A DNA stretch of 64,000 nucleotides from Rhodovibrionaceae bacterium GXU_MW_A322 (lineage in GTDB: Bacteria; Pseudomonadota; Alphaproteobacteria; Kiloniellales; DSM-21159): the NCBI GenBank assembly GCA_052078155.1, contig JBQJBP010000006.1, positions 34,581 to 98,580 on the forward strand. Reading direction: 5' to 3'. Below, in pieces: positions 1-64,000 of the stretch. How positions within the stretch are numbered: the first letter of the stretch is position 1; each line of letters opens with the position of its first letter. Below the pieces are notes generated by a model. It was not told the origin of the DNA, made no database searches, and saw nothing but the letters and a program-made list of their open reading frames with translations. The position numbers and the translations under genes were made by a program.

Positions 1-435
1 CAGATCAGATCGACCCACGGCGCCGCCACGCTGTCACAGCTGGACAATCTCATTGCCATCAATTCGGCGCTGGAGGTGGATCTCTTTGGGCAGATTAACG
101 CCGAGCAGGTGGGAAACCGCTATCTGGGCGCCATCGGCGGGCAGGTGGATTTCATGCATGCCGCCACCACCGCGTCTCAAGGGCTGTCCATCATTGCACT
201 GCCCGCCAGCCAGGGAAAAAGCGGTCGAAGCCGCATTGTTTCACAGTTGAGCGGTCCCTTTGTGACCACCTGCCGGGCAGATGTTGATCTGGTGGTAACT
301 GAACACGGTGTGGCGGATCTGCGCGGCAAAACCCTGGATGCGCGGGCCAGCAGCCTGATCAACATCGCCCCGCCGGATCAACGCGAGGCCTTGTTGCGGG
401 ACTACCACGACAAACTGGGGGGCGGAGCGATTTAA
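1..435 (+). CDS. acetyl-CoA hydrolase/transferase family protein, C-terminal part (5' end outside window)
   Basis: Open frame from window start; C-terminal motifs (GQVDFMHAA..., SIIALPASQGKSGRSRIV..., CRADVDLVVTEHGVADLRGKT) typical of the acetyl-CoA hydrolase/transferase C-terminal domain. Confidence 0.7.
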   Translation, partial: QIRSTHGAATLSQLDNLIAINSALEVDLFGQINAEQVGNRYLGAIGGQVDFMHAATTASQGLSIIALPASQGKSGRSRIVSQLSGPFVTTCRADVDLVVTEHGVADLRGKTLDARASSLINIAPPDQREALLRDYHDKLGGGAI

Positions 436-519
436 GGGGTTCGCCTCTGTCCGGCTGATCTGGAGAGGGCGGATCGGCCTTGTACAAAAAAACAACAAAA
501 GACCAACAGGAAACGGTTC

Positions 520-2460
520 ATGAGTGAGACAGGTTTATCCAAGCTGAAGCAGTTTTTATCTCCCCGATCGGTGGCGATCATCGGCGCATCTGATAATCCC
601 ACGCGCATTGGGGGACGGCCTGTCCACTACCTGAAGAACCACGGTTATGAAGGGGAGATCTATCCGGTCAATCCGCAGCGGGAAACGGTCCAGGGCCTGA
701 AAGCCTATACGGATGTCGACAGCATTGACGGACCGGTGGACGCCGCCATCGTTGCCGTGCCGGCTGCCCGTGTGATGGATGCCGTGCAGGCCTGTGCGGA
801 TAAGGGCGTAAAAGGCTGTATCGTTCTTTCCTCCGGCTTTGCAGAGCTCAGTGAGGCAGGCGGGAAAGCCCAGGACGACCTGACATCACTGGCAAGAGAA
901 AGCGGCATGCGGATTTTCGGACCCAACTGTCTGGGGTCGGTCAATGTGCATGAGCGCTTCTTTGCCACCTTCTCCGGCGTGATTGCCCGACAGGAGCCTC
1001 TTATGGGCGGCCTGTCTCTGGTGACGCAGTCCGGGGCCTTCGGCAGTCACCTCTATGGGCTGGCTCAGGACGCCGGTCTGGGGCTGCGCTACATGATGAC
1101 CACCGGCAATGAATGTGATGTGCAGGTGGCCGATGGCATTCAGGTCTGCGCTGAAGATCCGAAAACCAGCGTCATCATCGCATATGCAGAAGGGATCAAG
1201 GATGGCCCCCGTTTGATTGCGGCTCTGGAGGCCGCAGCGGCGGCTGAAAAACCGGTGATCTTCTTCAAGGTCGGGCGCTCAGCTGTTGGGGCAGAGGCCG
1301 CCAGGGCCCACACGGCTTCAGATACCGGTGACGATATGCTGGCGGACGCCATCTTGCGCCAGTACGGGGCTTACCGGGCAGAGACGACGGAAGAACTGAT
1401 GGACATTGCCTACGCTGCCACCCACGGCAGCCGCCCGAAAGGCAAGCGCCTGGGCTTGATCACCGTCTCTGGCGGGGTCGGGGTTCTGATGTCCGATGCC
1501 GCAGAAGCCAAAGGACTGGATGTGGCGCCCCTGGCCGAAGAGGCCCAGGCCGCGCTGGTGGATCTCATGCCCTTTGCTGCAGCCCGCAATCCAGTGGACG
1601 TGACCGCCCAGATCCTCAATCAGCTGGATGTCATGCCTCAGTTTTTTTCAACCCTGCTGGAAAAGGGCCAGTACGATGCCAGCATTGTGTTCTTCTCCAG
1701 CGCTGTTTCCACCAAGAACTTTGCCGACACCTGCCTGGCGGCCATGAAGGAACTGCGCCGGGAACATCCGGACGCCTACATCATCATGTCGATCCTGGCC
1801 GATGAAACTCAGCGGCGGGACTATGAAGCTCTGGGCTTTCCTGTCTTTGCCGATCCCAGCAGGGCGGTTTCTGCCATTGGGGCTCTGGCCCGATTCTCTG
1901 AAGCTTTTGAGCGCCAGAAAAGGCGGGGAGAACTGGAAGATGCGGTTGGGCAGTACCGGGCCGATATCAAGGCAGGGCTTACTCAAAAGACCCTGCTGAG
2001 CCACGCCGGGCTTGATCTGGGACCAGACCTCAGCCACGGCAGCAGCAAGGACGCTGCAGAGACGACTCTGGAAGTGCAGCTGGATCTGCAGGACGACCCG
2101 ACCTTCGGTCCGGTGATGACCGTGAAACCGGCGGGAAGCCTGGGCCGCGCTCTGAACAGCCGGGCCTGCCGCAGAGTTCCCTTTTCCAGCGATGAGGCGG
2201 AAGATCTTCTAGGTGAACTGAAACTAGGCCCTCTCTTTGAACAGCAGGGAGGGTATCCGGCAGCAGACAAAGCCGCGTTGGTGGCTGTCCTGTCCCGCCT
2301 TTCTTTGCTGGCGGCGGCGGGAGGTTTGACCCCCGGTGAAGCAGATCAGTTGCATCTAATTGTCCGCGAAAGCGGGAAAGGCGTGGCAGTCAAGCCTTGG
2401 CCTGTGGCAGGTAACGGGCGCGAAACTGCAGGAAGCACCGTTGCACAGCCTGCGCTTTAG
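520..2460 (+). CDS. acetate--CoA ligase (ADP-forming), fused alpha/beta (CoA-binding + ATP-grasp)
   Basis: N-terminal CoA-binding Rossmann (PRSVAIIGASDNPTRIGG...), succinyl-CoA-synthetase-like flavodoxin and ATP-grasp regions; 646 aa; good start context. Confidence 0.8.
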   Translation: MSETGLSKLKQFLSPRSVAIIGASDNPTRIGGRPVHYLKNHGYEGEIYPVNPQRETVQGLKAYTDVDSIDGPVDAAIVAVPAARVMDAVQACADKGVKGCIVLSSGFAELSEAGGKAQDDLTSLARESGMRIFGPNCLGSVNVHERFFATFSGVIARQEPLMGGLSLVTQSGAFGSHLYGLAQDAGLGLRYMMTTGNECDVQVADGIQVCAEDPKTSVIIAYAEGIKDGPRLIAALEAAAAAEKPVIFFKVGRSAVGAEAARAHTASDTGDDMLADAILRQYGAYRAETTEELMDIAYAATHGSRPKGKRLGLITVSGGVGVLMSDAAEAKGLDVAPLAEEAQAALVDLMPFAAARNPVDVTAQILNQLDVMPQFFSTLLEKGQYDASIVFFSSAVSTKNFADTCLAAMKELRREHPDAYIIMSILADETQRRDYEALGFPVFADPSRAVSAIGALARFSEAFERQKRRGELEDAVGQYRADIKAGLTQKTLLSHAGLDLGPDLSHGSSKDAAETTLEVQLDLQDDPTFGPVMTVKPAGSLGRALNSRACRRVPFSSDEAEDLLGELKLGPLFEQQGGYPAADKAALVAVLSRLSLLAAAGGLTPGEADQLHLIVRESGKGVAVKPWPVAGNGRETAGSTVAQPAL

Positions 2461-2474
2461 GACCGTTTGAACGT

Positions 2475-3878
2475 ATGCGCAGAGCGCCCTTCAAAAGCCG
2501 TTTGTCGTCGGCTGTGCTGGTGGTTGTTGTGGCCATGGCCGTGGCCATGGAGTTGGGAGTGTCCGGGGGCAGTACTTTGCTGGCTGGCGCGGGCATTCTG
2601 ACGTTCATGGCACTGGAATGGCGACGGATGGCCAGAGTCGCCCGGGTGACTTTCCTGGTTGGAATGGGCTTGCTGGCCTGGCTTTATCTGATGGATCAGA
2701 TGTCTGTCGACCTGCTGGTCAAAGCCGTCAATCGTTCCGCCTTTTTTGTCTTCTTTGTGGTCTCTCTGGATGTCTTGCGGGACGCTGCCACGCTGTCGCC
2801 GCTGATCAAACGCTGCGGCAAGATGATCATCGACCAGCCCCCGGGCCGCCGCTATGCCGTGCTGACCTTTGGCGGGCACCTGTTTGGCCTGCTACTGAAT
2901 GTGGGAACACTCAATCTGCTGGGGGCCATGGTTCGGCGCACGGTCGATACGGGCCAGCAGGGTGTGGAAGACCGCGTTCGGCAGGTCCGGTTAAAACGCA
3001 TGACCCTGGCCCTGTTGCGTGGATTCTGTGCCATTACCTTGTGGGCGCCGACCTCTGTGACTGTGGTGGTGGTGCTGTCCGCCATCCCGGATTTCGACTG
3101 GTACGCTTTCTTTCCGCTCGGTGTTCTGACCTCAGTGGTCTATGTGTTGCTGGGCTGGGCTCTGGATCGCCTCTGGTTCTCCAGAGGGCAGGTTCCAGAC
3201 CAGCCTGAAAGCCTGAGGCGGGTGATCCGCAGCCTCTTCCCGCTGTTCCTGCTGAACTGCTTTGTCCTGGGGACCACCATTGTGGTTTCGGAGCTTTTTG
3301 GCCTGCGTATGATCGGGGCTTTGTTGATCTGTGTGCCGGTCATCGGCGCGGGCTGGATTATCTTTGAGTACCGCCGGGCAGGGGGGCTGAAAACCCTGGG
3401 ACTGGCCCGGCGCCGTATCACCCATCATCTGGTGCCGGGGCTCTGTGACTTGAGGTCAGAAATTGGCATTCTGGCCGCGGCCGGATTTATGTCCGTACTG
3501 ATCCTCTCCATGGTGGACATCCAGTATCTGAGCCAGATGACAGCACAGCTGGGGCTGACCCAGGGCATGATCCTGGTGGCCGCCTTGTGGAGCATTCTGG
3601 CGCTGGGGGTGGTGGGTTTTAACCCGATCATCACCGTGGCGGTGGCCGTCGGTATCGTCGGCAGTCTGACCAGCCTGGACATGAATCCGCACCTGCTGGC
3701 GTTGACCGGCACCATGGGGTGGGCGCTGGTCACAGGATACTCCCCCTTTGCCGCTGCCAACCGTCTGGTCAGCCGCTGCGTTCGCCACAGTCCGGTAGAG
3801 GTGGGCATGCGCTGGAATGCGCCCTTTATCTTACTGGTTCTCCTTTTAACCTCTGCCGTGTTGCTGATCTTTTCCTGA
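2475..3878 (+). CDS. polytopic integral membrane protein of unknown function (putative permease)
   Basis: 467-aa ORF with more than 10 hydrophobic helices and no recognisable catalytic motifs; co-directional and adjacent to the acetate--CoA ligase gene. Confidence 0.6.
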   Translation: MRRAPFKSRLSSAVLVVVVAMAVAMELGVSGGSTLLAGAGILTFMALEWRRMARVARVTFLVGMGLLAWLYLMDQMSVDLLVKAVNRSAFFVFFVVSLDVLRDAATLSPLIKRCGKMIIDQPPGRRYAVLTFGGHLFGLLLNVGTLNLLGAMVRRTVDTGQQGVEDRVRQVRLKRMTLALLRGFCAITLWAPTSVTVVVVLSAIPDFDWYAFFPLGVLTSVVYVLLGWALDRLWFSRGQVPDQPESLRRVIRSLFPLFLLNCFVLGTTIVVSELFGLRMIGALLICVPVIGAGWIIFEYRRAGGLKTLGLARRRITHHLVPGLCDLRSEIGILAAAGFMSVLILSMVDIQYLSQMTAQLGLTQGMILVAALWSILALGVVGFNPIITVAVAVGIVGSLTSLDMNPHLLALTGTMGWALVTGYSPFAAANRLVSRCVRHSPVEVGMRWNAPFILLVLLLTSAVLLIFS

Positions 3879-3921
3879 TGGAAAACGGGACAGGGCAGGG
3901 CCTCTAGAGCAAAGAAACAGG

Positions 3922-4338
3922 ATGACGTCCATGAACAAACGTGAGGATTTTATCGGCTCCTGGCAGATGGTCAGCTGGCGCTCTCTGAAAGACGGGGAGC
4001 CCGATGGTTACCCCATGGGGGAAGACGCAAAGGGGCAGATTGTTTATGCCGCTGAGGGTCGCATGGCCGCCTTTTTGATGCGGGCGGACTTTGAAGAAAA
4101 CAGTCAGACAACTCTGCCCACAGCCCAAACCATGATTTCCTATGGCGGCACCTGGCGGGTTGAGGGCGAGGAGATTGTGCACGACGTGATCTTTGCCACC
4201 TTGCCTCACTGGATTGGCCGACCGCTGGTGCGCCGGGTGGAACGACAAGGCGAGCGCATCCTGCTGCGCACCGCCCCGGAATACAGTAAATCCGGCAAGC
4301 GCTATGAGCATGAATTGCTTTGGGAACGGGTTGCCTGA
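3922..4338 (+). CDS. lipocalin-like domain protein
   Basis: 138 aa; FIGSWQMVSW...GQIVYAAEGRMAAF...ISYGGTWRVEG pattern of the bacterial lipocalin-like (Lipocalin_5) family; start may be the MNKRED methionine at 3931. Confidence 0.6.
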   Translation: MTSMNKREDFIGSWQMVSWRSLKDGEPDGYPMGEDAKGQIVYAAEGRMAAFLMRADFEENSQTTLPTAQTMISYGGTWRVEGEEIVHDVIFATLPHWIGRPLVRRVERQGERILLRTAPEYSKSGKRYEHELLWERVA

Positions 4339-4396
4339 TAGACGCCAGTCCGGCCGCTTAATCCAGGGATTGGCTGCCGTCATGAACAAGGGAAGG

Positions 4397-4417
4397 GAGG
4401 GCTCTTGCCCCTCCCTG
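4397..4417 (+). terminator. GC-rich hairpin (GGGAGGG-N7-CCCTCCC) downstream of lipocalin-like gene
   Basis: Perfect 7-bp inverted repeat seen directly in the sequence, about 60 nt after the stop at 4338. Confidence 0.4.
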
Positions 4418-4438
4418 ATCAGGGAAATTTTCCTTTGC

Positions 4439-4480
4439 CGCTGATTTGGGCAGAAAAATCAGCTTTTGGCTCATTTTTTG
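4439..4480 (+). terminator. hairpin GCTGATTT-N8-AAATCAGC followed by T-rich tract (putative Rho-independent terminator)
   Basis: Perfect 8-bp inverted repeat followed by TTTTGGCTCATTTTTT. Confidence 0.45.
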
Positions 4481-4670
4481 TCAGCAAAATTTGGACAAAA
4501 GGGCCTCAGGCGCGTACATCAATAGCCGAAATTTCTCAGAGCAGCAGTCTGGTCGTCGATTCTGGTTCAGACCCTGCTGCGAATGATCATGTGTAGCTGA
4601 GCAATACGGACCGTGGTGGGGGCGCGAGCGCCTGTGCCCGCACCCGTTGAGACAAACTCTGGAGACCCTA

Positions 4671-5570
4671 ATGACCGGTACAGCAAGTAACCAAGAGCAG
4701 TGGAAAAAAGTATCTGAAGGAAAAGGCTTTATCGCCGCCTTGGATCAAAGCGGGGGCTCCACTCCCAAGGCTCTGGGCCTTTACGGCATTGAACCCAGTG
4801 CCTGGTCCAACGACGAAGAAATGTTCGACCTGATGCATCAGATGCGCGTGAGGATCATGACCTCCCGTGCGTTCCAGAAAGATCAGATCGTCGGCGCCAT
4901 CCTGTTCGAAAAGACCATGGACTCCCAGGCTGAAGGTCAGCCGGTTCCTGCCTTCCTCTGGGAAAAATGCGGCGTGGTTCCCTTTCTGAAAGTGGACAAG
5001 GGCCTGGAAGCTGAAGCTGACGGCGTCAGCCTGATGAAGCCCATGCCGGGCCTGGGCGAAACCCTGGACCGTGCTGCCAAGCTTGGCATCTTCGGTACCA
5101 AGATGCGTTCCGTCATCAAGTCGGCGTCTGAAAGCGGCATCAACGCCATCGTTGATCAGCAGTTTGAAGTGGGCAAAGAGATCCTCTCTCATGGCCTCGT
5201 TCCCATCATCGAGCCGGAAGTGGACATCAACAGCGCAGACAAAGGCGATTGCGAGAAGATCCTCTTCGCCGCCATTCTGAAGCACCTGGATGCACTGTCT
5301 GACGACCAGTCCGTGATGCTGAAGCTGACTCTGCCCAACGACGCCAATGCGTACAAAGCCCTGATCGATCACCCCCGTGTTCTGCGCGTGGTGGCTCTGT
5401 CCGGCGGTTACAGCACCGATGTGGCCTGCGAAAAGCTCAGTCAGAACGACGGCATGATCGCCAGCTTCTCCCGTGCGCTGACCGAAGGCCTCAACGTCTC
5501 CATGAGCGACGATGAATTCGAAGGCGCGCTGGAAGGCAAAGTCGAGAAAATCTACCAGGCATCTCTGTAA
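4671..5570 (+). CDS. fda: fructose-bisphosphate aldolase, class I (bacterial Fda type)
   Basis: GKGFIAALDQSGGSTPKAL, FLWEKCGVVPFLKVDKGL and IFGTKMRS motifs match the ~296-aa Gram-positive-type class I FBA; the ORF starts at 4647, but the MTGTASN methionine at 4671 gives the canonical length. Confidence 0.8.
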   Translation: MTGTASNQEQWKKVSEGKGFIAALDQSGGSTPKALGLYGIEPSAWSNDEEMFDLMHQMRVRIMTSRAFQKDQIVGAILFEKTMDSQAEGQPVPAFLWEKCGVVPFLKVDKGLEAEADGVSLMKPMPGLGETLDRAAKLGIFGTKMRSVIKSASESGINAIVDQQFEVGKEILSHGLVPIIEPEVDINSADKGDCEKILFAAILKHLDALSDDQSVMLKLTLPNDANAYKALIDHPRVLRVVALSGGYSTDVACEKLSQNDGMIASFSRALTEGLNVSMSDDEFEGALEGKVEKIYQASL

Positions 5571-5590
5571 CGCCGACAGGCGAGAGGTAA

Positions 5591-5646
5591 ATTCACGCTT
5601 AGAGGGGTGTCACCAAGTGAGGCCACTTAAAGCGATTTGACTCTAG
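5591..5646 (+). repeat. partial copy (module C) of modular MITE-like intergenic element
   Basis: ttcacgcttagaggggtgtcaccaagtgaggccacttaaagcgatttgactctag matches the 3' module of the copies at 6473 and 11672; its terminal CTCTAG overlaps the stop codon of the minus-strand hydratase gene. Confidence 0.7.
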
Positions 5647-6425
5647 AGACCTTTAAAGAGGGCGGGCCGCTTTTCCAGGAAAGCAGCCACGCCCTCTTTT
5701 GCATCGTGGCGGTGGCGCAGGTCACCGTTCATTTCCAGTTCGGCCCGAAACTGCGTCTCAAAGTCGTCCCCTTCCAGGCGATCCAGCAGGGCCCGGGTCT
5801 GAACCAGCGCATGGGTGGGGCCTTTGGCCAGCTGAGCGGCCAGTTCCCGGGCGCGGGGCAGCAGGGCATCATCTTCCAGAACTTCGCTGACCACGCCCAG
5901 ATCCAGGGCCTGTCCGGCAGAGAGGGCGTCGTTGGTCATCATCATTTTCAGGGCGTTGCTCCGGCCGATGGCTTTGGGCAGCAGATAGCTGGACCCCAGA
6001 TCCGGGGCCAGCCCGATGCGGCTGAAAACCTGAATGAACTTGGCGGAGGAAGCGGCCAGCAGAATGTCGCCTGTCAGGGCCAGGGAGAAGCCGCCGCCGG
6101 CGGCTGTGCCATTCACCGCAACGATCACCGGAACCTGACAGCGGCGGAAGGCCTGAAAGACCGGGAAGTAGGCCCGCATCAGTTCCTCTGCCAGGTCCTT
6201 TTCCGGCGGCACCCGGTCCCGTAGATCCTGTCCGGAACAAAAACCCCGCCCTGCGCCTGTCAGGATGAGGGCCCGCAGCTCCGGATCCTGTTCAGTCTGG
6301 CGCAAGGCATCCAGAGCTTCTGCCATCATGGCAAAGGTCAGCGCATTGAGAGCTTCCGGACGGTTGAGTGTAAGGGTTGCAACCGCCCCCTCCCGGGTAA
6401 ACTGAATGTACTGATAGTCCTGCAT
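5643..6425 (-). CDS. enoyl-CoA hydratase/isomerase (crotonase family)
   Basis: 260 aa; ALNAL...ILTGAGRGFCSGQDL...VAVNGTAAGGGFSLAL crotonase fold motifs. Confidence 0.85.
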   Translation of the reverse strand: MQDYQYIQFTREGAVATLTLNRPEALNALTFAMMAEALDALRQTEQDPELRALILTGAGRGFCSGQDLRDRVPPEKDLAEELMRAYFPVFQAFRRCQVPVIVAVNGTAAGGGFSLALTGDILLAASSAKFIQVFSRIGLAPDLGSSYLLPKAIGRSNALKMMMTNDALSAGQALDLGVVSEVLEDDALLPRARELAAQLAKGPTHALVQTRALLDRLEGDDFETQFRAELEMNGDLRHRHDAKEGVAAFLEKRPALFKGL

Positions 6426-6472
6426 GCTCAGTTCCCTTTGCGTCCAGACCTTTGGCTGGTTCGGGCCGTGTC

Positions 6473-6612
6473 TTAGAGCATGATCGGTTCAGTCAGAAGC
6501 GCTTTGCGCTAGTAACTAAACCGTTGATCATCCTCTAACGCGTTGAAAAGAGGCAATTTCACGCTTCAAGTGTTGTCACCTAGTGAGTCCACTTAAAGCG
6601 ATTTGACTCTAG
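6473..6612 (+). repeat. full-length modular MITE-like intergenic element (modules A-B-C)
   Basis: cttagagcatgatcgg...agaagcgctttgcgct...aaaccg...cctctaacgcgttgaaaagagg...cacctagtgagtccacttaaagcgatttgactctag; its terminus supplies the TAG stop of the CoA-transferase gene ending at 6609. Confidence 0.85.
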
Positions 6613-7883
6613 CCCTGATGTTGTCTGCTAGCCTTCTTTTCCAGCAGGCTGGCGATTTCCGCTTCAGAGTATCCGGCTTCAGCCAGCACTTCCGTCGAAT
6701 GCGCCCCCAGATGGGGAGGCAGGGTGCGAATGGTGGAAGGGGTCTTGGAAAAGCGCACGGGCGGTTCGGGCATGCGCAGAGTCCCTTCGGTGGGGTGCTC
6801 TTTGAAATGCCAGAAGCCGCTGGCTTCCAGTTGCTCGTCATTCAGCAGATCTTCTTTGGTGTTGACCCGCTGCACGGGAATGTTGGCGGCATCCAGATCC
6901 CGCTGCCATTCGGCAGTGGTCCGGGTCGCGACAATATCGGCCAGCAGACCGTAGATCTCCTGGGAGTTTGCAACCCGTGTGGCCAGGCTTTCGAAGCGCG
7001 GATCGCTGCACAGCTCTTCCCGCCCGGCCAGTTTCAGAAACTGCTGCCAGTTGTCGTCCGTATAGGGCAGAACCGCCAGGTAGCCGTCCTTGGTGGCGTA
7101 GGGCTTGCGCATGGTGTTCAGCAGGCGCTCGTAGCCCATCTGCGCAATGGGGGGCTCAAAGCAGGCACCGTAGAGGTGTTCCACCATGACAAAGTCCACG
7201 AGAGACTCAAACATGGGCACTTCAATGGCCTGACCACCGCCGCCGCGCTGGCGATGGAACAGAGCTGCCAGGACGGAAGAGACCACGTTAAAGGAGGTGG
7301 TCTTGTCAGCCATGATAGTGGGGACATAGCGGGGCTGGTCGGAGGTGATGGTCTGCAGATCTGCCAATCCTGAGGCGGCCTGAATGATGTCATCATAGGC
7401 TGGTTTGTTGGCCATGGGGCCGTCCCCGCGGAAACCGTAGGCCGCCACAAAGATCAGCTCGGGATAGGCGCTGGTGAACTTTTCTGCCTCCAGTCCCAGT
7501 TTCTTGGCCACAGCCGGGCGCATGTTGTGCACAAAGACATCGGCCGTCCCGACAATCTTGAACAGAGCCTCCCGGCCTTCCTCCTTGGTCAGATCCAGCA
7601 CCACGGAGCGCTTGTTGCGATTGGTGGCCATGAAAAGAGAGCCCATGGCCGGGTTCTTGCGGGGCCCGGAGTGCCGGGTGGTGTCGCCCACCGGGGTTTC
7701 AATCTTGATCACATCGGCGCCCATGTCGCCCAGCATCTGCGTGGCCCAGGGGCCAAGGATCACGGTGGTCAATTCTACAATGCGGATGCCGTCTAAAGTC
7801 CCGGTCATGTCTGCTAATCCAAAATCAAAAGATAGGGGTCTGTTGTCTGGGGTAGGGGCGGGATCAGCCGCCTGCGCTTTCAA
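6609..7883 (-). CDS. CoA-transferase family III (CaiB/BaiF-like)
   Basis: 424 aa; IRIVELTTVILGPWATQMLGDMGADVIKIE N-terminal signature of family III CoA-transferases. Confidence 0.85.
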   Translation of the reverse strand: MKAQAADPAPTPDNRPLSFDFGLADMTGTLDGIRIVELTTVILGPWATQMLGDMGADVIKIETPVGDTTRHSGPRKNPAMGSLFMATNRNKRSVVLDLTKEEGREALFKIVGTADVFVHNMRPAVAKKLGLEAEKFTSAYPELIFVAAYGFRGDGPMANKPAYDDIIQAASGLADLQTITSDQPRYVPTIMADKTTSFNVVSSVLAALFHRQRGGGGQAIEVPMFESLVDFVMVEHLYGACFEPPIAQMGYERLLNTMRKPYATKDGYLAVLPYTDDNWQQFLKLAGREELCSDPRFESLATRVANSQEIYGLLADIVATRTTAEWQRDLDAANIPVQRVNTKEDLLNDEQLEASGFWHFKEHPTEGTLRMPEPPVRFSKTPSTIRTLPPHLGAHSTEVLAEAGYSEAEIASLLEKKASRQHQG

Positions 7884-8763
7884 TCTGTTCGACCAGAGCC
7901 AGCAGATTGCGGGCCTGTTTCAGATGGGGCATGTCGATCATCTTGCCGTCCAGTCCGACCACGCCCAGCCCCGGGTTCTGTTCGAAGACTTCGACCACCC
8001 GCTTGGCATGGGCGATTTCTTCTTCGGAGGGGGTAAAGGCCCGGTTGATGACCTCGCACTGGGCAGGATGGATGGCAATCTTGCCAATGAAACCAGACTT
8101 CTGATCTCGCAGGCACTCGGCCTCCAGCTCTTCCATGTCCCGGAAGTTGACCACCACCACGCCAACGGGCTGAATTTCCAGCGCCCGGGCCGTTGTCAGA
8201 CAGAGGGTGCGGGCATGCTGGAAGGGGTAGTCATACTCCCCGGTAACGGGATGGCGGTTGTCACTGGCACCCAGCGCCGCTGCCAGGTCTTCCCCGCCCC
8301 AGGTCATGGCCACCAGTCGGTCCGTCACCCCTTCCAGATAGGTGTGGAAGGTCAGCAGGGATGCGGCAGTCTCGGTCGCAACACAGTGGATTTTGGTGCT
8401 GCCCAGCGGCAGGCCTTCGCGGGCTTCCAGGGCCGAGAGGTAGTCGGCCAGACGGTTCACTTCTTCGGCGGAATAGACCTTCGGCAAGACAATGCCATCG
8501 GGCGCCCCGCACATGACAGCGGCCAGATCCGGCAAGGCAAAGTCATGGTCCAGCGGGTTGATGCGCACCCAGAGCTGCTGGCGGGAACGATCGGTTTCCG
8601 CTTTCAGAAATCCCGCCACCATTTCCCGGGCGACCTGCTGGCGATCATCTGCCACTGAATCTTCCAGATCCAGGATCAGGGCGTCTGCCGGGTTCAGGCG
8701 TCCCTTTGTCAGTTTGCGGTCACTGTCACCAGGGACGAACAACCAGGAGCGGATGATTTTCAT
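7864..8763 (-). CDS. HpcH/HpaI-CitE family CoA-ester lyase (citryl/malyl/citramalyl-CoA lyase-like)
   Basis: 299 aa; RSWLFVPGDS...ILDLEDSV and a conserved D/E-rich TIM-barrel pattern of the citrate lyase beta subunit-like family. Confidence 0.75.
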   Translation of the reverse strand: MKIIRSWLFVPGDSDRKLTKGRLNPADALILDLEDSVADDRQQVAREMVAGFLKAETDRSRQQLWVRINPLDHDFALPDLAAVMCGAPDGIVLPKVYSAEEVNRLADYLSALEAREGLPLGSTKIHCVATETAASLLTFHTYLEGVTDRLVAMTWGGEDLAAALGASDNRHPVTGEYDYPFQHARTLCLTTARALEIQPVGVVVVNFRDMEELEAECLRDQKSGFIGKIAIHPAQCEVINRAFTPSEEEIAHAKRVVEVFEQNPGLGVVGLDGKMIDMPHLKQARNLLALVEQIESAGG

Positions 8764-8806
8764 AGATCTAACTTCTCATTCGTGACGTTTTCAGAGAGCG
8801 TGGAGG

Positions 8807-10027
8807 TCAGGCAGCCTTGCCTTTGTCTTTCGGCGTGGCGGTTGCACCACTGGCCAGCAGGGCCGTTATCTTGTCTTCGCTGTAGCCGATCTCCTGCAGG
8901 ATTTCGACGCTCTGCTCGCCCAACAGAGGGGCGTGGCGAGAGCCTTCAGGCTGGGTTTCAGACCAGCTGGCTGGCACGGCCATGTCGTTCAGGCGGCCCT
9001 CGCTGGGATGTTCAAAGCTGGAAAAGAAACCCACTTCTTCCAGGTGCGGATCATCGATCAGAGAATCCAGCGTGTGCAGCGGCATGGCCGGAATGTCGGC
9101 GTCGTCGAAAAAGGCCAGCCACTCCTGGGTCGTGCGGGTCAGCAGGAGGTCAGCCAGTTCGCCGTAGATGGAATCAATGTTTTCCGTTCGGGTGGTCATG
9201 GAGGCATAGCGCGGGTCCTGCTCCATCACTTCCGGTTTCCCCAGGGCGGAGAAAAAGGCCCGCCAGTGGATGTCCGTATAGACCAGAACACACACATACC
9301 CGTCCTTGGTGGGGTAGGGGCGACGGTCCGCAGACAGCAGTCGGGGATAGCCGGTCGGACCGATTGGAGGGTCAAAGGTTCTGCCGGAAAAATGGTCCGC
9401 CAAAACAAAGCTGGCCATCATCTCAAACATGGGCATGTCCAGGCGTTGTCCCTGGCCCGTACGGCACTGATGATATAGGGCTCCGTTGATCTGACCCACG
9501 GCCCACAGACCCACGCCCCGGTCGACAATGGCGCTGGGGGCGTATTTGGGGGCCGAGCCATCGGCTTGCTCAAAGAGGGATGGGATCGCCACCGCCCCCT
9601 GAATCAGGTCATCAAAGGCAGGCTTTTTGGCGTAAGGGCCATTTTGCCCGTAGCCGTACATTCCTGCATAGATAATGCGCGGATTGGCCTGGGATACGGT
9701 TTCATAGGACAGGCCCAGCCGTTCCATGACCTGGGGACGGCGGTTATAAAGCAGGATGTCAGCCTGCTTGATCAGGTCCATGACCGCGGCATGGCCGTCC
9801 GGATTTTTCAGATCCAGAACGATGGAGCGTTTGGAGCGATTGACGTTCAGGTAAATCGCGCCCATGCCCGGGTTGCGCAGCGGTCCGATACCTCTGACCG
9901 GATCCCCTTCCGGCGCTTCGACTTTGATCACATCTGCACCCATATCCCCCAGAATCTGGGTGGTGTAGGGCGCCATCAGCATGTTCGAGAGATCGACGAT
10001 TTTCACGCCGTCAAGGGGTCTGGCCAT
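8807..10027 (-). CDS. CoA-transferase family III (CaiB/BaiF-like), second paralogue
   Basis: 406 aa; VKIVDLSNMLMAPYTTQILGDMGADVIKVEAP signature; paralogous to the 6609-7883 product. Confidence 0.85.
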   Translation of the reverse strand: MARPLDGVKIVDLSNMLMAPYTTQILGDMGADVIKVEAPEGDPVRGIGPLRNPGMGAIYLNVNRSKRSIVLDLKNPDGHAAVMDLIKQADILLYNRRPQVMERLGLSYETVSQANPRIIYAGMYGYGQNGPYAKKPAFDDLIQGAVAIPSLFEQADGSAPKYAPSAIVDRGVGLWAVGQINGALYHQCRTGQGQRLDMPMFEMMASFVLADHFSGRTFDPPIGPTGYPRLLSADRRPYPTKDGYVCVLVYTDIHWRAFFSALGKPEVMEQDPRYASMTTRTENIDSIYGELADLLLTRTTQEWLAFFDDADIPAMPLHTLDSLIDDPHLEEVGFFSSFEHPSEGRLNDMAVPASWSETQPEGSRHAPLLGEQSVEILQEIGYSEDKITALLASGATATPKDKGKAA

Positions 10028-10039
10028 ATCGGTTACCTG

Positions 10040-10441
10040 TTAGGCTGCGGAACTGGGACGGAACATGGGCAGGGCTTGTCCGCCTTCTGTTTCCCGAAAG
10101 GTCACTTCCACCGCCTGATCAATACTCAGACCTTCAAAGTCACAATCGACAATGTTGGTCAGCATGGTTACGCCTTCCTCAAGAGTGACGTAGGCGATGA
10201 CATAGGGAATTTCGGCCCGGCGCATGACCGAGTAGGAGTAGATCTTTCCCTTGCCGCTGGCCTGGTACCATTGGGTGTTGTTGCTCAGACAATGGGGACA
10301 GACAGCCCGAGGGTAGAAGTGGGTGTCATTGCAGTCGCCGCATTTCTTGAGCAGCAGTTTCCCTTCCTTCGTGGCGTCCCAGTAGGCCTGGGATTCCATG
10401 GTGATGGTCGGATCTGCGTAGGTGCGTTCCGGATTGCTCAT
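10040..10441 (-). CDS. DUF35 Zn-ribbon/OB-fold protein (partner of SCP-x type thiolase)
   Basis: 133 aa; CGDCNDTHFYPRAVCPHCLS Cys4 zinc ribbon plus OB-fold; 4-nt overlap with the upstream thiolase-like gene. Confidence 0.75.
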   Translation of the reverse strand: MSNPERTYADPTITMESQAYWDATKEGKLLLKKCGDCNDTHFYPRAVCPHCLSNNTQWYQASGKGKIYSYSVMRRAEIPYVIAYVTLEEGVTMLTNIVDCDFEGLSIDQAVEVTFRETEGGQALPMFRPSSAA

Positions 10442-11610
10442 GCGTCGTTCCTCCCCAGAATGACGGTTGCACTGCCCATGCGCTGGGAGATCGAGCCTCC
10501 CGTGCCGTGGGCCAGGGCCAGGGTGCAGTCAGGCACCTGAACTTTTGGATGGGCTTCGCCGCGCAGCTGGCGCACGGCCTCGATGACTTTGGTCATGCTG
10601 CCCCGGTTGCTGGGGTGGTTGTTGCAGAGACCGCCGCCATCGGTGTTGAAGGGCAGTTTGCCGACCCCGGAGATGAGGTTGCCGTCTGAGACAAAAGCCC
10701 CGCCTTTGCCTTTTTCGCAGAACCCCAGGTCCTCGATCGTTTCCAGCACCGTGATGGTGAAGCTGTCGTAGATGGAGGCATAGTCCATGTCCGCCGGTGT
10801 CAGATTGGCTTCCTCAAAGGCAATGGGACCGGATTTGGCCGCGCCGGTGTAGGTCAGATCAAACCGACCGGAATTGAGGTGTTTGATGGCCGCTCCCTGG
10901 CCAAGAACCTTCACGCAGCGGTCACCAAGGGTTTTGGCAATTTCCGGGCTGACCAGGATCACCGCCCCGCCGCCGTCACTGATCACACAGCAGTCCAGCC
11001 GGTGCAGAGGATCGGCAATCATGGGGGAGTTCACCACGTCTTCCACCGTGACCACATCGCGCAGCATGGCGTGCTCGTTGTACTGGGCATGGTGGGAGGC
11101 TGCCACCTTGATCCAGGCCAGCTGTTCGCTGGTGGTGCCATACTCGTGCATGTGCCGTTTGGCGGCCATGCCGTACATGTTCGTAATGACGGGCTGATAG
11201 GGGATTTCAAAGCCACGTTCCGGCAGCAGGTCGCCATAGTCGCGGGCAGGCAGGGTTTTCAGGCCTTCTGCTCTCGGTCGCCCGGCCAGGGTAACCAGCG
11301 CCACTTTGCACTTGCCTGAGGCGATGGCCTCCATGGCATGGCCCACATGAACGATGTAGGACGACCCGCCGGTTTCCGTGCTGTCCATATAGGTGATGTC
11401 CATGCCCATGTACTCGGCCAGAGACATGGGGCCAAGGCCGGGCACTGTGGCGTCACAGAAAATGCCATCCACATCGTCTTTGGTCAGTCCGGCATCGGCC
11501 AGGGCACCCTGGGCGATTTCGGCATGCAGTTGCATGACCGTTTTGTCCGTGGCTTTGCGGGTCGGGTGCTCAAACGCCCCGGCAATGTAAGCTTTACAAC
11601 TTCGGCTCAT
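10438..11610 (-). CDS. thiolase-like protein, SCP-x/nonspecific lipid-transfer-protein type
   Basis: 390 aa with thiolase fold (GMDITYMDSTETGGSS..., CNNHPSNRGS...GGSISQ); its pairing with DUF35 is typical of this subfamily. Confidence 0.75.
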   Translation of the reverse strand: MSRSCKAYIAGAFEHPTRKATDKTVMQLHAEIAQGALADAGLTKDDVDGIFCDATVPGLGPMSLAEYMGMDITYMDSTETGGSSYIVHVGHAMEAIASGKCKVALVTLAGRPRAEGLKTLPARDYGDLLPERGFEIPYQPVITNMYGMAAKRHMHEYGTTSEQLAWIKVAASHHAQYNEHAMLRDVVTVEDVVNSPMIADPLHRLDCCVISDGGGAVILVSPEIAKTLGDRCVKVLGQGAAIKHLNSGRFDLTYTGAAKSGPIAFEEANLTPADMDYASIYDSFTITVLETIEDLGFCEKGKGGAFVSDGNLISGVGKLPFNTDGGGLCNNHPSNRGSMTKVIEAVRQLRGEAHPKVQVPDCTLALAHGTGGSISQRMGSATVILGRNDA

Positions 11611-11671
11611 ATCAATTCCCGTTTGGTTTTACGTGTCCCTAAGGACAGGTTCTTCAAAGTCTTGTCGGGTC

Positions 11672-11803
11672 TGGCGCATGATCGGTTTGGTCAGAAAGCG
11701 CTCGGAACCAAACCAACATAAGTCCTCTAATTTCTTGAAAAGAGACCTATCCCTGCTCCAGGGACCGTCACCAGGTGAGGCCACCTGAAGCCTGTGGCTC
11801 TAG
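11672..11803 (+). repeat. diverged full-length copy of modular MITE-like intergenic element
   Basis: gcatgatcggtttggtcagaaagcgctcgg...cctctaatttcttgaaaagagac...caccaggtgaggccacctgaagcctgtggctctag; its terminus supplies the TAG stop of the ACAD gene ending at 11800. Confidence 0.75.
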
Positions 11804-12966
11804 TAGGATTTCGGCAGGCCCAGGGCCCGTTCGGCCAGATAACAGAGGATCAGCTGCGGGCTGACCGGTGCGATGCGATGGATCAGGCATTCACGCAGAT
11901 AGCGCTCCACATGGAATTCCTTCGCATAGCCCATGCCGCCGTGGGTCATCACCGCGTTGGTGCAGGCCTCAAAGGTTGCTTCACCGGAAAGATACTTGGC
12001 GGCATTGGCTTCCTTGCCGCAATCCTCCCCGGCGTCGTAGAGGTTGGCGGCGCGGAAAGCCATCAGGTTGGCGGCTTCCAGCTCAGCCCAGGATTTGGCC
12101 AGGGGATGCTGAATGCCCTGGTTCTGACCGATGGCCCGGCCAAAGACCTCTCTGTCCTTGGCGTAGGTGACAGCTTTGTTGAGGGCGCAGCGACCAATGC
12201 CCACCAGAGAGGCGGCGATGAGAATGCGCTCTGCATTCAAACCGTGCAGCAGATAGCGGAAACCTTTGCCTTCCTCGCCGATCAGATCTTCTTTGGGGAT
12301 CTTCAGGCCATCAATGAAGACCTGGTTGGAGTCCACACATTTGCGGCCCATCTTGTCGATCTTGCGCACCTCCACGTGGGCACGGTCCAGATCGGTGTAG
12401 AAGAGGGAGAGGCCGTCCATGGGGCGCTCTGTTTCGCCGAGATCCTTGGTGCGGGCGATCAGCAGCATTTTGTTGGCCTGCTGGGCCGTGGAGGTCCAGG
12501 TTTTCTGGCCGTGCACCACATAGTGGTCGCCGTTCCAGACGGCCTTGGTTTTCAGCCGTGTGGTGTCCAGGCCGGTGTTGGGTTCGGTCACAGCAAAGCA
12601 GGCTGTGTCTTTGCGGCTGATGATGGGGGGCAGCCAGCGTTGCTTTTGCTCTTCAGTACCAAAAACCACCACCGGGTTCAGGCCGAAGATGTTGATGGCT
12701 ATGGCGGCAAAACCGGCGTTGCCGGTGCCGGATTCCGTGACAGCCTGGACCATGGTGGCGGCTTCGGTGATGCCCAGGCCACTGCCGCCGTATTTTTCCG
12801 GCATGGCAATGCCCAGCCAGCCTTCATCGGCAATGGCCTGGCAGAAGTCGTGCGGGAACTCGCCGTCATTATCCCGGTCCAGCCAGTACTGATCGTCAAA
12901 GCGCTCGCACAGTTTGGCGATGCTGTCGCGGATCATCTTTTGCTCTGGACTGTAATCAATGCTCAT
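11800..12966 (-). CDS. acyl-CoA dehydrogenase
   Basis: 388 aa; ACAD N-terminal, middle and C-terminal regions (YGGSGLGITEAATM..., WTSTAQQANKMLL..., GGMGYAKEFHVERYLRE). Confidence 0.85.
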   Translation of the reverse strand: MSIDYSPEQKMIRDSIAKLCERFDDQYWLDRDNDGEFPHDFCQAIADEGWLGIAMPEKYGGSGLGITEAATMVQAVTESGTGNAGFAAIAINIFGLNPVVVFGTEEQKQRWLPPIISRKDTACFAVTEPNTGLDTTRLKTKAVWNGDHYVVHGQKTWTSTAQQANKMLLIARTKDLGETERPMDGLSLFYTDLDRAHVEVRKIDKMGRKCVDSNQVFIDGLKIPKEDLIGEEGKGFRYLLHGLNAERILIAASLVGIGRCALNKAVTYAKDREVFGRAIGQNQGIQHPLAKSWAELEAANLMAFRAANLYDAGEDCGKEANAAKYLSGEATFEACTNAVMTHGGMGYAKEFHVERYLRECLIHRIAPVSPQLILCYLAERALGLPKSY

Positions 12967-13368
12967 CTGTCATCATCTTTCCGCTGACTGGCGCTTGCTA
13001 ACCAGTAATTTCGATTATTCGAACGATATGCGTATATTGGTCTTTATCGCAAGAAAGTTCGACCCTGTTGGCTGGATTTCTGATCCCTGGTGATGGGAAG
13101 GAAGGGGCGTGCCGCCTGGGAACTTGCGCAGAGGTGCGGTTTCTTCCTGGCCAGCAGCAAGGAACGGGCCGTTGAAGGTTCGGTCGGCCTGCACTGGACG
13201 CGTATAGCCAACCAGGCCACCTCTTGATCGCGTTCAATCTCCAACTGAAGAAAGCGCGCTGGATTTGCTGAGGTTCCTGCGTGTTTGGCTCGTTCTCGGC
13301 TTTTTTTGAAGAGGTCAACGCAGCAGAGCCGGGCAGGCGTCGAGGGACAACCTGCCCGTTCCGGTCTG

Positions 13369-14142
13369 TTAAACGCCGATGGTGTAGCCGCCGTTGACAG
13401 AGAGGTGCTGGCCGGTGATGTAGCTGGCTGCTTCTGACAGCAGGAAGCAGACCGGCTTGCAGACTTCTTCCGGATCGGAGAAGCGGCCCATGGGGACCTG
13501 CGCCATAACCTTGTCGCGGAACTTCTCACCGCGGATCACTTCTGTCATGGGGGTTTCCACCACGCCGAAACACACGGTGTTGACCCGCAGCCCCATTGCG
13601 GCCCACTCCCGGGCAGCGGACATGGTCAACCCCATGACACCGGATTTGGCGGCGCCGTAGTTGATCTGGCCAATGGTGCCGCGCCGTCCGGCGTCAGAGG
13701 AGATATTGACGATGGATGCCGGGCTTTTGTCCCCGGCTTCTGACCGCTCGTACATGTGACGACCAACGGATTGCAGGCAGTAGAAGACACCGGACAGGTT
13801 TACGTCGATGACCTGCTGCCAGGTATCCACCTCCATATTGATGGCCATGGCGGCCCGCACGATGCCGGCATTGTTCACCAGGCCATGAATGGCGCCGTGG
13901 GACGCGACAACGGAGTCGACCATGGATTGCACGAACTGAGGGTCGGAGACGGAGCCCACATGGACCGCTGCGTTTTCTGCGCCCAGTTCATCGGCCAGAG
14001 CCTCAACCTTTTCACCCTGCAGGTCCACCAGGATCACCTTGCCGCCCAAGGCAACGGACTGGCGTGCCACAGCTTCGCCGATTCCCTGACCCGCGCCGGT
14101 GACAATGATGTTGCGGCCCTCAAGGCTCATTGGATTGTTCAT
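13369..14142 (-). CDS. short-chain dehydrogenase/reductase (SDR)
   Basis: 257 aa; TGAGQGIGEAVAR glycine-rich NAD(P)-binding motif, NNAG and YGAAK catalytic motifs. Confidence 0.85.
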   Translation of the reverse strand: MNNPMSLEGRNIIVTGAGQGIGEAVARQSVALGGKVILVDLQGEKVEALADELGAENAAVHVGSVSDPQFVQSMVDSVVASHGAIHGLVNNAGIVRAAMAINMEVDTWQQVIDVNLSGVFYCLQSVGRHMYERSEAGDKSPASIVNISSDAGRRGTIGQINYGAAKSGVMGLTMSAAREWAAMGLRVNTVCFGVVETPMTEVIRGEKFRDKVMAQVPMGRFSDPEEVCKPVCFLLSEAASYITGQHLSVNGGYTIGV

Positions 14143-14587
14143 GAAGTCCTGTCCTCTGTTCAGTCTTTAGGGGCTTGCGACCCCCTTGTTGTGCGTCCAG
14201 CCCCTGTGGAGGAGCAATGAAAATTCGGATATACGTTTTCTGTTCGCTTATATATACATTTGCCGAATAACGAGATCAACAGAGGAAGTTCAGTTTGAAT
14301 GGGTGGGCGGGGAAAAGACTGTTGAATTTTCCGCCATAACCAGTCGGTGGGAAGGGTGGCTTGAGCGATGTCAGCGCTACAGATAGCGGGTGCTGGCAGA
14401 CAGATGCCAAAAGAGGACCCGCAGACGGACGATCTCTGCGGATTCCCATGGGGTGTATGAAGGAGGGGTAGAGGGAGCGGTCATCAACGCCTGCCCGGCA
14501 GGTGGGTGGGAATGGGTATGAGATAGCCCCGGGATCCCGTCTCCTGCAGGGGACCGGATGACGACAGCGTCCGGCTGAAAGCCGACA

Positions 14588-14627
14588 CTAGGCAATTTGG
14601 CAATTTGGCAGTTAGGCAACTAGGCCG
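14588..14627. repeat. five tandem 8-bp units (TWGGCARY) in intergenic region
   Basis: taggcaat-ttggcaat-ttggcagt-taggcaac-taggccga seen directly in the sequence; lies just 3' of the dipeptidase gene and about 450 bp upstream of the SDR gene. Confidence 0.5.
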
Positions 14628-14659
14628 ACCAGTCAGAAAGATTCGTTGCGGACCCCGGT

Positions 14660-16249
14660 TTACTGGACCCAGATGTCCTGCCATCGGGAGTTTACCCGCT
14701 GTGTTTCGCTGAAGGCACGGACGAACCAGGAGTAAGCGCGTCCCCGTTGCAGCGTGATGGTGGCTGACCGGTTCAGGCTGGGCCTGTAGGAGCGCAGAAA
14801 CTGGCGGCGACCGTTGCGAAGTTCATAAAGGTACACCCGGTAGGCGCCGGCCCGAGGCACCCCGACAGCTTCGGGTTCGGACCAGGTCAGCAGGCGGGCA
14901 CTTTGGCCTGCAGGCAGCGAGGGAATAACGGTGACCCGTGTTCGTGTGGTTGGCTTCTTCAAGCCGGGGAGGGCCTGCTCATACACCCGCAGGAAGTTGG
15001 CTCCCAGAATGCGCCGCAGTTGTTCTCTTGTGTAGCCGTGCCGGGTCAGCATCCTGTCGGCCAGATCGATCCAGCGGTCCAGGTCGTTAAAGCCCCGGAC
15101 ATAGTTCCAGGCCCGCTGATCCGGTGCGCCGTTGACGTAACTGTCCGAGGCGACACCGATGTGATTGACCATGGCGATGGCGGTGCCGTTGTCACGCAGG
15201 CATCTCAGGTCTCGCATGTGATTGATGTGCGCAATCAGCAAGTCCCGGTTCTGCCACTTGTTTTGCGTGCCAAGGGGACTGTTCGCCAGCATGAAGCGGA
15301 CCGGCGTGACGCCAATGACTCCACCCGTTCTGGCAACGGCACAAATCACGTCATCGTCCTGATTTCTGCTGACCTGGTCCGCATAGACAGCGGCAGCATT
15401 GGCGTGGTTCATGATGACGATCTTGTCACGCTCCAGCGCCATCTCGGCAATCTTCAGAGCCGCACTGCGTCCGATATGGGACAGGTCGATCAGGATGTCC
15501 TTGTCGAACAGAGCTTCGACAACTTTTTCCCCGAAAGGCGTGAAGGGCCGGCAGCTGTCACCGGCGCTGCTGTTGCAGGGGCTGTTTTCATTGCCGTTGT
15601 AGGGCAGGTCCAGGCCATCGTCTTCATTCGCTCCGGCCACATAGCGGCTGTCGATTGTGCCGCTAACCAGCAGATGGTTTTCATCTCTGCTGTAGGCCGG
15701 TTGCAGAATACGGATGCCGTCGTCGTACCAGAGATTGACCTGAGCTTGCGCTGTTTGCTCCAGTTCAGCTTCGGTCATGTCATCTGACAGAGGAAGCAGT
15801 GTGGCTTCTGGTTTTTGGATGTAGCGGATGACACCGACCCGGTTGTTCCAGCGCGCCGTATCCAGGTCATTGGACGTTCTTACACGCTGGCGGTTGGCCT
15901 GCGCTGATGTTGAATAGTTGCCGCTGGTTGACAGCAGGTCTATTCCGGTGCGCTGGCGCAAGGTGTTGAAGTTGGAGTATCTGGCGGTGTCCCAGCAGCC
16001 ATAGGCGGACCCCGACGTACAGCCATCGGTCTCCACCCAGTGGACCGGGGAGAGGTTGCCGTCGACCACAAAACCCTCCAGAACCAGCTGTTCAGCCTCT
16101 GCCCGTCGTTCCTGAGCCTGCATTGGCGGGGCAGCAATGACCAGAAAGGCCAGGCTAAGACAGCTGGCGAGAGCTGCAGAGCTGGTCGGGGGGAACAGCC
16201 AACGAGAGAATAGGGGGCTAAGCGTTTCTTTCCTGGCTTTGCTGAGCAT
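14660..16249 (-). CDS. membrane dipeptidase, peptidase family M19, with signal peptide/anchor and C-terminal beta-sandwich-like extension
   Basis: DILIDLSHIGR...VIMNHANA...GVIGVTPV renal-dipeptidase motifs. The likely start is the MLSKARKE methionine at 16249, followed by a hydrophobic segment. The longer ORF to 16432 runs into a MITE copy and is discounted. Confidence 0.75.
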   Translation of the reverse strand: MLSKARKETLSPLFSRWLFPPTSSAALASCLSLAFLVIAAPPMQAQERRAEAEQLVLEGFVVDGNLSPVHWVETDGCTSGSAYGCWDTARYSNFNTLRQRTGIDLLSTSGNYSTSAQANRQRVRTSNDLDTARWNNRVGVIRYIQKPEATLLPLSDDMTEAELEQTAQAQVNLWYDDGIRILQPAYSRDENHLLVSGTIDSRYVAGANEDDGLDLPYNGNENSPCNSSAGDSCRPFTPFGEKVVEALFDKDILIDLSHIGRSAALKIAEMALERDKIVIMNHANAAAVYADQVSRNQDDDVICAVARTGGVIGVTPVRFMLANSPLGTQNKWQNRDLLIAHINHMRDLRCLRDNGTAIAMVNHIGVASDSYVNGAPDQRAWNYVRGFNDLDRWIDLADRMLTRHGYTREQLRRILGANFLRVYEQALPGLKKPTTRTRVTVIPSLPAGQSARLLTWSEPEAVGVPRAGAYRVYLYELRNGRRQFLRSYRPSLNRSATITLQRGRAYSWFVRAFSETQRVNSRWQDIWVQ

Positions 16250-16423
16250 CTGGATCTGTCCTTTGGTCTGCTGATTTTTTTGAACCGGCCCGTTTTGATT
16301 GCGCCGGTTGCTTTGTGTCAGAACCTCTATGACTTCCTTGCTCGCCTTTATAGTAAATCTTCCGGCTCCTAACATATCCCAGATGGCAGAGTGGTTTTCG
16401 GCTGGCACTGTGGCCTCTTGCCA

Positions 16424-16562
16424 TAGAGTCAAATCGGTTTAAGTGGAATCACTACGTGATAGCACTTAAAGCGTGAATTTGCCTCTTTTCAACATCTTAG
16501 AGGATGATTCACGGTTTAGTTCCAAGCGCAAAGCGCTTCTACCTAAACCGATCATGCTCTAG
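16424..16562 (-). repeat. full-length modular MITE-like element, inverted orientation (C-B-A)
   Basis: tagagtcaaatcggtttaagtggaatcactacgtgatagcacttaaagcgtgaat...cctcttttcaacatcttagagg...agcgcaaagcgcttct...ccgatcatgctctag is the reverse complement of the 6473-6612 copy. Confidence 0.85.
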
Positions 16563-16600
16563 AAAAAAGGCGGATGACCCAGGTCACCCGCCTCTGTTTT
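16562..16600 (-). terminator. bidirectional Rho-independent terminator after glnT-like gene
   Basis: AAAAAAGGCGGATGACCCAGGTCACCCGCCTCTGTTTT: a GC stem (GGCGG-TGACC / GGTCA-CCGCC) flanked by an A-run and a T-run; on the minus strand the stem is followed by TTTTTT. Confidence 0.6.
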
Positions 16601-16622
16601 CAGTTTGCTGCTCGCTGTTTGA

Positions 16623-17930
16623 TCAGCAATCGAGCGTGTGGTCGCGTTCCCACTGGCTCAGGTGATTCTTGAAGCTCACCCATTCCTGATTCTTCAGCTT
16701 GACGTAGCTGTCGATCAGTTCGTCGCCCATGCCCTCGCGCAAGACAGAACTGCCGTTGGTCAGGCGGATGGCATCCAGCAGGTTGAGCGGCAGCTGCTTG
16801 GCGTCTTTGACCGTATGTCCATCGGTGTACATGTCGATGTCCAGACGGGTGCCGGGGTCGCGTTTGTTTGCCACACCATCCAGGCCAGCGGCCAGAATGC
16901 CGGCCTGACAGAGATAGGGGTTGGTGGCACCGTCCATCAGGCGCATTTCAAAACGGCCTTCGCCGGGAATGCGGATCATGTGGGTCCGGTTGTTGCCGCC
17001 GTACGTTACGGTGTTGGGCGCCCAGGTCGCCCCGGATGTGGTCCGGGGGGCGTTGATGCGCTTGTAGCTGTTTACCGTCGGATTGAAGATGGAGCAGAGT
17101 TCTTCAGCGGAGTGAATTACCCCACCCAGGAAGTTGTAGGCCATGTCGCTGAGGCCCAGTTCCCCCTGGCTGTCTTCAAAGAGGTTCACATCCCCGGCTT
17201 CGTTCCAGATGGACACGTGAGAGTGACAGCCGTTGCCCGTCAGGTTGGCGAAGGGCTTGGGCATGAATGTGGCCCGCAGGCCCTGTTCTTCGGCCAGGAT
17301 TTTGACCATGAACTTGAAGAAGACATGGCGATCGGCGGTTTTCATGCAGTCGTCAAATTCCCAGTTCATTTCGAACTGGCCGTTGGCGTCTTCATGATCG
17401 TTCTGATAGGGCAGCCAGCCCAGATCCAGCATGTTGTCACACAGGCTGCTGATCAGATCGTAGCGCCGCATCAGGGCACTCTGGTCGTAGCAGGGCTTGG
17501 CCTGGGTATCCAGCTGATCTGCAACGCTGTCGCCAGCAGGATCAATCAGGAAAAATTCGCACTCCACACCGGTTTTCATGCGCATGCCTTGTTCGGCGGC
17601 CTTGGCGATCTGACGCTTCAGGGCCACGCGCGGCGACGCTTCGATTTCTTTGCCGTTCAGCCAAAGATCAGAGGCCAGCCAGCCAACCTCCGGTTTCCAG
17701 GGCAGCTGGATCAGGGTGGAAGGATCCGGAACGGCCATCATGTCACCATCGGCGGGGGACATGTCCAGATGAGCGGCAAAACCGGCGAAGCCAGCCCCGT
17801 CCACCTGCATGCCGGCAATGGCCTGGGCGGGCACCAGCTTGGCCCGCAGCACACCAAAGAGATCAACGAAACTGATGAGGAAGTATTTGATTCCTCTGGC
17901 TTCTGCCTCTTGGGCTAAATCGATAGACAT
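16623..17930 (-). CDS. glnT: glutamine synthetase family protein, GlnT/type III-like (gamma-glutamyl-amine synthetase type)
   Basis: 435 aa (same length class as rhizobial GSIII/GlnT); GS catalytic-domain motifs (KPCYDQSALMRRYD, NGCHSHVSIW, MIRIPGEGRFEMR). Confidence 0.8.
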   Translation of the reverse strand: MSIDLAQEAEARGIKYFLISFVDLFGVLRAKLVPAQAIAGMQVDGAGFAGFAAHLDMSPADGDMMAVPDPSTLIQLPWKPEVGWLASDLWLNGKEIEASPRVALKRQIAKAAEQGMRMKTGVECEFFLIDPAGDSVADQLDTQAKPCYDQSALMRRYDLISSLCDNMLDLGWLPYQNDHEDANGQFEMNWEFDDCMKTADRHVFFKFMVKILAEEQGLRATFMPKPFANLTGNGCHSHVSIWNEAGDVNLFEDSQGELGLSDMAYNFLGGVIHSAEELCSIFNPTVNSYKRINAPRTTSGATWAPNTVTYGGNNRTHMIRIPGEGRFEMRLMDGATNPYLCQAGILAAGLDGVANKRDPGTRLDIDMYTDGHTVKDAKQLPLNLLDAIRLTNGSSVLREGMGDELIDSYVKLKNQEWVSFKNHLSQWERDHTLDC

Positions 17931-18061
17931 GAATTTCCCCTGTATCGTTTACTTGTTTTGCTTGGCCCCACAGTAGCAGAGCTTTCGATCAATACACACT
18001 GGCGTTGAAGGTCTGTCCCTTTTTTCTTTTTCAGACCTCAACGCCAGTTTTGTTGCCCGAT

Positions 18062-19384
18062 TTACAGGCCGCCCTGGCCTGGTACCCAATCGGTGCCGGC
18101 CAGCGGCACCTGAGCCATGGCTGCGGCTTCGATGGTCATGGCCGCCAGATCGCTGGTATCCAGGTTGAGCACGTCATTCTTACCGCAGGCCCGCGCCAGA
18201 GTCTGGAGTTCCAGAACCATGGTCTGCAGATAGTTCTTCATGTAGCGGGCACCCTTTTCAGGGGGCAGGCGTTTTTCCAGATCCGGATCCTGGGTGGCCA
18301 CACCCACAGGGCATTTGCCCGTGTGGCAGTGGTGGCAGAAGCCAGGCTCTGTGCCCATGGCCTGATAGTCTTCCACATAGACAGGCTTGTTGCAGCCCAG
18401 CGCCACCATGGCGGCGGAGCCGATGGAAACAGCGTCTGCGCCCATGGCCAGAGCCTTGGCCACATCGGCGCCGGAGCGGATGCCGCCGGAGACGATCAGC
18501 TGCACTTTGCGGTGCATGCCCAGTTGGGTCAGGGAATCTACAGCCTGGCGAATGGCGGGCAGGGTGGGGATGCCCACATGTTCGATAAAGACATCCTGGG
18601 TGGCGGCGGTCCCGCCTTGCATGCCGTCCAGCACAATCACGTCTGCACCGGCTTTCACAGCCAGGGCCACGTCGTACTTGGTGCGGGTAGCCCCGACCTT
18701 CACGTAGATGGGCACCTGCCAGTCGGTGATTTCCCGCAGTTCCCGGATTTTGATTTCCAGATCGTCCGGACCGGTCCAGTCCGGGTGGCGGCAGGCGCTG
18801 CGCTGGTCAATGCCTTCCGGCAGGGTCCGCATGCCGGCCACACGCTCGGTGATCTTCTGGCCCAGCAACATGCCGCCGCCGCCGGGTTTGGCGCCCTGGC
18901 CCACCACCACTTCAATGGCGTCGGCTTTGCGCAGGTGGTCCGGGTTCATGCCGTAGCGAGAGGGCAGGATCTGGTAGACCAGTGTTTTCGAAGAGCCACG
19001 CTCTTCATCGGTCATGCCACCGTCACCGGTGGTGGTGGTCGTGCCCATCATGCTGGCGGCCCGGCCGAGTGAATCCTTGGCATTGGCGCCCAGTGCGCCA
19101 AAGCTCATCCCGGCGATGGTGATGGGAATGTCCAGCTGGATGGGCTTTTTGGCGAAGCGCGTGCCCAAGGTGACCTTGGTGTTGCAGGCTTCGCGGTACC
19201 CTTCCAGCGGGTAGCGGGAGATGGAGGCCCCCAGCAGCACCAGATCATCAAAAGTAGGGACTTTGCGTTTCGCGCCGAAGCCGCGAATGTCGTAAACACC
19301 TTGGTTTGCAGCCCGATGAATTTCTGCCAGAACGTCCTGAGGAAAAGTTGCAGATTCGCGCAAGGAACGGGGGTCAACAGCCAT
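18062..19384 (-). CDS. glxD: glutamate-synthase-like FMN/Fe-S domain protein (GlxD/MgsC type)
   Basis: 440 aa; GltB FMN-binding-domain homologue (GGTAATQ, VSGGIRSGADVAKALAMGADAV); third gene of the glxBCD arrangement. Confidence 0.8.
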   Translation of the reverse strand: MAVDPRSLRESATFPQDVLAEIHRAANQGVYDIRGFGAKRKVPTFDDLVLLGASISRYPLEGYREACNTKVTLGTRFAKKPIQLDIPITIAGMSFGALGANAKDSLGRAASMMGTTTTTGDGGMTDEERGSSKTLVYQILPSRYGMNPDHLRKADAIEVVVGQGAKPGGGGMLLGQKITERVAGMRTLPEGIDQRSACRHPDWTGPDDLEIKIRELREITDWQVPIYVKVGATRTKYDVALAVKAGADVIVLDGMQGGTAATQDVFIEHVGIPTLPAIRQAVDSLTQLGMHRKVQLIVSGGIRSGADVAKALAMGADAVSIGSAAMVALGCNKPVYVEDYQAMGTEPGFCHHCHTGKCPVGVATQDPDLEKRLPPEKGARYMKNYLQTMVLELQTLARACGKNDVLNLDTSDLAAMTIEAAAMAQVPLAGTDWVPGQGGL

Positions 19385-19419
19385 GATTTTTATTCCTGAA
19401 TTTTCCTTGATTGCGGGCG

Positions 19420-20127
19420 TTACATCGCATCAACGTTGTCGATATTGAAATTGTAGAGGTTCCGGGCTGAACCATAGCGTTTGAAGTCTTTGGCGTCGGC
19501 CTCGACGCCTGCTTCCGCCAGCAGCCGGGTGATCGTTTCCAGATGCTCGGGGCGCATTTCCTTTTCCACGCAGTCAGCGCCCAGGCTGTCGACCTTACCT
19601 TTGACAAAAAGGTTGGCCTCATAAACGGAATCGCCCAGGTCGTGACCGGCATCTCCGCAGATCACCACATTGCCCTTTTGGCCCAGGAAGCCACACATGT
19701 GGCCAACAGAGCCTTTGACGACGATATCGACGCCTTTCATGGAAATGCCACAGCGGGCTGCGGCGTCGCCTTCGATCACCAGCAGGCCGCCGTGGGCAGT
19801 GGCCCCGGCAAATTGGGAGGCATTGCCGGTGACGCGCACAGAGCCGGACATCATGTTTTCAGCCACACCAGGCCCAGCGTGGCCCTTGATGACAATGTTG
19901 GCTTCCTTGTTCATTCCGCCGCAGTAGAAGCCCGCATGCCCTTCGACCGTTACGTTGATCGGCTCGGTCAAACCGACGGCAATGGAATGGGTGCCCAGAG
20001 GGTTCACCACATGCCAGTCGGTTTCAGCAGCTGATTCAGGGCCTTCCAGCCCCCGGATGGTCCGGTTAACTGTGGTCAGGTCGCTCGTTTTCAGGTCGAG
20101 TTCTGTTGACATTAGTTGTGGCTCCAA
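19420..20127 (-). CDS. glxC: GXGXG-motif protein, glutamate-synthase C-terminal-domain-like (GlxC/MgsB type)
   Basis: 235 aa; repeated beta-helix GXGXG motifs (VEGHAGFYCGGMNKEANIVIKGHAGPGVAENMMSGSVRVTGNA). Confidence 0.8.
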   Translation of the reverse strand: MEPQLMSTELDLKTSDLTTVNRTIRGLEGPESAAETDWHVVNPLGTHSIAVGLTEPINVTVEGHAGFYCGGMNKEANIVIKGHAGPGVAENMMSGSVRVTGNASQFAGATAHGGLLVIEGDAAARCGISMKGVDIVVKGSVGHMCGFLGQKGNVVICGDAGHDLGDSVYEANLFVKGKVDSLGADCVEKEMRPEHLETITRLLAEAGVEADAKDFKRYGSARNLYNFNIDNVDAM

Positions 20128-21014
20128 CTGTAGATCTTTGCTGGTTCCGGTTCCCAGATCTTTGCGTTCTCCGCACCTGGCAGAGTGGCGATGGCCCGGA
20201 ATTCCGTTGCCATGGCAACCCAGTCATCGGTCTCGGCCATGACGGCGTGTTTGCAGGAGATGGGATCGCGCACCACAGCAAACCCGTCGCGGGTTCCCAC
20301 AGCAAAGGTGAAGAAGCCGTCCAGGTGTTTCAGCGCGGACTCAAGCGCTTCATCCAGGCTGTCGCCCTGTTCCATCCGCCAGGTCAGATAGCCAGCGGCC
20401 ACTTCACTGTCGTTTTCGGTCCGGATTTCAATACCTTCGCGGCGCAGCTGGTCGCGCAGCCGGAAGTGGTTGGACAAAGATCCGTTGTGCACAAGGCAGA
20501 GATCTTCACCGGTGGAAAAGGGGTGGGACCCGTCGGTGGTCACGGCGGATTCCGTCGCCATACGGGTATGTCCCAGGGCGTGGGTGCCGTTCAGACCAAC
20601 CAGGCCAAAGCGGTCAATGACGTCTTTGGGGCGACCCGTTTCCTTGAAGATTTCAATGGCATCGCCGCCGCTGACAATCCGCAGGTCAGGATGGTTGTCT
20701 TTCAACCAGTTCCGGACGGTTTTGTAGTCATGGTCGCTGCGCAGAACTGCATGGGTTGCGCGTTCTTCTACCGTCATCTCACCGTTCAGACGCAGGGTGC
20801 CTTCAGCAGCCAGGGCTGCCCAGTCGTAGTCACCTGATTCTTCGGGTGTCAGGGTCAGTTTGGTGCCGCCCTGAGGTGCCGGGTTCCGATAAAAAGCGAC
20901 GCCGGCGGAATCGGGTCCGCGCTCGGTCATTTCTTCCAGCATCGGGGAAAGAAGTTTCCCCAGATTTGCCTCAACTTCAGGAGTCTTGGCAAAAAGTCCA
21001 ACAATTCCACACAT
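20112..21014 (-). CDS. glxB: class II glutamine amidotransferase-like protein (GlxB/MgsA type)
   Basis: 300 aa beginning MCGIVGL (N-terminal nucleophile Cys of class II GATases); overlaps glxC by 16 nt. Confidence 0.8.
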   Translation of the reverse strand: MCGIVGLFAKTPEVEANLGKLLSPMLEEMTERGPDSAGVAFYRNPAPQGGTKLTLTPEESGDYDWAALAAEGTLRLNGEMTVEERATHAVLRSDHDYKTVRNWLKDNHPDLRIVSGGDAIEIFKETGRPKDVIDRFGLVGLNGTHALGHTRMATESAVTTDGSHPFSTGEDLCLVHNGSLSNHFRLRDQLRREGIEIRTENDSEVAAGYLTWRMEQGDSLDEALESALKHLDGFFTFAVGTRDGFAVVRDPISCKHAVMAETDDWVAMATEFRAIATLPGAENAKIWEPEPAKIYSWSHN

Positions 21015-21148
21015 GGCTTGAAATTCCGCATGATTAACTTGCGCAGAGTATATCGATAGCCAAGTGAATATATCAACCCCTGTTAAAAGAAATTTCCTCT
21101 CAGGAAACTTTCTGATTTTTCAGAGGCAAAGGGTAATGCAGGGGAACT

Positions 21149-21817
21149 TCAGTCGTCTGAAATCCGGGTGTAGGAAATGATTGAAAGGTAGGAAATGGGC
21201 AGTTTGTTGAGCTTTTCAGGGCCGTGCAGAGCGTCGGCGTCAAACAAAAGCGAATCGCCGGGGTTGAGCACGTAGAGTTCATCGCCGTGGCGATAGGTCA
21301 CTTCACCCTCCAGCATGTAGATAAATTCCATGCCGCCGTGCTGGAAAACAGGGAATACGTCTGATTCCTCATTCAGGGAGATGAGGTAGGGCTCCACGGT
21401 AATGGCGTTGCCGACAGCATGTCCCAGCAGGTTGTACTGATGTCCGGCGCGGGTGCCGCGGCGCTCAATCTTCAGGCCCTGACCGGCGGGCACATAGCTG
21501 ACGTCCCGATGTTCTTCGTACTTCTGAAACAGGGCGGTAACCGGCACGTTCAGGGCTTCGGAAACAGCCTTGAGGGTTGATAATGACGGGGAAGTCGAGC
21601 CGTTTTCAATCTTTGACAGCATCCCGGCAGAGAGACCGGCCTGCTTTGCCATTTCTGAAACGGTCATGTTGAGTTTCTGCCGGAAATGGCGGACCTGCTG
21701 TCCGATGGCGGTTTCCAGAGAATTCTCTGAAACGCCGCCAACATCATGCGGGTTTTGGCTCGGAAGGCCGGTATCGCCTTTTTGGGTTTTGCTGGGCATT
21801 CGCAGAAATTCCGCCAT
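21149..21817 (-). CDS. XRE-family HTH + cupin-domain transcriptional regulator (PuuR-like architecture)
   Basis: HTH_3 motif (IGQQVRHFRQKLNMTVSEMAKQAGLSAGMLSKIENG) followed by a cupin barrel (YLISLNEESD...FQHGGMEFIYMLEGEV); the start may be the MPSKTQ methionine at 21799. Confidence 0.75.
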   Translation of the reverse strand: MAEFLRMPSKTQKGDTGLPSQNPHDVGGVSENSLETAIGQQVRHFRQKLNMTVSEMAKQAGLSAGMLSKIENGSTSPSLSTLKAVSEALNVPVTALFQKYEEHRDVSYVPAGQGLKIERRGTRAGHQYNLLGHAVGNAITVEPYLISLNEESDVFPVFQHGGMEFIYMLEGEVTYRHGDELYVLNPGDSLLFDADALHGPEKLNKLPISYLSIISYTRISDD

Positions 21818-22038
21818 ACATTCATTTTCTTTACTCTATTACCTCCTTGCTCCCGACTTGGCTACACCCGGTCTTGAGCCGTGCAGGGGCAGATTGTCAC
21901 GCACCAAAGGCGGGTAGGTGGAACCGGAAGGATGTGAGGAGGGGGAAGACGTCTGTCACGGGGTCCTTGCCTCCAGCCGGTCTTTACGGCCTGATGGGGA
22001 CAGGGCGTTTTGCCCTGTTGGATTTGGGGAACCCTTAC

Positions 22039-22755
22039 ATGAGCCTGCTGTTTGAAGAGCTGGATTACCGGCCAACGCCCATCGGTGATCTGTCACTGCG
22101 CCGTCGGCGGGACCTCAAGCTGGGAAAAGACGTCATTGAGATCAAGCTGGGGGAGGAGTTTTTGATGTCTTCCCACTTTACAGCTTCCGAGATCGCCCTG
22201 GCGGAACTGGGGCTCAAAGACCTGCTGCCCGGCACACCTCTGGATGTGATCGTTGGTGGACTGGGGCTGGGCTACACGGCACAGGCCGTGCTGGAGCAGG
22301 ATCAAGTTGCCTCTTTGCGGGTGATCGATGCCCTGCAGCCGGTTATCGACTGGCACGAAAGCGGGCTTTTGCCTCTGGGGCCAGGCTTGACCAGCGATCC
22401 CCGGTGCCACTTTCAGCTGGGTGATTTCTTTGCCCTGGCGCAGTCTGAAGAGGGGTTTCAGGCGGCTGAGCCGGGCCGGAAATACCACGCCATCCTGGTG
22501 GACATTGATCATTCGCCGGAGCAATGGCTTGATCCGAACAACGCGCCTTTTTACCAGCCTGAAGGCTTGGCAAAGGTGAAACAGCACCTCCACCCCGGGG
22601 GCGTCTTCGGGCTCTGGTCCAATGATAAACCGGAAGCTGATTTTACTGCCCGGTTAGAGGCGGTTTTTGGGCGTGCTTCTGCTGAGCCGGTGGTGTTCTA
22701 CAACCCCATCCAGGACTGCGATTTCACGCAGACTGTTTATCTGGCCTGGGTCTGA
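22039..22755 (+). CDS. spermidine-synthase-like (polyamine aminopropyltransferase fold) protein
   Basis: LDVIVGGLGLGYTAQAVL...YHAILVDIDHSPE...GGVFGLWSN pattern of spermine/spermidine-synthase-like class I methyltransferase-fold proteins. The start is placed at the MSLLFEEL methionine; the longer upstream ORF lacks coding character. Confidence 0.6.
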   Translation: MSLLFEELDYRPTPIGDLSLRRRRDLKLGKDVIEIKLGEEFLMSSHFTASEIALAELGLKDLLPGTPLDVIVGGLGLGYTAQAVLEQDQVASLRVIDALQPVIDWHESGLLPLGPGLTSDPRCHFQLGDFFALAQSEEGFQAAEPGRKYHAILVDIDHSPEQWLDPNNAPFYQPEGLAKVKQHLHPGGVFGLWSNDKPEADFTARLEAVFGRASAEPVVFYNPIQDCDFTQTVYLAWV

Positions 22756-23009
22756 TCCGGAGGCCCGCGGACACCGCCGGGCCTCCGGGATACTGTCCCG
22801 ATCACAATTTGGTGAAACCCTGCGGGCAGTGCTGGGGTCACCCTGCTGCAGACATCATGAAAACGTCGCTGATCTGGATAACCGCCAAAAATCAGCTGGC
22901 TGATATGATTTGCCATTTCCGGAAGGTTGTGGTCCAAGTCTGCCATCAGCTGCGCGCGTAGTGGACCCATAAGGTCAGGACGCGGCTGATTGTCGGCAAC
23001 GGCCCGGAG

Positions 23010-23075
23010 ACAATTCGGTTTAAGTGGCCTCTCTTCGTGAGAGTGGTCTTACCGTGAAACTTGTTCTGGTGAACG
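23010..23075. repeat. degenerate partial copy of MITE-like element
   Basis: tcggtttaagtggcctctcttcgtgagagtggtcttaccgtgaaac resembles the tcggtttaagtggaatcactacgtgatagcacttaaagcgtgaat module. Confidence 0.35.
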
Positions 23076-23206
23076 TTGCCCTGATTTATCGAGAGCCTGG
23101 CAGTGATCTGTCTCAGGCCTTGCTCCTGGCAGCTGAACTACGCTGGCTCCCCTTACATAAACGAATTCGTCGCGGTTTTTGCCGTTCTTTCGGCCTGCGA
23201 TGATCA

Positions 23207-24880
23207 TTGAAAGTACTTTCTTTGACGACTTTTGAGTCTCTCGGCCTTGCCGAGCCCCTCCTTCGTGCGCTCTCCGCCGAAGGCTACAGCAACCCAACCC
23301 CCATTCAGGCTGACGTGGTGCCGACCATGCTGGCTGGCGAAGATCTGGTGGGCATTGCCCAAACCGGTACAGGCAAAACTGCCGCCTTTACCCTGCCACT
23401 GCTGCACAAAATCGCTCAGCAACAACCCAAACGGCACCCCAAAAGCTGTGGTGCCCTGATCCTGGCGCCGACCCGTGAACTGGCCGCCCAGATCGCTGAA
23501 TCCATCGAAACCTATGGCCGCCACATCCGCCACTCCGTTGCCGTTGTGGTCGGCGGTGTCAAAGCCAACCCACAGATCCGGGCCATGTCCCGTGGGGTCG
23601 ACATCCTGGTGGCAACGCCTGGACGCCTGGAAGATCTGCAGGCCCAGGGGGCCATCTGCCTCGATCACACCGATACGGTCATCCTCGATGAAGCCGATCA
23701 GATGCTGGACCTGGGCTTTCTGCCTGCCATCCGGCGGGTGATGAAGCTGCTGCCGCGCCAGCGTCAGACGGTTTTGCTCTCCGCCACCATGCCCAAACAG
23801 ATCCGGCGCCTGGCCGACGACTTCCTGACCTCCCCGGCTGAAATTGCCGTGGCACCGGCGTCCCGACCCATTGACCGCATCGACCAGACGGTGATGCATC
23901 TGGACCGGCCCGGGAAAAGGGAGAAGCTGGTTGAGCTTCTCCGCCCGAGCGAGGTGGAGCGGGCCATTGTCTTTACCCGCACCAAACGCGGCGCCGACCG
24001 GGTCAGCCGGCAGTTGCAGGCAGCCGATCTGACTTCCGCAGCCATTCATGGCAACAAGAGCCAGGGGCAGCGGGAACGGGCGCTGGCCGCTTTCAAAGAC
24101 GGCAGCGTAAAGATCCTGGTGGCGACTGACATTGCCGCCCGGGGTATTGATGTGGAGGCTGTCTCCCACGTTGTGAACTTCGAGCTGCCCAATGTGCCGG
24201 AAGCCTATGTGCACCGGATCGGGCGCACGGCCCGCGCCGGAACCTCCGGCGTGGCGGTGTCTTTCTGTGATGATACGGAACAGGATCAGCTGAGAGACAT
24301 CGAGAAGCTGATCGGTACAAAGATCCCGGCCATTGGAACGCCCATTCAGGCGGATCCCGATGCGGAGAAGACCAAAGGCAAATCCTCTGGCCGGGGCGGT
24401 CGCGGGGTGCGTGCCGGAAACGGCAAGCAGACCGAAGGTCCGGCCCGCGCTGCCAAGGGCCGCCGTCGCCAGACTCCAGCGCAGGCGGAACGGGCGTCAG
24501 CTCAACGAGCAGAGCGTGACCGGGCCAGAGATGAGGCGCTGAAAAAGAACAAAGGTTCTGGCTCACAGGCGTCTCAGGGCAACAAACAGGCCCAAAGCAC
24601 GTCTCAGAAGACGACCCAGAAAACGCCACAGAAAACGCTGCTGCCTGACACCAAGCCCTCCCGGGATGGTCAGACGGTCAAGACCGCCGCGGGCAGGAAA
24701 AAAGGCAAAGGTAACTTTGCCAACAATGGAACGCGGCCATCAAAGGGCGCTGGGGCTTCCGGCCCGTCTGCTCAAAGCGGCCGGGGCAACCGGCAAGGCC
24801 AGGGGCAGGGGACCGGGCAGGCTCGAGGTCAGAAGAACAAAGGTTACCGCTCAGGCGGTGCCCGGAAGGCCGCAGCTTAG
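23207..24880 (+). CDS. rhlE: ATP-dependent DEAD-box RNA helicase (RhlE-like) with basic, low-complexity C-terminal tail
   Basis: Q-motif (YSNPTPIQ), motif I (AQTGTGKT), DEAD, SAT, HRIGRTAR(A)G; ~150-aa R/G/Q/K-rich tail with QKTTQKTPQKT repeats. TTG start at 23207, with no in-frame ATG upstream of the Q motif. Confidence 0.85.
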   Translation: MKVLSLTTFESLGLAEPLLRALSAEGYSNPTPIQADVVPTMLAGEDLVGIAQTGTGKTAAFTLPLLHKIAQQQPKRHPKSCGALILAPTRELAAQIAESIETYGRHIRHSVAVVVGGVKANPQIRAMSRGVDILVATPGRLEDLQAQGAICLDHTDTVILDEADQMLDLGFLPAIRRVMKLLPRQRQTVLLSATMPKQIRRLADDFLTSPAEIAVAPASRPIDRIDQTVMHLDRPGKREKLVELLRPSEVERAIVFTRTKRGADRVSRQLQAADLTSAAIHGNKSQGQRERALAAFKDGSVKILVATDIAARGIDVEAVSHVVNFELPNVPEAYVHRIGRTARAGTSGVAVSFCDDTEQDQLRDIEKLIGTKIPAIGTPIQADPDAEKTKGKSSGRGGRGVRAGNGKQTEGPARAAKGRRRQTPAQAERASAQRAERDRARDEALKKNKGSGSQASQGNKQAQSTSQKTTQKTPQKTLLPDTKPSRDGQTVKTAAGRKKGKGNFANNGTRPSKGAGASGPSAQSGRGNRQGQGQGTGQARGQKNKGYRSGGARKAAA

Positions 24881-25016
24881 AGTCAAATCGGTTTAAGTGG
24901 AATCGCTACGTGATAACGCTTAGAGCGTGAATCACCCTCTAGCAGGTTTAGAAGAGGCTTATTGACGTCTTATTTGAAATCACCTCGTGATTCCAAACAC
25001 GACGATAAGACTCTAG
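24877..25016. repeat. composite MITE-like element (inverted module C + forward modules B and C')
   Basis: agagtcaaatcggtttaagtggaatcgctacgtgataacgcttagagcgtgaat | caccctctagcaggtttagaagaggcttatt | gacgtcttatttgaaatcacctcgtgattccaaacacgacgataagactctag; its 5' terminus contains the helicase TAG stop. Confidence 0.8.
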
Positions 25017-25033
25017 CGACAGCTTTCTAAGAT

Positions 25034-25483
25034 TCAGCGCAGTTTTAACAGCAGGCGGGCAAAGTCCTTTGCCTCCTGCTGGCTGAGTTTTGCGGCAAAG
25101 TGGCGGGCAATGGCCTGCTGATAGGCTGGCCAGATGTCCTGTTTTGCCGCCTTCCCCTGTTCGGTGATCTGAACCAGAAACCCCCGACCATCATCTGCGC
25201 AGGGCAGGCGACGGATCAGGCCGGCCTTATCCATCCGATCGATCAGGCGCGACAGATTGTATTGCGACAGCAGCATTTCCTGCTGCAACTCGTAGGGGCG
25301 AAGTCCCTGGTCTTCATGGTGTTCCCGCCCCAGTTCCAGCAGCAGGTCGTACCAGACCAGCGGGGGGTGACCGGCGGCCTTCAGATCCTTTTCCACTTTC
25401 CCCAGAAGATCCTGAGAGGTCCGTACCAGACGGGCCCAGGCGGTGATCTGTTCTTCGGTGGGAAGGAGAGTGTCGTTAGTCAT
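25034..25483 (-). CDS. MarR-family transcriptional regulator
   Basis: 149 aa; winged-helix region (LSQYNLSRLIDRMDKAGLIRR...DGRGFLVQITEQG). Confidence 0.8.
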   Translation of the reverse strand: MTNDTLLPTEEQITAWARLVRTSQDLLGKVEKDLKAAGHPPLVWYDLLLELGREHHEDQGLRPYELQQEMLLSQYNLSRLIDRMDKAGLIRRLPCADDGRGFLVQITEQGKAAKQDIWPAYQQAIARHFAAKLSQQEAKDFARLLLKLR

Positions 25484-25502
25484 GCGCTGCTTGTACCAGT
25501 TA

Positions 25503-25561
25503 GATGCAAATGCATCAACCTTGACAAATTGTGAGTACGCGCCATTTTAATGCAACTGCAT
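25503..25561. promoter_or_regulatory. divergent MarR/GST intergenic region with two ATGCA-N2-TGCAT palindromes (putative MarR operators)
   Basis: gatgcaaatgcatc (25503-25516) and atgcaactgcat (25550-25561) seen directly in the sequence; they sit between divergently transcribed genes. Confidence 0.5.
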
Positions 25562-25680
25562 CTAAATGGAGTCTGCTTATGAATTCCACACCCGCCAGTT
25601 CTTCTCTGTCTCCCCTCCCTTCCCCCGGACAGACGGGAATGCCAACCCTCGACCGCTCGCGGGAAACGAGCCCCTTGGAG

Positions 25681-26376
25681 ATGGACCAGCAGTCACTCAC
25701 ATTGGTGAGCTATGACCTCTGTCCCTATGTTCAGCGCGCCGCCATTTCTCTTCTGGAAAAGAATGTGCCCTTTAACAGGGTGAGCGTTGATCTGGCGGAT
25801 AAACCCCAGTGGTTCCGGGACATCTCGCCGCTTGGCAAGGTGCCCCTGTTGCTGGTTCAGCAGCAGGAAAAGCAGGAGGCGATTTTTGAATCAGCCGTCA
25901 TTCTGGCCTACCTGGAAGAAACTCAACCCCAACCGCTTTTGGCTCCAGATCCCATTGCGCGGGCCCGGCAGCGGGGCTGGATTGAAGTGGGATCCACGAT
26001 CCTGAACGGCATAGGAGCTTTCTATTCAGCCGGATCAGAAGAAGCCCTTTTGACAAAGGCCTCAGATCTCAAGCAGATGTTCCGGCGGGTCGATGCGCAG
26101 CTGGCTCAGCGGCAGGTCACTGGCCCCTGGTTCCAGGGCTCAGACTTTTGCCTGGTTGATGCGGTTTACGGGCCGGTCTTTCGCTACTTTGATTGCTTTG
26201 ATCGCATCGCAGATTTCGGGATTCTGAAGGGGCTGAACCACCTGTCGGACTGGCGGAAAGCCCTGTCAGAACGCCCCTCTGTACGCCAGGCTGTATCTCC
26301 TGATTTCTCTGAAAAACTCTGGGCCTTCCTAAGAAAACGCGGATCGGCCTTAAGCCGGATGATGCCGGCAGAGTGA
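25681..26376 (+). CDS. glutathione S-transferase family protein
   Basis: LTLVSYDLCPYVQRAAISLLEKNVPFNRVSVDL...GKVPLL thioredoxin-like GST N-domain plus C-terminal helical domain. Start placed at the MDQQSL methionine; the ORF extends to 25531, so an N-terminal extension cannot be excluded. Confidence 0.7.
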   Translation: MDQQSLTLVSYDLCPYVQRAAISLLEKNVPFNRVSVDLADKPQWFRDISPLGKVPLLLVQQQEKQEAIFESAVILAYLEETQPQPLLAPDPIARARQRGWIEVGSTILNGIGAFYSAGSEEALLTKASDLKQMFRRVDAQLAQRQVTGPWFQGSDFCLVDAVYGPVFRYFDCFDRIADFGILKGLNHLSDWRKALSERPSVRQAVSPDFSEKLWAFLRKRGSALSRMMPAE

Positions 26377-26527
26377 TGAGAACTGAGGTCGATCTGTAAG
26401 GTCAGGGCCGTTAAACACTTGCGTCTGAGATCTGCCCCTTACAGGCATGCGCCCCTGCAAAACCTGCGCGTTTGAGGGGAGGGCGCTCAGAATTGAGGCT
26501 TTGGGAGGCTGTGGGATTTCTATATAG

Positions 26528-26552
26528 TTGACTTTGTCAATTAAATGATTGA
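26528..26552. promoter_or_regulatory. TTGAC-TTT-GTCAA perfect palindrome plus third TTGAC half-site upstream of MarR-GNAT gene (putative autoregulatory operator)
   Basis: ttgactttgtcaattaaatgattgac seen directly 13-37 nt upstream of the start codon. Confidence 0.45.
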
Positions 26553-26564
26553 CGTTATCCTTTA

Positions 26565-27524
26565 ATGGAGGATGACATGCCACAAAGTGCCAGCCACAGC
26601 CCTGAGGTTTCAGCCGAACAGATTGCCACGGTTCGGCAGTACAACCGCTTCTACACTCGCCAGATCGGTTTGCTGAATGAGGGCATACACAAAAGCAGCT
26701 ACTCCCTGGCCCAGGCCCGGATCATTTATGAACTGGCTCACTGTGCGAAGGCGACGGCCAGTGATCTGGCCCGGGACCTGGCCATGGACGCGGGCTACCT
26801 CAGCCGCCTCGTCAAAAAACTGCTCAATCTCGGTTTGCTGGAGCGGGAACAGTCAGCCAATGACGGTCGGCAGTTTCAGCTGTCGCTGAGTCCGGAAGGG
26901 CGGGCTGTTTTCGCTGAGCTGAACCAGAGCTCGAAGAATGAGATTAGGGAAACGCTGACTGACATTCCTGTGGGGGAACGCGACCAGCTGGTGCGGGCCA
27001 TGCAGAGCATTCAGGACATCCTGGGGCAGGGGCCGGAGCCAAAGGTCCCTTATATCCTGCGGGATCCGCAGCCGGGTGATTTCGGCTGGATCATTCATCG
27101 CCAGGCCCTGCTTTATCATCAGGAGTATGGTTGGGATGAGACCTTTGAAGGGTTGGTGTCGGAGATCATGGGCAGCTACATCCAGAATCACGATCCCAAA
27201 TGGGAGCGCTGTTGGGTGGCGGAGCGTCATGGGGAGGTCATTGGCTCGATCTTCTGTGTGAAGGAATCCGAAACCGTTGCCAAACTCCGGCTGCTTTATG
27301 TGGATTCCCGGGCCCGTGGCCTGGGGGTTGGCTCCCGCCTGGTGGATGAAGTGATCAGGTTTGCACGGGCCAAGGGGTACAAGAAGCTCACTTTCTGGAC
27401 CAATGATATTCTGGTGTCGGCCCGGCGGATTTATCAGGCGGCGGGCTTTGAACTGGTGGAGGAGTCCCCGCACCATTCCTTTGGCAAGGATCTGGTCGGA
27501 CAAATCTGGTCCATGGACCTCTAA
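26565..27524 (+). CDS. MarR-type HTH fused to GNAT N-acetyltransferase
   Basis: N-terminal winged helix (ASDLARDLAMDAGYLSRLVKKLLNLGLLER); C-terminal GNAT motifs (RLLYVDSRARGLGVGSRLVDEVIRFARAKGYKKLTFWTN). Confidence 0.75.
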   Translation: MEDDMPQSASHSPEVSAEQIATVRQYNRFYTRQIGLLNEGIHKSSYSLAQARIIYELAHCAKATASDLARDLAMDAGYLSRLVKKLLNLGLLEREQSANDGRQFQLSLSPEGRAVFAELNQSSKNEIRETLTDIPVGERDQLVRAMQSIQDILGQGPEPKVPYILRDPQPGDFGWIIHRQALLYHQEYGWDETFEGLVSEIMGSYIQNHDPKWERCWVAERHGEVIGSIFCVKESETVAKLRLLYVDSRARGLGVGSRLVDEVIRFARAKGYKKLTFWTNDILVSARRIYQAAGFELVEESPHHSFGKDLVGQIWSMDL

Positions 27525-27825
27525 TGTCACACCGCTTTCTGTTGCCCCGCTGTGTGAGCGTTTTCAACGCGTGACGCACTTGGCTGAGAATAAGAGGGGG
27601 ATACAGGGGGATGCAGGGGCAGGTTTGACGCGGACCACGATGCGCTCCGGCAGAGGGATCACGCTCTCGCCGCGGGCGCAGTGCCCCTCGTTTTCTCGGA
27701 GATCTTTTTGCCTGGTGGGGCGCCTTTAGGTGCCAAATCTGCAACCGACGCGGTGCAAGGTTCACCGTCCAACAGAGCCGGGAGGTTGTGCCCGACTGGT
27801 TCCTGATTAAAAAGCGGCTTTTTCG

Positions 27826-28842
27826 GTGGAGATGGGGTTGGTCCCCTTAGCGCAGGCCTTTGGATTGGTAACCATGATTGACAGCGAACGGACAAAGATC
27901 AGATGGGCGCTGATGGCCGCGGCGGCAACCGGTGTGCAGGTGGGGGCGGCCATGGTTGCCAGCCGCTATGTCATTGCTGAAATCCCACCAGCGTCGTTGG
28001 CTCTGCTGCGTTATGTCATCGCGCTGCTGTTCCTTTTGCCTTTTCTGCCCTATCGCGCCTGGCCCCGCATGCCGCTGAAGGATCTGGCCGTCGTTATGCT
28101 GTTGGGCATGCTGCAGTTTGGCTTGCTGATCTTTCTGCTGAATTTTGGCTTGCGGTTCATCGCGTCCGGTCAGGCAGCACTGCTCTTTGCCACCTTCCCC
28201 CTCATGACCATGGTGGTGGCCGCGGCCTTCGGGCGTGAAGCCTTGGGCTGGGCAAAGAGTTTGGGTGTCATGCTGTCTATTCTGGGGGTCGGGGCCGTGG
28301 TCCACAGCGATCTGCTGTCGGGAGTTAGTCTGACGGCCCATCCTCAGGGCTGGCTGGGTGTGCTGGCGGTCCTGGGGGCGGCTTTGACCGGGGCGGTGTG
28401 CTCCGTTTTCTACGGGCCCTATCTCAATCGCTACGCGACCCTGCCGCTGGCCTTTCTGGCCATGGCGGGCTCAATACTGGCCTTGGGCTTGGCAGCCTGG
28501 ACTGAAGGGTTTTTCGCACACCCCATAATGCTGTCGGCCCCGGGCTGGGGAGCTGTGCTGTTCATTGGCGCCTCCAGCGGCATCGGGTACCTGCTCTGGC
28601 TTTATGCGCTGGCCCATGCCTCTCCCACGAAGGTGACCATTTTCCTTTCGCTCAGCCCCCTGACCGCTGCGGTGCTCGGTGTCCTGCTGCTGGGTGAGTC
28701 ATTTACGGTGGCGCTGGCTTTCGGCCTGCTGGGTGTTGTCAGTGGCTTGTGGGTCGCAACCCGGGTCTCAGGAAACTCTGAACAAAAGGGCCAGAGCACC
28801 GGGGGCAAACCAGGACTGGAAAGACGAGCGGACAAAGGTTAA
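27826..28842 (+). CDS. DMT-superfamily (EamA-like) transporter
   Basis: 10-TM protein with two EamA-like repeats; hydrophilic C-terminus. Confidence 0.7.
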   Translation: MEMGLVPLAQAFGLVTMIDSERTKIRWALMAAAATGVQVGAAMVASRYVIAEIPPASLALLRYVIALLFLLPFLPYRAWPRMPLKDLAVVMLLGMLQFGLLIFLLNFGLRFIASGQAALLFATFPLMTMVVAAAFGREALGWAKSLGVMLSILGVGAVVHSDLLSGVSLTAHPQGWLGVLAVLGAALTGAVCSVFYGPYLNRYATLPLAFLAMAGSILALGLAAWTEGFFAHPIMLSAPGWGAVLFIGASSGIGYLLWLYALAHASPTKVTIFLSLSPLTAAVLGVLLLGESFTVALAFGLLGVVSGLWVATRVSGNSEQKGQSTGGKPGLERRADKG

Positions 28843-28883
28843 CTTCTGTTCTGGCTGATAAATCAGGGAGATAGGCAGGGCAG

Positions 28884-29999
28884 ATGGGAAAACTGAAGCA
28901 GGAAGTATCGACAATTGTCGGCTATTTGCTTTTTGGGGGTGTTGCTGTCTATGGCGACGCGCTCATACCCACGGCTTTGCCGGGTTATCTCGCTGCCCTG
29001 GTTTTTGTTCTGCTGTTCACAGTCATGCTCTGGCTGGCTTTTTCCGTGGTCCGTCATGCGGAGTGCCTGGCGGAGCTTCTCGGGGAGCCTTACGGAACGC
29101 TGATCCTGACCCTTTCAGTGATCGGTATTGAGGTGGCACTGATTTCCTCTGTCATGATCACCGGTGCAGACCGTCCCACCCTGGCGCGGGACACCATGTT
29201 TTCTGTGGTCATGATCGTTCTGAACGGTCTGGTGGGGCTCAGTCTTGTAACCGGCGGGCTGAAGCATCGCTTTCAGGACTACAATCTGAAAGGGGCCAAC
29301 GCCTATCTTGCTGTGTTGATCCCTTTGGCGGTCCTGACCCTGGTGCTGCCACGGTTCTCCCATTCGGCCCCGGGAGGGGAGATGTCTCTTTTGCAGGCAG
29401 GCTTCTTCATCGTGATGTCCCTGCTGCTTTACGGCGTTTTTCTGGCGATCCAGACCGTCACCCATACCGACATGTTCAAGTTTCCAACCCAGATCAACGC
29501 GGAGGGACAGGTCGAAGATGGCGGTCACCATAGCCTGGTTGTGCATTCCATCCCCTTCCACGCCTTCGCGCTGATCGCAGCCATGCTGCCCATCGTTTTG
29601 CTGTCCAAAAAGATGGCCATTTATGTGGAATTCGGCATCGAGTTCCTCGGTGCCCCCGTCGCGCTGGGCGGCTTCCTGATTGCCGCCCTTGTGCTGACGC
29701 CGGAAGGTCTGGGCGCCATCAAGGCAGCCCGCAGCAATCAGTTGCAGCGGGCGGTTAACATCTGCCTGGGCTCAGCTTTGGCGACCATTGGTCTGACGGT
29801 GCCTGCCGTGCTGATCATCGGCATGATCATGGGCAGCCCGGTGGAGCTTGGGCTTATTCCGGTTGATATCATTGTCCTGCTGCTGACCCTGGTGGTCTCT
29901 CTGGTCACCTTTGTTTCTGCCCGCACCAATTTTCTGCTGGGGGCAGTTCACCTTTCTCTCTTTGCCGCCTACGTGATGATGATCTTCGACGGAAAGTAG
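28884..29999 (+). CDS. chaA: Ca2+/H+ antiporter, CaCA family (ChaA-like)
   Basis: 371 aa with 11 TM helices and duplicated alpha-repeat regions (GNAYLAVLIP..., GLGAIKAARSNQLQRAVNICLGSAL) typical of ChaA-type antiporters. Confidence 0.7.
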   Translation: MGKLKQEVSTIVGYLLFGGVAVYGDALIPTALPGYLAALVFVLLFTVMLWLAFSVVRHAECLAELLGEPYGTLILTLSVIGIEVALISSVMITGADRPTLARDTMFSVVMIVLNGLVGLSLVTGGLKHRFQDYNLKGANAYLAVLIPLAVLTLVLPRFSHSAPGGEMSLLQAGFFIVMSLLLYGVFLAIQTVTHTDMFKFPTQINAEGQVEDGGHHSLVVHSIPFHAFALIAAMLPIVLLSKKMAIYVEFGIEFLGAPVALGGFLIAALVLTPEGLGAIKAARSNQLQRAVNICLGSALATIGLTVPAVLIIGMIMGSPVELGLIPVDIIVLLLTLVVSLVTFVSARTNFLLGAVHLSLFAAYVMMIFDGK

Positions 30000-30033
30000 G
30001 CGACGTTAGATCGCTTGATGCAGTTAGAGAGGT

Positions 30034-30663
30034 TTGCAGGTGCTGGACGGTGTTAAAGTTGTTGCCTGGGACTATGACGGGGTCTTGAACCGGAATATCC
30101 AGTCTGGCCGGTTCCTCTGGGCCGATAATTTTGAGCGGGACCTGGGTCAGTCCCTGTCCTTCTTCGAAAACTACATGTTCTGCCAGAACCTCGCAGATAT
30201 CCTGACCGGTAAGGAGGATCTACGGGATCGGGTGATGGCCTGGGGGCAGGAAGTTGGTTTTGCGCCCGGGCCAGATCAGCTGCTGGACTACTGGTTCTCC
30301 CGGGACAGCTTTCCTGATCCAGAGATCCCGGCAGTAATGAAGAAATTGTCAGACCGTGGCTTTGTTCAGGTGATCGCCACGAACAATGAGACGCGCCGGG
30401 TCCGTTACATTGAAGAGAATCTGGGGTGGGGACGAAAGGTGGACCGGGTCTTTGCCTCCGGCAGGCTGGGGATCGCAAAGCCAGACCTTCAGTTCTATGA
30501 CGCGGTGACAGCGGCTCTGGGTGTTGACCCTCATGAGATTCTGTTCTTCGACGATGGGGCAGAGAATGTTGGCTCAGCCCGCTCCTATGGCTGGTCAGCC
30601 CATCACTTTACCGAAGAAACACGCCCGACCCTGCTGGCTGACCTTGCCGCTTGTCTGAGATAG
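30034..30663 (+). CDS. HAD-superfamily hydrolase
   Basis: VVAWDYDGVL (motif I DxDG), ...ATNNE..., FFDDGAENV (motif IV); 209 aa. Confidence 0.7.
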   Translation: MQVLDGVKVVAWDYDGVLNRNIQSGRFLWADNFERDLGQSLSFFENYMFCQNLADILTGKEDLRDRVMAWGQEVGFAPGPDQLLDYWFSRDSFPDPEIPAVMKKLSDRGFVQVIATNNETRRVRYIEENLGWGRKVDRVFASGRLGIAKPDLQFYDAVTAALGVDPHEILFFDDGAENVGSARSYGWSAHHFTEETRPTLLADLAACLR

Positions 30664-30665
30664 AT

Positions 30666-30807
30666 CTCAGAGCATGATCGTTTTAGTCAGAAGCACTTTG
30701 CGCTTGTGCCTAAACCGTGAATCACCCTCTAACAGATTGAAAAGAGGCTTATTCACGTCTTGTTTGAAAACACCTCGTGATTCCAAATGAGACGATAAGG
30801 CTCTAAG
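30666..30807 (+). repeat. full-length modular MITE-like element (modules A-B-C')
   Basis: ctcagagcatgatcgttttagtcagaagcactttgcgcttgtgcctaaaccgtgaatcaccctctaacagattgaaaagaggcttattcacgtcttgtttgaaaacacctcgtgattccaaatgagacgataaggctctaag; its terminus supplies the stop of the gene ending at 30803. Confidence 0.85.
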
Positions 30808-31582
30808 GCAGAAATCCTTCACCGATTTGCGCTGCATCAATGGCGGTTTGCAGGTTGTTGATCTGCTCTGTCAGGGTGCGCAGACGGTTTTGCTCCCGTG
30901 GCAGTTCCACGCGACAGTCGCGTTTGTATTCCAGTTGTGCATGTTCGCGAACCTTGACCGCGCACTGTCTGAAATCGACAGAAAAGAGGCCTCTGCATTC
31001 GTCATAAACGTTGTGGGTGTCGTCATATCTGCTGGTACAGCCCTGGCAGGTGCCACATTGCTGTTGCCGGGTCAGCACCCACTTTCCAAGCATTCTCTGT
31101 TCTGCCGTCAGTTCCTCCAGCAGAGTGACCTGCTCTTCCAGCATCTGGGCCTTGGTTTCAGCCTTTTCAGCTGCCAGGGCCTCTTTTTCTTCTGCCTGCT
31201 GTTCAGCATCTCTTTGAACCAGCTGCTCTTCCCGGGACCAGACCACCAGATCAATGGCCTCTTCATAGTGCTCCCCGGTTCGACCCGTCTTGACCAGGTA
31301 ATCCAGCAGGACCTGCTCTGCTTCTGCAAATTCACCGCTCTCAAACAGCAGCTTGCCTTCGTAGAAAGTGATTGAAAAATCAACCGGCAGGTTGAGCGCA
31401 CGCATCTGCTTCAGCGCTTCGATGGCTTCTTCGTGCTGGTCTCTTTCCAGAAAGACTTCGACCTGGCGGGACAAGAGATCAAACTTCACTTCTGGCGGCA
31501 GCCCCTGAGCAGATGCCTGCTGAAAGGCTGGGCTGAAGATCAATGCCGCTAAGATCAGGCAGCCGGAAAGAAACTTGATCAT
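30803..31582 (-). CDS. secreted hypothetical protein with helical/coiled-coil region and Cys-rich C-terminal segment
   Basis: Signal peptide MIKFLSGCLILAALIFSPAFQQASA; TPR-like or coiled-coil middle (EAIEALKQMRALNL..., EEKEALAAEKAETKAQMLEEQVTLLEEL); C-terminal CGTCQGCTSRYDDTHNVYDECRG...C...C. Bracketed by two MITE copies. Confidence 0.6.
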   Translation of the reverse strand: MIKFLSGCLILAALIFSPAFQQASAQGLPPEVKFDLLSRQVEVFLERDQHEEAIEALKQMRALNLPVDFSITFYEGKLLFESGEFAEAEQVLLDYLVKTGRTGEHYEEAIDLVVWSREEQLVQRDAEQQAEEKEALAAEKAETKAQMLEEQVTLLEELTAEQRMLGKWVLTRQQQCGTCQGCTSRYDDTHNVYDECRGLFSVDFRQCAVKVREHAQLEYKRDCRVELPREQNRLRTLTEQINNLQTAIDAAQIGEGFLP

Positions 31583-31649
31583 CAAAGTGGGTCCTAACGC
31601 GGAAAAACAAAAATCACAGCTACCCGGGCGTTCATTCAAAGGGACATTC

Positions 31650-31775
31650 ATTAGAGCATGATCGCTCGCCTAGGAAGCCCTTTATGCTCTAACGTAAACC
31701 GTAAATCATCCTCTAACCTGTTGAAAAGAGGATAATTCATGCTTCGTGTTCGCTCACCTGGCGGTGTCCCTTAGA
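31650..31775 (+). repeat. truncated MITE-like element (modules A-B and partial C)
   Basis: ttagagcatgatcgctcgcc...aaaccgtaaatcatcctctaacctgttgaaaagaggataattcatgcttcgtgttcgctcacctgg. Confidence 0.75.
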
Positions 31776-31920
31776 TTGCTTGATGCGGTTGCATCGAGAA
31801 AACCGAACAGACTCTGAGAGCCGGGTAAAGCCCGTCAGCCGTTTGCGGCCATGGTAGAGCATTCTTAACAGTTAATCATCCTTTTGGCGAAGAGATCACA
31901 TCCGATCAGAAAGCCCCTGT

Positions 31921-34900
31921 TTACTGCAACAGAGTTTCGATGATCTGGGCCAGATGTCTGGCGTTGTTGCCCTGCACCAAACTGCCGTGGTTGCCTGGAA
32001 CCCAGTGCAGATGCACAGCGCCCTGTGCCAGCTGGTCCCAATGCAAAAGAGCGGGCCCGTCAGCCTCTTCTTTCGCCCGCACCAGATGCAGATCCCCGGA
32101 CCAGTGGTCGGGATGAAAGGCTGCCAACGCGTTGCTGTTCTTCCGGGTCACCGAGAGCATGCGTTGCAGACCGGGCAGATCCAGAGTGGGCGGCAGGTTG
32201 GGGTGTCCCCTGGCGAGATCCAGCAGCAGGGTCAGGCGCGCTTCTTCTGTTGCTTTGTGCCAGCTCGCGGGATCCAGAGGCAGGTCGGTGGACAAGAGCG
32301 CACGGAACAACTCTGAATCTCGGTGGGGTGCCGGAGAAGGGCTCTCGCTTGCTGTGTCTTTTGTCTGGGCCATTGCATCGATGATGATCAGCGAACCAAC
32401 CTGTCCCCGTGAGGCTTTCAGCTTTTGCCCCAGCGCGTAAGCCAGGTGACCGCCAAAGGACCAGCCTGCCAGAGCGATACGGTCGGACGGGCTGCCCAGT
32501 ATGCCCTTGTCCTGAAGTTGCTGCAGGCAACGTTCTGCCAGCTCTTCCAGGCTTTCCTCAGGATCCGGGCTGCCGGACAGCAGGCCATTGGATTGCAGCG
32601 ACAAAACAGGGCGGGCCTGGCTGAAGTGCCGACTGACACCATAGGCCCAAAGACCATAGCCGGTAGCGGGGGGCAGACAGATCAAAGGGGCACCGTCACC
32701 GCCGCTGTTGACCGTCAGCCAGGGATCGTTGCTCGGAGGGCTTTCCTGGGGCAGTTGATCCAAGGCCCGTGCCAGGTGCCTTGCGCTGGGATGTTCAAAC
32801 ACCAGAGACAGCGGCACAGGGCGCTGCAGCCAGGTTTCGAGACGTTCGGCCAGTTGCACTGCCATGAGAGAGTGGCCGCCGCATTCAAAGAAGTTGCTGG
32901 CGGAGGACAGCGCAGAATTGCCAGCCTGCGGAGGCAGGATGCTCTGCCAGATGTCGAGCAGCGAGGGCAACAGGGAAGAGTCGCCGGTCTCTGCCTCAGA
33001 ACCTTTGGACTCCGGCCCAGGGGAAACGCTCATGCCGGGCAGAACTGTTGAAGCGCTTTCTGATGCCGCTTCTGATCCCTTGTTCAGGGTCTCTGCCAGA
33101 AACAGAGGCAGGTCCGGACTGCTGACGATTTGTTGCACCAGGCTCTCATAGGTCCGGGCCATCTGGTTCAGGGTTTCAGCCTCAAAGAGGTCACTGTTGT
33201 ATTCAAACCCGCCAGAAAGCTCTCGCTGGCCCTGTTCGTTCTCCCGTTCCTCCAGGAACAGACTGAGATCTACCTTGGCAATGGGTGGGGCCAGTTCCAG
33301 CCGGGAAACGTCAAGATTGGGCAGGTCCAGACGCTGGCTGTCCAGCTGAGGGGTATGGTTGTCCAGCGTGAACATGACCTGGAACAGGGGATTGGCAGAG
33401 AGATTGCGGGGCGGAGAGAGCCGTTCGACCACCTGATCGAAGGGCACTTCGTCATGCTCGAAAGCCGCTAAAGCCCGGGTGCGCACGTCCGACAGAAACT
33501 CTGTGAAGCTCTGCCCTGCCTTGGGAGTCAGCCGCAAGACAACCGTGTTGACAAAAAGACCTACAAGAGAGGTCAGTGCGGGATCCTTCCGGCCCGCGAC
33601 CACGGTGCCGATGGGCAAGTCGCTGCCACCGCCCAGGTGATTGAGCAAGGCTGCAAAAGAGGCCGTCATGGTCATAAAGAGGCTGCAGTCATTTTCCGCA
33701 GACAGAGCATTCAGGGCTGCCAGTTGAGGACCAGAGAAGGTGAGTGGATGGATGGCTCCCCGATAGCTGGGCTGGCGGGGACGCGCGTGGTCCAGGGGTA
33801 GAGGCAGAAGCGTTGGGCTACCTGCCAGCTCCCGTTCCCAGAAGTCCAGTTCCCGGTCAAACACCCCGGCTTTCCGGCGGTTTCTTTGCCAGTGAATGTA
33901 ATCCACGTAGCTGATTGCGGCGGGTGACCGGGCGCTTTCACGACCTGACAACAGGGCTTTGTAGGCCTGGCTGATTTCTTCCGCGATTTCCCCTGAAGAC
34001 CAGCCATCGGCCACCAGATGGTGCAGGGTAATGATCAGTGCCCAACTGCTGTCTGACAGCTGAAACAGCTGTGCCCTTATGGGCCAGTCTTTTGTCAGAT
34101 CAAAGGGCCGCAATGCCGCTTTAGCCAGGTGTTTTTGCTGCAGAGGGCGAGGAACCTCTCTGAGGTCTCTTTCTGTCAGAAGACCGCTGACGGCGGGGCC
34201 AGAGCCATCTGCTGGCCTGCCCGAAGTCGTGTTGTCTTCCAGGGCATCTGTAACAAGGTAGGGATTGCCTTTTTGGCTTAGGAACCGGCTGCGCAGTTGC
34301 GGTTGATTGCGCACCAGATGATCAAGAGCCTTGCTCAGCGCTTCCCGATCCAGCTGGCCTGTCAGTTTCAGGGCCAGCGGTATGAGGTAGGCCTGCGCTG
34401 CATCTTCGCCCCCCAGTCGATCAAGAAACCACAGCCGTTCCTGCTGGAAGGAAAGGGGGGCAGGGCTTTGCTGTGCGACCGGTGTCAGGGCTGGGGAGGC
34501 AGGTTCCTGAACCCCACTGTCGCCGTTGTTGTCTGCCGCCAGACTTTCAGCCAGATCGCAGATCCGTGGCGTTTCAAAGAGCCGCCGGGGGGCAATCTCC
34601 CGTCCCAGATGGTCGCTGAGCCTGGCGGCCATTTGCAAGGCCAGAAGGGAGTGGCCGCCCAGTTCAAAGAAATGCGCCGTGCGGGTCAGCTGTTTCTGTT
34701 CCAGCAGTGTTTCGTAGAGCTCTGCCAGGACCTGTTCCAGTGGGTTCTGGGGTGCTTGACCGACAGATGCTGTGTCTTGTTGGGTTGGCGACGGCAGAGC
34801 CTTCCTGTCGATTTTGCCGGAGGGGGTTAAGGCAAAGGCGGGAAGGACAAGCAGGTGGCTGGGCTGCATGTAGTCTGGCAGCTGCTGTTTCAACTGCTGC

Positions 34901-37900
34901 TGCAGGTGTGGCACCAGGGCGTCACCGTCGTTGGTGCACCCGGACGTGGGCACCAGATAGGCAACCAGCTGTTCTTGCCGCAGCAGCACCAGTGCCTGCT
35001 CGATGTCTGGATGACTGGTCAGGCAGGCTTCGATTTCGCCCGGTTCAATCCTGAAGCCTCTGAGCTTAATCTGGTGATCCCGTCGACCCAGGAACTCGAT
35101 GGAGCCATCAGCCCGCCAACGGGCCTGGTCGCCCGTGCGGTAGAGACGGGCCCCCTTCACGTAGGGATCGCTGGGGAACGACTTTGCGCTCAGATCCGCA
35201 CGCTGATGGTATTCCCGCGCCAGACCTATGCCCCCCAGACAGAGCTCTCCAACCACGCCGACGGGAACCGGCTGCAAATTGTCGTCCAGCACGTAGCAGC
35301 GCCGTCCGGCAAGCGGTCTGCCAATGGAGGCACCAAAGGGGTGGCTGTGGCTGTTGTCGTCGGTGATTTCCCGGGCTGTGGCCGTGACAGTGGCTTCTGT
35401 CGGACCATAGGCATTGATCAGGCGCGGTCGGACGGCTGGTGCCAGCTGTTGCCAGTGGTCCAGATCCGTTGCCCGGATCGCTTCCCCGCCAAGTGAGATG
35501 AGTTTGCTGTCAGGGATCAGATGCGGCTGCTCCACCCAGCTGCTTACCAATCCGCGCCAGTAGGCCGTTGGCAGATCCAGCCAGGTGATCGAAAACTCGC
35601 GGCTCAGTCGCTTGAGTTCCCGGGCCGTCCAGGCCTGATCTTCCAGGAACACCAGCCCGGCTCCTGCCCGCAGGGGAAGCAGGATTTGATCCAGGGCCGT
35701 GTCAAACGCCAGAGAGGCCGTTTCCAGGGTGCGATCACCAGGCGCCAGGGCGATAACCTGTTCCAGCCCGGCCTGATGATCGGCCAGGGCACCCTGTTCA
35801 ATCGTCACCCCCTTGGGTTTGCCGGTCGATCCGGAGGTATAGAGCAGATAGGCCGCATTGTTTCGCCAGCCGTGCGGGGGCTCCTCGGGATCCGTTGGGA
35901 GCGGGGAGGTCTCGGCATCCGGCTCTGTCAGGGTCACGTCCAGGCAGGGGTAACCCTGGAAGAGCCCATCCTCACATGCCCCAGGCTCAGTCAGGTTCAG
36001 TTTCTCAGTCAGGATCAGTTTGGGGGCCGCATCTTCCAGGATCAAACGGCGGCGCTCCGCTGGCTGCTTGGGGTCCAGAGGCAGCAGGCAGGCTCCGGCC
36101 CGCCAGACCGCCAGGAGAGCGACGATGGCAAGAGGGCGACGGGGCAGGGCCAGAACCACTTTGTCTTCGCTTTCAACTCCGTGAGCTTTGATTTGCTTGG
36201 CGAGCTGTTCAACGGCTTGCCAGAGCCGGGCGTAAGACCAGCTTTCCTGCTCACTCAGCAACGCCAGTTCCTGGGGTTGATTTCGAGCGGCCCGGGCAAT
36301 GTCCAGAATAACCGGCCGGGGACTTGCGGGCAGGTCCGGCCCACTGGCCCAGTCCTCTGTCAGGCGCTGGTGTTGATCGGGGGACAGCAGGGGGAGGTCG
36401 GCAAGTGTCCGGTCCGGATTTTCCAGCACTTCGGCCAGCAGCTGACTGAAGAGTCTGCAAAAGCCTTCCACACTTTGCCGATCGAAGATCTGGCTGTTGT
36501 ATTCCATCATGCCCAGCAAGACTGCTGGTTCGTCTGGTGCTGTGACTTCACGCAGATGCAGGCTGAGGTCCATCTTGGCCGTCGGGCTCTCCAGATGCTC
36601 TTCCTGCAGGCTGAGGTCTGCTGTGAGCTGCCGGGGCCCGCTGTCTGCCTCATCCAGTGCAAACATCACCTGGAACAGAGGATTGTGCGACAGGCTGCGC
36701 TCGGGACGCAGTGCCTCAACCACCTGTTCGAATGGCACATCTCCCTGTCCGTAGGCCTCTAAGGCCGTGGTTTTGACCTGTTTCAGAAACTCTGAAAATG
36801 TCAGATGGCTTTGCGGCTGCAGGCGCAGGATCAGCGTATTGACAAAGAGCCCTACCAGTTCGTCCAGTTCGGAATGGTTTCGCCCGGCCAGGGCTGTACC
36901 CAGAGCCATGTCGTCCCCGCCGCCCAAGCGTTTCAGCAGCAGGGAAAAGGCCGCTGCCAGGGTCATAAACAGCGTCGTGCCTGCTTGCTTGCTGAGGGCT
37001 TTCAAGCCGACAAGCGTTTCTGTCTCAATGGTGAAAGGGCAGGCGCCCCCGTCGTAAGACTGAAGGGCGGCGCGTGGGCGATCCAACGGCAGGTCCAGCA
37101 GCTCTGGTAGGCCCGACAGCTTTTCTTTCCAATAAGTTAGCGAGGGCTCGAACAATCCTCGTGCCTGGGCCTGTCGCTGCCAGCGGGCATAGTCCAGATA
37201 GCTGACCGGGACAGCAGAGCTTCCGGGCTTTGACCCTGCTGAGGTCTGGGCGGGGGCCAGTGCGGCCTGATAGGCAGCAGGCAGGTTGTTGTGCAGCCAG
37301 CGCAGAGACCATCCATCGGCGGCCAGATGATGCAACGTAAGAAGCAGGGTCCAGTCCTGATCGCTGCGCTTCAGCAAGCAGGCTCTCAGGGGCCATTCCT
37401 GAGTCAGGTCGAATGGCTGAAAGGCCAGGCCCCTGATTGTGCGGGTCTCTTCATCCTCGCTCAATCCCGCAAGGGACAGCAGGGGGAGGGGCTGGTCCGC
37501 AGCCGGGTCAACTTTCTGGCAGATCTCGCCGTTGATCTGAACAATTAGGGTGCGCAGCACCGGTTGTCGCGCCACCAGCGCCGACAGAGCCGTTTGCAGA
37601 GCCGCAGCGTCTAGGGCGCCACGCAGACGGAGGCTAACCGGCATGAGATAGGCAAGTCTGGCTTTGTCACTGTCGGCCCTGTTTCTATCGTCCGGACCTT
37701 TTGGAGCCGGGGCGTCGCTGTCGCCGTTCATGTTGTCCAGGAACCAGAGGCGTTCCTGCTGGAACGTCAGCGGGCCTGTTGTTTTGTCAGGGTCCGCCTG
37801 GAGTACCGGTTTGTGCCGGGATGACGAGCCAAGTCCATCCAGCGCGATTTCCAGACCCCGGGCTGTGGGCGCTTCAAAGAGCAGGCGCAAGGGCACGTCC

Positions 37901-40900
37901 TGCTGAAGGGTTTTGGACAGGCGGGCAACCACCTGCGCCGCCAGCAGGGATTGGCCACCAAGGTCAAAGAAGGAGGCGTCGGGAGAAACAGCCGTTAGAC
38001 CCAGCACCTCTGCAAAGAGCGCACAAATGAGTTGCTGGCGACCGGAAGATGCAGGGGCGGCTGTGTCCTTATCCTCTGCTTGCTGCGGAATCTCAGCAGC
38101 AGGCAGGCGCTTTCGGTCGATCTTTCCGGCGGGGTTGAGGGGGAAGTCCTCCAGAAAGACCAAACTGTTGGGACGCATGTACTCCGGCAGGCGTCGGGCC
38201 AGGCGGTTTTTCAGATCCTGTCGCAACTGTGGCAAGCTGCCGCCTGCTGCGGCACTTGGGATCAGATAGGCGGCCAGACTGTCATCCTGTTTGACCACCA
38301 GAGCTTCTTTTACATCCGGGTGGGACAGCAGGTTTTCTTCGATTTCTCCCGGCTCAATGCGGAAGCCTCTCAGCTTGATCTGATGGTCTTTGCGCCCCAG
38401 GAAAGCCAGCTGGCCGTCTTGTTGCCAGGTTGCCAGATCTCCAGTGGCGTAGAGCCGAAGGTTTTGCTGGAAAGGCGCGGTGTCAAAAGCCGCTGCCGTC
38501 TTGTCGGGGGCATTGTGGTAGCCGCGCGCCAGCCCCGGTCCGGCAATGAAGAGTTCCCCGCTCACGCCTTCCGGCTGCGGGGCTTTTCTGTCGTCCAGAA
38601 CGAAGCAGGACCAGCCGGGCAGGGGGCGGCCAAGAGGCAATGGGGCATCTGTGCTCAGGTCCAGATTGGTGAAGTCGCAGTAACTGGACCAGATGGTGGC
38701 TTCCGTTGGTCCATAGAGATTGACGGCTTTGCTGCCCCAGGCTTGCAGCTGTCGGGCCAGATCCGGTTGCAGCGCTTCCCCACCGCAGTAGAGTGTCGGG
38801 CGGTGAGGGGCTGTCCATTCTGCGCTTTGCAGCAGTCGGTAGCTGCTGGGGGTGGCCTGCAGCAGGGTTGCAGCCTGATCATCCAGCAGGCGGGCCAGAG
38901 CCAGACCATCTTTGCTGATATCTTCTGGAACCAGCAGGAGGGCCGCCCCCTTGCGCAAGGGGGCAAAGAGCTCAAACAGCGAGATGTCAAATGTGACGAT
39001 GGTGATTGCAGCCAGCGTATCGTTCGGGGTCACCGCCCCCAGGGCCTGTTCCATGGCCTGATGGAAGGCGGTAAAAGAGGCCTGCTCGACCAGCACTCCC
39101 TTGGGTTTTCCGGTTGAACCGGAGGTGTAGAGCAGATAGGCAGCAGAACCGGCGTCTGGCCAGGGGGGCGCTGTTTGCCTCTGCGAAGCTGAGGGATCTG
39201 CTGTTTGCGCTAGCACCTCTGTCAGGGACAGCGTCAGGTGATTGTAACGCTGATGGAGCGGATCCTGCCCGGTGGTGTCGTCGCAAAGGATGAGCCGGGG
39301 CATGGCATCCTGCAGGATCAGGCGGCGACGCGCCTCCGGATGTCCCGGGTCCAGAGGAAGGAAGGCTGCTCCGCTGCGCCATACGGCCAGCATGGCAATC
39401 AGAACCAGTGGGCTGCGCGGCAGAGCCAGGGCGACGATATCTTCCGGCCCGATGCCCTGCCGTATCAGACTCTGGCTTAGTCGTTCTGCTGCGTTTTGCA
39501 GGTCCTGATAGCTGAGATTTTCGCCATGGGGCCACATGACGGCTGTTGCCGTTCCGGAAAGGTCAGCCTGGGCCCAGATCTCCTGCAGCACGCTTTGGCC
39601 ACTGGCCAGCAGAGGCGCCCCGACGGCAGTTTCTGTCAAGAGGCGCGCCTGCTCCGGCCCTGTCAGCAGGGAGTGGCTGTTGAGAGGTGCTTCAGGAGCC
39701 TGCAGAACCGAAGAAATCAGCTGCTTGAACTGGGAGATCAGCCGTTCGATCCCCTGGTGGCTGAAAAGGTCGCTGTTGTATTCAAAGGCGCCTGTCAGGA
39801 TCTTCTGACCGCTGTCGTTGCTGGCTTCTTCCAGATAGAGCGATAAATCCAGTTTGGCGCTCCTGCTTTTCAACAGGCGCTGGCTGCAGGACAGGCCAGG
39901 GAAGGTCAGGCTTTTTTCAAGGGCTCCCTGGCTGTGGCTGTCCAGAGTAAAGAGCACCTGGAAAAGCGGGGCATGGGCCAGACTGCGGTCCGGCTGCAGA
40001 GCTTCCACCACCTGTTCAAAGGGGCAGTCGGCATGCTGGTAGGCAGCCAGAGCGCTGTGGCGGGTTTGCTCCAGCAGATCCAGGAATGTCAGGTCATCGG
40101 TGGGACGCAGACGCAACACCAGAGAGTTCACAAAGAGGCCGATCAGCGGCTCCAGCGCCGTCATCCCGCGCCCGGCCGTCGGGGTACCCAGTGGAATGTC
40201 GTCGCCCGCCCCCAGACGTTGCAGCAGCAGGGAAAACAGCCCGGCCAGCGTCATGAAGAGCGTGCAGCCTCTTTGCCGTCCCAGCTGTTGCAGATCAACC
40301 AGTTCGTCAGGGCTGAAACTCAGGGTACAGAGCCCCCCTTCGTAGCTCTGGAGGGCTGGGCGGGCCTTGTCAAATGGCAGATTCAATGAGGCCGGCAGGT
40401 CGGCCAGCTGTTCAGTCCAGTAGGTCAGGTCCTTTTGAACCTGTTTGTCTGCCAGGGCATCCCGTTGCCAGCTGCAGTAATCCCGGTAGGTCAGCGAAAG
40501 AGCCGGAGCCGTTTCTGCCGTTTGCGTGACGATCCGCCTGTATTCGCGGCTCAGCCCCTCCGCCAGGACCCCAATAGACCAGCCATCGCAGGCAATGTGA
40601 TGCAGCAGGATAAGAAGGGACCAGTTTTCTTCAGACCGCTGGAACAAGGTCAGGCGAACCGGCCAGTCCTTTTGCAGGTCAAAGGGCTGGTGCGCGGCAG
40701 TTTCAATGACTTCTTCCTGATCCTGCTGGTTCAGATCAGACAGGTCTTTGTGGCTGAATGGCAGGTTACCAACCGGATCAACTACCTGCTGCGGTCCCTG
40801 ATCACTGTCCATGATCCGGCTGCGCAGAACCTCCTGCTGCTCAATCACCTGAGCCAGCGCCCCTTCAAGGGCGGCTTTGTCCAGAGGACCGGAGATGTCC

Positions 40901-43900
40901 AGAAGCAGAGGCACGAGATAGGCTTGCTGGATGCCCTTTCCGCCCAGCTGATCGAGGAACCAGAGACGCTCCTGTTGATGAGACAGCGGGAACAGACCAT
41001 CAGCAGAGGTGATCTGACTTGTTGTTGCTATGGGACGCGCAGTTCCGGACAGGGGGGTGCTTTGCCGGGTCGCCAGGACCAACGCCAGGCCCGCTGCAGT
41101 CGGGTTTTCGAAAATCAGCTGCAGGGGAAAATCTTCTCCCCAGAGTTCGCTCAGGCGATTGGCAGCCTGGGCCGCGAGCAGGGAATGTCCACCCAGGACG
41201 AAGAAATCGGCTTCGGGATCCAGCTTGTCCAGTCCCAGAACTTCCGCAAAAACGGCTGATACCAGTTCTTCTTCGCCGGAACGGGCTGCTCTGCCCGAGC
41301 CGCTGCTCACCCGTCTTTGCGGTGGCGGCAGGGCGTCTCGGTCGATCTTGCCGGACGGGGTAAGGGGAAAAGACTCCAGCAATGTGAAGTGGGCGGGCAC
41401 CATATAGGCTGGCAACACCTGTGCCGCTCGGGCTCTCAGCTCTTCGGTCAGGACCTGTTCTGAGGCCGCACTGTTTTCTGAAGTCACCAGATAGGCGAGC
41501 AGTGTCTGATCTTTGGCCAGAACGAGGGACTGTTCGATGGCCGGGTGGCTGTCCAGGCAGGCTTCGACTTCACCGGGTTCAATACGGAAACCGCGCAGTT
41601 TGATTTGCTGGTCCCGCCGTTCAATGAACTCCAGCACCCCATCATTGCGCCAGCGGGCCAGATCACCTGTTCTGTAGAGCCGCTCCCCGGGACGGAAGGG
41701 GTTCGGCTGAAAGGAGTCCCGGCTGCGTTCCGGCTGGTTGAGATATTCACGCGCAACGCCGACACCGCCCACACAGAGTTCCCCGATGACCCCTTCCGGC
41801 ATGGGGCTGAGATTGTCATCCAGAACATAGGTGTAGACATCCGGCATAGGCCGCCCAATGGGCAAAGTGGCGGCGGGGCGCTGTTCCGTGGTTGCGCCTG
41901 TTGTTGCCACTTCAAAGGTGGTGGCACAGACAGAAACTTCGGTGGGGCCATAGGCGTTTATGAAATGAAGGGCGGCCCCTTCCGGGCTGTCTTTCCAGCG
42001 TTGGGCAACCTGCGGCGGGCAGGGCTCTCCGGCTGATATGACCACCTTCAGGCTGCGATAGTCTTGCGGATCCATCAAAGCCAGGGCGCTGGGTGGCAGC
42101 GTGACGTGGGTAACGTCTTGCCGGGTGATCAGGGATTTCAGGGCGGCACCTGGCAACAGTTGTTCCGGTGCGGCCAGAACCAGTTGAGCCCCGGCGCCCA
42201 GTGTCACAAACACTTCCGATACAGCGGCATCAAAAGCCGGGGTGGCAAACTGCAACACCCGGGCATTGGCGGAGAGATGAAAGGCGGGAATCTGACCGGC
42301 GATCAGGTTCGCCAGTCCGGCCTGTTCAATCACCACACCTTTGGGCTGGCCGGTCGAGCCGGAGGTGAAGATGACATAAGCGGCCTGGGTTTCTTTGATG
42401 TCTGAAAGATCTTCCAGGCCCAGCGGGGGCAGGGCTTCAGCCTTTTGCTTTAGATCATCCAGCGTGAGAGCCCGCACCGTGTCGGGCAGGGGCAGGGCCT
42501 CTGCCTGATCCGACAGGTATCCGGCCAGTTCCCCCTGTTGAACAATGGTCAGGCGCCTTTGCCGGGGATGGCCGGGGTCCAGCGGGACAAAGGCTGCGCC
42601 TGTCATCAGCACCGCCAGTTGGGTGATCACCAGATCAAGTCCGCGCGGCAGCGCCACGGCGATCCTGTCTTCAGTCGCTAGGCCTTCCTGCTTGAGAGCT
42701 GCGGCCAGCTTTCCAGCACTTTTCGCCAGCTCACCATAGCTGACCAGATGATCTTCCCAGACCAGAGCCGGGGTTCCCGGTTTTTCTGCTGCCAGTTTCA
42801 GAATGCGCTGGGCGGCAAGCGGGGGGCGCTGGCTGTGGCTGCTTTCTCTTGGCCAGTGTTCCGTCAGCTGACGGTAGACCTGGGGCGGCAGCAGGGTGCG
42901 GCTCTGTCCCGAAACCTCCGGATTGGCAGCGATGTCCTTCAGCAGAAAGGTCAGATCGCGGGCGATGATCCGGATCTGATCTTCTTCGAAGATGTCCCGG
43001 CGATAGGCGAATTCCAGCGTGATGTCCTGCTCATCGTGATATTCCCGCACAAAGAGCGAAAGGGGGGTCTGCTGGTCCTGATTTGTTATGGCCACGGCCT
43101 CTGCCGGGGCTGAATCAAATGACAGGGGGTAATCCTGAAGTTCAAAAGACAGGGCGATGTCAAACAGCCGGTTGCGTCCCTGGGCCAGAGCCCCGCTTTG
43201 GCGAATGACCTCGGCCAGAGAAACGGGCAGATGGCGATAGCTTTGTTTTACTTCTCGCGCCACCTGGCCCATCAGGTCACTGGTGGGTTGAGCCAGGTCG
43301 AGCGACAGGGGCAGGGCGGCAACGGTGGTAAATAGCCCGACCGTTTCCTTTTCCTTCTTACCCGTTCGATTGCGCAGGGGCAGACCGACGACCAGGGCTT
43401 CAAGGTTCTGGGTTCTGACAAAATAGAGATAGAGGGCCGTCAGGAAAAAGTGCAGCGGGCTGGCGCTGTTCTGTCCGGCGACCTGGGTGATGCGGTCGAA
43501 ATCCTCGCGAGCCAGAGCCGTCTGCAAACTGGCTGACAGAGGCTTTTCAGCGGCTTTGACTGGCTGAAACAACGGAGGGGGCGGGTCCGAAAAGCGATCT
43601 TTCCAGTAGGCCTGTTTGGCGGACTGCCGGGCTGCCTGTCGGCTGTCCTCCACCGATTGCTTTTCGTCCTGGTCCAGCAGATAGCTGAAGAAGGAGGGGT
43701 GCGGGTCGGAGAGGGCGGGGGCATTGGGACTGCCGGATGCCGGGCCAAGGAAGCCCAGGGGGTTCTGGCTTTCCTGGCGTTGCCGGACACTCAGAGCCTG
43801 ATAGAGCTCACTCAGACGACGCAAGACGAGCCCGGTGCCCCAGCCGTCACAGATGAGGTGATGATAGACGTTGATCCAGCGGTAGTGCTGGTCGCTCAAT

Positions 43901-44301
43901 TTCAGAAGCTGGGAGCGGAACAGGGAACCCCCATCCAACTGGAAGGGGCGATCAAGCGCTTGCTGACAGAGTTGATCGGCTCTTCTGTCCGGCCTGTCTT
44001 CGCTGCTGATGTCTGTAAAGCTGAAGGCTGGTGCCTTGTCTTTTGTATCAGACAGCCGCCAGCGCGGGACAGGGCCGTCCTTTTCCAGGCGCAGACGCAG
44101 GGCGTCATTTTCCTCAATCAGCAGAGAAAGCGCCTGGGAAAAGCGGGCACGGTTCAGCGGCCCTTTGATCTCCAGATAGCCACCAATGTTGTAACTGGCG
44201 GTTTCAGCCAGCCTTTGCTGGTCAAACCAGATGTCTCTTTGAGCCGCAGACAGGATAGGCGAAGGCTGAGGCCTGTTGGCACTGTTCCTTTCCTTTCCCA
44301 T
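31921..44301 (-). CDS. non-ribosomal peptide synthetase, 4 modules: Cstarter-A1-T1-C2-A2-T2-C3-A3-T3-C4-T4-TE (last module lacks an A domain)
   Basis: - Four C domains with HHxxxDG (HHLICDGWG ~43.85 kb, HHIACDGWS ~40.58 kb, HHLAADGWS ~37.3 kb, HHLVADGWS ~34.0 kb).
- Three A domains (SGSTGxPKG cores at ~42.35, ~39.1, ~35.8 kb).
- Four T domains (FFVLGGHS ~41.2 kb, FFDLGGQS ~37.96 kb, FFELGGHS ~34.65 kb, FFECGGHS ~32.88 kb).
- C-terminal thioesterase (GWSFGGHLA).
- Single 4126-aa frame. Confidence 0.95.
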   Translation of the reverse strand: MGKERNSANRPQPSPILSAAQRDIWFDQQRLAETASYNIGGYLEIKGPLNRARFSQALSLLIEENDALRLRLEKDGPVPRWRLSDTKDKAPAFSFTDISSEDRPDRRADQLCQQALDRPFQLDGGSLFRSQLLKLSDQHYRWINVYHHLICDGWGTGLVLRRLSELYQALSVRQRQESQNPLGFLGPASGSPNAPALSDPHPSFFSYLLDQDEKQSVEDSRQAARQSAKQAYWKDRFSDPPPPLFQPVKAAEKPLSASLQTALAREDFDRITQVAGQNSASPLHFFLTALYLYFVRTQNLEALVVGLPLRNRTGKKEKETVGLFTTVAALPLSLDLAQPTSDLMGQVAREVKQSYRHLPVSLAEVIRQSGALAQGRNRLFDIALSFELQDYPLSFDSAPAEAVAITNQDQQTPLSLFVREYHDEQDITLEFAYRRDIFEEDQIRIIARDLTFLLKDIAANPEVSGQSRTLLPPQVYRQLTEHWPRESSHSQRPPLAAQRILKLAAEKPGTPALVWEDHLVSYGELAKSAGKLAAALKQEGLATEDRIAVALPRGLDLVITQLAVLMTGAAFVPLDPGHPRQRRLTIVQQGELAGYLSDQAEALPLPDTVRALTLDDLKQKAEALPPLGLEDLSDIKETQAAYVIFTSGSTGQPKGVVIEQAGLANLIAGQIPAFHLSANARVLQFATPAFDAAVSEVFVTLGAGAQLVLAAPEQLLPGAALKSLITRQDVTHVTLPPSALALMDPQDYRSLKVVISAGEPCPPQVAQRWKDSPEGAALHFINAYGPTEVSVCATTFEVATTGATTEQRPAATLPIGRPMPDVYTYVLDDNLSPMPEGVIGELCVGGVGVAREYLNQPERSRDSFQPNPFRPGERLYRTGDLARWRNDGVLEFIERRDQQIKLRGFRIEPGEVEACLDSHPAIEQSLVLAKDQTLLAYLVTSENSAASEQVLTEELRARAAQVLPAYMVPAHFTLLESFPLTPSGKIDRDALPPPQRRVSSGSGRAARSGEEELVSAVFAEVLGLDKLDPEADFFVLGGHSLLAAQAANRLSELWGEDFPLQLIFENPTAAGLALVLATRQSTPLSGTARPIATTSQITSADGLFPLSHQQERLWFLDQLGGKGIQQAYLVPLLLDISGPLDKAALEGALAQVIEQQEVLRSRIMDSDQGPQQVVDPVGNLPFSHKDLSDLNQQDQEEVIETAAHQPFDLQKDWPVRLTLFQRSEENWSLLILLHHIACDGWSIGVLAEGLSREYRRIVTQTAETAPALSLTYRDYCSWQRDALADKQVQKDLTYWTEQLADLPASLNLPFDKARPALQSYEGGLCTLSFSPDELVDLQQLGRQRGCTLFMTLAGLFSLLLQRLGAGDDIPLGTPTAGRGMTALEPLIGLFVNSLVLRLRPTDDLTFLDLLEQTRHSALAAYQHADCPFEQVVEALQPDRSLAHAPLFQVLFTLDSHSQGALEKSLTFPGLSCSQRLLKSRSAKLDLSLYLEEASNDSGQKILTGAFEYNSDLFSHQGIERLISQFKQLISSVLQAPEAPLNSHSLLTGPEQARLLTETAVGAPLLASGQSVLQEIWAQADLSGTATAVMWPHGENLSYQDLQNAAERLSQSLIRQGIGPEDIVALALPRSPLVLIAMLAVWRSGAAFLPLDPGHPEARRRLILQDAMPRLILCDDTTGQDPLHQRYNHLTLSLTEVLAQTADPSASQRQTAPPWPDAGSAAYLLYTSGSTGKPKGVLVEQASFTAFHQAMEQALGAVTPNDTLAAITIVTFDISLFELFAPLRKGAALLLVPEDISKDGLALARLLDDQAATLLQATPSSYRLLQSAEWTAPHRPTLYCGGEALQPDLARQLQAWGSKAVNLYGPTEATIWSSYCDFTNLDLSTDAPLPLGRPLPGWSCFVLDDRKAPQPEGVSGELFIAGPGLARGYHNAPDKTAAAFDTAPFQQNLRLYATGDLATWQQDGQLAFLGRKDHQIKLRGFRIEPGEIEENLLSHPDVKEALVVKQDDSLAAYLIPSAAAGGSLPQLRQDLKNRLARRLPEYMRPNSLVFLEDFPLNPAGKIDRKRLPAAEIPQQAEDKDTAAPASSGRQQLICALFAEVLGLTAVSPDASFFDLGGQSLLAAQVVARLSKTLQQDVPLRLLFEAPTARGLEIALDGLGSSSRHKPVLQADPDKTTGPLTFQQERLWFLDNMNGDSDAPAPKGPDDRNRADSDKARLAYLMPVSLRLRGALDAAALQTALSALVARQPVLRTLIVQINGEICQKVDPAADQPLPLLSLAGLSEDEETRTIRGLAFQPFDLTQEWPLRACLLKRSDQDWTLLLTLHHLAADGWSLRWLHNNLPAAYQAALAPAQTSAGSKPGSSAVPVSYLDYARWQRQAQARGLFEPSLTYWKEKLSGLPELLDLPLDRPRAALQSYDGGACPFTIETETLVGLKALSKQAGTTLFMTLAAAFSLLLKRLGGGDDMALGTALAGRNHSELDELVGLFVNTLILRLQPQSHLTFSEFLKQVKTTALEAYGQGDVPFEQVVEALRPERSLSHNPLFQVMFALDEADSGPRQLTADLSLQEEHLESPTAKMDLSLHLREVTAPDEPAVLLGMMEYNSQIFDRQSVEGFCRLFSQLLAEVLENPDRTLADLPLLSPDQHQRLTEDWASGPDLPASPRPVILDIARAARNQPQELALLSEQESWSYARLWQAVEQLAKQIKAHGVESEDKVVLALPRRPLAIVALLAVWRAGACLLPLDPKQPAERRRLILEDAAPKLILTEKLNLTEPGACEDGLFQGYPCLDVTLTEPDAETSPLPTDPEEPPHGWRNNAAYLLYTSGSTGKPKGVTIEQGALADHQAGLEQVIALAPGDRTLETASLAFDTALDQILLPLRAGAGLVFLEDQAWTARELKRLSREFSITWLDLPTAYWRGLVSSWVEQPHLIPDSKLISLGGEAIRATDLDHWQQLAPAVRPRLINAYGPTEATVTATAREITDDNSHSHPFGASIGRPLAGRRCYVLDDNLQPVPVGVVGELCLGGIGLAREYHQRADLSAKSFPSDPYVKGARLYRTGDQARWRADGSIEFLGRRDHQIKLRGFRIEPGEIEACLTSHPDIEQALVLLRQEQLVAYLVPTSGCTNDGDALVPHLQQQLKQQLPDYMQPSHLLVLPAFALTPSGKIDRKALPSPTQQDTASVGQAPQNPLEQVLAELYETLLEQKQLTRTAHFFELGGHSLLALQMAARLSDHLGREIAPRRLFETPRICDLAESLAADNNGDSGVQEPASPALTPVAQQSPAPLSFQQERLWFLDRLGGEDAAQAYLIPLALKLTGQLDREALSKALDHLVRNQPQLRSRFLSQKGNPYLVTDALEDNTTSGRPADGSGPAVSGLLTERDLREVPRPLQQKHLAKAALRPFDLTKDWPIRAQLFQLSDSSWALIITLHHLVADGWSSGEIAEEISQAYKALLSGRESARSPAAISYVDYIHWQRNRRKAGVFDRELDFWERELAGSPTLLPLPLDHARPRQPSYRGAIHPLTFSGPQLAALNALSAENDCSLFMTMTASFAALLNHLGGGSDLPIGTVVAGRKDPALTSLVGLFVNTVVLRLTPKAGQSFTEFLSDVRTRALAAFEHDEVPFDQVVERLSPPRNLSANPLFQVMFTLDNHTPQLDSQRLDLPNLDVSRLELAPPIAKVDLSLFLEERENEQGQRELSGGFEYNSDLFEAETLNQMARTYESLVQQIVSSPDLPLFLAETLNKGSEAASESASTVLPGMSVSPGPESKGSEAETGDSSLLPSLLDIWQSILPPQAGNSALSSASNFFECGGHSLMAVQLAERLETWLQRPVPLSLVFEHPSARHLARALDQLPQESPPSNDPWLTVNSGGDGAPLICLPPATGYGLWAYGVSRHFSQARPVLSLQSNGLLSGSPDPEESLEELAERCLQQLQDKGILGSPSDRIALAGWSFGGHLAYALGQKLKASRGQVGSLIIIDAMAQTKDTASESPSPAPHRDSELFRALLSTDLPLDPASWHKATEEARLTLLLDLARGHPNLPPTLDLPGLQRMLSVTRKNSNALAAFHPDHWSGDLHLVRAKEEADGPALLHWDQLAQGAVHLHWVPGNHGSLVQGNNARHLAQIIETLLQ

Positions 44302-44358
44302 TTTTGTCTCCTCGTCTGGTGGCTCGCAACATCAAACAGACAGCATCAGAGGGCCGGT

Positions 44359-45660
44359 CTATTGCGGGATGACCCCCTGGACTTGGCTGGGTCGGGAATC
44401 AGAGGAGACCGGTGGCTGCGGAGGAACATCTTCAGCTGTTGATGTACTTTCTGCTGGAGAAGCCCCTTCTGCAGGTGTGGCAGGCTGCGACGCTGCTGCC
44501 GCTGCTGCGGCCGCTTCTGTTCCCTTTGCCACCACTGGGTTACCAGTCAGAGGATCGATGATGTAAGTTATAGAAGAGTCATTATCGTTTTTTAATCTGG
44601 CGGGACCCCGGCCGGGCACAGCTGGCCCCACCACCTTGTTCATTTCCTCCGAAACTTTTTGCAGAGCGGTATTGACCGCATCAACAATGTCTTCCGGGTT
44701 CTGTGGTTTCACAGCCGCCTGTGATTTCTTGTCGACAGCGGTCTGGCTGGCGCTGCCTTCCACCGGTGCCGAGCTGTCCCAGTTGCCCAGGATCAGGGGC
44801 ATGCCCTGCTCACCGGCGCCGATCACGACCATCTTGGCGTTATTGGACTCAGCCAGCCGCAGGGTGGCGTCGATGCCTTTCCAGCGCAGGTAATTCTCGT
44901 TGATGCCGGAGGTAACCGTTTCCTGGAAGACCCGGATCCCCGCCGCCTCAATGGCCTTGCGGTGGCTTTCCATGCGTTCGCGCTCCAGGATGAACTTGTA
45001 CTGCTCTGCCCTTTGGCGCTGGACGTTCTTCTGCGCAATGGCCATGCGGACCGTTTCCGGCAAGGTGACCGAGCGGATCAGCGTGTCTTCCACAAAGATG
45101 TAGTTGGGCGTGTTGGAATCCTGGTCAGACACCAGTTCCATGTTGCGGTGGGCCGCATCAGCGATGGCCAGCTGCAGATCTTCACGCTTGCCGGAATAGA
45201 GGGCTTCCGGCGTGTAGCGGGAAATCTCATGGCGCACCCGCGCCCCGATTTCCGGGGCAATCAGCGAGGTGATGAAGTCCGGGCCGACGTTCTTGTGCAG
45301 GAAGCCGATGGTTTCGGGATTGAGGCGATAGCGGGTTGAGACTTCGACCTGGACCAGCAGGCCATCCTGGGTCAGGGCATCCACGTTCACGACCATCTGC
45401 TGCAGCCGCATATCGTATACCTGGATTTTATCCCAGGGCAGGATGATCTTGGTGCCGGAATCGTAGTGCCAGGAGGTGATTGTGCCACCTAAGAACCGCA
45501 GCCACAGGGCCCCGGCATGACCGGCAGGCACAGTGATGAAGATGTAGGGGGCGAAAACCAACACCACGAAGACCACGATCAGGCTGGAAACTGACAGGCC
45601 CACATAGTTGCGTTTTACCCAGGCATTGAAGCCACGTTCGATCTTAGAGGACATGCGCAT
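44359..45660 (-). CDS. SPFH/band-7 (prohibitin/flotillin-like) membrane protein with Ala/Pro-rich C-terminal tail
   Basis: N-terminal TM (LIVVFVVLVFAPYIFI), SPFH domain (VNVDALTQDGLLVQVEVSTRYRL...), low-complexity tail (EAAAAAAAASQPATPAEG...PPQPP). Its start overlaps the last 17 nt of the upstream exporter gene. Confidence 0.8.
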   Translation of the reverse strand: MRMSSKIERGFNAWVKRNYVGLSVSSLIVVFVVLVFAPYIFITVPAGHAGALWLRFLGGTITSWHYDSGTKIILPWDKIQVYDMRLQQMVVNVDALTQDGLLVQVEVSTRYRLNPETIGFLHKNVGPDFITSLIAPEIGARVRHEISRYTPEALYSGKREDLQLAIADAAHRNMELVSDQDSNTPNYIFVEDTLIRSVTLPETVRMAIAQKNVQRQRAEQYKFILERERMESHRKAIEAAGIRVFQETVTSGINENYLRWKGIDATLRLAESNNAKMVVIGAGEQGMPLILGNWDSSAPVEGSASQTAVDKKSQAAVKPQNPEDIVDAVNTALQKVSEEMNKVVGPAVPGRGPARLKNDNDSSITYIIDPLTGNPVVAKGTEAAAAAAAASQPATPAEGASPAESTSTAEDVPPQPPVSSDSRPSQVQGVIPQ

Positions 45661-47278
45661 CTCCTCTCATTCTGGCTATGCGCCCTTCTTCCATCACGAT
45701 GCGCCCGTCACAATCATCAAAGTAGCGGTCGTCGTGGGTGACCGCGAGAATGGTTTTTCCTGAAGCTTTCAGGTCCGGCAGCATGACTTCATAGAATTTA
45801 CGCCGGAATTCCGGATCCTGATCGGCTGCCCATTCATCAAAGACGTAAATGGGGCGATCTTCAAGCAGTGCGATCACCATAGCCAGACGTTTCCGCTGTC
45901 CGCTGGACAGGGCTTTGGTGTCAAACTGGCCGTCGATCAGTTCCACCTTCTTTTCCAGTTCCATCAGTTTCAGCAATTCATCCAGCCGGTCCTGATCGAC
46001 TTCCCCCAGACCGTAAAGGCGCGGGAAAAGGTGAAAGTTGAAGAAGACGGTGGAGAAGAGACTTTGCAGCAGCTCCAGGTTCTTATGATCGATAAGCTTG
46101 TCGTCCACATAGATGGCCCCTTCTTTGGGGTGATAGAGGCCGGTGGCCATCATCAATAGCGTCGACTTGCCGGAGCCGTTGCCCCCGGAAATGAACAGGA
46201 TCTGGCCTTTGTGTACTTCGAAACTGCAGGGGCCGCAGCGGAAGCTCACGCCGTTTTCCCGGTCATGGTGTTCGTAGACGATGCCTTCAAAGCGGATGGT
46301 TTCAAAGTCCAGCAGTTCTTCGCCGGTGGCTTTGGGGGAGGTGGCGGCTTCCTTCAGCGTCTCTTCCATCCGAATCATCGACTCACAGGCGGCATTGGCC
46401 GTTGCCATGTTGGACATGACACCAACGACCGAGGTCACGGGCCCGATGATGAAGAGCACGATGGTGGTGGTTTTCAACAGCTCTTCGGAAAAGGTTTCGC
46501 CAAAAGCCGGCAGCAGAAAGACCAGTGCGGCAGCCAGCATGTAGAAGGTGGCCTGGGCCATGATGAAAAGCACAGACAGCTGCACGTCCACCTGGACCTT
46601 GTAGCGGGTCACCGTGTGGGAGACGATGTCGATGTAGGACGTCAGATCCCGGGAGCGCTTGTTGTGCAGCCGGTTTTCCTTAAAGCCGTCGATGGCGTCT
46701 GTCAGACCGTCGAACAGCTTGTTTTCTTCAACGATGGTTTTGTGGATGGTGGCGTTGGTTTCGCCCCATTTGCGCAGGTAGATGAAGATGGCCAGCGCCA
46801 TGATGGCAATGGCGAGATAGAAGGCCCAGAGCGACAGGATGGCCAGATAGATCATCGTAAAGAAGATCAGAATGGCCGATTGGACCGCCAGCACCATGGA
46901 ACCGGCCGTTTGGGAGATGACCTGGGGCTGACGGGTGATGTTGGTGAAAATGTTGGCTTTGCCGATGCGCTCAATGGAATCCAGATCGCACTGGCGGATG
47001 TAGTTGACCTGCCGGACCCGGTACTCGTGGATGATCCGTTCCACTTCCCCGGTGGTTGCCACGAAGATGTGCTTTTGGGTGATGGTGTAGATTGCCAGCA
47101 CCACCAGGAACATGGCCAGATACCAGAAATTGGATCCGTTGCCGTCGCTGACGTGGGCTGCCGCCGTGTTGACAACCCCCAGAATCAAGGCGTTGCTCAG
47201 TCCCGCAATCCCGGCGTAAAGGAGGATCTTACGCAGCGGAATGGACGAGTACTGCTGGAAATACCTCAGCAGAACCAT
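45644..47278 (-). CDS. ABC transporter, fused permease/ATPase, cyclic-peptide exporter type (SyrD/PvdE/YojI-like)
   Basis: 544 aa; 6-TM N-terminal half; Walker A (SGGNGSGKST), ABC signature (LSSGQRKRL), Walker B (IYVFDE); size and architecture of the SyrD-family cyclic peptide transporters. Confidence 0.85.
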   Translation of the reverse strand: MVLLRYFQQYSSIPLRKILLYAGIAGLSNALILGVVNTAAAHVSDGNGSNFWYLAMFLVVLAIYTITQKHIFVATTGEVERIIHEYRVRQVNYIRQCDLDSIERIGKANIFTNITRQPQVISQTAGSMVLAVQSAILIFFTMIYLAILSLWAFYLAIAIMALAIFIYLRKWGETNATIHKTIVEENKLFDGLTDAIDGFKENRLHNKRSRDLTSYIDIVSHTVTRYKVQVDVQLSVLFIMAQATFYMLAAALVFLLPAFGETFSEELLKTTTIVLFIIGPVTSVVGVMSNMATANAACESMIRMEETLKEAATSPKATGEELLDFETIRFEGIVYEHHDRENGVSFRCGPCSFEVHKGQILFISGGNGSGKSTLLMMATGLYHPKEGAIYVDDKLIDHKNLELLQSLFSTVFFNFHLFPRLYGLGEVDQDRLDELLKLMELEKKVELIDGQFDTKALSSGQRKRLAMVIALLEDRPIYVFDEWAADQDPEFRRKFYEVMLPDLKASGKTILAVTHDDRYFDDCDGRIVMEEGRIARMRGDAHVL

Positions 47279-47509
47279 GTTCTATCCCGCTCTCGTTTTG
47301 TCCTGTCGGCACCTGCGCCAGGCTCTGGCCAACTTACCATGATCCCCCCAAACAGATCGTCTTTACCCACTGACGATGTATCTCTGATCTCTGCCGCTTT
47401 CCGGCTGCCGGATACATCCTGTCTTTCTACATCAACTCAACAGCTCTTTTCCTTGGTGACAGGGCAGGCGTAACCCCACCCGCATCTCCCTTCTCAAAAG
47501 AGGCTGTGT

Positions 47510-47686
47510 TTAGCTCTTTGCTCTTGTGGAGGAACCGCGTTCTGCCCCCATCAAAAGTATGGCAAAGGTGACGACCGGTGTGACAACGATGGACAAGAGG
47601 AAATAGCCAACAAACCCAATGGTTTTGTGCCGGCCCATCCAGCCAACCGCGATCGACAGTAAGAGATAGATGAAAAAGTAAATCAT
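47510..47686 (-). CDS. small (58 aa) two-helix membrane protein, hypothetical
   Basis: Reverse-strand ORF MIYFFIYLLLSIAVGWMGRHKTIGFVGYFLLSIVVTPVVTFAILLMGAERGSSTRAKS read manually (below the 60-aa cutoff of the ORF track); two hydrophobic helices; 230 nt upstream of the exporter gene. Confidence 0.35.
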   Translation of the reverse strand: MIYFFIYLLLSIAVGWMGRHKTIGFVGYFLLSIVVTPVVTFAILLMGAERGSSTRAKS

Positions 47687-48127
47687 GCCAGTCGTGTCCC
47701 TTACCTAACGTCCCTGCCTTTTTGTTCTTTGTACTTCTGCCGCCGTTTTGATTGCGGCAAAAATCTCTGCTCAGTCGGCGCCTGTTCCGTTCCCGGAAGC
47801 AAAACTCTCACCGGAACCCTTTGCTTTAAGACTGCTTTTCACAGCCTGGCACTTTTGAGTGCTAAGGAGAGTTCTCTGCGTGGCGCGCCCTGGAAACATC
47901 CAGAGAAGCTCCCGACTGCGAAGACGTCACCCTGCAGCATTATCCTCAGCAGTTGCCAAGTCCCTGGCCGTAATCTCGCTTTTGGCTGAACCAAGAACCC
48001 TCAAAGGAATCGGCACCCGGCTTAGCTCCGCTGGTTGTCGCTGCAAACAGCTTGAGAAAAGCGCGGGTGCCGATGAGAAGAAACTCCAAGAACCTGGCCT
48101 GTACCAAAAGAAGAAGGGCCGGGCCTG

Positions 48128-48697
48128 TTAAGCCGCTTTAGCGCCACCCTTCTTGCCGCTGGCTTTGTTCCGCTCCATTTCCTTTTCGAATTCAGCGCGG
48201 AAGTGGGCTTTCATTTCTTCAGGATTGAAGTCCAGCAGCGTACCACCGGCTTCCAGGTGCTGAATGTAAACCCGGCCGATGGCGTAGGTGGCCGCAGCAG
48301 AGAAGCTGGGCATGGTCAGCAGCGCCAGCGGTGCACCAATCACCGGAATGGCTTTGATGGCAGAACCAACGGAGCCCCAGGTCAGCACGTTCGGCACGAT
48401 GCTGCCCAGCAGGGCAGTGATGATGTTCTTGGCGGTGTGCTCGCTGAAGGAGTGACCGTAGAGCTTGGACAGCTTGTTGATCATGTTCAGCTGAACGCCG
48501 GTTACCGTGGCCATGTCCAGGACAGGCACGGGAATGCAGCCCGCGCCAAAGGACCAGGCGCTCAGACGGCGAACCATGGATTGCGCTTCGGCAAGGCGAT
48601 GGGCTTCAGCGTCCACCAGGCTTTCGGGGGCATCAGCTTGATCAGCGGTATTTTCAACAGTGCTCATGTTCTTCTCCCTGCGGGACTTGTTTGTCAA
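48128..48697 (-). CDS. hypothetical protein, DUF697-like membrane-associated domain
   Basis: 189 aa; acidic N-terminus then amphipathic/hydrophobic core (AIKAIPVIGAPLALLTMPSFSAAATYAIGRVY) resembling DUF697 (YcjF C-terminal type); Lys-rich tail. Family assignment is tentative. Confidence 0.5.
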   Translation of the reverse strand: MTNKSRREKNMSTVENTADQADAPESLVDAEAHRLAEAQSMVRRLSAWSFGAGCIPVPVLDMATVTGVQLNMINKLSKLYGHSFSEHTAKNIITALLGSIVPNVLTWGSVGSAIKAIPVIGAPLALLTMPSFSAAATYAIGRVYIQHLEAGGTLLDFNPEEMKAHFRAEFEKEMERNKASGKKGGAKAA

Positions 48698-49221
48698 AGC
48701 CAGCGGCTGCTGGAGACCAGGGTCAGAAGAATGCCCTTATTCTATCGGAAGGTGTTGCAGCTGCAGCTCAACACTCAACTCCGGATTTCAGGGTGCCTTC
48801 TGACTTTACCCTCATTCAAATTCAACCACTCTCAGGCCTTACAGAACTTCCTTAGCCAGCAAGCAGATCCGGAAAACCCGGGCCTTCCATTTCATCTGCC
48901 TGTGCGTGACCAGATGTCGTCTGTTCAGCCTTTTGCCCAACGGTTCCAGCGGTTTGTTCCTATCCTGAAGGAAAAGAGACCGCGGGGTCCTGGATCAAAT
49001 CTATGACCAACCTGTGTGACTTGCCTGTCTTTTCAACGGACCAATCCACCGAGATCACAAATCGCATTTTTCTGCTCCGCGAGAGGCGTAGCACTCTCCA
49101 CTCTATTCTAACTGGATTATTAATGCTAGATGGGGAGACCCCTTTTTTGGCAAATTGTTCAAGTGCTAGAAGGGTTTGACATTACCTTTTTGCAAGAATT
49201 CTGGCGGGGAAGGACTTTCGG

Positions 49222-50586
49222 GTGGGCAGGCAGCAGACAGGCAGTTCAAGCAGGGCAAAGGCCCCCGGTCCCAAAGGTCTGGCGGGCATGGGGCTGATCA
49301 AGGCCTTTAACAAGAACGCCGCCGACGCGCTGCTGGATTTGAACCGTCATTACGGGGATCTGGTGCAGTTTACCTTTGCCGGTAACTTTAACAGTCTGGT
49401 GGCCCATCCTGATCAGATTCAGGAGGTCTTGATTGACAAAGCCTCTCTCTTTCAAAAGGGCCTGGTCTACAAAGCTTACGAGCCGCTGATCGGGCAGGGG
49501 TTGCTGACCAGCGACGGCGCTGTCTGGGAAAAGACGCGCCGAATCGCCGGGCCTTCCTTTAAGGGCCCTCGGCTCAAAAGCTTTGCAGCCACGGCCGCCC
49601 GCCTCAGTCAGAAACGAGCGGATGACTGGCTTAAGCAGGCCAAAGGCAACTGGCTGGATCTGGCCGTGGTGCCGGAAATGAACCGCCTGACGTTTGAGAT
49701 CATCTCGGAAGCGCTCTTTTCAGAAAATCTCTCCCTGGAAACCGATCGCCTGTTTGAAGCGCTCGATAAGGCCAACAAGGAAGGCACAGCGCGCATCCGC
49801 AGCCCTTTGAAATGGCCTTACCATTGGCCCACACCAGCCAACAAACGCTACCAGCGGGCCGTGGCCATTCTGGACGAGGTGGTGGAATTGATGGTGGAGC
49901 GGCGCCTGGGTATGGAGACGCCGCCTGACGACTATTTCACCACCCTGGTGGCGGCCATGACGGCCGGTGACATTGACCGCAAGATGGTGCGCGATCAGGT
50001 GCTGACTTTTCTCTTTGCCGGGCATGAAACCACCAGCAATGGACTGAGTTGGTCGCTGTACCTGCTGGCCGGACATCCGGCGGTCATGGAAGAGGCAGCC
50101 CAGGAAGTGGCGACCGTACTGGGCGACCGTCAGCCGGAGCAGGAGGATCTGGCAAAGTTGCCGTTCCTGAGGGCGGTTTTTGAAGAATCCATGCGGTTGT
50201 ATCCGCCCATCTACGCCCTGCAGCGCCGCTCTCTGGAGGATCTGGAGATTGGGGGCTATGCCATTCCGGCCAGCACAGGTGTGACCATTTCTCCTTATGT
50301 CACTCACCGCCATCCGGCTTTCTGGGACGATCCCGACGCCTTCAATCCGGAACGTTTTGTCGGGGAGGCTGTGCGCAGTCGACCCCGTCTGGCTTACCTG
50401 CCCTTTGGGGCGGGACCGCGGACCTGCATCGGCGCGAACTTTGCCATGGCGGAAGCTCTGGTGCTCTTGGTGGCCATCCTGCAGCGCTTTAAGCTGGTCT
50501 TGTGGGAGGATCAGCCGGTAGCCACCCGCCCGCTCATTTCCCTGGGCCCCGCTTCAGCTCTGCCGGTGAGGTTACTGCCGAAGTGA
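49222..50586 (+). CDS. cytochrome P450 monooxygenase
   Basis: I-helix AGHETTS, EESMRLYPP (ExxR-region), heme loop FGAGPRTCIGANFA; the start could be the MGLIKAF methionine at 49288 instead. Confidence 0.85.
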   Translation: MGRQQTGSSSRAKAPGPKGLAGMGLIKAFNKNAADALLDLNRHYGDLVQFTFAGNFNSLVAHPDQIQEVLIDKASLFQKGLVYKAYEPLIGQGLLTSDGAVWEKTRRIAGPSFKGPRLKSFAATAARLSQKRADDWLKQAKGNWLDLAVVPEMNRLTFEIISEALFSENLSLETDRLFEALDKANKEGTARIRSPLKWPYHWPTPANKRYQRAVAILDEVVELMVERRLGMETPPDDYFTTLVAAMTAGDIDRKMVRDQVLTFLFAGHETTSNGLSWSLYLLAGHPAVMEEAAQEVATVLGDRQPEQEDLAKLPFLRAVFEESMRLYPPIYALQRRSLEDLEIGGYAIPASTGVTISPYVTHRHPAFWDDPDAFNPERFVGEAVRSRPRLAYLPFGAGPRTCIGANFAMAEALVLLVAILQRFKLVLWEDQPVATRPLISLGPASALPVRLLPK

Positions 50587-50616
50587 AGGCAGACCCTTGT
50601 CTCGGAACGAGAGTGC

Positions 50617-51309
50617 CTAGAAAAAACTTGGGCCACCGCAGGGACCGTTGATTAGCTGTTCCCCCACTGTCGTTCTGAAACTCAATGACTTTTGATCTGC
50701 AATTGTAGCGATAATCACTTTGCAGTTGCTCGGGTTGTTTTCCTTAGGGCCAAAGGCAAGTGTCATAGAGGGGAAAACAATGGTGGCAGCCAGAGCTTCG
50801 TGGGTTCCCAATGAGATAGCTCTAGCCCGATTGTGGATTAGGGCTCGGAGCAAATAGGCTTCTTCATTCAAGGTAAGGGGGTGTTGGCCAGGGGCAATAT
50901 CAACCACACAGTTGCGATTGTAGTTGTCCCAGGTTTTTGACTCTTGTTCGATGATCGCGAAACGCGCGCCATTTTTGCCTAACACCCGCCAACGGTCGCT
51001 TTGAGTGCCGTATTTGTACTTCCACTGGTAGGCCTCCTCATCTGAGAGGGCTATCTCTGAAAGGCCGTCCTTATCGATTGCGATGCCATTTTCCACAGCA
51101 TTGCGACAACGGGTAAGCAGATTCTCCCATTGTCTGGCCAGTGTTTTCAGATGGAATTCATCTATCGTGCTGTTGACCGAATTTGCGGTCGATCTGTTGC
51201 CGTTCTGCACTATGGCTGTGGAAACGCCCACGGCTAAAACGGAAAAGAAAATTGTAACAGCGATAATGTAGCGCAACTTTCGGCGTGCGTTGACTTTGGG
51301 TGTCGACAT
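50617..51309 (-). CDS. hypothetical N-terminally membrane-anchored protein encoded in a low-GC patch
   Basis: 230 aa, N-terminal TM (YIIAVTIFFSVLAVGVSTAIV), no recognisable motifs; local GC (~50%) clearly below the flanking ~62%. Confidence 0.55.
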   Translation of the reverse strand: MSTPKVNARRKLRYIIAVTIFFSVLAVGVSTAIVQNGNRSTANSVNSTIDEFHLKTLARQWENLLTRCRNAVENGIAIDKDGLSEIALSDEEAYQWKYKYGTQSDRWRVLGKNGARFAIIEQESKTWDNYNRNCVVDIAPGQHPLTLNEEAYLLRALIHNRARAISLGTHEALAATIVFPSMTLAFGPKENNPSNCKVIIATIADQKSLSFRTTVGEQLINGPCGGPSFF

Positions 51310-51321
51310 TTTGCGTGCGTC

Positions 51322-52383
51322 TCAGTTTTTCAATAGATCTTTGATTTCAGCTTCTTCCGCCGCGTCGCACCAGCGGGCCAGAGCCAGAGAAAAGCGCTCA
51401 AAAGCGGGGCCACTGTCAAAACCCAGCTTGGCGCCGGAAATGACAGTGCGGGCCCAAAGAAAGGCAATGCCCTTGCGATAGTCCTGGGTCACAGTCTCCA
51501 GGCTGTAGTTGTCGACCCCGGCGGCAGTCAGGCTGTCGTGGTAGGCCGCCAGCAACCCGGTAAGGGCTTCTGGCCGGTGGTGGAGGAAGTTTCCGGCAGA
51601 GAGGTAAGCCAGGTCAAAGCCGCCACGACCTTTGATGACCGTCTGCCAGTCCAGCAGGGCCCAGCCGCCATCAGCAAAAAACAGCAGATTGTCCAGCCGC
51701 AGATCACCGTGCAGCACTGTGGCCGGTTCCTGGCTCAGATCTGATCTCAGCTTTGTCAGGGCTGTTCCGGCTGTCGGGGCCAGGTGGTGCAACCAGTCGG
51801 GCAGCTGTTCGCCAAAGGTCTTTTCAAAGGCTGGCCAGCAAGCCTGATAGAAGGCTGCAATGTCCGGGCCCTGATCCAGTCGGGGCAGCCAGTCCGGCAG
51901 TGCTTTGCCATCAGGCCTTTGCCAGAAGTGGGCGTGGAACGCTGCAAGATCTTTGACGATAAAGCTGGCCTTCTTTGGTGCCATGCCGCGCAACTGGTCG
52001 CCGGGGCAGCCGTCCTTCAGGTCTTCCAGCAGCAGGATCGGGGCTGCGTCGTCTCCGCCGCTGGCCAGCAGTTGTGGAATGGTCAGTGGGGAACCATCGG
52101 CCAATTGCTCCAGAAAGAGCTTTTCGCGCTGATAGAAGCCCATCTGGCTCATCATCTGCCGGATTTGAGGGTCCTGTGACGGCAGCTTAACCACCAGACT
52201 GTCGGTGGGGCCTGATGTAAGCGACACCCGCGCCAGTTCGCCGGAAAAGCCGCTGTCTTCCCCCAGCGCTGTCACGGTGATGGGACCGGGAGGCTGGTTC
52301 AGAATCCCGGCAATCCACTCAGCTGTTATGTCGTTGCGCCCAAATGCCTTTTCGGCCGAAGCCTGCTCCCCCTGCTGTGTCAT
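51322..52383 (-). CDS. phosphotransferase-family kinase (APH / CHK / ecdysteroid-kinase-like)
   Basis: 353 aa; catalytic HGDLRLDN and DWQ motifs with an N-terminal nucleotide-binding lobe; start overlaps the stop of the upstream FAAL gene. Confidence 0.75.
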   Translation of the reverse strand: MTQQGEQASAEKAFGRNDITAEWIAGILNQPPGPITVTALGEDSGFSGELARVSLTSGPTDSLVVKLPSQDPQIRQMMSQMGFYQREKLFLEQLADGSPLTIPQLLASGGDDAAPILLLEDLKDGCPGDQLRGMAPKKASFIVKDLAAFHAHFWQRPDGKALPDWLPRLDQGPDIAAFYQACWPAFEKTFGEQLPDWLHHLAPTAGTALTKLRSDLSQEPATVLHGDLRLDNLLFFADGGWALLDWQTVIKGRGGFDLAYLSAGNFLHHRPEALTGLLAAYHDSLTAAGVDNYSLETVTQDYRKGIAFLWARTVISGAKLGFDSGPAFERFSLALARWCDAAEEAEIKDLLKN

Positions 52384-55300
52384 TACAGGTCTTCGACCTC
52401 CTTCAATAGGGCGTCCAGTTCTTCTTCCAGGCCGACCTCAGCAGCAGGCTGGATCTGTTTGGCTTTTGCTTCTGTGGGCGTTGGGGCGGGGGCCTGTCTG
52501 CTCCTTGTCTTGCTTCCCGTTTTCGGGGCTTTCCCTTTGGTCAGGCCCGTGCGGTCCCGGGCCAGAAAGGCCGCCAGCTTGGCAATGGAGGGGTAGTCCC
52601 AGATCAAGGTGGCATCCACAGGCCGTTCCAGGTGGCTTTCCAGGTCCATGGCCAGATTGGTCGCTGAAACGGAATCCATGCCCAGGGTGGCAAAGGGACG
52701 GCTCCGGTCGATGCTGCCCATGGGCAGTGACAGAGCCTGAGCCAGCCAGTCGATCATCCAGTTTTCCAGGCCCAGAGCCGAGGATGTTCCGGAAGTCTGC
52801 TCCGCTTTGTTTGCTGCGGATTTAGGTTTGGGCGTTGCCTCAGTTGCTCGTGCGGGAGGAGGGGGAGTGGAGGTTACTCCTCGATTCTCTGAGAGTTTTG
52901 CGTCGTCTGAAGTCTGGTTGACCGCTTGCTTGGGTGAGGCGGGCAAGTCGTTGGCAGCGGCTGTTTCTGTCGGGGAAACCCGGATGGCATCGGAAGGAGA
53001 CATCCCCTCGTTGAGGCTGCTGTTGAGACTGCTGTCGAGGCTTGTGTCCAGGGCTTGTTCGAGTCCTGGACGCTCGCGACCGGCAGCTCCGATGGCCGCG
53101 CTGTATCCGGCAACGAGAGACTGGAATTCCTCCCCGTCCGGCAAGTCCAGCTGCCGGTCCGTCAGGGCGGTCAACTCCGCCAGTGCAGCATCCAGTTTCC
53201 CTCTTGCCCAGGTCAGGGCCCGGGTTGTGGCAGGGGGCAGGGCCGTGCCGCTGCTTTGGCCTTCCAGAGCTGCAAGGCAAATGGCCCAGGCTGCCGCTTC
53301 ACCACTGTGCTGATTGCGCAGCAGGCGGTCATCCATCTGGTTGGCGGCAGTGTTGGCGGTTGTGGTGTCACTGGCTGGTTCTGACGGGGTTGGTTGTGAT
53401 TGGGCTGGCAACCCTGCTTCCAGCTGCCGGGCAGTTTCCTGCCCGCCCAGATCGGCCCGCAGCAGGGCGTCGATGGCCTGAGGTTGGGCGGACAGCCGGG
53501 CCCCCAGGTGATGGCGCACCACTTCGGTGGGTCCTTCAAAGACCCGGATGGCGCGGGCATCGCGCAGCACCTGGGCCACGCGGTTGTTTTCCATGTATCC
53601 CCGACCGCCCAACTGCTGCAGGGTTTCGTCGGTGATCTGCCAAAGCAGTTCCGGTGCCAGAATTTTCAGTGCGCTGTAGAGATCTTCCGGCGCTCCCTCC
53701 GCGGAGTCCGCCAGATGGGCGGTGGCCTGAACCAGTGCCTCCAGGGCGGTGATGGCGCTGCTGGCCTCCAGCAGACCCTGGCGTACCAGCGGGTGATCCA
53801 GCAAACGTCCGGTGATGACCTGACGCTGGCTGACGAAGTGATGACGCAGCCGCAGCATCTCTTTCATCGCGCCCAGACAGAGCGCTGCCAGGCAAAGCCG
53901 GGTAAAGCGCATGGCGTCCTGCGCCACATCCAGTCCTTGCCCTGCGCCGCCAATGCGGTCTGCGTCACTCAGGCGAACCTCACGGAAATGCACGCGGTTC
54001 TGGACCGTGGCGCGCAGGCCCATGGTGTCGGCTTCCGGCCCGGTGCTGAAGCCGGTCATGCCCCGGCGCAAGAGGAAGGCGGATATGCCCAAGGGGCTGC
54101 CGTCTGCGGCCTTTTCCCGGGCAAAACTATGCAGATACTGCGCCCAGGCGGAAGATCCGCTCCAGATTTTTTCCCCGTTCAGTTCCAGCCCCTGATTGTC
54201 GGGCAGGCCCTGGGCGATGGCTTCGATGCCGCGCACGTTGGAACCCGCAGCAGGTTCAGTATAGGCAAAGGCGATGAGGCGGCGGCCGCTGGCAAGTTCC
54301 GGCAGCAACTCCTGTTTCTGGTCCTCCCGCCCGAAAGCCAGCAGTGGGCGCAAACCCAGGCCGTTCTGTAAAACGGTCATCACGCCCAGACTGAGGTCCA
54401 GCGCGCCGACCTGTTCCAGAACCCGCATGCTGTCCGTTGTCAGCAGGCCTTGCCCGCCATGAATTTCTGGCACCTGCAGCCCCAGCAGGCCAATGTTGCC
54501 AAACTCCAGCAGCAGATGAGGCGCTGGCGTGCGCCGGTCATCCATCTGGCGACTGTCGAGCCTGTCCCGTGCCAGATCCCGCAGGGCGGCCAGCATCAGA
54601 TCAGCCTTGCGGCGGCTGCTGTCCGCATCGCCTTCCACCAGGCAGGATTTCACCCGTGGCAGATGGGTGGTAAAGAGGCCTTTCAGCTTTTCCAGGCGGT
54701 TGTCCAGGAAGGCCTGTCGGCAGGCCCGGCGCTGGATCTTGCCGCTGGAGGTTTTGGCCAGCCCCCCGCGTCCGATGAATGCCAGTTGCTGCAAGGCGAT
54801 GTCATGGGCTTCCGCCACCGCGACCTGGGCTTTTTCGAAGAGATTCGGCAGCGCGTCTTCTTTCAGGCTGCGCGGAACTTCCACCACCAGGCCCAGGGCT
54901 TCGGTGCTGTTGTCCTGGGGATCGGGAAAGGAGAAGGCCGCGGCCTCGCAGCCCTGCAGATCCGGATGACAGGCGGTCAGGGTGGCTTCTATGTCCTGGG
55001 GGAAATGATTGCTGCCGCGGATCACGATCAGGTCTTTCAGCCGGCCGGTGACATAGAGCTCTCCTTCCAGAAAGGCCCCCAGATCGCCGGTGCGCAGATA
55101 GCCCTTTTGCTCTGCTGCCTTACTGTTGGCACGGAGCTCTGCGCCAAAAGCCTCCAGGCTTTCTTCCGGTCTCTGCCAGTAGCCTTTGGCGATCCCGGCA
55201 CCTCTAGCCCAGATTTCACCAATGGTCCCATCCGGGCAGACAGCACCGCTTTCCGGATCAACGACTTTCAGGTCTGTGCTGGGTCCCGGCGCACCACAGC

Positions 55301-56528
55301 CCACCAGTTCAAAGGCGCGGCTGCCGTTTTTGGGTGGCGGCAGCGCTTCCAGCCGGCCCTGTTCCAGGGCTTCGGCATCCGCCAGAATCCGGGTGGGCGG
55401 GCCGTCGCCCTGTTTGGCCGTCAGCAGCAATGTGGCTTCGGCCAGGCCGTAAGACGGATAAAAGGCCTTGTCTGAAAAACCGCAGGCCGAAAAGGTCTCG
55501 AAAAATCGGTCCAGGGTTTTCGGGCGCACAACTTCAGCCCCGTTGCTGGCCACGCGCCAGGAGCTGAGGTCCAGGCCTTTGTGGTCGGCGGCGCGGGTGC
55601 GTTCCACACAATAGAGGTAGCCGAAGTCGGGCGAGGCGCTGTGGGTGGCTTTGAAGCTGGAAATGGCTTTAAGCCAGCGTAAGGGAGAGCGCAAAAAGGC
55701 CACGGTCGGCATGATGTAGCCGGGAATGCCGGAGTAGAGCGGCTGCAGCAGCCCCTCCACCAATCCGTAGTCGTGGAAATAGGGCATCCAGTGGACGGCC
55801 ACTGAATCCGGGTCGTAGCGCCAGAGCTCCCGGTTGTAGGCCAGATTGGCCATCAGGCTGTCCTGGCTGACCATGGCGCCTTTTGGGGTGCCGATGGAGC
55901 CGGAGGTATATTGCAAATAAGCAATGTTCTGGTCGTTGGACCGGGGGGGGTAGGCGCTAGTGCTGGCTGGCAGAGCGCTGCTGTCGATGCGCGGCAGGCT
56001 GGCCAGTCCCTCCAGGCGGCTGCCCAGCTGTTCGAGCAGAGACAGGGTCGGGGGGTCGGCCAGGATCATGCTGGCCCCGGAATCCTCCACAATAGACAGC
56101 AGCCGGGGCAGGGTGCGTTTCAGGCGGCTGGCTTCCGGTGGCGGGGCGGGAATGGCGATGACCCCCAGGTCCAGGCAGGCCAGAAAGGCGGTCACAAACT
56201 CCAGGGGGGAAGCATAAAGCAGTAAGGCCCGATCCCCCGGAGCCAGCCGTTCTTCCAGGCTTTTGGAGAGGCCCCAGACCCGTGCCTGCAGGTCTTTGTA
56301 GCTGAGCTGATGGGTCAGGGTTTCTCCCTGTTGCAGCAGACCCAGAGCCAGTTGCTCGCCTTTTGTGTCTGCCCAGTGAGCCAAACGCAGGGCCAGACTG
56401 GTCTGTGGCCTGTGTCCTGACGACTCCAGACCTTTCTTCGCCTTGCCGTCTTGTTCTATCGCTGCGGGTTCTGGCGTCGATTTGGCAGCCATACTTTCAA
56501 AGTCCCTGTTTACTTGCTTGTGCCTCAC
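52383..56528 (-). CDS. fatty acyl-AMP ligase - acyl-CoA dehydrogenase-like domain - acyl carrier protein (FAAL-ACAD-ACP tridomain lipoinitiation protein)
   Basis: FAAL region ([60 protein letters not shown]); central ACAD fold ([15 protein letters not shown], ...[30 protein letters not shown]); Thr/Pro/Ala/Ser-rich linker; C-terminal carrier domain ([18 protein letters not shown]). Confidence 0.85.
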   Translation of the reverse strand: [1381 protein letters not shown]

Positions 56529-56819
56529 CTCTTGTCATGTCTGGCAGAGGTGTTTTTTCGCTGCGGAATGGGACCCGGTGGACTGTCACCGATTTGTCTC
56601 ATTTCGCTCAGGCCAAGTGCAGTTTTTTGACATCTTTGTGCATTTTTGCACCGAAAGCCAGAGGAAAGCCTGGGCTCAGATTAGCCCGTTTTGGGGGGTA
56701 ACTACATTAAAAGTCAGCCATCTTTTCAATTTGTTGGGTGAAGAATCTGACATGACGCTTATACTACTGTCAGATGATCCGTTGAGGCCGACCTGGCCCG
56801 ACGCAGACATCTTCTGGCG

Positions 56820-59800
56820 ATGACTCCGAAAAATAAGCGGCAGCAGAAAATGAACGATCGCCCGAACAAGGGACAGGACCAGCGTCTGTCAGCGGCCGTT
56901 GAGGCCATCAAGAAGCTCAAGGCGCGGGTGGCGGAACTGGAGGCGGAACGCTCTGAGGCCATTGCGGTTGTGGGGCTGGGCTGTCGTTTTCCCGGCGCCG
57001 CCGATTCGCCTGCTGCTCTTTGGGATCTGCTGAGCCAGGGCCGCGACGGCATTACCGCTGTCCCGGCAGACCGCTGGGATGCGGAGGCCTGGTATGACCC
57101 GGACCCTCAGGCCCCGGGAAAAACCCACAGCCGCTGGGGCGGTTTCCTGGATCAGGTGTCAGAATTCGACAGTGGTTTTTTCGGTCTCAGCCCAAAAGAG
57201 GCAGACAATCTGGACCCCCAGCAGCGGATCTTTCTGGAAAGCTGCTGGTCGGCTTTGGAAGATGGCGGTCAGGCCGGGGATCTGGAAGCGCTCGGTTCCG
57301 TTGGGGTCTTCGCAGGCATCTCTACGGCCGACTACTCCCGTTTGGGCCTCTGGTCGGGCGATCTGACGGACATCTCCGCTTACAGCTATACCGGTTCTTC
57401 TGCCAACGCCCTGGCGGGGCGCGTTTCCTATCTTCTGGGGCTGGAAGGCCCGGCGCTGGCTGTGGATACGGCCTGTTCCTCATCGCTGGTGACGGTGCAT
57501 CTGGCCTGTCAGGCGCTGCGCAACAAAGAGTGCGACCTGGCGCTGGCCGGCGGGTCCAACGTCATGCTCAGTCCCGAGATGTCGGTTTTCTTCTCCAAGG
57601 TCGGGGCGGTCACAGGCGAGGACCGTTGCCGGGTTTTCGACGCCAGGGCTCAGGGCTACCTGCGCGGTGAAGGGGCAGGTGTTGTTCTTCTCAAGCGCTT
57701 GAGTCAGGCGCTGGCTGATGGGGACCCCATCCGGGCGGTGATCGCCGGTTCTGCGGTCAACCAGGACGGCGCCTCCAACGGCTTTACAGCCCCCAACGGG
57801 CCGTCCCAGCAACGGGTGGTCCAGCAGGCGCTGGCGGCTGCCCATCTGCCCGCTTCATCCGTTGATTACGTTGAGTGTCACGGGACTGGGACCCCTTTGG
57901 GCGACCCGATTGAGGTTGGTGCTTTGGGGTCGGTTTTTGGGGATCGTGACGGATCTTTGCTGTTGGGATCGGTAAAGACGAATCTGGGTCATCTGGAGGC
58001 GGCGGCTGGCATTGCGGGACTGATCAAGACTGTTTTGAGTCTTGAGGCGGGTGCTTTGCCAGCGTCGTTGCATTTTGAGGAGCCCAATCCTGCGATTGCC
58101 TGGGGGTCTTTGCCTGTTGAGGTTGTGACGGGCTTGCGTGCCTGGCCAGAGAAGGCTGCGGGCGAGGCGCGTGTTGCGGGCGTGAGTTCTTTTGGCATGA
58201 GCGGAACGAACGCGCATGTTGTTCTGACGTCAGCGCCGGAGCGTGAGGAGGTGTCTCGTGCCGCGCCGGCCCGTCCGGTGATTTTGCCTCTCTCTGGAGC
58301 CAGTGTCGGTGGTCTGGAGGGCCAGATAGCCGCGCAGGTATCCCACCTGTCCGCCGCAGCAACCCGCGGGCTTGATGCCCTTGAGCCTGATGCCCTTGAG
58401 CCTGATGCCCTTAAGCCTGGGGCTCTGTTTGACCGGAGCTGGTCTTTGGCCACTGGCCGGGCGGCCTTGCGGCAGCGGGCGGCGAGCGTTGGGTCTGATG
58501 GTGCATCGTTGAGCGACTTTTCCATCCGGGGGTCCGCCGGGTCTGGCCGTGAGGGCTGTGTTTTTCTTTATCCCGGTCAGGGGTCTCAGTGGGCGGGCAT
58601 GGGCCTTGAGCTGGCTGAGAGCGAGCCGGTGTTTCAGGCCGGGCTGGAGGCTTGCGCGGATGTTGTGGGCTCAGAGCTGCTGGAGGTCTTGAAGGACGCC
58701 GGACGTCTGACGGACACGCGCTGGACGCAGCCGGCGGTTTTTGCGGTGAGCTGGGCGCTGGACCGCTTGCTGGCGAGCTGGGGCGTAGAGCCTGTGGCGG
58801 TGCTGGGCCATTCGGTGGGTGACTATGTGGCGGCGGTTCGCTCCGGGGCGCTGGACTTTGAGAGGGGGTTGGGCCTGCTGGACAAGCGGGCGCAGCTGAT
58901 GGGCAGCCTGCCGGCTGGCGGTGCTATGGCGAGCCTGCGCTGTTCGGCAGAACAGGCGCCAGAGCTGCTGGCTGAGGGGATCGTGATTTCGGCGATCAAT
59001 GGGCCGAGCGCGATAACGGTCTCTGGCCCGGAGGCAGGGATTGCGGCAACGCTGGTGGCCGCTGAGCAGAAGAACATTCATGGCAGGCGGCTGCCTGTAA
59101 GCCATGCCTTTCATTCTCCTGCCATGGCCCCGGCAGCAGCGGAGCTGCGGTCCTTTGCGGCGGCCAGTCCCTTTGGAGAGGCTGAGCTGGGCTGGATCAG
59201 CAATGTGACCGGCAGCTGGCACCGGGGTGAGAGCGCAGCGGACTACTGGGCCGAGCAGCTGACCAGCCCGGTGGCGTTCTGGGCGGGCCTGGAGACCCTT
59301 TACGGGGCCGGTCATCGCCGCTTTCTGGAGGTGGGCCCGGGCACCGGTCTGGCCGGTCTGGTGGCGCAGCTCAAGCCGAAGGGCTCGACGAGCAACGGCA
59401 CAACAAATGGCACGACAGGCCTCACGCTGCTGAAAGAGGATCAGCCTGAGGCTCTGTCACTTGCCAGAGGTCTGGCGGGCTACTGGTGCTCGGGCGGAGA
59501 GCTGGACTGGGAGGCCTATTGCAATGAGCCGGGCCAGGCGGGTCCGCGCCGGAAAATCAGCCTGCCGGGCTATGCCTTTGACCGTCAGCGGCACTGGCTG
59601 GAGACAGCGGCGAGCCGGGCGCTGCAGGCCGGAGGCGACCTGAGCAAGGCCCTCTATACAGAAGAACTTTCTCCCTTGCCCCGGTCTGGTGAGGCAGCAT
59701 CTGAGGTTGGACCTTTACGGTTGCTGGGGCCCGGGGCGAAAGCTCTCAAGCTGCCGAGCGATGAGGCAGGCCAGCCTGTCTATGTCCTGCCCACAGAGTT

Positions 59801-62800
59801 GAGTGCGGCACAGACCGAGAAGGCTCTGGTGGAACTGGCGGGCCTGCTGGGCGCAGAAGAAAGCGTGACGGTGCTCACCCGGGGCGGGCTGCTGGCCCGG
59901 ACCTTTGAGAGCTTCTGCCGCACGGCGCAGTTAGAGCAGCCTGAGGCTGTGAGGTATCTGGATTGGGACGGGCAGGCAGCAGATCAGCTTGCTGAGGTGT
60001 TGAGTGCCGCGCGGCCGGATCTGGCGGTTCTGCGGGACGGCCAGCTCTATGGGCCGGAGCTGAGCCCGGCCAGGCTGGACCTGCCGGGCCAGGACCTCAA
60101 ACTGTCAGAGACCGGAAAGTATCTGGTGACCGGCGGGGCCGGAGCCTTGGGCCAGGGCCTGGCCGGACGGCTGCTGGCCGCGGGAGCCGGTGAGGTGATC
60201 CTGACGGGCCGCCGGGCCGTCAAAGAGATTTCTCTCTCCGAGACACTGAAAGACGCGCGCGTCTCCTATCGACAGCTGGACCTGAGCAAAGCCAAAGCGG
60301 TTGAGGCGGCTCTGGCAGAACTGGGTCCCCTTGCTGGGGTGGCGCATCTGGCCGGGTCCGGGAACTTTGCGCCAGCGGCTGAGACAACGGCAGCCCGGGT
60401 GAAAGCCACCTTTGGCGGCAAGCTGGGCGGGGCCCGGGTGTTGGCTGAGGCCTTGCTCAAACAGGCAGACAAGCCGGACTGGGTTTTACTCTATGGCTCA
60501 ATCTCAGCGGTCTGGGGCTCGAAAGGTCAGGCGGTTTACGGGGCGGCCAACGGCGGGCTCAAGGGCCTGGCGGAAGAATTGAAGGCCCAAGGTTTGCCAG
60601 CTCTTTGCATTAACTGGGGGCCCTGGTCGCTGGAGGATCCAGCAAAGAACCCGGCTGGGGGCGGCATGACCGACGAAGGGGCTCTCCAGTTGCTCAGGGG
60701 CATCGGGGTGTCGGGCCTGAGACCTGCAGCGGTGGGTCTGTTGGAAAACCGTCTGCTCCAGGCCCTGCAGTCCGGTAAGGAGTTACCCGCCAGCCTGACG
60801 GTGGCGGAGGTGGACTGGGATCAGTTCGCGCCGGTCTATGAGGTGCAGGGACAGCGGGCCTTTCTGAACAGAGTTCGTCCCACAGCGCCGCTGGCCGCTG
60901 TTGCCGCTGGCGGTGGTTCAGCGTTCCAGAAGACGTTGGAAAGCCTGCCGGGCGCTGCCAGACGCAGCAAGGTTCTGGCCCTGCTGCAGGAACAGGCGCA
61001 GGCCGTGATGGGCTTTGATACCGCCAGTGGTGACAGCCTGCCGGAGGACCGGGGCCTGTTTGAGCTGGGCCTGGATTCTTTGATGGCGGTGTCTTTGGCC
61101 AGGTCTTTGAGCCAGACCCTGGGCCAGGAAGTTCCGGCCACGCTGATCTTTGACAAGCCGCAGCTGGGGTCGCTGGCGACCGGGCTGCTGGAGCTACTGG
61201 GGCTGTCCGGCGACAGTGAGGGGCCTGTTGAAACCTCCTCGGTGGCAAGCAGCGCCGGGACCCAAACAGAAAACCAGCCTGCGGCTGTGGCGATTGTGTC
61301 TGTTGCCTGTCGTCTGCCGGGCAGCGTCGAGACGCCCGAGGCGTTGCAGGCGGCTTTGCTGGCCGGGCTGGATGGCATCCGGGAGGTGGAGGCGGATCGC
61401 TGGTCGGCGGAGCGCTTTACCTCTGAGGGCGGGAGCGAGCCGGGCACCATGGCGACCAGCCGGGGCGGCTATCTGGATCTGCAAAAGGGTCTGGATGCGG
61501 GTCTTTTTGGCCTGTCGCCGCGTGAGGCCAGCCGTCTGGAGCCGCAGCAGAGATTGCTGCTGGAGGTATCCTGGGAGGCTTTGGAGCGGGCGGGCATTGC
61601 CGCAGACAGCCTGTGGGGCACAAAGGGCTCGGTTTTTGTTGGCCTGTCGAACAATGACTTTGGTCCGCTGCTGCAGGCAGAGGATGGTCTGGAGGGACTG
61701 GACCTGCACCATGCCACGGGCAATGCCCTGTCGGCGGCGGCGGGTCGGCTCAATCATTTTTACGGGTTAAGAGGTCCGGCTTTGGCCCTGGACACGGCCT
61801 GCTCGTCCAGTTTGAGCGCCATACATCTGGCCTGCCGCTCGCTGCTCTCGGGGGAAAGTGATCTGGCCCTGGCGGGTGGGGTGAACGTGATCTTGTCACC
61901 GGCGGTCTCGGTTGCGGCGGCCAGGGCGGGCATGCTCTCGCCCGAGGGGCGCTGCAAGACCTTTGACGGCACGGCGGACGGTTATGTGCGCGGTGAGGGC
62001 TGTGGTCTGGTGGTGCTGAAGCGGCTGGAGGATGCGCAAAGAGACGGGGATCCCATTGAGGCGGTGATTTTGGGCACGGCGCTCAATCACAACGGCACCA
62101 GCGGGGGGCTGACGGTGCCCTCGGGCCCGGCCCAGGAGGCGCTGATCGGCGAGGCCCTGAGCGCCGCCAACATCCAGGCCAGCGACATTCAAGTGTTGGA
62201 GGCCCATGGCACGGGCACGGCTTTGGGCGATCCCATTGAGCTGACAGCGGCGGCCAGAGCGCTGTCCCAGGGGCGCCCGGAGGAGCGTCCGCTCAAGCTG
62301 GGGTCCGTGAAGACCAATCTGGGTCATCTGGAGTCTGCGGCGGGCATGGCGGGTCTGACCAAGCTGGTGGCGGCTTTGCAGGATGAGGTTCTGCCCGGGC
62401 AACTGCCTTTGCCGACCGAGCCCAACAGCAAGATCCCCTGGGCGGATCTCAATGTTGAGGTTCTGCAGACGCCTCTGGCCTGGCCCCAACAAGCAGGCAA
62501 AGTCCGTCTGGCAGGCCTGTCGTCATTTGGCTTTACCGGCACCAATGGTCATCTGATCCTCGCCGGCCCCGAAGTGGCCACCTCCGTGGCTGTTCAGTCC
62601 GGCACTGCCGGTGAGGACGGGACTGACCTGAGCTCTACGGGACCCTGGCCCATTCTGCTCTCTGCCAAGTCCAAAGAGGCGCTGAGCGCCCTGGCCAGGG
62701 CCTATGCGGACTGGCTGACAGGGGACGAGGATCTGGCGCAGTTGAGCTGGACGACGCTGACCGGGCGCGCGCGGCTGAGCCAGCGGCTGGCGCTCCAGGC

Positions 62801-64000
62801 AGCGGATTTAGCTGATGCGAAGGCCAAACTGGCAGGCATCTCGCAAGGTCAGCACCCCGTCGGCACGGTAACGGGAGAGGGGCAGGCGACAGGCTCTGTC
62901 TGGCTCTTTACCGGCCAGGGCAGTCAGGCCGTGGGTCTGGGTCTGCTGGACGCGCCGGTCTATCAGGCCGTTCTCGAACGCTGTGATGGAGCTTTGGCTC
63001 AACTGGACAAAGAGCTGGGAGAGGCCAGTCCCTGGCAGGGTCAGTCTTTGCTGGAAGTCCTGAAGACCGGCACGGAAGAAACACTGGCAGAGACCCATTG
63101 GACGCAGCCGGCGCTTTATGCGGTGGGCTGTGGCCTGGCGGCGCTCTGGCGCAGCTGGGGTCTGGCCCCGCAAGCGGTTGCCGGTCATTCTCTGGGGGAA
63201 TATGCCGCAGCCCAGGTGGCCGGTGTTTTTGATCTGGAAGCGGGTCTGCGTCTGGTGGCCCAGCGCGGTCGGCTGATGGCGGGCCTGCCGACCCAGGGGA
63301 CCATGGCGGCGGTGGCCGCCCCGCTGGAGACTGTCGAAGAGGTCCTGGCCAGCTTAAAAGAGGCTGAGCGTCCTGAGATTGGCGGGGTCAATGGCCCGCA
63401 GGCGGTAACGATTTCCGGCACGAAGGAGGCTGTTGCTGCGGCGACGGCTGCCCTGGAAGAGGCTGGCCTGCGGGTCCGGCCCCTGGCGGTCAGTCAGGCC
63501 TTTCATTCCCGTCTGCTGGAGCCTATGGCGGAAGACTTCCGTCAGGAGCTGGACGCCATTGACTTTAAAGCGCCCAACCTGGCCTGGGCCCGGGGTCTGG
63601 ACGGCCAGTGGCAGGCCGGTGCGCCGGATCCGGAGGTCTGGCTGGCCTCTTTGCGCCAGCCCGTGCGCTTTGATCTGATCTGCGGGCGACTGGCGGAGCT
63701 GGGCGACAAGGTCTGGCTGGAACTGGGGGCCAAACCCCAGCTGCTGGGCCTGGCTGCGGAAAGCGAAACAGCCCCGACACCCGCCATCGCCTCCCTGCGC
63801 CTGCCGCGCGGAGACACAGCCTACACCGCCCAAAGTCTCAGCCAGGCCCTCACCACCGCTGCCCTCAGTCTCACGGCACAATCAAAAGACCCGCAGCCAG
63901 ACTGGACACAAATCCGACCAAAACCAAAAAACAACAAACCAAAATCAATCCCAACATACCAATACCAAAAATCAACCTACTGGCCCCTCAAAGGTAAAGC
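56820..64000 (+). CDS. type I polyketide synthase, 5' partial within window: KS1-AT1-KR1-ACP1-KS2-AT2-... (continues beyond window end)
   Basis: - Frame open from ATG 56820 (alternative start at 56850) to the window end, so the ORF is absent from the complete-ORF track.
- KS1: AVVGLGCRFPGA, DTACSSSL, HGTGT.
- AT1: GHSVGD, HAFHS.
- KR1: YLVTGGAGALG, YGAANG.
- ACP1: LGLDSLMAV.
- KS2: VSVACRLPG, DTACSSSL.
- AT2: GHSLGE, QAFHS. Confidence 0.9.
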   Translation, partial: MTPKNKRQQKMNDRPNKGQDQRLSAAVEAIKKLKARVAELEAERSEAIAVVGLGCRFPGAADSPAALWDLLSQGRDGITAVPADRWDAEAWYDPDPQAPGKTHSRWGGFLDQVSEFDSGFFGLSPKEADNLDPQQRIFLESCWSALEDGGQAGDLEALGSVGVFAGISTADYSRLGLWSGDLTDISAYSYTGSSANALAGRVSYLLGLEGPALAVDTACSSSLVTVHLACQALRNKECDLALAGGSNVMLSPEMSVFFSKVGAVTGEDRCRVFDARAQGYLRGEGAGVVLLKRLSQALADGDPIRAVIAGSAVNQDGASNGFTAPNGPSQQRVVQQALAAAHLPASSVDYVECHGTGTPLGDPIEVGALGSVFGDRDGSLLLGSVKTNLGHLEAAAGIAGLIKTVLSLEAGALPASLHFEEPNPAIAWGSLPVEVVTGLRAWPEKAAGEARVAGVSSFGMSGTNAHVVLTSAPEREEVSRAAPARPVILPLSGASVGGLEGQIAAQVSHLSAAATRGLDALEPDALEPDALKPGALFDRSWSLATGRAALRQRAASVGSDGASLSDFSIRGSAGSGREGCVFLYPGQGSQWAGMGLELAESEPVFQAGLEACADVVGSELLEVLKDAGRLTDTRWTQPAVFAVSWALDRLLASWGVEPVAVLGHSVGDYVAAVRSGALDFERGLGLLDKRAQLMGSLPAGGAMASLRCSAEQAPELLAEGIVISAINGPSAITVSGPEAGIAATLVAAEQKNIHGRRLPVSHAFHSPAMAPAAAELRSFAAASPFGEAELGWISNVTGSWHRGESAADYWAEQLTSPVAFWAGLETLYGAGHRRFLEVGPGTGLAGLVAQLKPKGSTSNGTTNGTTGLTLLKEDQPEALSLARGLAGYWCSGGELDWEAYCNEPGQAGPRRKISLPGYAFDRQRHWLETAASRALQAGGDLSKALYTEELSPLPRSGEAASEVGPLRLLGPGAKALKLPSDEAGQPVYVLPTELSAAQTEKALVELAGLLGAEESVTVLTRGGLLARTFESFCRTAQLEQPEAVRYLDWDGQAADQLAEVLSAARPDLAVLRDGQLYGPELSPARLDLPGQDLKLSETGKYLVTGGAGALGQGLAGRLLAAGAGEVILTGRRAVKEISLSETLKDARVSYRQLDLSKAKAVEAALAELGPLAGVAHLAGSGNFAPAAETTAARVKATFGGKLGGARVLAEALLKQADKPDWVLLYGSISAVWGSKGQAVYGAANGGLKGLAEELKAQGLPALCINWGPWSLEDPAKNPAGGGMTDEGALQLLRGIGVSGLRPAAVGLLENRLLQALQSGKELPASLTVAEVDWDQFAPVYEVQGQRAFLNRVRPTAPLAAVAAGGGSAFQKTLESLPGAARRSKVLALLQEQAQAVMGFDTASGDSLPEDRGLFELGLDSLMAVSLARSLSQTLGQEVPATLIFDKPQLGSLATGLLELLGLSGDSEGPVETSSVASSAGTQTENQPAAVAIVSVACRLPGSVETPEALQAALLAGLDGIREVEADRWSAERFTSEGGSEPGTMATSRGGYLDLQKGLDAGLFGLSPREASRLEPQQRLLLEVSWEALERAGIAADSLWGTKGSVFVGLSNNDFGPLLQAEDGLEGLDLHHATGNALSAAAGRLNHFYGLRGPALALDTACSSSLSAIHLACRSLLSGESDLALAGGVNVILSPAVSVAAARAGMLSPEGRCKTFDGTADGYVRGEGCGLVVLKRLEDAQRDGDPIEAVILGTALNHNGTSGGLTVPSGPAQEALIGEALSAANIQASDIQVLEAHGTGTALGDPIELTAAARALSQGRPEERPLKLGSVKTNLGHLESAAGMAGLTKLVAALQDEVLPGQLPLPTEPNSKIPWADLNVEVLQTPLAWPQQAGKVRLAGLSSFGFTGTNGHLILAGPEVATSVAVQSGTAGEDGTDLSSTGPWPILLSAKSKEALSALARAYADWLTGDEDLAQLSWTTLTGRARLSQRLALQAADLADAKAKLAGISQGQHPVGTVTGEGQATGSVWLFTGQGSQAVGLGLLDAPVYQAVLERCDGALAQLDKELGEASPWQGQSLLEVLKTGTEETLAETHWTQPALYAVGCGLAALWRSWGLAPQAVAGHSLGEYAAAQVAGVFDLEAGLRLVAQRGRLMAGLPTQGTMAAVAAPLETVEEVLASLKEAERPEIGGVNGPQAVTISGTKEAVAAATAALEEAGLRVRPLAVSQAFHSRLLEPMAEDFRQELDAIDFKAPNLAWARGLDGQWQAGAPDPEVWLASLRQPVRFDLICGRLAELGDKVWLELGAKPQLLGLAAESETAPTPAIASLRLPRGDTAYTAQSLSQALTTAALSLTAQSKDPQPDWTQIRPKPKNNKPKSIPTYQYQKSTYWPLKGK
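58366..58410 (+). repeat. 3 x 15-bp in-frame tandem repeat (DALEP x3) in PKS KS-AT linker
   Basis: gatgcccttgagcct gatgcccttgagcct gatgcccttaagcct seen directly in the sequence. Confidence 0.8.

Follow-up and report, generated by a model that had tools for sequence, protein, structure and literature searches.

Several families of short bacterial repeats and insertion sequences (ISs) provide a context for the repeats found in A322. In the CIR (CcrM-associated intergenic) repeats, known from Alphaproteobacteria such as Caulobacter and Brucella (Chen & Shapiro 2003), a linker connects two separate stem-loop arms within ~110 bp, and the repeats have TA termini and GANTC sites; RUP elements have been tied to IS630-Spn1 by the similarity of their terminal inverted repeats (TIRs) and by their TA targets; ERICs exert orientation-dependent effects on mRNA; and bacterial MITEs with TA termini are on record (PMC2229807). 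CIRs are possibly equivalent to the Bru-RS1/2 repeats of Brucella. IS711, whose insertion at YTAR duplicates the TA, has hot spots in the Bru-RS repeats (PMC2266754, PMC3163539). The IS5/IS427-group ISs of Alphaproteobacteria produce 2-bp duplications, and 2-bp direct repeats are described for the IS427 group in Paracoccus (PMC3281130). The IS630/Tc1 elements likewise duplicate TA (PMC2170065). REPs and REPINs are organized around hairpins, and compensatory changes are common in them (PMC3116915).

In the window (the whole 64-kb stretch of DNA that was analysed) from the marine alphaproteobacterium A322 (Rhodovibrionaceae), repeat search, MAFFT alignment and nhmmer (E 1e-42 to 0.02) agreed on eight homologous repeat loci, six of them full copies and two of them single arms, all at 5.5–31.9 kb (Table 1). 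Neither repeat search nor nhmmer found further copies in the 64-kb window, to which the count of n = 8 refers. The elements are 131–165 bp in length, typically ~138 bp, and occur in both orientations. In the MAFFT alignment, the boundaries of the eight dispersed copies are sharp and base-identical and their flanks are mutually unrelated. No Rfam family matched the element, and the 64-kb window was found to contain no transposase gene, including no Y1 transposase/RAYT (Y1/HUH) gene.

Table 1. Repeat loci in the A322 window, with their structure, gene setting and ends.
Feature	Position	Strand	Structure and scores	Gene setting	Ends and rebuilt empty site
Single C-type arm, 63-nt monomer	5583..5645	+	nhmmer match to HMM positions 76–138, exactly the right arm; covariance model R1 73.3 bits	Between convergent aldolase-like gene (stop 5568–5570) and ECH gene	Outer end CTC-TA is the ECH TAG stop (5643–5645, minus strand)
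Full element	6474..6611	+	A arm 6474–6536, linker 6537–6548, C arm 6549–6611	Within CoA-transferase to ECH operon (minus strand)	Right TA plus terminal C is the CoA-transferase TAG (6609–6611); rebuilt site TTAG; earlier stop TAA
Full element	11672..11802	+	6-nt deletion in A arm	Within ACAD to thiolase operon	Left end degenerate, TG-GCG for TA-GAG; right end is the ACAD TAG (11800–11802); rebuilt site CTAG
Full element, inverted	16424..16561	-	C arm 16424–16486, A arm 16499–16561	Directly 3′ of intrinsic terminator of type III glutamine-synthetase-like gene	Inserted at sole TA of 104-nt spacer; no stop codon involved; rebuilt site ATAG
Degenerate single C-type arm	23005..23067	+	nhmmer E = 0.02; R1 51.6 bits, E = 3e-10; weak fold, z = -1.3	Upstream of DEAD-box helicase gene	Flanking TA gone (CG)
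C arm + C′ arm heterodimer	24878..25015	.	C 24878–24940, C′ 24953–25015; five GANTC sites	Between convergent helicase and MarR genes	Left TA plus G is the helicase TAG (24878–24880); rebuilt site TTAG; earlier stop TAG
A arm + C′ arm heterodimer	30668..30805	+	A 30668–30730, C′ 30743–30805	Between convergent HAD hydrolase (stop 30661–30663) and TPR genes	Right end is the TPR TAG (30803–30805); left TA mutated to CA; rebuilt site TTAA; earlier stop TAA, two stops then 4 nt apart
Element, A-like arm + diverged C-like right arm	31652..31816	+	A-like arm 31652–31714; 27-nt insertion in right arm	Between NRPS stop (31921–31923) and TPR gene start (31582)	Right flank TG, not TA

In each full element a 12-nt linker separates two 63-nt hairpin arms, the second of them inverted; the layout is TA-GAG...CTC-TA, and in four copies the core measures exactly 134 nt. 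The terminal inverted repeats, GAGyMWrATCG... and its inverse ...CGATyWKrCTC, belong to arms that are inverted homologues throughout. Among the six full copies, TA was counted at 10 of 12 ends, with the single-base variants CA or TG at the other two, and the left end of the copy at 11672 is a third variant that also reads TG. As sequence, the element ends are GAGCATGATCG / GAGTCAAATCG. The linker is constant at 12 nt in six dimers, in which the arm types are paired as A+C, C+C′ and A+C′. A preliminary description of this DNA had pictured MITE/BIME-like elements of modular build that are dispersed in both orientations, end in inverted repeats and form mosaics, and alignment and anatomy bore it out. 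That description had also divided the element into three hairpin modules named A, B and C/C′. The hairpins are real: the RNA folds of the elements reach z = -3.7 to -7.5, compensatory changes are found at 15 of 23 pairs of the arm across A, C and C′, and 84% of cells are paired in the arm fold compared to 28–44% in slid controls, with 0 of 500 shuffles equally good. The division has to be redrawn, as module B is the 12-nt linker together with the inner feet (CCTCT/AGAGG) of both arms, and A, C and C′ represent a single 63-nt hairpin in three homologous versions.

Compared to CIRs, the A322 element is found in the same host class, is 138 bp rather than ~110 bp in length, and has two long inverted repeats that form two stem-loop arms with a linker. 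It also shares with them, in a comparison made from their published description, the terminal TA, the embedded GANTC, the strictly intergenic location and the stop codons in all six frames, which make it non-coding. However, CIRs are described as highly conserved across species, whereas the A322 family was seen only in A322 and in one partial Aquabacter copy; ~115 kb from six further Alphaproteobacteria (Sneathiella, Labrenzia, Oceanibacterium, Hypericibacter and two MAGs) yielded no match to the arm covariance model. The GANTC sites of the A322 element, in addition, are located in stems and terminally rather than being exposed in a loop. As in the GTAG/CGTC REP, REPIN and BIME families, there are hairpin singletons and inverted homo- or heterodimers with conserved spacers, located mostly downstream of genes, but the A322 unit is 63 nt rather than 20–40 nt, has no GTAG/CGTC tag, and has a TA at either flank, as would be expected of a 2-bp target duplication. 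The ERIC/IRU, Correia/NEMIS and RUP elements resemble it in being non-coding sequences of 100–170 bp that have terminal inverted repeats, duplicate TA, form stable RNA hairpins and are co-transcribed with their neighbours. They differ from it in that pairing of their 5′ and 3′ ends yields one long stem instead of autonomous, interchangeable half-hairpins; they are A+T-rich, while the A322 element has 40–48% GC in a 59% GC genome; and there is no sequence similarity. The likeness to IS711, the IS427 group and IS630 is in the target signature alone (TA in YTAR, 2-bp repeats and TA duplication), and no matching IS end was seen in the 64-kb window. Collectively, these comparisons suggested that the family is a previously undescribed, lineage-restricted MITE, REP-dimer or CIR-like repeat.

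Every insertion is at a TA, in spacers that hold 1, 3, 2, 2, 2, 1 and 8 TA sites. Removing the element with one copy of the duplicated TA gave the empty sites TTAG, ATAG, TTAG, TTAA, CTAG and TTAA for the six full copies, and in-frame TAA, TAG, TAA and TAG stops were regained. Five of the six rebuilt sites are YTAR, so that the insertion apparently prefers YTAR, a preference that is partly circular since a stop codon forces R. Because TA is palindromic, a 2-bp duplication is formally indistinguishable from IS200/IS605-like insertion, in which an element with a terminal TA of its own is placed next to a target TA.

Operons of two other genera that lack the element were compared with those of A322. 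The syntenic operon of Sneathiella sp. CAU 1612 encodes ACAD (388 aa), thiolase (390 aa) and ECH (260 aa), which match A322 in length and in C-terminal residues; the spacers of this operon measure 45 and 42 nt, compared to 189 and 183 nt in A322, equivalent to a spacer plus one element. The same operon in Labrenzia has a 9-nt ACAD–thiolase spacer and no arm-like hairpin. In the orthologous element-free operons the genes end at the same terminal residues with the stops TGA/TAA/TAA. Sneathiella and Labrenzia are distant relatives (about 72–77% protein identity) whose empty sites are not alignable at the nucleotide level; the nearest relatives have a protein identity of about 76%.

The preliminary description had assigned the TAG stops of five flanking genes to element termini, and all five coordinates (ECH, CoA-transferase, ACAD, DEAD helicase and TPR) proved exact. 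Each of these stops is made up of the flanking TA and the initial G of the element and, because both element ends begin with G, TA+G reads TAG from either side. Insertion into, or selection for, such stops had been proposed. Insertion into the TA of a stop is the best reading, as in-frame stops are regained and the orthologues end alike, but special targeting or selection was not borne out: the five spacers tested hold 1, 3, 2, 2 and 2 TAs, of which the stop codon holds one or both, and the joint chance is ~1/6; with a YTAR preference and coding sites excluded, the finding of 4 of 6 insertions at stops has P = 0.075. TA is scarce in the GC-rich spacers and many of the TAs are in stop codons; therefore, as far as sequence can tell, the overlap is a by-product of target choice and purifying selection. 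The phenomenon itself is already known for similar bacterial repeats. De Gregorio et al. reportedly found in 2005 that many of the ERICs in Yersinia overlap stop codons or directly adjoin them. Termini that donate TAG have also been described for REPs (PMC3733652).

These observations are probably best explained by a non-autonomous DNA element, now or formerly mobile, that duplicates TA upon insertion. The unit would be the inverted dimer of two 63-nt hairpin modules with the 12-nt linker, GAG...CTC ends and duplicated TA flanks, and a trans-acting transposase, presumably encoded elsewhere in the genome, would insert it at TA with the apparent preference for YTAR. This signature is that of alphaproteobacterial IS5/IS427-type elements (e.g., IS711) and of IS630/Tc1-type transposases. 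The ends of the IS427/IS1031 group start with GAG or GA/G (ISfinder family table), as do those of the A322 element. Where the element enters a TAA or TAG stop at its TA, the protein would be unchanged and the stop would become TAG, whereas insertions into coding sequence, ribosome-binding or promoter regions would be purged by selection. Elements within operons would be co-transcribed, and their stable hairpins are probably passive or mildly regulatory mRNA structures that may affect stability or processing. The notion that the hairpins act as attenuators found no backing in the elements, in which no promoter or canonical terminator consensus was found; a role as mRNA stabilisers is plausible as one of mRNA structure but is only hinted at by the strand asymmetry of the folds.

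A possible, if rather unlikely, alternative is a REP/REPIN-like system in which recognition would be of the 63-nt hairpin, while the inverted dimer would be what replicates. A tyrosine (HUH) transposase, either RAYT/TIRYT or IS200/IS605 in type, would mobilise the element in single-stranded form, and TAG(AG) would be a cleavage tag of the element, not a target duplication. Each arm folds alone and its fold is kept by compensatory changes across the arm types, as is known for REPINs (PMC3116915); the three kinds of heterodimer and the two exact single arms are also consistent with it, and dimers, heterodimers, singletons, families with long self-complementary TIRs and tyrosine transposases, and TAG-donating termini are all known for REPs (PMC3733652). 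However, the unit is longer than the REP range of 20–40 nt, a conserved GTAG or CGTC tag is missing, and the base preceding TAG varies across six sites (T, A, T, T, C and T). An element owning both TAs would moreover strip genes of a stop at an ortholog-conserved end, so that only a variant inserting right after the target TA fits, and there is no Y1 transposase in the 64-kb window. Against insertion by a DDE-type enzyme it may be observed that the ends are long hairpins with compensatory changes and that single arms exist, which fits REP/RAYT or IS200/IS605 ends better than plain DDE inverted repeats. It is improbable that the A322 repeats form a distinct class of alphaproteobacterial mobile repeats that transpose as two paired 63-nt hairpin modules, interchangeable and under structural constraint, for which stops (YTA-R) are a true "safe-harbour" target, and whose G-initial ends evolved so that a stop is regenerated whichever side is read; selection at the RNA level would then act on the hairpin that has the stop in its foot, and the repeats might carry CcrM sites as well. 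If so, translation termination would be coupled to mRNA fate within operons.

It is quite improbable that the elements are retained chiefly as host functions, i.e., as hairpin pairs kept at gene 3′ ends and in operons for mRNA stability, processing or decay, with a stop in the hairpin foot through which terminating ribosomes modulate folding (compare ERIC in Yersinia), or as a cluster of CcrM (GANTC) sites like the CIRs of Caulobacter and Brucella. For the three copies that are co-transcribed, the fold of the transcribed strand is 7–13 kcal/mol better than that of its complement, compared to ≤2–3 kcal/mol for copies after a terminator or between convergent genes, and all five stop overlaps use a C or C′ arm, never an A arm, giving the operon RNA the order stop, C, linker, A and next gene. 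GANTC occurs 14 times in 974 nt, a 9-fold enrichment, at the fixed arm positions 3, 23 and 52, and both the orientation-dependent action of ERICs on mRNA and the CIR architecture offer precedents (PMC2229807). However, the samples are tiny (3 vs 3 for strand asymmetry; Fisher P ~0.06 for arm bias), GANTC is only moderately conserved (position 3 in 5/8 and position 23 in 5/8 of the C/C′ arms) and located in stems or at the terminus, not in loops, neither a terminator nor a promoter consensus is present, and in Sneathiella and Labrenzia the orthologous operons function with no such element. Function would also leave the dispersal unexplained and thus complements a mobility mechanism rather than replacing it. 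That there is no element at all is hardly conceivable: all copies are within 26 kb of one window, but they occur in both orientations and with nhmmer E values down to 1e-42, and a related arm plus linker occurs in another species. Because the copies share sharply defined boundaries and differ in their flanks, local segmental duplication and chance palindromes are ruled out. The relative in question, a partial copy recovered with the arm covariance model, is from Aquabacter sediminis, which belongs to a different order.

Repeat searching, MAFFT alignment and an nhmmer profile confirmed that the repeat copies reported in the preliminary description are real, with six of approximately full length and two partial (see table), and none of these methods found further copies in the 64-kb window. 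The termini are exactly TA-GAG...CTC-TA. The core is exactly 134 nt in four copies, 127 nt in one whose left end is degenerate and which has a small deletion, and 161 nt in one with a 27-nt insertion. All six reading frames are closed within the elements, with stops every ~20 amino acids. The insertion (GATGCGGTTGCATCGAGAAAACCGAAC) starts with its own small hairpin, GATGC-GGTT-GCATC.

Coordinates of the repeat copies and of other features discussed in the text
Feature	Position	Strand	Remark
Single arm	5583-5645		stop of enoyl-CoA hydratase (ECH) gene, 5643-5645
Full copy	starts 6474		CoA-transferase stop, 6609-6611
Full copy	starts 11672		acyl-CoA dehydrogenase (ACAD) stop, 11800-11802
Full copy	starts 16424		at the sole TA of a 104-nt spacer
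Single arm, degenerate	23005-23067
Full copy	starts 24878		DEAD helicase stop, 24878-24880
Full copy	starts 30668		TPR gene stop, 30803-30805
Full copy, diverged	31652-31816		27-nt insertion in right arm, 31780-31806
GANTC sites, examples	16426, 16446, 16506, 24880, 24900, 24929, 24989, 25009
Glutamine-synthetase-like cluster	16623-21817	minus
302-aa ORF	21847-22755	plus	upstream of degenerate single arm
NRPS/PKS cluster	31.9 kb onward
NRPS gene	31921-44301		4,126 aa
Direct-repeat families in NRPS gene	34400-42400		spacing ~3.2-3.3 kb
Short repeat in the 8-kb Aquabacter sediminis locus L001	632-651, 3587-3606		GAGAAAGTGGSCAYCGGWCC; one copy borders directly on the related element, at its outer end

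Cutting each copy at the central CCTCT/AGAGG feet yielded 14 arms, one of them from Aquabacter sediminis. Twelve of these are exactly 63 nt long; the arms of the 11672 copy measure 57 and 62 nt, and alignment gaps occur only in those two. By sequence the arms fall into types A (GAGCATGATCGG...), C (GAGTCAAATCGG...) and C' (GAGTCTTATCGT...), and all of them adopt the same three-helix hairpin, with 83.6% of cells paired compared to 28-44% when the partner is slid. Changes on both sides were found in 15 of the 23 pairs, none of 500 shuffles reached the observed values, and each arm type folded alone as DNA gives the same topology. The element is an arm of 63 nt, a linker of 12 nt (consensus AACnnnTTGAAA) and an inverted arm of 63 nt. 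The separate module "B" proposed previously dissolves into this linker plus the inner feet of both arms, and the two apparent fragments are exactly one arm each. Arms are combined as A+C in three clear copies and in the diverged 31652 copy, as C+C' and as A+C'.

The reported coincidence of element termini with stop codons is exact in all five cases: reading inward, each TAG is formed by the flanking TA together with the element's initial G. In the full copies, the outermost variable bases are symmetric about the TA, so that TA alone can be a duplication. A 4-bp (YTAR) duplication was ruled out, as the right C and left G are constant parts of the element and the outermost bases vary. Deletion of the element and one TA reconstructs the sites TTAG, ATAG, TTAG, TTAA, CTAG and TTAA; in the four full copies overlapping stops, it leaves an in-frame stop at the same codon (TAA, TAG, TAA or TAG).

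For the type III glutamine-synthetase-like protein and the CaiB/BaiF CoA-transferase of the window, the next best NCBI matches after the organism's own entries (100% identical) are only ~76-77% identical, leaving no close relative for comparison. The fatty-acid/CoA operon also occurs in an element-free form in Sneathiella sp. CAU 1612, where ACAD (388 aa), thiolase (390 aa) and ECH (260 aa) agree exactly with their A322 counterparts in length and in C-terminal residues (…LPKSY*, …FKG[L/E]*). The stop codons of an element-free relative, a comparison suggested in the preliminary description, are TGA, TAA and TAA for these three Sneathiella genes. The Sneathiella spacers are 45 and 42 nt, whereas those of A322 measure 189 and 183 nt and are thus longer by one element; residual A322 spacers without the element are 47-60 nt, resembling the 42-45 nt of Sneathiella. 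Labrenzia has the same operon with an ACAD-thiolase spacer of 9 nt, and the arm covariance model found no match in the Sneathiella and Labrenzia operon loci. Collectively, the conserved protein ends and the element-free operons indicate that the elements were inserted exactly on native stop codons, leaving the proteins unchanged. Nine of 30 curated genes in 1-32000 end in TAG; five of those TAGs are element-made, at least two of them formerly TAA.

Because both termini start with G, TA plus G reads as TAG on entering the element from either side, and a copy that lands on the TA of a stop codon TAA or TAG is therefore silent. An element-free reconstruction of 1-32 kb contains 536 TA sites, of which stop codons hold 19, other intergenic positions 97 and coding sequence 420, and 69 YTAR sites (11, 25 and 33, respectively). 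The stop coincidence has P ~2e-5 against all TA sites, P = 0.008 against non-coding plus stop TA sites, and P = 0.075 given a YTAR preference. YTAR is found at five of six sites, an inference that is partly circular because the stop codon forces the R. The five spacers with a stop-overlapping copy hold 1, 3, 2, 2 and 2 TA sites, of which 1, 1, 1, 2 and 2 are in stop codons. The most telling test is the joint probability of stop overlap given these sites, which is ~1/6. Thus, of the earlier proposal of insertion into, or selection for, stop-codon TA sites, the location on native stops stands but special targeting or selection is not supported. With few TA sites in a GC-rich genome (~59% GC) with tight operons, the coincidence is what a TA-requiring element must produce; its TA target, its ends beginning with G and the scarcity of TA account for the overlap. 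Selection reinforces the pattern, as an element placed at the very 3' end of the upstream gene spares the downstream ribosome-binding region.

No transposase genes were found in the window. The TA/YTAR target signature matches known alphaproteobacterial DDE elements, which makes these the candidates for mobilization, and movement by a DDE transposase with TA duplication is probable. The ends of IS427/IS1031-group elements start with GAG or GA/G, and the A322 element likewise starts with GAG. Paracoccus insertion sequences of the IS5/IS427 group make 2-bp repeats (PMC3281130), TA is duplicated by IS630/Tc1 elements (PMC2170065), and IS630-Spn1 is the presumed mobilizer of RUP (PMC2229807). Speaking against a simple DDE-mobilized MITE, each end is an autonomous hairpin conserved by covariation which, with the singletons and heterodimers, is in the style of REP/REPIN or IS200/IS605-type ends (PMC3733652, PMC3116915). 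The unit nevertheless measures 63 nt, beyond the 20-40 nt of REPs, the GTAG or CGTC tag is absent, and an element owning both TAs would strip the flanking genes of a conserved stop. Mobilization by a tyrosine transposase is unlikely.

The suggestion that the hairpins act as attenuators did not hold, as the elements contain no intrinsic-terminator or sigma-70 consensus; with no consistent consensus site in the elements, terminator, attenuator and promoter roles were rejected. Three copies are necessarily co-transcribed (CoA-transferase to ECH, ACAD to thiolase, and NRPS to TPR). There the fold of the transcribed strand is 7-13 kcal/mol more stable than that of the complementary strand, compared to 2-3 kcal/mol or less in the other three, and the RNA order in the operon copies is stop, C, linker, A. 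In all five overlaps it is a C or C' arm that meets the stop (Fisher P ~0.06, with too few copies to interpret). These observations hint at RNA-level selection, in numbers far too small to conclude anything, and recall ERIC, whose effects depend on orientation (PMC2229807). Orientation relative to replication is 4:1, also in too few copies for interpretation. The elements contain 14 GANTC (CcrM) sites in 974 nt (14.4 per kb), a 9-fold enrichment over the 1.6 per kb of the remaining window. They recur at positions 3, 23 and 52 of the arm, the middle N being variable, and bring to mind the CIR repeats of Caulobacter and Brucella, which are associated with CcrM.

CIR repeats, compared by description, are also the closest in architecture, with two stem-loop arms and a linker in ~110 bp (PMC2229807), and share TA termini, GANTC sites and closed frames with the A322 element (PMC2229807). 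The sole relative found is a partial copy in Aquabacter sediminis, comprising an A-type arm, the linker and the first part of another arm (nhmmer E = 1e-7); its arm scores 61.5 bits against the arm covariance model, which itself includes that arm. A scan of 185,579 species genomes with ATCAYCCTCTAANNNNTTGAAAAGAGG matched only Aquabacter sediminis, where the short repeat GAGAAAGTGGSCAYCGGWCC may be another interspersed family of that genome. No match was obtained by blastn in PLSDB plasmids or in a first scan of JGI metagenomes; a looser second scan gave 15 matches, all by chance, with flanks lacking homology. The covariance model found no relatives in ~115 kb from six other Alphaproteobacteria, five further loci included. 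Rfam returned no family at the gathering threshold or at E <= 1, no tRNA genes were found, and a literature search with GAGCATGATC gave unrelated primers only.

The A322 family is real, neatly structured and previously undescribed, yet ordinary in kind. It opens no new mechanism: repeats whose termini donate a TAG, repeats with two arms in Alphaproteobacteria and transposases that target TA/YTAR have each been documented. It illustrates unusually cleanly a general rule: for a TA-duplicating element with G-initial ends, a TAA or TAG stop codon is a neutral landing place, and in GC-rich genomes with tight operons such stops are among the few TA sites on offer. Such elements raise TAG usage; if the family is abundant genome-wide, the rise should be measurable and accompanied by a TAGAG context bias at gene ends. 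They also add ~136 bp to intra-operon spacers, can mislead gene-end and terminator prediction, and may mark native chromosome as opposed to recently acquired DNA.

All eight copies lie within 5.5-31.9 kb and none in the NRPS/PKS half (32000-64000); the last coincides with the edge of the cluster, where it separates the TPR gene from the NRPS stop. Intergenic DNA in the second half is only ~1.5-2 kb, and ~4-5 copies would be expected at first-half density. The cluster could have been acquired later than the element's active burst, or the absence could be fortuitous. The first 32 kb are of ordinary metabolic content, with a fatty-acid/CoA operon (ACAD, thiolase, OB-fold protein, CoA-transferase, HpcH lyase, CoA-transferase and ECH), a nitrogen-assimilation cluster (type III glutamine synthetase, Glu_synthase, GXGXG and GATase proteins), and genes for a DEAD-box helicase, MarR regulators and transporters. 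The 302-aa ORF has typical coding GC3 (0.68) and no Pfam match. The direct repeats inside the NRPS gene correspond to its recurring condensation, adenylation and thiolation modules and are not mobile. The type III glutamine-synthetase-like gene is accompanied by Glu_synthase-domain, GXGXG and GATase_6 genes and an HTH-cupin regulator. The same arrangement is conserved in Hypericibacter (compare loci L020 and L021), where sarcosine-oxidase-like genes adjoin, and the cluster looks like a gamma-glutamylmethylamide/N-methylglutamate pathway for methylamine use rather than ordinary glutamine/glutamate synthesis.

Follow-up and report, generated by a model that had tools for sequence, protein, structure and literature searches.

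The eight co-directional genes at 5643-14142 on the minus strand of a 64-kb stretch of DNA from Rhodovibrionaceae bacterium A322 (hereafter the window) form a real catabolic unit that is conserved across many marine Alphaproteobacteria. We assign a probability of about 0.5 to the reading that this cluster is a copy of a marine-alphaproteobacterial operon family degrading a small acid, most likely beta-branched C5-C7 and probably dicarboxylic, wholly as CoA esters and with non-thiolytic cleavage. This reading draws on conserved synteny, the CaiB catalytic Asp169, the CitE motifs shared with CLYBL, Glu246 of the acyl-CoA dehydrogenase (ACAD), the lack of a thiolase and of a canonical hydratase, relatedness to C5-dicarboxylate enzymes, an operator, and purifying selection.

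A conserved cluster in marine Alphaproteobacteria

The eight genes had been proposed from the sequence, and their coordinates and strand hold; all eight ORFs score far above Pfam thresholds (Table 1). Each aligned over its full length with orthologues, with dN/dS values of 0.07-0.26 at saturated dS, and all eight are under purifying selection.

Table 1. Features of the cluster and its surroundings in the window (genes from window ORFs and Pfam).
Feature	Position	Strand	Match or basis
Acetyl-CoA hydrolase/transferase, C-terminal fragment	1-435	+	Pfam/NCBIfam
ADP-forming acyl-CoA synthetase	520-2460	+	Pfam/NCBIfam
467-aa membrane protein	2475-3878	+	no family match
Half MITE-like copy	5583-5646		just beyond the last stop codon of the cluster
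Crotonase	5643-6425	-	ECH_1, 212 bits
Full 139-nt MITE-like copy	6474-6612	.	between the CaiB1 and crotonase genes
CaiB1	6609-7883 (longest ORF)	-	CoA_transf_3, 366 bits
CitE-like	7864-8763	-	HpcH_HpaI, 99 bits, and C-C_Bond_Lyase
CaiB2	8807-10027	-	CoA_transf_3, 346 bits
DUF35	10040-10441	-	zf-ChsH2 and OB_ChsH2_C
Thiolase-like	10438-11610	-	Thiolase_C_1, 167 bits
Degenerate MITE-like copy	11670-11792	.	in the gap between ACAD and thiolase-like; repeat family D1, inverted pair I3
ACAD	11800-12966	-	three ACAD domains
Second copy of the predicted bipartite operator	13011-13037	-	other match to WCGNATAWNCGW; aligns ungapped to the operator columns of A1
SDR	13369-14142	-	adh_short_C2, 202 bits
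Predicted promoter and bipartite operator upstream of SDR	14224-14279	-	alignment A1, pattern search

The order SDR-IclR-ACAD-thiolase-like-DUF35-(CaiB2)-(MaoC)-CitE-(CaiB1)-crotonase is shared by at least 14 marine alphaproteobacterial loci. Within the set of 14 defined by a CitE at 74-78% identity, the ACAD, thiolase-like and DUF35 genes keep the order and strand of the A322 cluster in every locus, an IclR gene is present in 13 and a cognate MaoC in 11, and SDR, CaiB1, CaiB2 and crotonase each occur in a subset only. The cognate MaoC stands directly before CitE in 23 loci (17 of these with a 10-kb flank), and the pairing can be traced to 38% identity, in Chloroflexota. The MaoC-less order exactly as in the A322 window was also found in L012, L014 and L084. 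This conserved unit, with its IclR regulator in the other Alphaproteobacteria, had been absent from the sequence-only reading.

No cluster protein reached an NCBIfam equivalog cut-off, so that no step could be assigned by orthology, and no conserved transporter was found that hinted at the substrate class. No already characterised pathway accounts for all members of the cluster, and the earlier view that the substrate could not be deduced holds. That first interpretation stands as to CoA transfer, the lyase and the C5 analogy, and falls as to the beta-oxidation set, the hydratase and the control region.

CoA-transferases and a CitE-like lyase

The prediction of a CoA-ester catabolic cluster with activation by family III CoA transfer was supported, the catalytic Asp being kept: Asp169 of CaiB2 falls on the GD(S) Asp in YfdW and on its counterpart in SUGCT. 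SUGCT is the top PDB match of both transferases (9br7, 173 bits, for CaiB1; 9br6, 182 bits, for CaiB2), which are 42% identical to each other. The likeliest start of CaiB1 is the ATG at 7808 (giving 6609-7808), where homologue alignments begin, and the longest ORF opens at a TTG at 7883. CaiB1 orthologues (67-75% identity) come after CitE in many relatives, and those of CaiB2 (69-77%) were found in L001, L007, L012, L014, L015, L021, L028 and L084-L086.

The CitE-like protein, also anticipated from the sequence, has human CLYBL as top PDB match (114 bits), with Yersinia RipC and malyl-CoA lyases next in rank. Its motifs LDLED, R67, E131, GGED159L and the C-terminal GKMIDMP align with CLYBL, and with these catalytic motifs intact it is predicted to be a beta-hydroxyacyl-CoA lyase. 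Homologues at 74-81% identity are very abundant in marine metagenomes.

A thiolase fold without the catalytic cysteines and a crotonase without the hydratase glutamates

The thiolase-like protein lacks both thiolase catalytic cysteines: Gly82 occupies the nucleophile position and YDSF (from Tyr281) replaces HDCF, followed by an NNHP motif with His332. Fourteen orthologues have these motifs in identical or nearly identical form and lack both cysteines, and homologues from Methylobacterium and Variovorax show the same set, whereas the true SCP2 thiolases of L047, L050 and L058 show Cys, HDCF and GHP. The gene is the most constrained of the cluster (dN/dS 0.07), and its product scores 683 bits against NCBIfam PRK08142 (cut-off 462). 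In the PDB the best match was 4u4e (300 bits), an uncharacterised protein with the same motifs, ahead of the aldolases Sal (9myr, 173 bits) and Ltp2 (6ok1, 145 bits) and of the true thiolase 7yvy (138 bits). The label "SCP-x thiolase" was therefore dropped. Because its closest characterised relatives are Sal and Ltp2, with which it has the Tyr of YDxF/Y and the nucleophile-position Gly in common, we regard the protein as a putative acyl-CoA retro-aldolase of Sal/Ltp2 type that depends on DUF35. Against this assignment, the second catalytic residue (Cys304 in Sal, Tyr344 in Ltp2) is not conserved, Ser283 and His332 being found here, and in Sal a Cys-to-Ser change abolishes activity (PMC12329534). 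An SDR also lies beside the thiolase-like/DUF35 pair in unrelated clusters, and an unusual 3-oxoacyl-CoA cleavage would thus fit equally well.

The DUF35 protein combines an OB fold with a rubredoxin-like C4 zinc ribbon (C34-x2-C37-x10-C48-x2-C51), the spacing of which matches that described for the DUF35 of ChsH2 (PMC12329534). The start of its gene and the stop of the thiolase-like gene overlap by 4 nt, as in L084 and L085.

In alignment A2, which takes in Escherichia coli PaaG and the true hydratase PaaF, the crotonase has Ser114 and Phe134 in place of the two catalytic Glu of hydratases, and its Asp142 coincides with the catalytic Asp of PaaG. In the PDB it matches the PaaG of E. coli (4fzw_C, 199 bits) and that of Thermus best, and it scores 239.5 against NCBIfam PaaG (cut-off 345); the earlier "ECH" label was revised accordingly, and the protein is predicted to be of the PaaG (isomerase) type. 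Orthologues (57-64% identity) terminate the cluster in nine relatives. With a thiolase-like protein and a crotonase that lack the catalytic cysteines and the hydratase glutamates, respectively, the canonical beta-oxidation set that had been suggested is absent.

In the ACAD, which shares 77-83% identity with its counterpart in the clusters of relatives, Glu246 lies in LNAERILIAA and Pro367 occupies the catalytic Glu position of the medium-chain type; against 1ws9, 6fah_C and 4l1f, IAPVS faces IGEGT/IYEGT and LNAER faces LDGGR. The catalytic base is thus shifted to the isovaleryl-CoA/long-chain dehydrogenase position. The SDR, predicted to be a classical SDR oxidoreductase, has the TGxxxGxG cofactor and YxxxK catalytic motifs, and an Asp39 after the second beta strand that we take to mean NAD preference. 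It reached no NCBIfam equivalog cut-off and is 77-83% identical to the cluster-head SDR of L004, L012, L014, L021, L023, L028, L084 and L085.

Control elements, absent genes and surroundings

The SDR gene is preceded by a predicted promoter, TTGATC (14279-14274) and TATATA (14256-14251) with a 17-nt spacer, and by the operator half-sites ATAAGCGAA (14251-14243) and ACGTATATCCGA (14236-14225). In alignment A1, which includes eight relatives, the -35 box TTGAC is conserved and the columns ATA..CG.A / CG.ATA..CG.A are invariant. The pattern WCGNATAWNCGW occurs at only two sites in the 64 kb (0.07 expected), the other being 45 nt upstream of the ACAD start, inside the 402-bp SDR-ACAD gap that in most relatives is the position of the IclR gene; no IclR remnant was detectable in this gap. 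Relatives have essentially one operator site per locus, heading the IclR-containing operon. We propose these two sites as the control elements of the cluster. The control region had previously been sought in an AT-rich stretch at 14150-14660, which now appears misplaced: with 55.1% GC (13th percentile; the window as a whole has 59.4%), 14143-14659 shows only a mild AT bias, its one really AT-rich patch is the promoter/operator itself (36% GC), and the supposed 8-bp iterons are two tandem copies of TGCCAAAT at 14595-14610 and not control elements.

Neither an IclR regulator nor the RipB/Ich-like MaoC hydratase that stands beside CitE in relatives was found in the whole 64-kb window, so the hydratase partner in the "CaiB + CitE + hydratase" logic first proposed is missing there. 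Queries with the cognate MaoC returned no A322 protein among the best 120 hits, a search that leaves room for an A322 MaoC of less than about 82% identity elsewhere in the genome.

Three embedded copies of a repeat had been noted, which is roughly right; the full and degenerate MITE-like copies lie inside the cluster and the half copy past its end. The full copy is 88% complementary to 16424-16561; the degenerate one, with a terminator-like hairpin at 11749-11765, fills a gap that measures about 30-55 nt in relatives. Further copies lie at 24878-24931, 30669-30748 and 31695-31731, and the repeat had no match in Rfam.

The ADP-forming ligase and CoA hydrolase/transferase said to precede the cluster are on the plus strand and converge on its 3' end. 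L084 likewise has the hydrolase/transferase (72% identity) and the 467-aa protein (48.5%) converging on its cluster copy, and the thiolase-like/DUF35 pair of Methylobacterium also has an ADP-forming synthetase beside it; these convergent genes are possibly associated with the cluster.

Proposed pathway and alternatives

Starting from what was observed directly (gene families, catalytic-residue states, synteny, operator, and the absence of IclR and MaoC from the window), we infer an order of steps from family chemistry. CaiB1 and/or CaiB2 would move CoA from a donor, e.g. succinyl-CoA, onto the acid; the ACAD, with its base at the isovaleryl-CoA dehydrogenase position, would introduce a 2,3 double bond, which the PaaG-like crotonase would move or equilibrate. 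A hydratase would then yield the 3-hydroxyacyl-CoA, presumably the RipB/Ich-like MaoC encoded just before CitE in relatives, and in A322 either a hydratase acting in trans or the crotonase. Two enzymes of retro-aldol/retro-Claisen type, the CitE-like lyase and the cysteine-less thiolase-fold protein with DUF35, may carry out C-C cleavage, and the NAD-type SDR would oxidise a hydroxyl or carbonyl intermediate. A trans-encoded IclR repressor would be involved in A322. Against this scheme count the lack of a dedicated hydratase and of a regulator in the A322 copy, and an aldolase activity read solely from residues.

A plain itaconate/mesaconate/methylsuccinate cluster, equivalent to Ict-Ich-Ccl plus methylsuccinyl-C4-CoA dehydrogenase with the other genes accessory, seems to us rather unlikely. 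It would explain why the CaiB proteins are closest to SUGCT, the mammalian itaconate activator (PMC9153040), why CitE matches the citramalyl-CoA lyase CLYBL and RipC best, and why relatives encode a RipB/Ich-like MaoC immediately before CitE; the characterised cluster also includes an ACAD. However, the CitE-like protein scores 147 against RipC_Ccl (cut-off 375) and only 77 bits against P. aeruginosa Ccl-type structures, the MaoC of relatives scores 124.5 against RipB_Ich, its best family (cut-off 340), and the mesaconate CoA-transferase model gives 188-196 (cut-off 700). Moreover, the hydratase missing from the window is, with the lyase, one of the only two enzymes specific to that pathway (PMC12290011), the MmgE/PrpD isomerase is absent, and four conserved extras (thiolase-like, DUF35, SDR and crotonase) would be left unexplained. 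The gaps in the A322 copy could also be those of a decaying remnant that has lost regulator and hydratase, received mobile repeats and no longer works, as the lack of IclR and MaoC in the window, the empty MaoC search and the MITE-like copies at two places where relatives have only a short intergenic gap would have it. Eight intact, full-length ORFs with low dN/dS, two operator copies kept at sensible positions, the same MaoC-less order in L012, L014 and L084, and the room left for a more divergent MaoC elsewhere in the genome make this clearly improbable.

Thiolytic beta-oxidation of a branched-chain or steroid/bile-acid side chain (ACAD, hydratase, dehydrogenase, SCP-x thiolase/DUF35) agrees with the Pfam families, with the homology of the thiolase-like/DUF35 pair to steroid side-chain enzymes and with the occurrence in soil bacteria of similar modules with CoA ligases. 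Nevertheless, we hold it to be very improbable, given that all orthologues lack both thiolase cysteines, that both hydratase glutamates are missing, that no steroid ring-degradation genes are nearby, that the single ACAD is of the homomeric type and not a ChsE1/E2 pair, and that the genes are tightly linked to CitE and SUGCT-like transferases, enzymes of small acids. Even less probable, in our view, is a benzylsuccinate-type (Bbs-like) route for alkyl- or aryl-substituted succinates, in which heteromeric family III transferases, ACAD, crotonase and SDR would be followed by a DUF35/thiolase pair releasing succinyl-CoA. Every Bbs enzyme family is represented, BbsA is the sole NCBIfam match of DUF35, and BbsB and BbsEF are among the PDB/NCBIfam matches; yet the scores are low (BbsA 39.9 against 250, BbsB 137.9 against 750), BbsB retains the thiolase HD.F and GHP motifs that the cluster protein lacks, CitE and MaoC have no role in the Bbs pathway, and many relatives have just one of CaiB1 and CaiB2, which are thus not an obligate heteromer.

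Comparison with known systems

The A322 cluster has partial counterparts in several systems. The Bbs operon draws on the same protein families, two paralogous family III transferases and a DUF35/thiolase-fold pair among them, but with BbsB it has a true thiolase and with BbsEF an obligate heteromer, and it lacks CitE and MaoC. Sal-Shy(DUF35) and Ltp2-ChsH2(DUF35) (PMC12329534) likewise have a thiolase fold without the nucleophilic Cys, a Tyr-Asp-x-aromatic motif, an obligate-looking DUF35 zinc-ribbon partner, and an adjoining ACAD and MaoC hydratase (the latter, for the A322 type, in relatives only). They differ in motif (YDCY/Gln in Sal and YDHF/Tyr in Ltp2, against YDSF/His332), and the A322 DUF35 is free-standing, not fused to a hydratase, in a cluster without steroid gene context whose likely substrate is a small acid. 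In Mycobacterium tuberculosis, Rv2498c, a CitE with bifunctional beta-hydroxyacyl-CoA lyase activity, is encoded next to a small MaoC hydratase and the ACAD FadE19 (PMC6689899), a grouping that recalls the cluster type described here; the substrates of Rv2498c are beta-branched (3-methyl) acyl-CoA esters, and the base position of the A322 ACAD is of the isovaleryl type. The match to this CitE is 94 bits, and A322 has no carboxylase and would activate its acid through family III transferases.

Of the known systems, the itaconate/methylsuccinate pathway (Ict-Ich-Ccl-Mcd) comes closest, together with its mammalian counterpart SUGCT/CLYBL. The cluster of P. aeruginosa and Cupriavidus necator encodes Ict, Ich, Ccl, an (RS)-methylsuccinyl-C4-CoA dehydrogenase, which is an ACAD, and an MmgE/PrpD isomerase (PMC12290011). 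Common to both are a family III CoA-transferase, an ACAD, a CitE-type lyase and a MaoC-type hydratase (here in relatives only), as well as activation by CoA transfer and a final enzyme that is a lyase and not a thiolase. On the other hand, the A322 proteins fall far under the equivalog cut-offs, the A322 CitE resembles human CLYBL more than it does the Pseudomonas-type lyase, MmgE/PrpD and the in-window hydratase are missing, regulation is of the IclR and not of the LysR type, and an SDR, a PaaG-like crotonase and the thiolase-like/DUF35 pair are added. The mammalian route for itaconate and other C5-C6 dicarboxylates supplies the closest solved structures to CaiB1/CaiB2 and the CitE-like protein, at only about 30% identity, and its genes are unclustered and without an aldolase-like partner. 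With these structures, and the RipB/Ich MaoC of relatives, the C5-dicarboxylate (itaconate/mesaconate/methylsuccinate) logic recognised in the sequence-only reading is the nearest characterised analogy to the A322 cluster.

Gene content and setting of the cluster

The ORF list and a Pfam scan bore out the eight co-directional genes that a sequence-only reading of this DNA had described, and placed all of them on the minus strand. The encoded CitE protein is 100% identical to one from Rhodovibrionaceae bacterium A322. Five genes on the low-coordinate side, all on the plus strand and convergent on the cluster end, encode a fragment of an acetyl-CoA hydrolase/transferase, an acyl-CoA synthetase of the ADP-forming type, a membrane protein of 467 aa, a protein resembling lipocalins, and a class I aldolase. 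The 467-aa protein (2475-3878) is strongly hydrophobic, has no Pfam or NCBIfam match, and may be a transporter of the pathway; a homolog with 48.5% identity lies equally convergent beside the cluster in L084, one of the loci compared below. Homologs of the lipocalin-like protein (PF13924; 3922-4338), with 56-59% identity, were found at most 10 kb from the cluster in two further loci, L012 (about 19850) and L014 (about 16704).

Past 14660 the genes encode an M19-like protein, a type III glutamine synthetase and glutamate-synthase-like subunits, with no relation to CoA chemistry. The M19-like protein (14660-16432, minus strand, 590 aa) matches membrane dipeptidases in part (residues 229-486) and has no NCBIfam match; M19-like genes also lie a few kb from the cluster copy in a Sneathiella locus, L001. 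The row at 16623-20127 (minus strand), formed by the glutamine synthetase (TIGR03105, 662 bits), a glutamate-synthase FMN-domain protein and a GXGXG-motif protein, is one that we take to resemble a set of the gamma-glutamylmethylamide/N-methylglutamate synthase or glxBCD type. GC content is even across 1-20000, so nothing marks the cluster as a horizontally acquired island, and as no integrase or transposase family appeared among the Pfam-scanned ORFs, a genomic island is not favored.

Features of the cluster and its surroundings (window positions; all genes from the ORF list and Pfam scan)
Feature	Position	Strand	Remark
Crotonase	5643-6425	minus	
CaiB1	6609-7883	minus	real start most likely ATG at 7808
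CitE-like lyase	7864-8763	minus	
CaiB2	8807-10027	minus	
DUF35	10040-10441	minus	
Thiolase-fold protein	10438-11610	minus	
ACAD	11800-12966	minus	
SDR	13369-14142	minus	
Operator copy	13011-13022		WCGNATAWNCGW, before ACAD
Operator copy	14225-14236		WCGNATAWNCGW, before SDR
"Iteron"	14595-14610	minus	two tandem TGCCAAAT 8-mers, then TGCC; ~50-65 nt downstream of the M19-like stop codon
MITE/REP-like element	5583-5646, 6474-6612, 11670-11792, 16424-16561, 24878-24931, 30669-30748, 31695-31731		

Catalytic residues of the cluster proteins

Both CaiB proteins match CoA_transf_3 (PF02515; 346 bits for CaiB2, 366 bits for CaiB1) and are closest to SUGCT. In alignments, the catalytic Asp169 of CaiB2 falls on the corresponding Asp of both YfdW (LGDSNTG) and SUGCT, and an Asp could be read at the equivalent place in CaiB1. 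Their identity as alpha-methylacyl-CoA racemases is unlikely, with racemase structures scoring 78-84 bits versus 173-182 for SUGCT. The CitE-like protein scored 99 bits on PF03328 (threshold 25), with CLYBL, the lyase of the mammalian counterpart of the itaconate pathway, as best structural match; the metal-binding and lid residues of this family (LDLED, R67, E131, ED159L and GKMIDMP) align with those of CLYBL, RipC and malyl-CoA lyase. In the ACAD, Pro367 stands in place of the medium-chain-type catalytic Glu and Glu246 is found at the alternative position, the one used by isovaleryl-CoA and long-chain dehydrogenases.

Crotonase-type enoyl-CoA hydratases use a pair of Glu residues (Glu144 in GGCE and Glu164 in GQPE, rat numbering). 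When the cluster crotonase was aligned with E. coli PaaG and PaaF, Ser114 and Phe134 occupied the columns of both catalytic Glu of PaaF, so that it lacks the residue pair of a canonical hydratase. Among solved structures the isomerase PaaG matches best, and Asp142 sits at its catalytic Asp (G-L-x-P-D-x-G loop); the score on the PaaG model TIGR02280 is 239.5 versus a cut-off of 345, and no paa genes lie in the vicinity.

The thiolase-like protein matches NCBIfam PRK08142 above its cut-off. HMMER alignments with a true thiolase (7yvy) placed Gly82 at the nucleophilic Cys, Y281-D-S-F at HD(C)F and N-H332-P at GHP, substitutions that rule out a thiolase of the SCP2/SCP-x type. The Gly-Gly, YDSF and NNHP motifs are kept in all 14 orthologs (13 read ETGGSSY and one DAGGTSY), and in the distant true SCP2 thiolases of three other loci (L047, L050 and L058) these columns read Cys, HDCF and GHP. 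This gene is the most constrained of the cluster (dN/dS about 0.07), and Sal (9myr) and Ltp2 (6ok1), both steroid aldolases, are the characterized structures nearest to its product. Tyr281 aligns with Tyr294 of Ltp2, and Gly82 with the Gly of both aldolases. The thiolase-like stop codon overlaps with the start of the next gene, that for the DUF35 protein, which has a canonical C4 zinc ribbon (Cx2Cx10Cx2C).

Taken together, these residues would give the cluster two transferases, a desaturase, an isomerase-type crotonase, an oxidoreductase and two candidate C-C lyases. The interpretation offered by the sequence-only reading was right in part, with two enzymes and the control region in need of correction: where it had seen a beta-oxidation-like set, the catalytic residues leave the cluster without a thiolase and without a canonical hydratase.

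Conservation across genomes

A scan with the CitE protein, taking one genome per species, yielded 80 loci; seven more were added by exact protein look-up, and all window proteins were compared with the loci by tblastn. This gene-neighborhood comparison, which the same reading had proposed, showed the gene combination to be a conserved unit. Fourteen loci with CitE at 74-78% identity, from marine Alphaproteobacteria MAGs and Sneathiella, carry the ACAD, thiolase-like and DUF35 genes in the same order and orientation, and all except one also an IclR gene. The full order in these relatives is SDR-IclR-ACAD-thiolase-like-DUF35-[CaiB2]-[MaoC]-CitE-[CaiB1]-[SDR]-crotonase, with the SDR, both CaiB, MaoC and crotonase genes each found in only a subset of the loci, and with IclR not between SDR and ACAD in L028. 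The full cluster has cultured carriers in Sneathiella and Minwuia. A short version (CaiB, ACAD, IclR, MaoC and CitE only) is present in L001, L002, L007, L015, L016 and L086. The window belongs to this conserved marine alphaproteobacterial cluster by gene order, orientation, protein identities (57-86% between relatives and window) and the operator at the operon head, and it lacks two members, IclR and MaoC. CaiB1 and CaiB2 share 42% identity and occur singly or together across loci, so they do not form an obligate heteromer.

The most persistent partner of CitE is a 150-aa MaoC gene directly before it, an association that reaches Chloroflexota loci at 38% CitE identity. A tblastn search with three MaoC proteins from relatives found none in the 64-kb window, nor were homologs of IclR or of nitroreductase found elsewhere in it, and the best 120 database matches to the cognate MaoC, all at 82% identity or more, included none from A322. 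The window shares with L012, L014 and L084 a variant that lacks the cognate MaoC and has CaiB2 immediately preceding CitE; L084 has a MaoC paralog (59% identity) 6 kb off. Downstream of the cluster in that locus (12113-20897) are genes for a 467-aa membrane protein, an acetyl-CoA hydrolase/transferase, a third family III transferase, the MaoC paralog, a nitroreductase and three ACADs, part of which recurs in L011.

A megablast search of the whole cluster against plasmids gave only short matches, all to the thiolase-like gene, two of them being context loci. Plasmids of Methylobacterium aquaticum (pMaq22A_2p, L089) and Variovorax boronicumulans (L090) carry a cysteine-less thiolase-like/DUF35 pair with 65-66% identity and the same thiolase-like motifs, accompanied by SDR, MaoC or crotonase, ACAD, CoA ligase or ADP-forming synthetase and TTT/ABC binding proteins; no CitE was found alongside the pair in either locus. 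Because the same pair occurs in these CitE-less sets of soil bacteria, it is a mobile module employed by several pathways. A literature search for the gene combination found nothing relevant.

Promoter, operator and dispersed repeats

Alignment of the region upstream of SDR with that of eight relatives brought out a bipartite operator, ATAnnCGnA ... CGnATAnnCGnA, together with a -10 box and a conserved -35 box, TTGAC. The promoter detected by this comparison, TTGATC-17-TATATA, was missed by a consensus scan, which reported no sigma-70 site in 5400-14800, because its -10 box ends in a base that the scan does not accept. The 12-mer WCGNATAWNCGW has only two matches in the window versus 0.07 expected. 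Relatives have essentially one operator per locus, always heading the IclR-containing operon or in the IclR-MaoC divergent gap, for which reason it is most likely an IclR operator. In the window a 402-bp SDR-ACAD gap, holding its own operator copy, takes the place of the IclR gene; an IclR pseudogene in this gap (12967-13368) was rejected, as three IclR proteins used as tblastn queries at low stringency produced nothing but noise. We infer that repression in A322 must come from a regulator encoded elsewhere.

The AT-rich control region with 8-bp iterons postulated earlier was not upheld, the region as a whole being only mildly AT-rich and the conserved operator sitting apart from the iterons; TGCCAAAT has only two further single copies in the window. 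Terminator-like hairpins are not clearly enriched (15 found versus 8.4 +/- 2.9 expected), and Rfam detected no RNA family in 5400-16700. The MITE/REP-like element is 139 nt long, ends in short inverted repeats (TAGAG...CTCTAG) and contains a hairpin; its full copies share 88% identity and are always intergenic. Copies of the element occupy two cluster gaps that are short in relatives.

Alternative readings

A plain itaconate-type cluster (Ict-Ich-Ccl) would agree with the MaoC partner of the relatives, whose best family is RipB/Ich. Such a reading is nevertheless unlikely: on NF038241 this partner reaches 124.5, with the cut-off at 340, CitE scores 146.9 bits on the (S)-citramalyl-CoA lyase model NF038242 (RipC_Ccl) against 375, the itaconyl-CoA hydratase (a RipB/Ich-type MaoC) is absent from the 64-kb window, and the extra genes are left unexplained. 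Decay of the cluster in the A322 genome is a distinctly poorer explanation, since the ORFs are intact and constrained and the same variant is present in three other genomes.

Thiolytic beta-oxidation is contradicted by the catalytic residues and must be regarded as very improbable. We give even less credence to an alkylsuccinate pathway like Bbs, the beta-oxidation of benzylsuccinate, because it requires a thiolytic BbsB and the thiolase motifs are missing here; the scores against the equivalog cut-offs were 39.9 versus 250 for BbsA and 137.9 versus 750 for BbsB.

Proposed pathway and comparison with known systems

Our boldest reading, which is less likely than not (probability about 0.25), is that the YDSF/His thiolase-like protein and its free-standing DUF35 partner represent a new, non-steroid class of acyl-CoA retro-aldolase, which with the CitE-like lyase would form a widespread marine non-thiolytic pathway for beta-branched small (di)carboxylic acids. 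In the main reading of the cluster, CoA would be transferred onto the acid, an ACAD fit for beta-branched substrates would desaturate it, and isomerization of the double bond, hydration, cleavage by the CitE lyase and the Sal/Ltp2-like aldolase, and a redox step by the SDR would follow. Hydration in A322 would have to be carried out by the product of a gene outside the window, or by the crotonase. Lyases would stand in place of a thiolase because tertiary 3-hydroxyacyl-CoA esters cannot be oxidized to 3-oxo esters.

Marine metagenomes and MAGs, taken from the surface down to 4000 m, contain very many close homologs of CitE (74-81% identity) and MaoC (at least 82%), and therefore the cluster is probably a common, as yet unassigned route of organic-acid turnover in the ocean. 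If the boldest reading is true, the route would be one undescribed in any organism, and the acids could be derived from isoprenoids or from carboxyl-rich alicyclic matter. Identifying the substrate would close an annotation gap for proteins now named 'CoA ester lyase', 'CaiB/BaiF' and 'thiolase domain-containing', and the cluster illustrates that 'ECH + SDR + ACAD + thiolase' at Pfam level does not necessarily stand for beta-oxidation.

The core of the cluster family (family III transferase, ACAD, MaoC and CitE) mirrors the itaconate/methylsuccinate pathway, in which the ACAD is a methylsuccinyl-C4-CoA dehydrogenase and the hydratase and lyase are its specific enzymes (PMC12290011). As every equivalog cut-off fails and four extra genes are conserved, the family would constitute a related but distinct pathway, which we read as one for a beta-substituted C5-C7 acid.

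Three features define the Sal/Ltp2 aldolases: the catalytic Tyr lies in YDCY/YDHF, Gly stands where the nucleophile used to be, and the partner is a DUF35 protein (PMC12329534). The thiolase-like protein shows each of them. Its second catalytic residue is a different one, Ser283/His332 standing in for Cys304 (Sal) or Tyr344 (Ltp2), and the C304S variant of Sal is inactive (PMC12329534). If it is an aldolase, the protein would represent a third active-site variant, and the thiolase-like/DUF35 pair would extend the recently defined thiolase-fold aldolases past steroid catabolism, a matter of interest to enzymology and to C-C bond biocatalysis.

What the first reader, a model, noticed from the sequence alone, without database searches (positions are those of the whole stretch)
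31921..64000. Large hybrid FAAL-PKS-NRPS lipopeptide biosynthetic gene cluster of unusual composition
More than 32 kb of contiguous secondary-metabolite genes, with the PKS running off the window:
- a 12.4-kb four-module NRPS beginning with a starter C domain (an N-terminal C with no preceding carrier domain implies N-acylation from an external acyl-ACP);
- a SyrD-like exporter and an SPFH protein in the same operon;
- a P450;
- on the other flank a FAAL-ACAD-ACP tridomain, an APH-like kinase and a low-GC membrane protein divergent from a multi-module malonyl-specific type I PKS.

The logic resembles FAAL/PKS-primed lipopeptides (iturin/mycosubtilin or puwainaphycin-type initiation). However, the combination of ACAD-containing initiator, kinase, SPFH and terminal A-less module is not one I recognise as a described pathway. 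I did not see an adenylation-domain partner for the last module, an MbtH-like gene or a PPTase in the window.
Basis: partly seen in the sequence, partly recalled or inferred. Interest (0 to 1): 0.85.

Follow-up and report, generated by a model that had tools for sequence, protein, structure and literature searches.

The report
Orphan fatty-acid-primed PKS–NRPS lipopeptide cluster
This is a real but uncharacterised gene cluster for a lipid-tailed peptide in a marine-type alphaproteobacterium. Its one unusual feature is a fatty-acid loading enzyme with a built-in dehydrogenase that is always paired with a small kinase.

Summary
They are a 4126-aa NRPS (Cs-A-T-C-A-T-C-A-T-C-T-TE, three A domains for four carrier domains), an SPFH protein, a SyrD-family cyclic-peptide ABC exporter, a P450 and a 49.5 %-GC orphan membrane protein. 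They also include an APH/EcKL kinase, a FAAL-ACAD-ACP tridomain and a divergent malonyl-specific type I PKS.

The window is the end of a 98.6-kb contig of Rhodovibrionaceae bacterium A322, so the PKS cannot be extended here. Its last 6.2 kb encodes 2053 residues identical to a second, complete PKS (KS-AT-KR-ACP-KS-AT-cMT-KR-ACP) on the strain's 2.66-Mb contig. A recent PKS duplication therefore probably broke the assembly.

The conserved core is the cassette loader + overlapping kinase (+ P450) + DH-less PKS. It recurs in about ten loci from several lineages. The NRPS/exporter set accompanies it in only one other locus.

Each "odd" part has a precedent:
- NvlI, a FAAL-ACAD loader
- DepG/DepF, a kinase-ACAD pair in romidepsin biosynthesis
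- SyrE, with an A-less last module

No characterised orthologue was found. Verdict: a new variant of a known kind, of moderate interest. The PKS-to-NRPS link and the kinase's role remain inferred.

The parts
31921..44301 (-). NRPS, 4126 aa (NCBI MGO1121107.1): Cs-A1-T1-C2-A2-T2-C3-A3-T3-C4-T4-TE
   Evidence: Pfam, core motifs and domain copies by tblastn. Specificity codes are A1 DASTIAAVCK (Tyr-like), A2 DIFQYGLIWK (Gly-like) and A3 DTDDSGAVTK (acidic pocket). Accession.
42952..44301 (-). Starter-type condensation domain C1, with no preceding carrier domain and only about 15 aa of N-terminal extension
   Evidence: The best solved relatives are RzmA-Cs 7C1K/7C1H/7C1P (E 5e-26). C1 is 23-25 % identical to C2-C4, which are 40-44 % identical to one another.
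31924..34452 (-). Terminal A-less module C4-T4-TE (C4 33082-34452, T4 32761-32955, TE 31924-32721)
   Evidence: C4 is an ordinary elongation C domain; its best PDB match is 5U89 at E 1e-80. T4 carries GGHSL and the TE carries GWSFG. No A domain lies between C4 and T4.
44359..45660 (-). SPFH/Band 7 membrane protein, 57 nt upstream of the NRPS start
   Evidence: Pfam PF01145, E 4.5e-22. An orthologue sits in the same position in L082 (52 % identity).
45644..47278 (-). Cyclic-peptide export ABC transporter of the SyrD/PvdE family (MGO1121109.1)
   Evidence: NCBIfam TIGR01194, 314.2 bits against a cut-off of 286.2. The L082 orthologue is 60 % identical.
48128..48697 (-).
   Evidence: Pfam PF05128. 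It is 75 % identical to the gene in the same position in L082.
49222..50586 (+). Cytochrome P450 of the CYP4/CYP97/CYP102-like kind (MGO1121112.1), convergent with the loader operon
   Evidence: Pfam p450, E 6e-88. The PDB neighbours after the unnamed 7WZL entry are CYP97 carotenoid hydroxylases, CYP170A1, CYP102 (P450 BM3) and CYP4B1. It is conserved next to the kinase in L081, L082, L088 and the P0005 contig.
50617..51309 (-). 230-aa hypothetical protein with one N-terminal hydrophobic helix (MGO1121113.1, ACTL6U_20625). It is probably a strain-specific insertion and not part of the conserved pathway.
   Evidence: GC is 0.495, against 0.60-0.63 for its neighbours. It has no Pfam or NCBIfam match. 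It has no homologue in any syntenic locus.
51322..52383 (-). APH/EcKL-fold kinase (MGO1121114.1). Its start overlaps the stop of the loader gene.
   Evidence: Pfam APH and EcKL. The catalytic HGDLRLDN and DWQ motifs are invariant in the five orthologues. The family profile's best solved relatives are 3DXP (4.8e-12) and ACAD11 (9.3e-10). Only 6 representatives reach 41 % identity or more among 1.84 billion.
52383..56492 (-). FAAL-ACAD-ACP loading protein (MGO1121115.1, 1369 aa; the longest ORF reaches 56528). FAAL 54687-56372, ACAD 53493-54599, ACP 52563-52751, with a conserved C-terminal ELDALLxEV tail.
   Evidence: Pfam. The best NCBIfam matches are FAAL families. The ACAD domain's best PDB matches are ACAD9 and VLCAD. 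Its Glu in FEGPTE aligns with the FEG of ACAD9.
56850..64000 (+). Type I PKS, truncated by the contig end (MGO1121116.1, 'partial'). KS1 56955-58349, AT1 58560-59519, KR1 60114-60629, ACP1 61026-61181, KS2 61284-62762, AT2 62898-63749. No DH domain.
   Evidence: Translation and Pfam on pieces. It is 100 % identical to P0121. The N-terminal coiled coil is conserved with the orthologues.
57840..63998 (+). Part of the PKS gene whose product is residue-for-residue identical to aa 347-2399 of a second PKS of the same strain (MGO1117061.1, 3443 aa, on the 2,657,077-bp contig)
   Evidence: 0 mismatches in 2053 aa, whereas the first 340 aa are only 60 % identical.

Best explanation
This is one orphan hybrid pathway for an N-acylated tetrapeptide with a polyketide-extended lipid tail.

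Shown:
- The FAAL domain is of the fatty-acyl-AMP-ligase kind and sits in one polypeptide with a canonical, VLCAD/ACAD9-like ACAD domain (catalytic Glu present) and an ACP.
- The PKS begins with a KS and has DH-less, malonyl-specific modules.
- The NRPS begins with a starter-type C domain and ends in C-T-TE.
- The exporter is of the SyrD family.

Inferred:
- The FAAL loads a free fatty acid onto its own ACP, and the ACAD makes the 2-enoyl-ACP.
- The conserved C-terminal tail of the loader docks onto the conserved N-terminal coiled coil of the PKS.
- The PKS is at least KS-AT-KR-ACP-KS-AT-cMT-KR-ACP, and is probably followed by the near-identical second PKS. It adds malonyl units and keeps every beta-hydroxyl, giving a methyl-branched polyol acyl chain.
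- The starter C domain transfers this chain onto residue 1 (Tyr-like). Gly-like and cationic residues follow. A fourth residue is loaded in trans or by A3 onto the A-less T4.
- The TE releases or cyclises the product, and the ABC transporter exports it.
- The kinase is translationally coupled to the loader wherever this loader clade occurs. It most likely phosphorylates a hydroxyl of the carrier-bound lipid intermediate, and the P450 is a possible source of that hydroxyl.
For: - Domain content and motifs.
- FAAL family assignment.
- Canonical ACAD: best PDB matches are ACAD9 and VLCAD, and the Glu aligns with FEG in ACAD9. The same I/VFEGPTE motif occurs in all seven loaders examined, six of them kinase-paired.
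- Loader tail ELDALLxEV and PKS head RLxAAxxAIxKLxxRVxELE are conserved together in the window and L081-L084.
- A published proposal has a FAAL-ACAD loader feeding type I PKSs (NvlI; PMC9324945).
- A full syntenic copy exists in an unrelated contig, L082. It carries PKS | loader, kinase | P450 | DUF697, ABC, SPFH, Cs-NRPS at 40-75 % identity.
- C1 is of the starter type.
- The sister PKS P0399 gives the missing cMT-KR-ACP. The L083 orthologue has the same nine-domain order.
- The combination FAAL-ACAD-ACP, PKS, then NRPS also occurs in an acidobacterial MAG, L167.
- The kinase is catalytically intact and always overlaps or abuts the loader gene.
- Its nearest solved relatives are ACAD10/11-type acyl-thioester kinases.
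Against: - The PKS end and whatever follows it lie on another contig, so no hand-off domain has been seen.
- The NRPS has no N-terminal docking domain.
- Its C1 is closest to RzmA-Cs, which from my own knowledge takes acyl-CoA. The NRPS could therefore be primed from primary metabolism.
- In L081, L083, L084, L088 and the P0005 contig, the cassette is seen without the NRPS/exporter set within the DNA available.
- A-domain codes were read against a GrsA sequence recalled from memory. It reproduced DAWTIAAICK, but no predictor was run.
- The loading of T4 is unexplained inside the window.
Confidence: 0.6

Rival explanations
1. There are two neighbouring but chemically independent clusters. One is the loader/kinase/P450/PKS cassette, which makes a (phospho)polyol lipid. 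The other is a Cs-initiated NRPS that takes its acyl group from primary-metabolism acyl-CoA or acyl-ACP, as Pseudomonas lipopeptide synthetases and rhizomide synthetase do.
For: - The cassette occurs without a visible NRPS in L081, L083 (with PPTase, carbamoyltransferase and sugar-type aminotransferase instead), L084 (next to plasmid Rep3/ParA), L088 and the P0005 contig.
- C1's best solved relative is RzmA-Cs.
- There is no docking domain before C1.
- The two gene sets are in separate transcription units.
Against: - Both sets stay adjacent, in the same order and orientation, in L082 at only 40-75 % protein identity.
- No gene unrelated to secondary metabolism lies between them, apart from the low-GC orphan.
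- In most cassette-only loci the view is cut by contig ends or by the 10-kb flank, so absence of an NRPS is not established.
Confidence: 0.25
2. The kinase and the fused ACAD work as a DepG/DepF-like (LvaA/LvaC, ACAD10/11-like) pair. A gamma-hydroxyacyl thioester on the loader ACP, made by the P450 or selected by the FAAL, is phosphorylated. The ACAD then removes the phosphate and gives an enoyl thioester. Phosphorylation is thus a transient leaving-group step and not a decoration.
For: - DepG phosphorylates a carrier-bound gamma-hydroxy thioester and the ACAD homologue DepF converts it to the enoyl thioester (bioRxiv 10.1101/2025.03.13.642940).
- The same logic operates in ACAD10/11 and LvaA/LvaC (PMC12440821).
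- The kinase family's best solved relatives are 3DXP and ACAD11, ahead of antibiotic kinases.
- The kinase is strictly coupled to the ACAD-containing loader in about ten loci.
- Kinase-associated ACAD domains share basic residues that other FAAL-ACAD-ACP proteins lack: R804, R893, H896, H1006 and H1007.
Against: - The ACAD domain keeps the canonical Glu, not the Asp that defines DepF/LvaC/ACAD10/11. It lacks the HCMR motif.
- Its best solved relatives are ACAD9 and VLCAD, not ACAD11.
- Relatives of the kinase at about 30 % identity sit next to SDRs, MFS transporters and methyltransferases, not ACADs.
- A Glu-type ACAD could make the enoyl-ACP directly.
- The positions of the clade-specific basic residues in the fold are unknown.
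Confidence: 0.25
3. The kinase is a self-resistance or prodrug enzyme that phosphorylates the finished metabolite, as Vph, Cph, AmiN, CalQ or ComG do.
For: - It is an APH-fold kinase inside a biosynthetic cluster. Viomycin and capreomycin kinases appear among the weaker PDB matches.
- Corramycin is inactivated by a kinase, ComG (title of PMC10996006).
- The predicted product would have several free hydroxyls.
Against: - The kinase follows the loader, not the scaffold. It is coupled to FAAL-ACAD-ACP in loci whose remaining genes differ (NRPS in the window and L082, carbamoyl/aminosugar genes in L083, a plasmid backbone in L084). Any common substrate must therefore be the lipid part.
- Antibiotic kinases are more distant than ACAD11-type kinases.
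Confidence: 0.2

Closest known systems
NvlI loading module of the nostovalerolactone PKS (Nostoc punctiforme; PMC9324945)
   Same: A FAAL domain is followed by an ACAD domain. It is proposed to activate and desaturate a fatty acid and to hand it to type I PKS modules. The same tridomain Pfam set is found in all 120 best homologues listed.
   Different: No kinase was detected within the DNA held (up to 10 kb either side) around the 80 more distant FAAL-ACAD-ACP loci, cyanobacterial ones among them; the nvl locus itself was not examined. Nvl ends in tetronate-like chemistry, not an NRPS. The identity between NvlI and the window protein was not measured.
DepG/DepF of romidepsin (FK228) biosynthesis, and the related LvaA/LvaC and ACAD10/11 systems
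   Same: An APH-fold kinase is paired with an ACAD-family enzyme and acts on a thioester-bound acyl chain in a PKS-NRPS context. The kinase family here is nearest to the ACAD11 kinase domain among solved structures.
   Different: Here the ACAD is fused between FAAL and ACP and keeps the canonical Glu. The HCMR motif is absent. The substrate hydroxyl is unknown.
Mycosubtilin/iturin and puwainaphycin-type FAAL-PKS-NRPS lipopeptide initiation
   Same: A FAAL-activated fatty acid is extended by PKS module(s) before peptide assembly, and the NRPS starts with a C domain.
   Different: No aminotransferase domain or gene is seen, so no beta-amino fatty acid is made. There are an ACAD domain, at least two DH-less modules and a kinase. 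L167 is a closer analogue of that logic: loader, PKS, aminotransferase, NRPS.
Syringomycin synthetase SyrE with the SyrD exporter (my own knowledge of the literature)
   Same: The last module lacks an A domain and needs loading in trans. The exporter belongs to the same TIGR01194 family.
   Different: No SyrB1/SyrB2/SyrC-like genes are in the window. There is a single TE. The peptide has four residues, not nine.
Rhizomide synthetase RzmA starter C domain (PDB 7C1H/7C1K/7C1P)
   Same: It is the best solved match to C1 (E 5e-26, N-terminal half).
   Different: The match covers only residues 16-171. RzmA-Cs uses acyl-CoA (my own knowledge), and the donor here is unknown.

Membership tests
FAAL-ACAD-ACP PKS loading proteins (NvlI type) | FAAL, three-part ACAD and ACP domains in this order in one polypeptide | tested here: met
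   Pfam AMP-binding 53-451, AMP-dom_DIP2-like 499-614, Acyl-CoA_dh_N/M/1 644-1012 and PP-binding 1260-1322. The best NCBIfam matches are FAAL families.
FAAL-ACAD-ACP PKS loading proteins (NvlI type) | Adjacent type I PKS that starts with a KS and has no loading module of its own | tested here: met
   The divergent PKS begins with a coiled coil and then KS at aa 46. The matched tail and head motifs are conserved in the orthologues.
FAAL-ACAD-ACP PKS loading proteins (NvlI type) | ACAD with the canonical catalytic glutamate (a dehydrogenase) | tested here: met
   FEGPTE aligns with FEGTNE of ACAD9. The best PDB matches are ACAD9 and VLCAD.
DepG/DepF - LvaA/LvaC - ACAD10/11 kinase-ACAD hydroxyl-elimination pair | APH-fold kinase related to the ACAD10/11 kinase domain, with an intact catalytic loop | tested here: met
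   HGDLRLDN and DWQ are invariant. The profile's top PDB hits are 3DXP at 4.8e-12 and ACAD11 at 9.3e-10.
DepG/DepF - LvaA/LvaC - ACAD10/11 kinase-ACAD hydroxyl-elimination pair | ACAD partner with Asp in place of the catalytic Glu | tested here: not met
   Glu is present in the window and in all six loader homologues examined, five of them kinase-paired. The feature is as stated.
DepG/DepF - LvaA/LvaC - ACAD10/11 kinase-ACAD hydroxyl-elimination pair | HCMR motif and upstream Arg for phosphate binding (ACAD10/11, LvaC) | tested here: not met
   The equivalent helix reads FTRLCLAALCLGAMKEM. Other clade-specific basic residues exist, but their place in the fold is unknown.
DepG/DepF - LvaA/LvaC - ACAD10/11 kinase-ACAD hydroxyl-elimination pair | Substrate is a gamma-hydroxyacyl thioester | not testable with these tools
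   This needs enzymology. The DH-less PKS would give beta- and delta-hydroxyls, not gamma-hydroxyls, unless the starter is hydroxylated.
Iturin/mycosubtilin/puwainaphycin-type beta-amino-fatty-acid lipopeptides | Aminotransferase domain or gene that converts the beta-keto thioester into a beta-amino acid | tested here: not met
   None was found in the cluster genes of the window, nor in P0399. The rest of the cluster is on another contig, so this holds only for the part seen.
Cs-initiated (lipoinitiation) NRPS | N-terminal C domain of the starter subtype with no upstream carrier domain | tested here: met
   C1 starts at about residue 15. The best PDB match is RzmA-Cs, and CDA C1 also matches. 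C1 is 23-25 % identical to C2-C4. No dedicated C-subtype classifier was available.
SyrE-type A-less terminal module loaded in trans | C-T-TE without an A domain | tested here: met
SyrE-type A-less terminal module loaded in trans | Stand-alone A-T protein and an aminoacyl-transferase (SyrB1/SyrC-like) in the cluster | tested here: not met
   No further A or T domain is in the 64-kb window. The part of the cluster on the other contig could not be tested.
TIGR01194 cyclic peptide export ABC transporters (SyrD/PvdE) | Score above NCBIfam's curated cut-off over the full length | tested here: met
   314.2 bits against 286.2, covering residues 20-535.

The most novel reading that the evidence does not exclude
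The loader-kinase pair is a previously unrecognised, fused and widespread version of the 'phosphorylate a hydroxyl, then let an ACAD act' logic. That logic is so far known only from 4-hydroxy-acid catabolism (LvaA/LvaC, ACAD10/11) and from DepG/DepF in romidepsin biosynthesis. Here it would be built into a PKS loading module, with a Glu-type ACAD. It would edit the fatty-acid starter before chain extension, either by hydroxyl deletion or by diene formation. Alternatively, it would leave a stable phosphate on the lipid tail of a family of lipopeptides and glycolipids.
Probability: 0.25. Interest if true: 0.65.

Novelty: new variant of a known kind. Interest (0 to 1): 0.45.

Why it matters
If the pathway is a single one, it would give a lipopeptide whose tail is a methyl-branched polyol made by DH-less, recently duplicated PKS modules. 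It would come from a bacterial family for which a full-text search found no polyketide literature.

The more general point is the loader. A FAAL-ACAD-ACP protein that is always translationally coupled to an ACAD10/11-like kinase marks a small cassette. The cassette is spread across lineages, is apparently mobile (one copy lies next to plasmid replication genes), and is combined with different downstream chemistry. Working out what the kinase does would show how far the DepG/DepF kinase-ACAD chemistry, recently found in romidepsin biosynthesis, extends in assembly-line initiation.

For genome mining, the kinase is a compact handle for finding this lipid-building cassette.

Tried and rejected
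- Exact look-ups of window proteins in the contig index found nothing, including P0121 and P0399. The contig could therefore not be extended.
Because of that, neither the NRPS nor the kinase could be searched in the named 5.8-billion-protein database.
- I considered reading the kinase-ACAD pair as a strict LvaA/LvaC or ACAD10/11 orthologue. I rejected it for the ACAD half, which has Glu instead of Asp, lacks HCMR and is VLCAD-like.
- The kinase alone gave no PDB hit, and a five-sequence profile gave only marginal hits. A 36-sequence profile was needed.
- A plasmid search with the kinase found only relatives at 27-35 % identity, in unrelated contexts.
- A neighbour census of the roughly 30 %-identical kinases showed SDR, MFS and methyltransferase genes and no ACAD enrichment. 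The ACAD association is therefore specific to this clade.
- Literature searches for Rhodovibrionaceae polyketides, for PDB entry 7WZL and for FAAL-ACAD architectures found nothing beyond NvlI.
- Rfam and tRNA scans of the window were empty.
- Structure prediction was not used. The tool would not accept the kinase homologues, and it returns no coordinates for mapping residues.
Full report
**Observation.** The region 31921-64000 is filled with long, uninterrupted genes of secondary metabolism.
- The 12.4-kb ORF on the minus strand (31921-44301, 4126 aa) matches Condensation, AMP-binding (three stretches), PP-binding (four) and Thioesterase.
- Motif positions give the order C-A-T-C-A-T-C-A-T-C-T-TE. 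HHxxxDG lies at aa 147, 1234, 2324 and 3427, the four carrier serines are present, and the TE has GWSFG.
- tblastn with its own domains finds 4 C, 3 A, 4 T and 1 TE. The only other adenylating domain in the 64 kb is the FAAL. The A-less last module is therefore real.
- Upstream in the same direction lie an SPFH protein and an ABC transporter whose stop overlaps the SPFH start. The transporter passes NCBIfam's cut-off for cyclic-peptide exporters of the SyrD/PvdE family.
- A DUF697 gene, a P450 and a 230-aa orphan with 49.5 % GC follow. After them come an APH/EcKL kinase whose start overlaps the stop of a FAAL-ACAD-ACP gene, and that FAAL-ACAD-ACP gene itself.
- Divergent from it is a type I PKS with KS-AT-KR-ACP-KS-AT and malonyl-type AT motifs.
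- No MbtH motif and no PPTase homologue are in the window.
- The left 31 kb is primary metabolism, so the left border of the cluster lies near 31 kb.

**Source and the truncated PKS.** The PKS fragment is 100 % identical to NCBI MGO1121116.1, annotated 'type I polyketide synthase, partial [Rhodovibrionaceae bacterium A322]', on a 98,580-bp contig.
- The neighbouring window proteins are MGO1121107 to MGO1121115. The deposited 2384-residue partial protein is one residue longer than the 2383 residues the window encodes from the same start (MNDRPNK). The window therefore ends within a few bases of the contig end.
- The same 90 % protein cluster holds a complete 3443-aa PKS of the same strain on its 2,657,077-bp contig, MGO1117061.1.
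- Residues 347-2399 of that protein are identical, without one mismatch in 2053 residues, to residues 341-2393 of the window PKS (window nt 57840-63998). The first 340 residues are only 60 % identical.
- The window's N-terminus is the orthologue of the loader-adjacent PKS in related loci (65-70 % identity). The second protein's N-terminus is more distant (48-55 %).
- The second PKS continues with cMT-KR-ACP and a C-terminal docking-like tail. The orthologous PKS in L083 has the same nine-domain order.
- I infer two near-identical bimodular PKS genes, and that this repeat broke the assembly. Accession and locus-tag arithmetic places MGO1117061 within roughly the first twenty genes of the annotation. 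That is probably near the start of the large contig, which would fit the cluster continuing there. This is inference, not shown.

**Relatives and the conserved core.** FAAL-ACAD-ACP proteins are common. All 120 best hits carry the FAAL and ACAD domain set, and nearly all also a PP-binding (ACP) domain. Cyanobacteria, Flavobacteriia, Planctomycetota and Burkholderia are among the hosts.
- None of the 80 genome loci fetched around more distant members has the kinase.
- The closest members do have it, always directly after the loader and mostly overlapping its stop:

| Locus | Loader identity | Genes seen |
|---|---|---|
| L082 | 55 % | PKS, loader, kinase, P450, DUF697, ABC, SPFH, Cs-NRPS |
| L083 | 48 % | PKS, loader, kinase; then PPTase, carbamoyltransferase and aminotransferase genes |
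| L081, Roseovarius aestuarii | 46 % | loader, kinase, P450, PKS |
| L084 | 44 % | PKS, loader, kinase; next to Rep3/ParA plasmid genes |
| P0005 contig | 43 % | loader, kinase, P450, PKS |
| L087, L088 | not measured | fragments of the same cassette |
| L168, probably cyanobacterial | 41 % | loader, kinase (37 % identical to the window's), SurE |

- A P450 orthologue (44-53 % identity where measured) sits next to the kinase in four of these loci, and a bimodular DH-less PKS is adjacent in most.
- Only L082 also has DUF697, ABC, SPFH and a Cs-NRPS, in the same order as the window.
- The kinase clade is small. Six representatives reach 41 % identity or more among 1.84 billion cluster representatives.
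- The low-GC orphan has no counterpart anywhere.
- The conserved unit is therefore loader + kinase (+ P450) + PKS. It appears with different downstream genes, which argues that the kinase acts on the lipid part.

**The loader.** The ACAD domain's best solved relatives are ACAD9 and VLCAD.
- Its FEGPTE aligns with FEGTNE of ACAD9, the position of the catalytic glutamate. All seven loaders examined, six of them kinase-paired, have I/VFEGPTE.
- The extreme C-terminus of the loader (ELDALLxEV) and the N-terminus of the PKS (RLxAAxxAIxKLxxRVxELE) are conserved together across the loci. I read them as a matched docking pair.
- A FAAL-ACAD loader that desaturates a fatty acid and passes it to type I PKSs has been proposed for nostovalerolactone.

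**The kinase.** HGDLRLDN, DWQ and the VVK lysine are invariant.
- Alone it finds nothing in the PDB.
- A 36-sequence family profile finds 3DXP (an APH-fold protein deposited as 'putative acyl-CoA dehydrogenase', 4.8e-12) and ACAD11 (9.3e-10). These rank ahead of aminoglycoside, viomycin and capreomycin kinases.
- ACAD10/11 and LvaA/LvaC phosphorylate 4-hydroxyacyl-CoA and eliminate the phosphate with an atypical ACAD that has Asp and an HCMR motif.
- A 2025 preprint shows the same pair acting in trans on a PKS carrier domain in romidepsin biosynthesis. DepG phosphorylates a gamma-hydroxy thioester, and DepF (with Asp for Glu) gives the enoyl thioester.
- The pairing here recalls that system, but the ACAD half fails the defining residues.
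- Two further observations cut both ways. The roughly 30 %-identical kinases are not found next to ACADs. Kinase-associated ACAD domains share basic residues that other family members lack, namely R804, R893, H896, H1006 and H1007.
- I therefore keep a DepG/DepF-like transient phosphorylation as a rival or novel reading at about 0.25, beside stable phosphorylation or self-resistance.

**The NRPS.** C1 is only 23-25 % identical to C2-C4, which are 40-44 % identical to each other. Its best solved relatives are the rhizomide starter C domain and, more weakly, CDA C1. C4 is an ordinary elongation domain.
- Specificity codes were read against a GrsA segment recalled from memory, which reproduced DAWTIAAICK as a check. 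They are DASTIAAVCK (Tyr-like), DIFQYGLIWK (Gly-like) and DTDDSGAVTK (an acidic pocket, so probably a cationic residue). The assignments rest on my own knowledge of published codes.
- There are no E domains and no dual C/E signatures.
- T4 is a normal PCP (GGHSL), so it must be loaded by A3 or in trans.
- C1 has no N-terminal docking domain. This is the main reason the PKS-to-NRPS hand-off remains an inference.

**Comparison with what is known, and verdict.**
- The cluster works like a FAAL-primed PKS feeding a lipoinitiating NRPS.
- It is not of the iturin/puwainaphycin type, because no aminotransferase is present. L167 shows that variant with an ACAD loader.
- Each unusual element has a precedent: NvlI, DepG/DepF, SyrE/SyrD and RzmA-Cs.
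- No characterised orthologue was found. No literature exists for this family, and MIBiG could not be queried.
- I rate it a new variant of a known kind, with interest 0.45. The most interesting thread is the loader-kinase cassette, not the cluster as a whole.

Noticed in passing
window 57840-63998: This stretch encodes 2053 residues identical to a second PKS of the same strain on another contig (MGO1117061.1). It points to a recent duplication or gene conversion of PKS modules, and it probably caused the contig break.
   Followed up: yes
window 50617-51309 (-): A 230-aa ORF with one N-terminal hydrophobic helix and GC 0.495, sitting inside a 0.60-0.63 GC operon. It has no Pfam or NCBIfam match and no homologue in any syntenic locus. 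It looks like a strain-specific insertion between the kinase and the P450.
   Followed up: partly
window 53493-54599 (ACAD domain; loader residues 804, 893, 896, 1006, 1007): ACAD domains of kinase-associated loaders share R804, R893, H896, H1006 and H1007. In 114 other FAAL-ACAD-ACP proteins these positions are mostly Q, Q, L, M and F. Their place in the fold is unknown.
   Followed up: partly
L084 5748-8448: A copy of the PKS/loader/kinase cassette lies directly next to Rep3 replication and ParA partition genes. At least one copy is therefore plasmid-borne.
   Followed up: no
L168 263-7100: A probably cyanobacterial contig (ChpXY and NDH genes nearby) has the loader, the kinase 560 nt downstream, and then a SurE-family phosphatase/nucleotidase gene.
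   Followed up: no
L167 10001-23717: A Thermoanaerobaculia MAG has FAAL-ACAD-ACP, a DH-containing PKS, a class V aminotransferase and a multimodular NRPS in one direction, without a kinase. This is an ACAD-loader version of the iturin/puwainaphycin logic.
   Followed up: no
L083 14867-23319: In this relative the cassette is followed by a PPTase, a carbamoyltransferase, a DegT-type aminotransferase and hypothetical genes instead of an NRPS. This suggests a glycolipid-like product built on the same lipid.
   Followed up: no
window 16623-21014 (-): Four adjacent genes: a glutamine-synthetase-like protein, a glutamate-synthase-domain protein, a GXGXG protein and a class II amidotransferase. From my own knowledge, this is the gene set of the N-methylglutamate pathway of methylamine use.
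   Followed up: no
window 6609-11610 (-): Two family III CoA-transferases, an HpcH/citrate-lyase-like aldolase and a thiolase-like protein lie in a row. This is an unassigned acyl-CoA pathway.
   Followed up: no
window 2475-3878 (+): A 467-aa ORF with no Pfam match.
   Followed up: no
window 1-64000: No tRNA or tmRNA gene, and no Rfam family at gathering threshold, anywhere in the window.
   Followed up: yes
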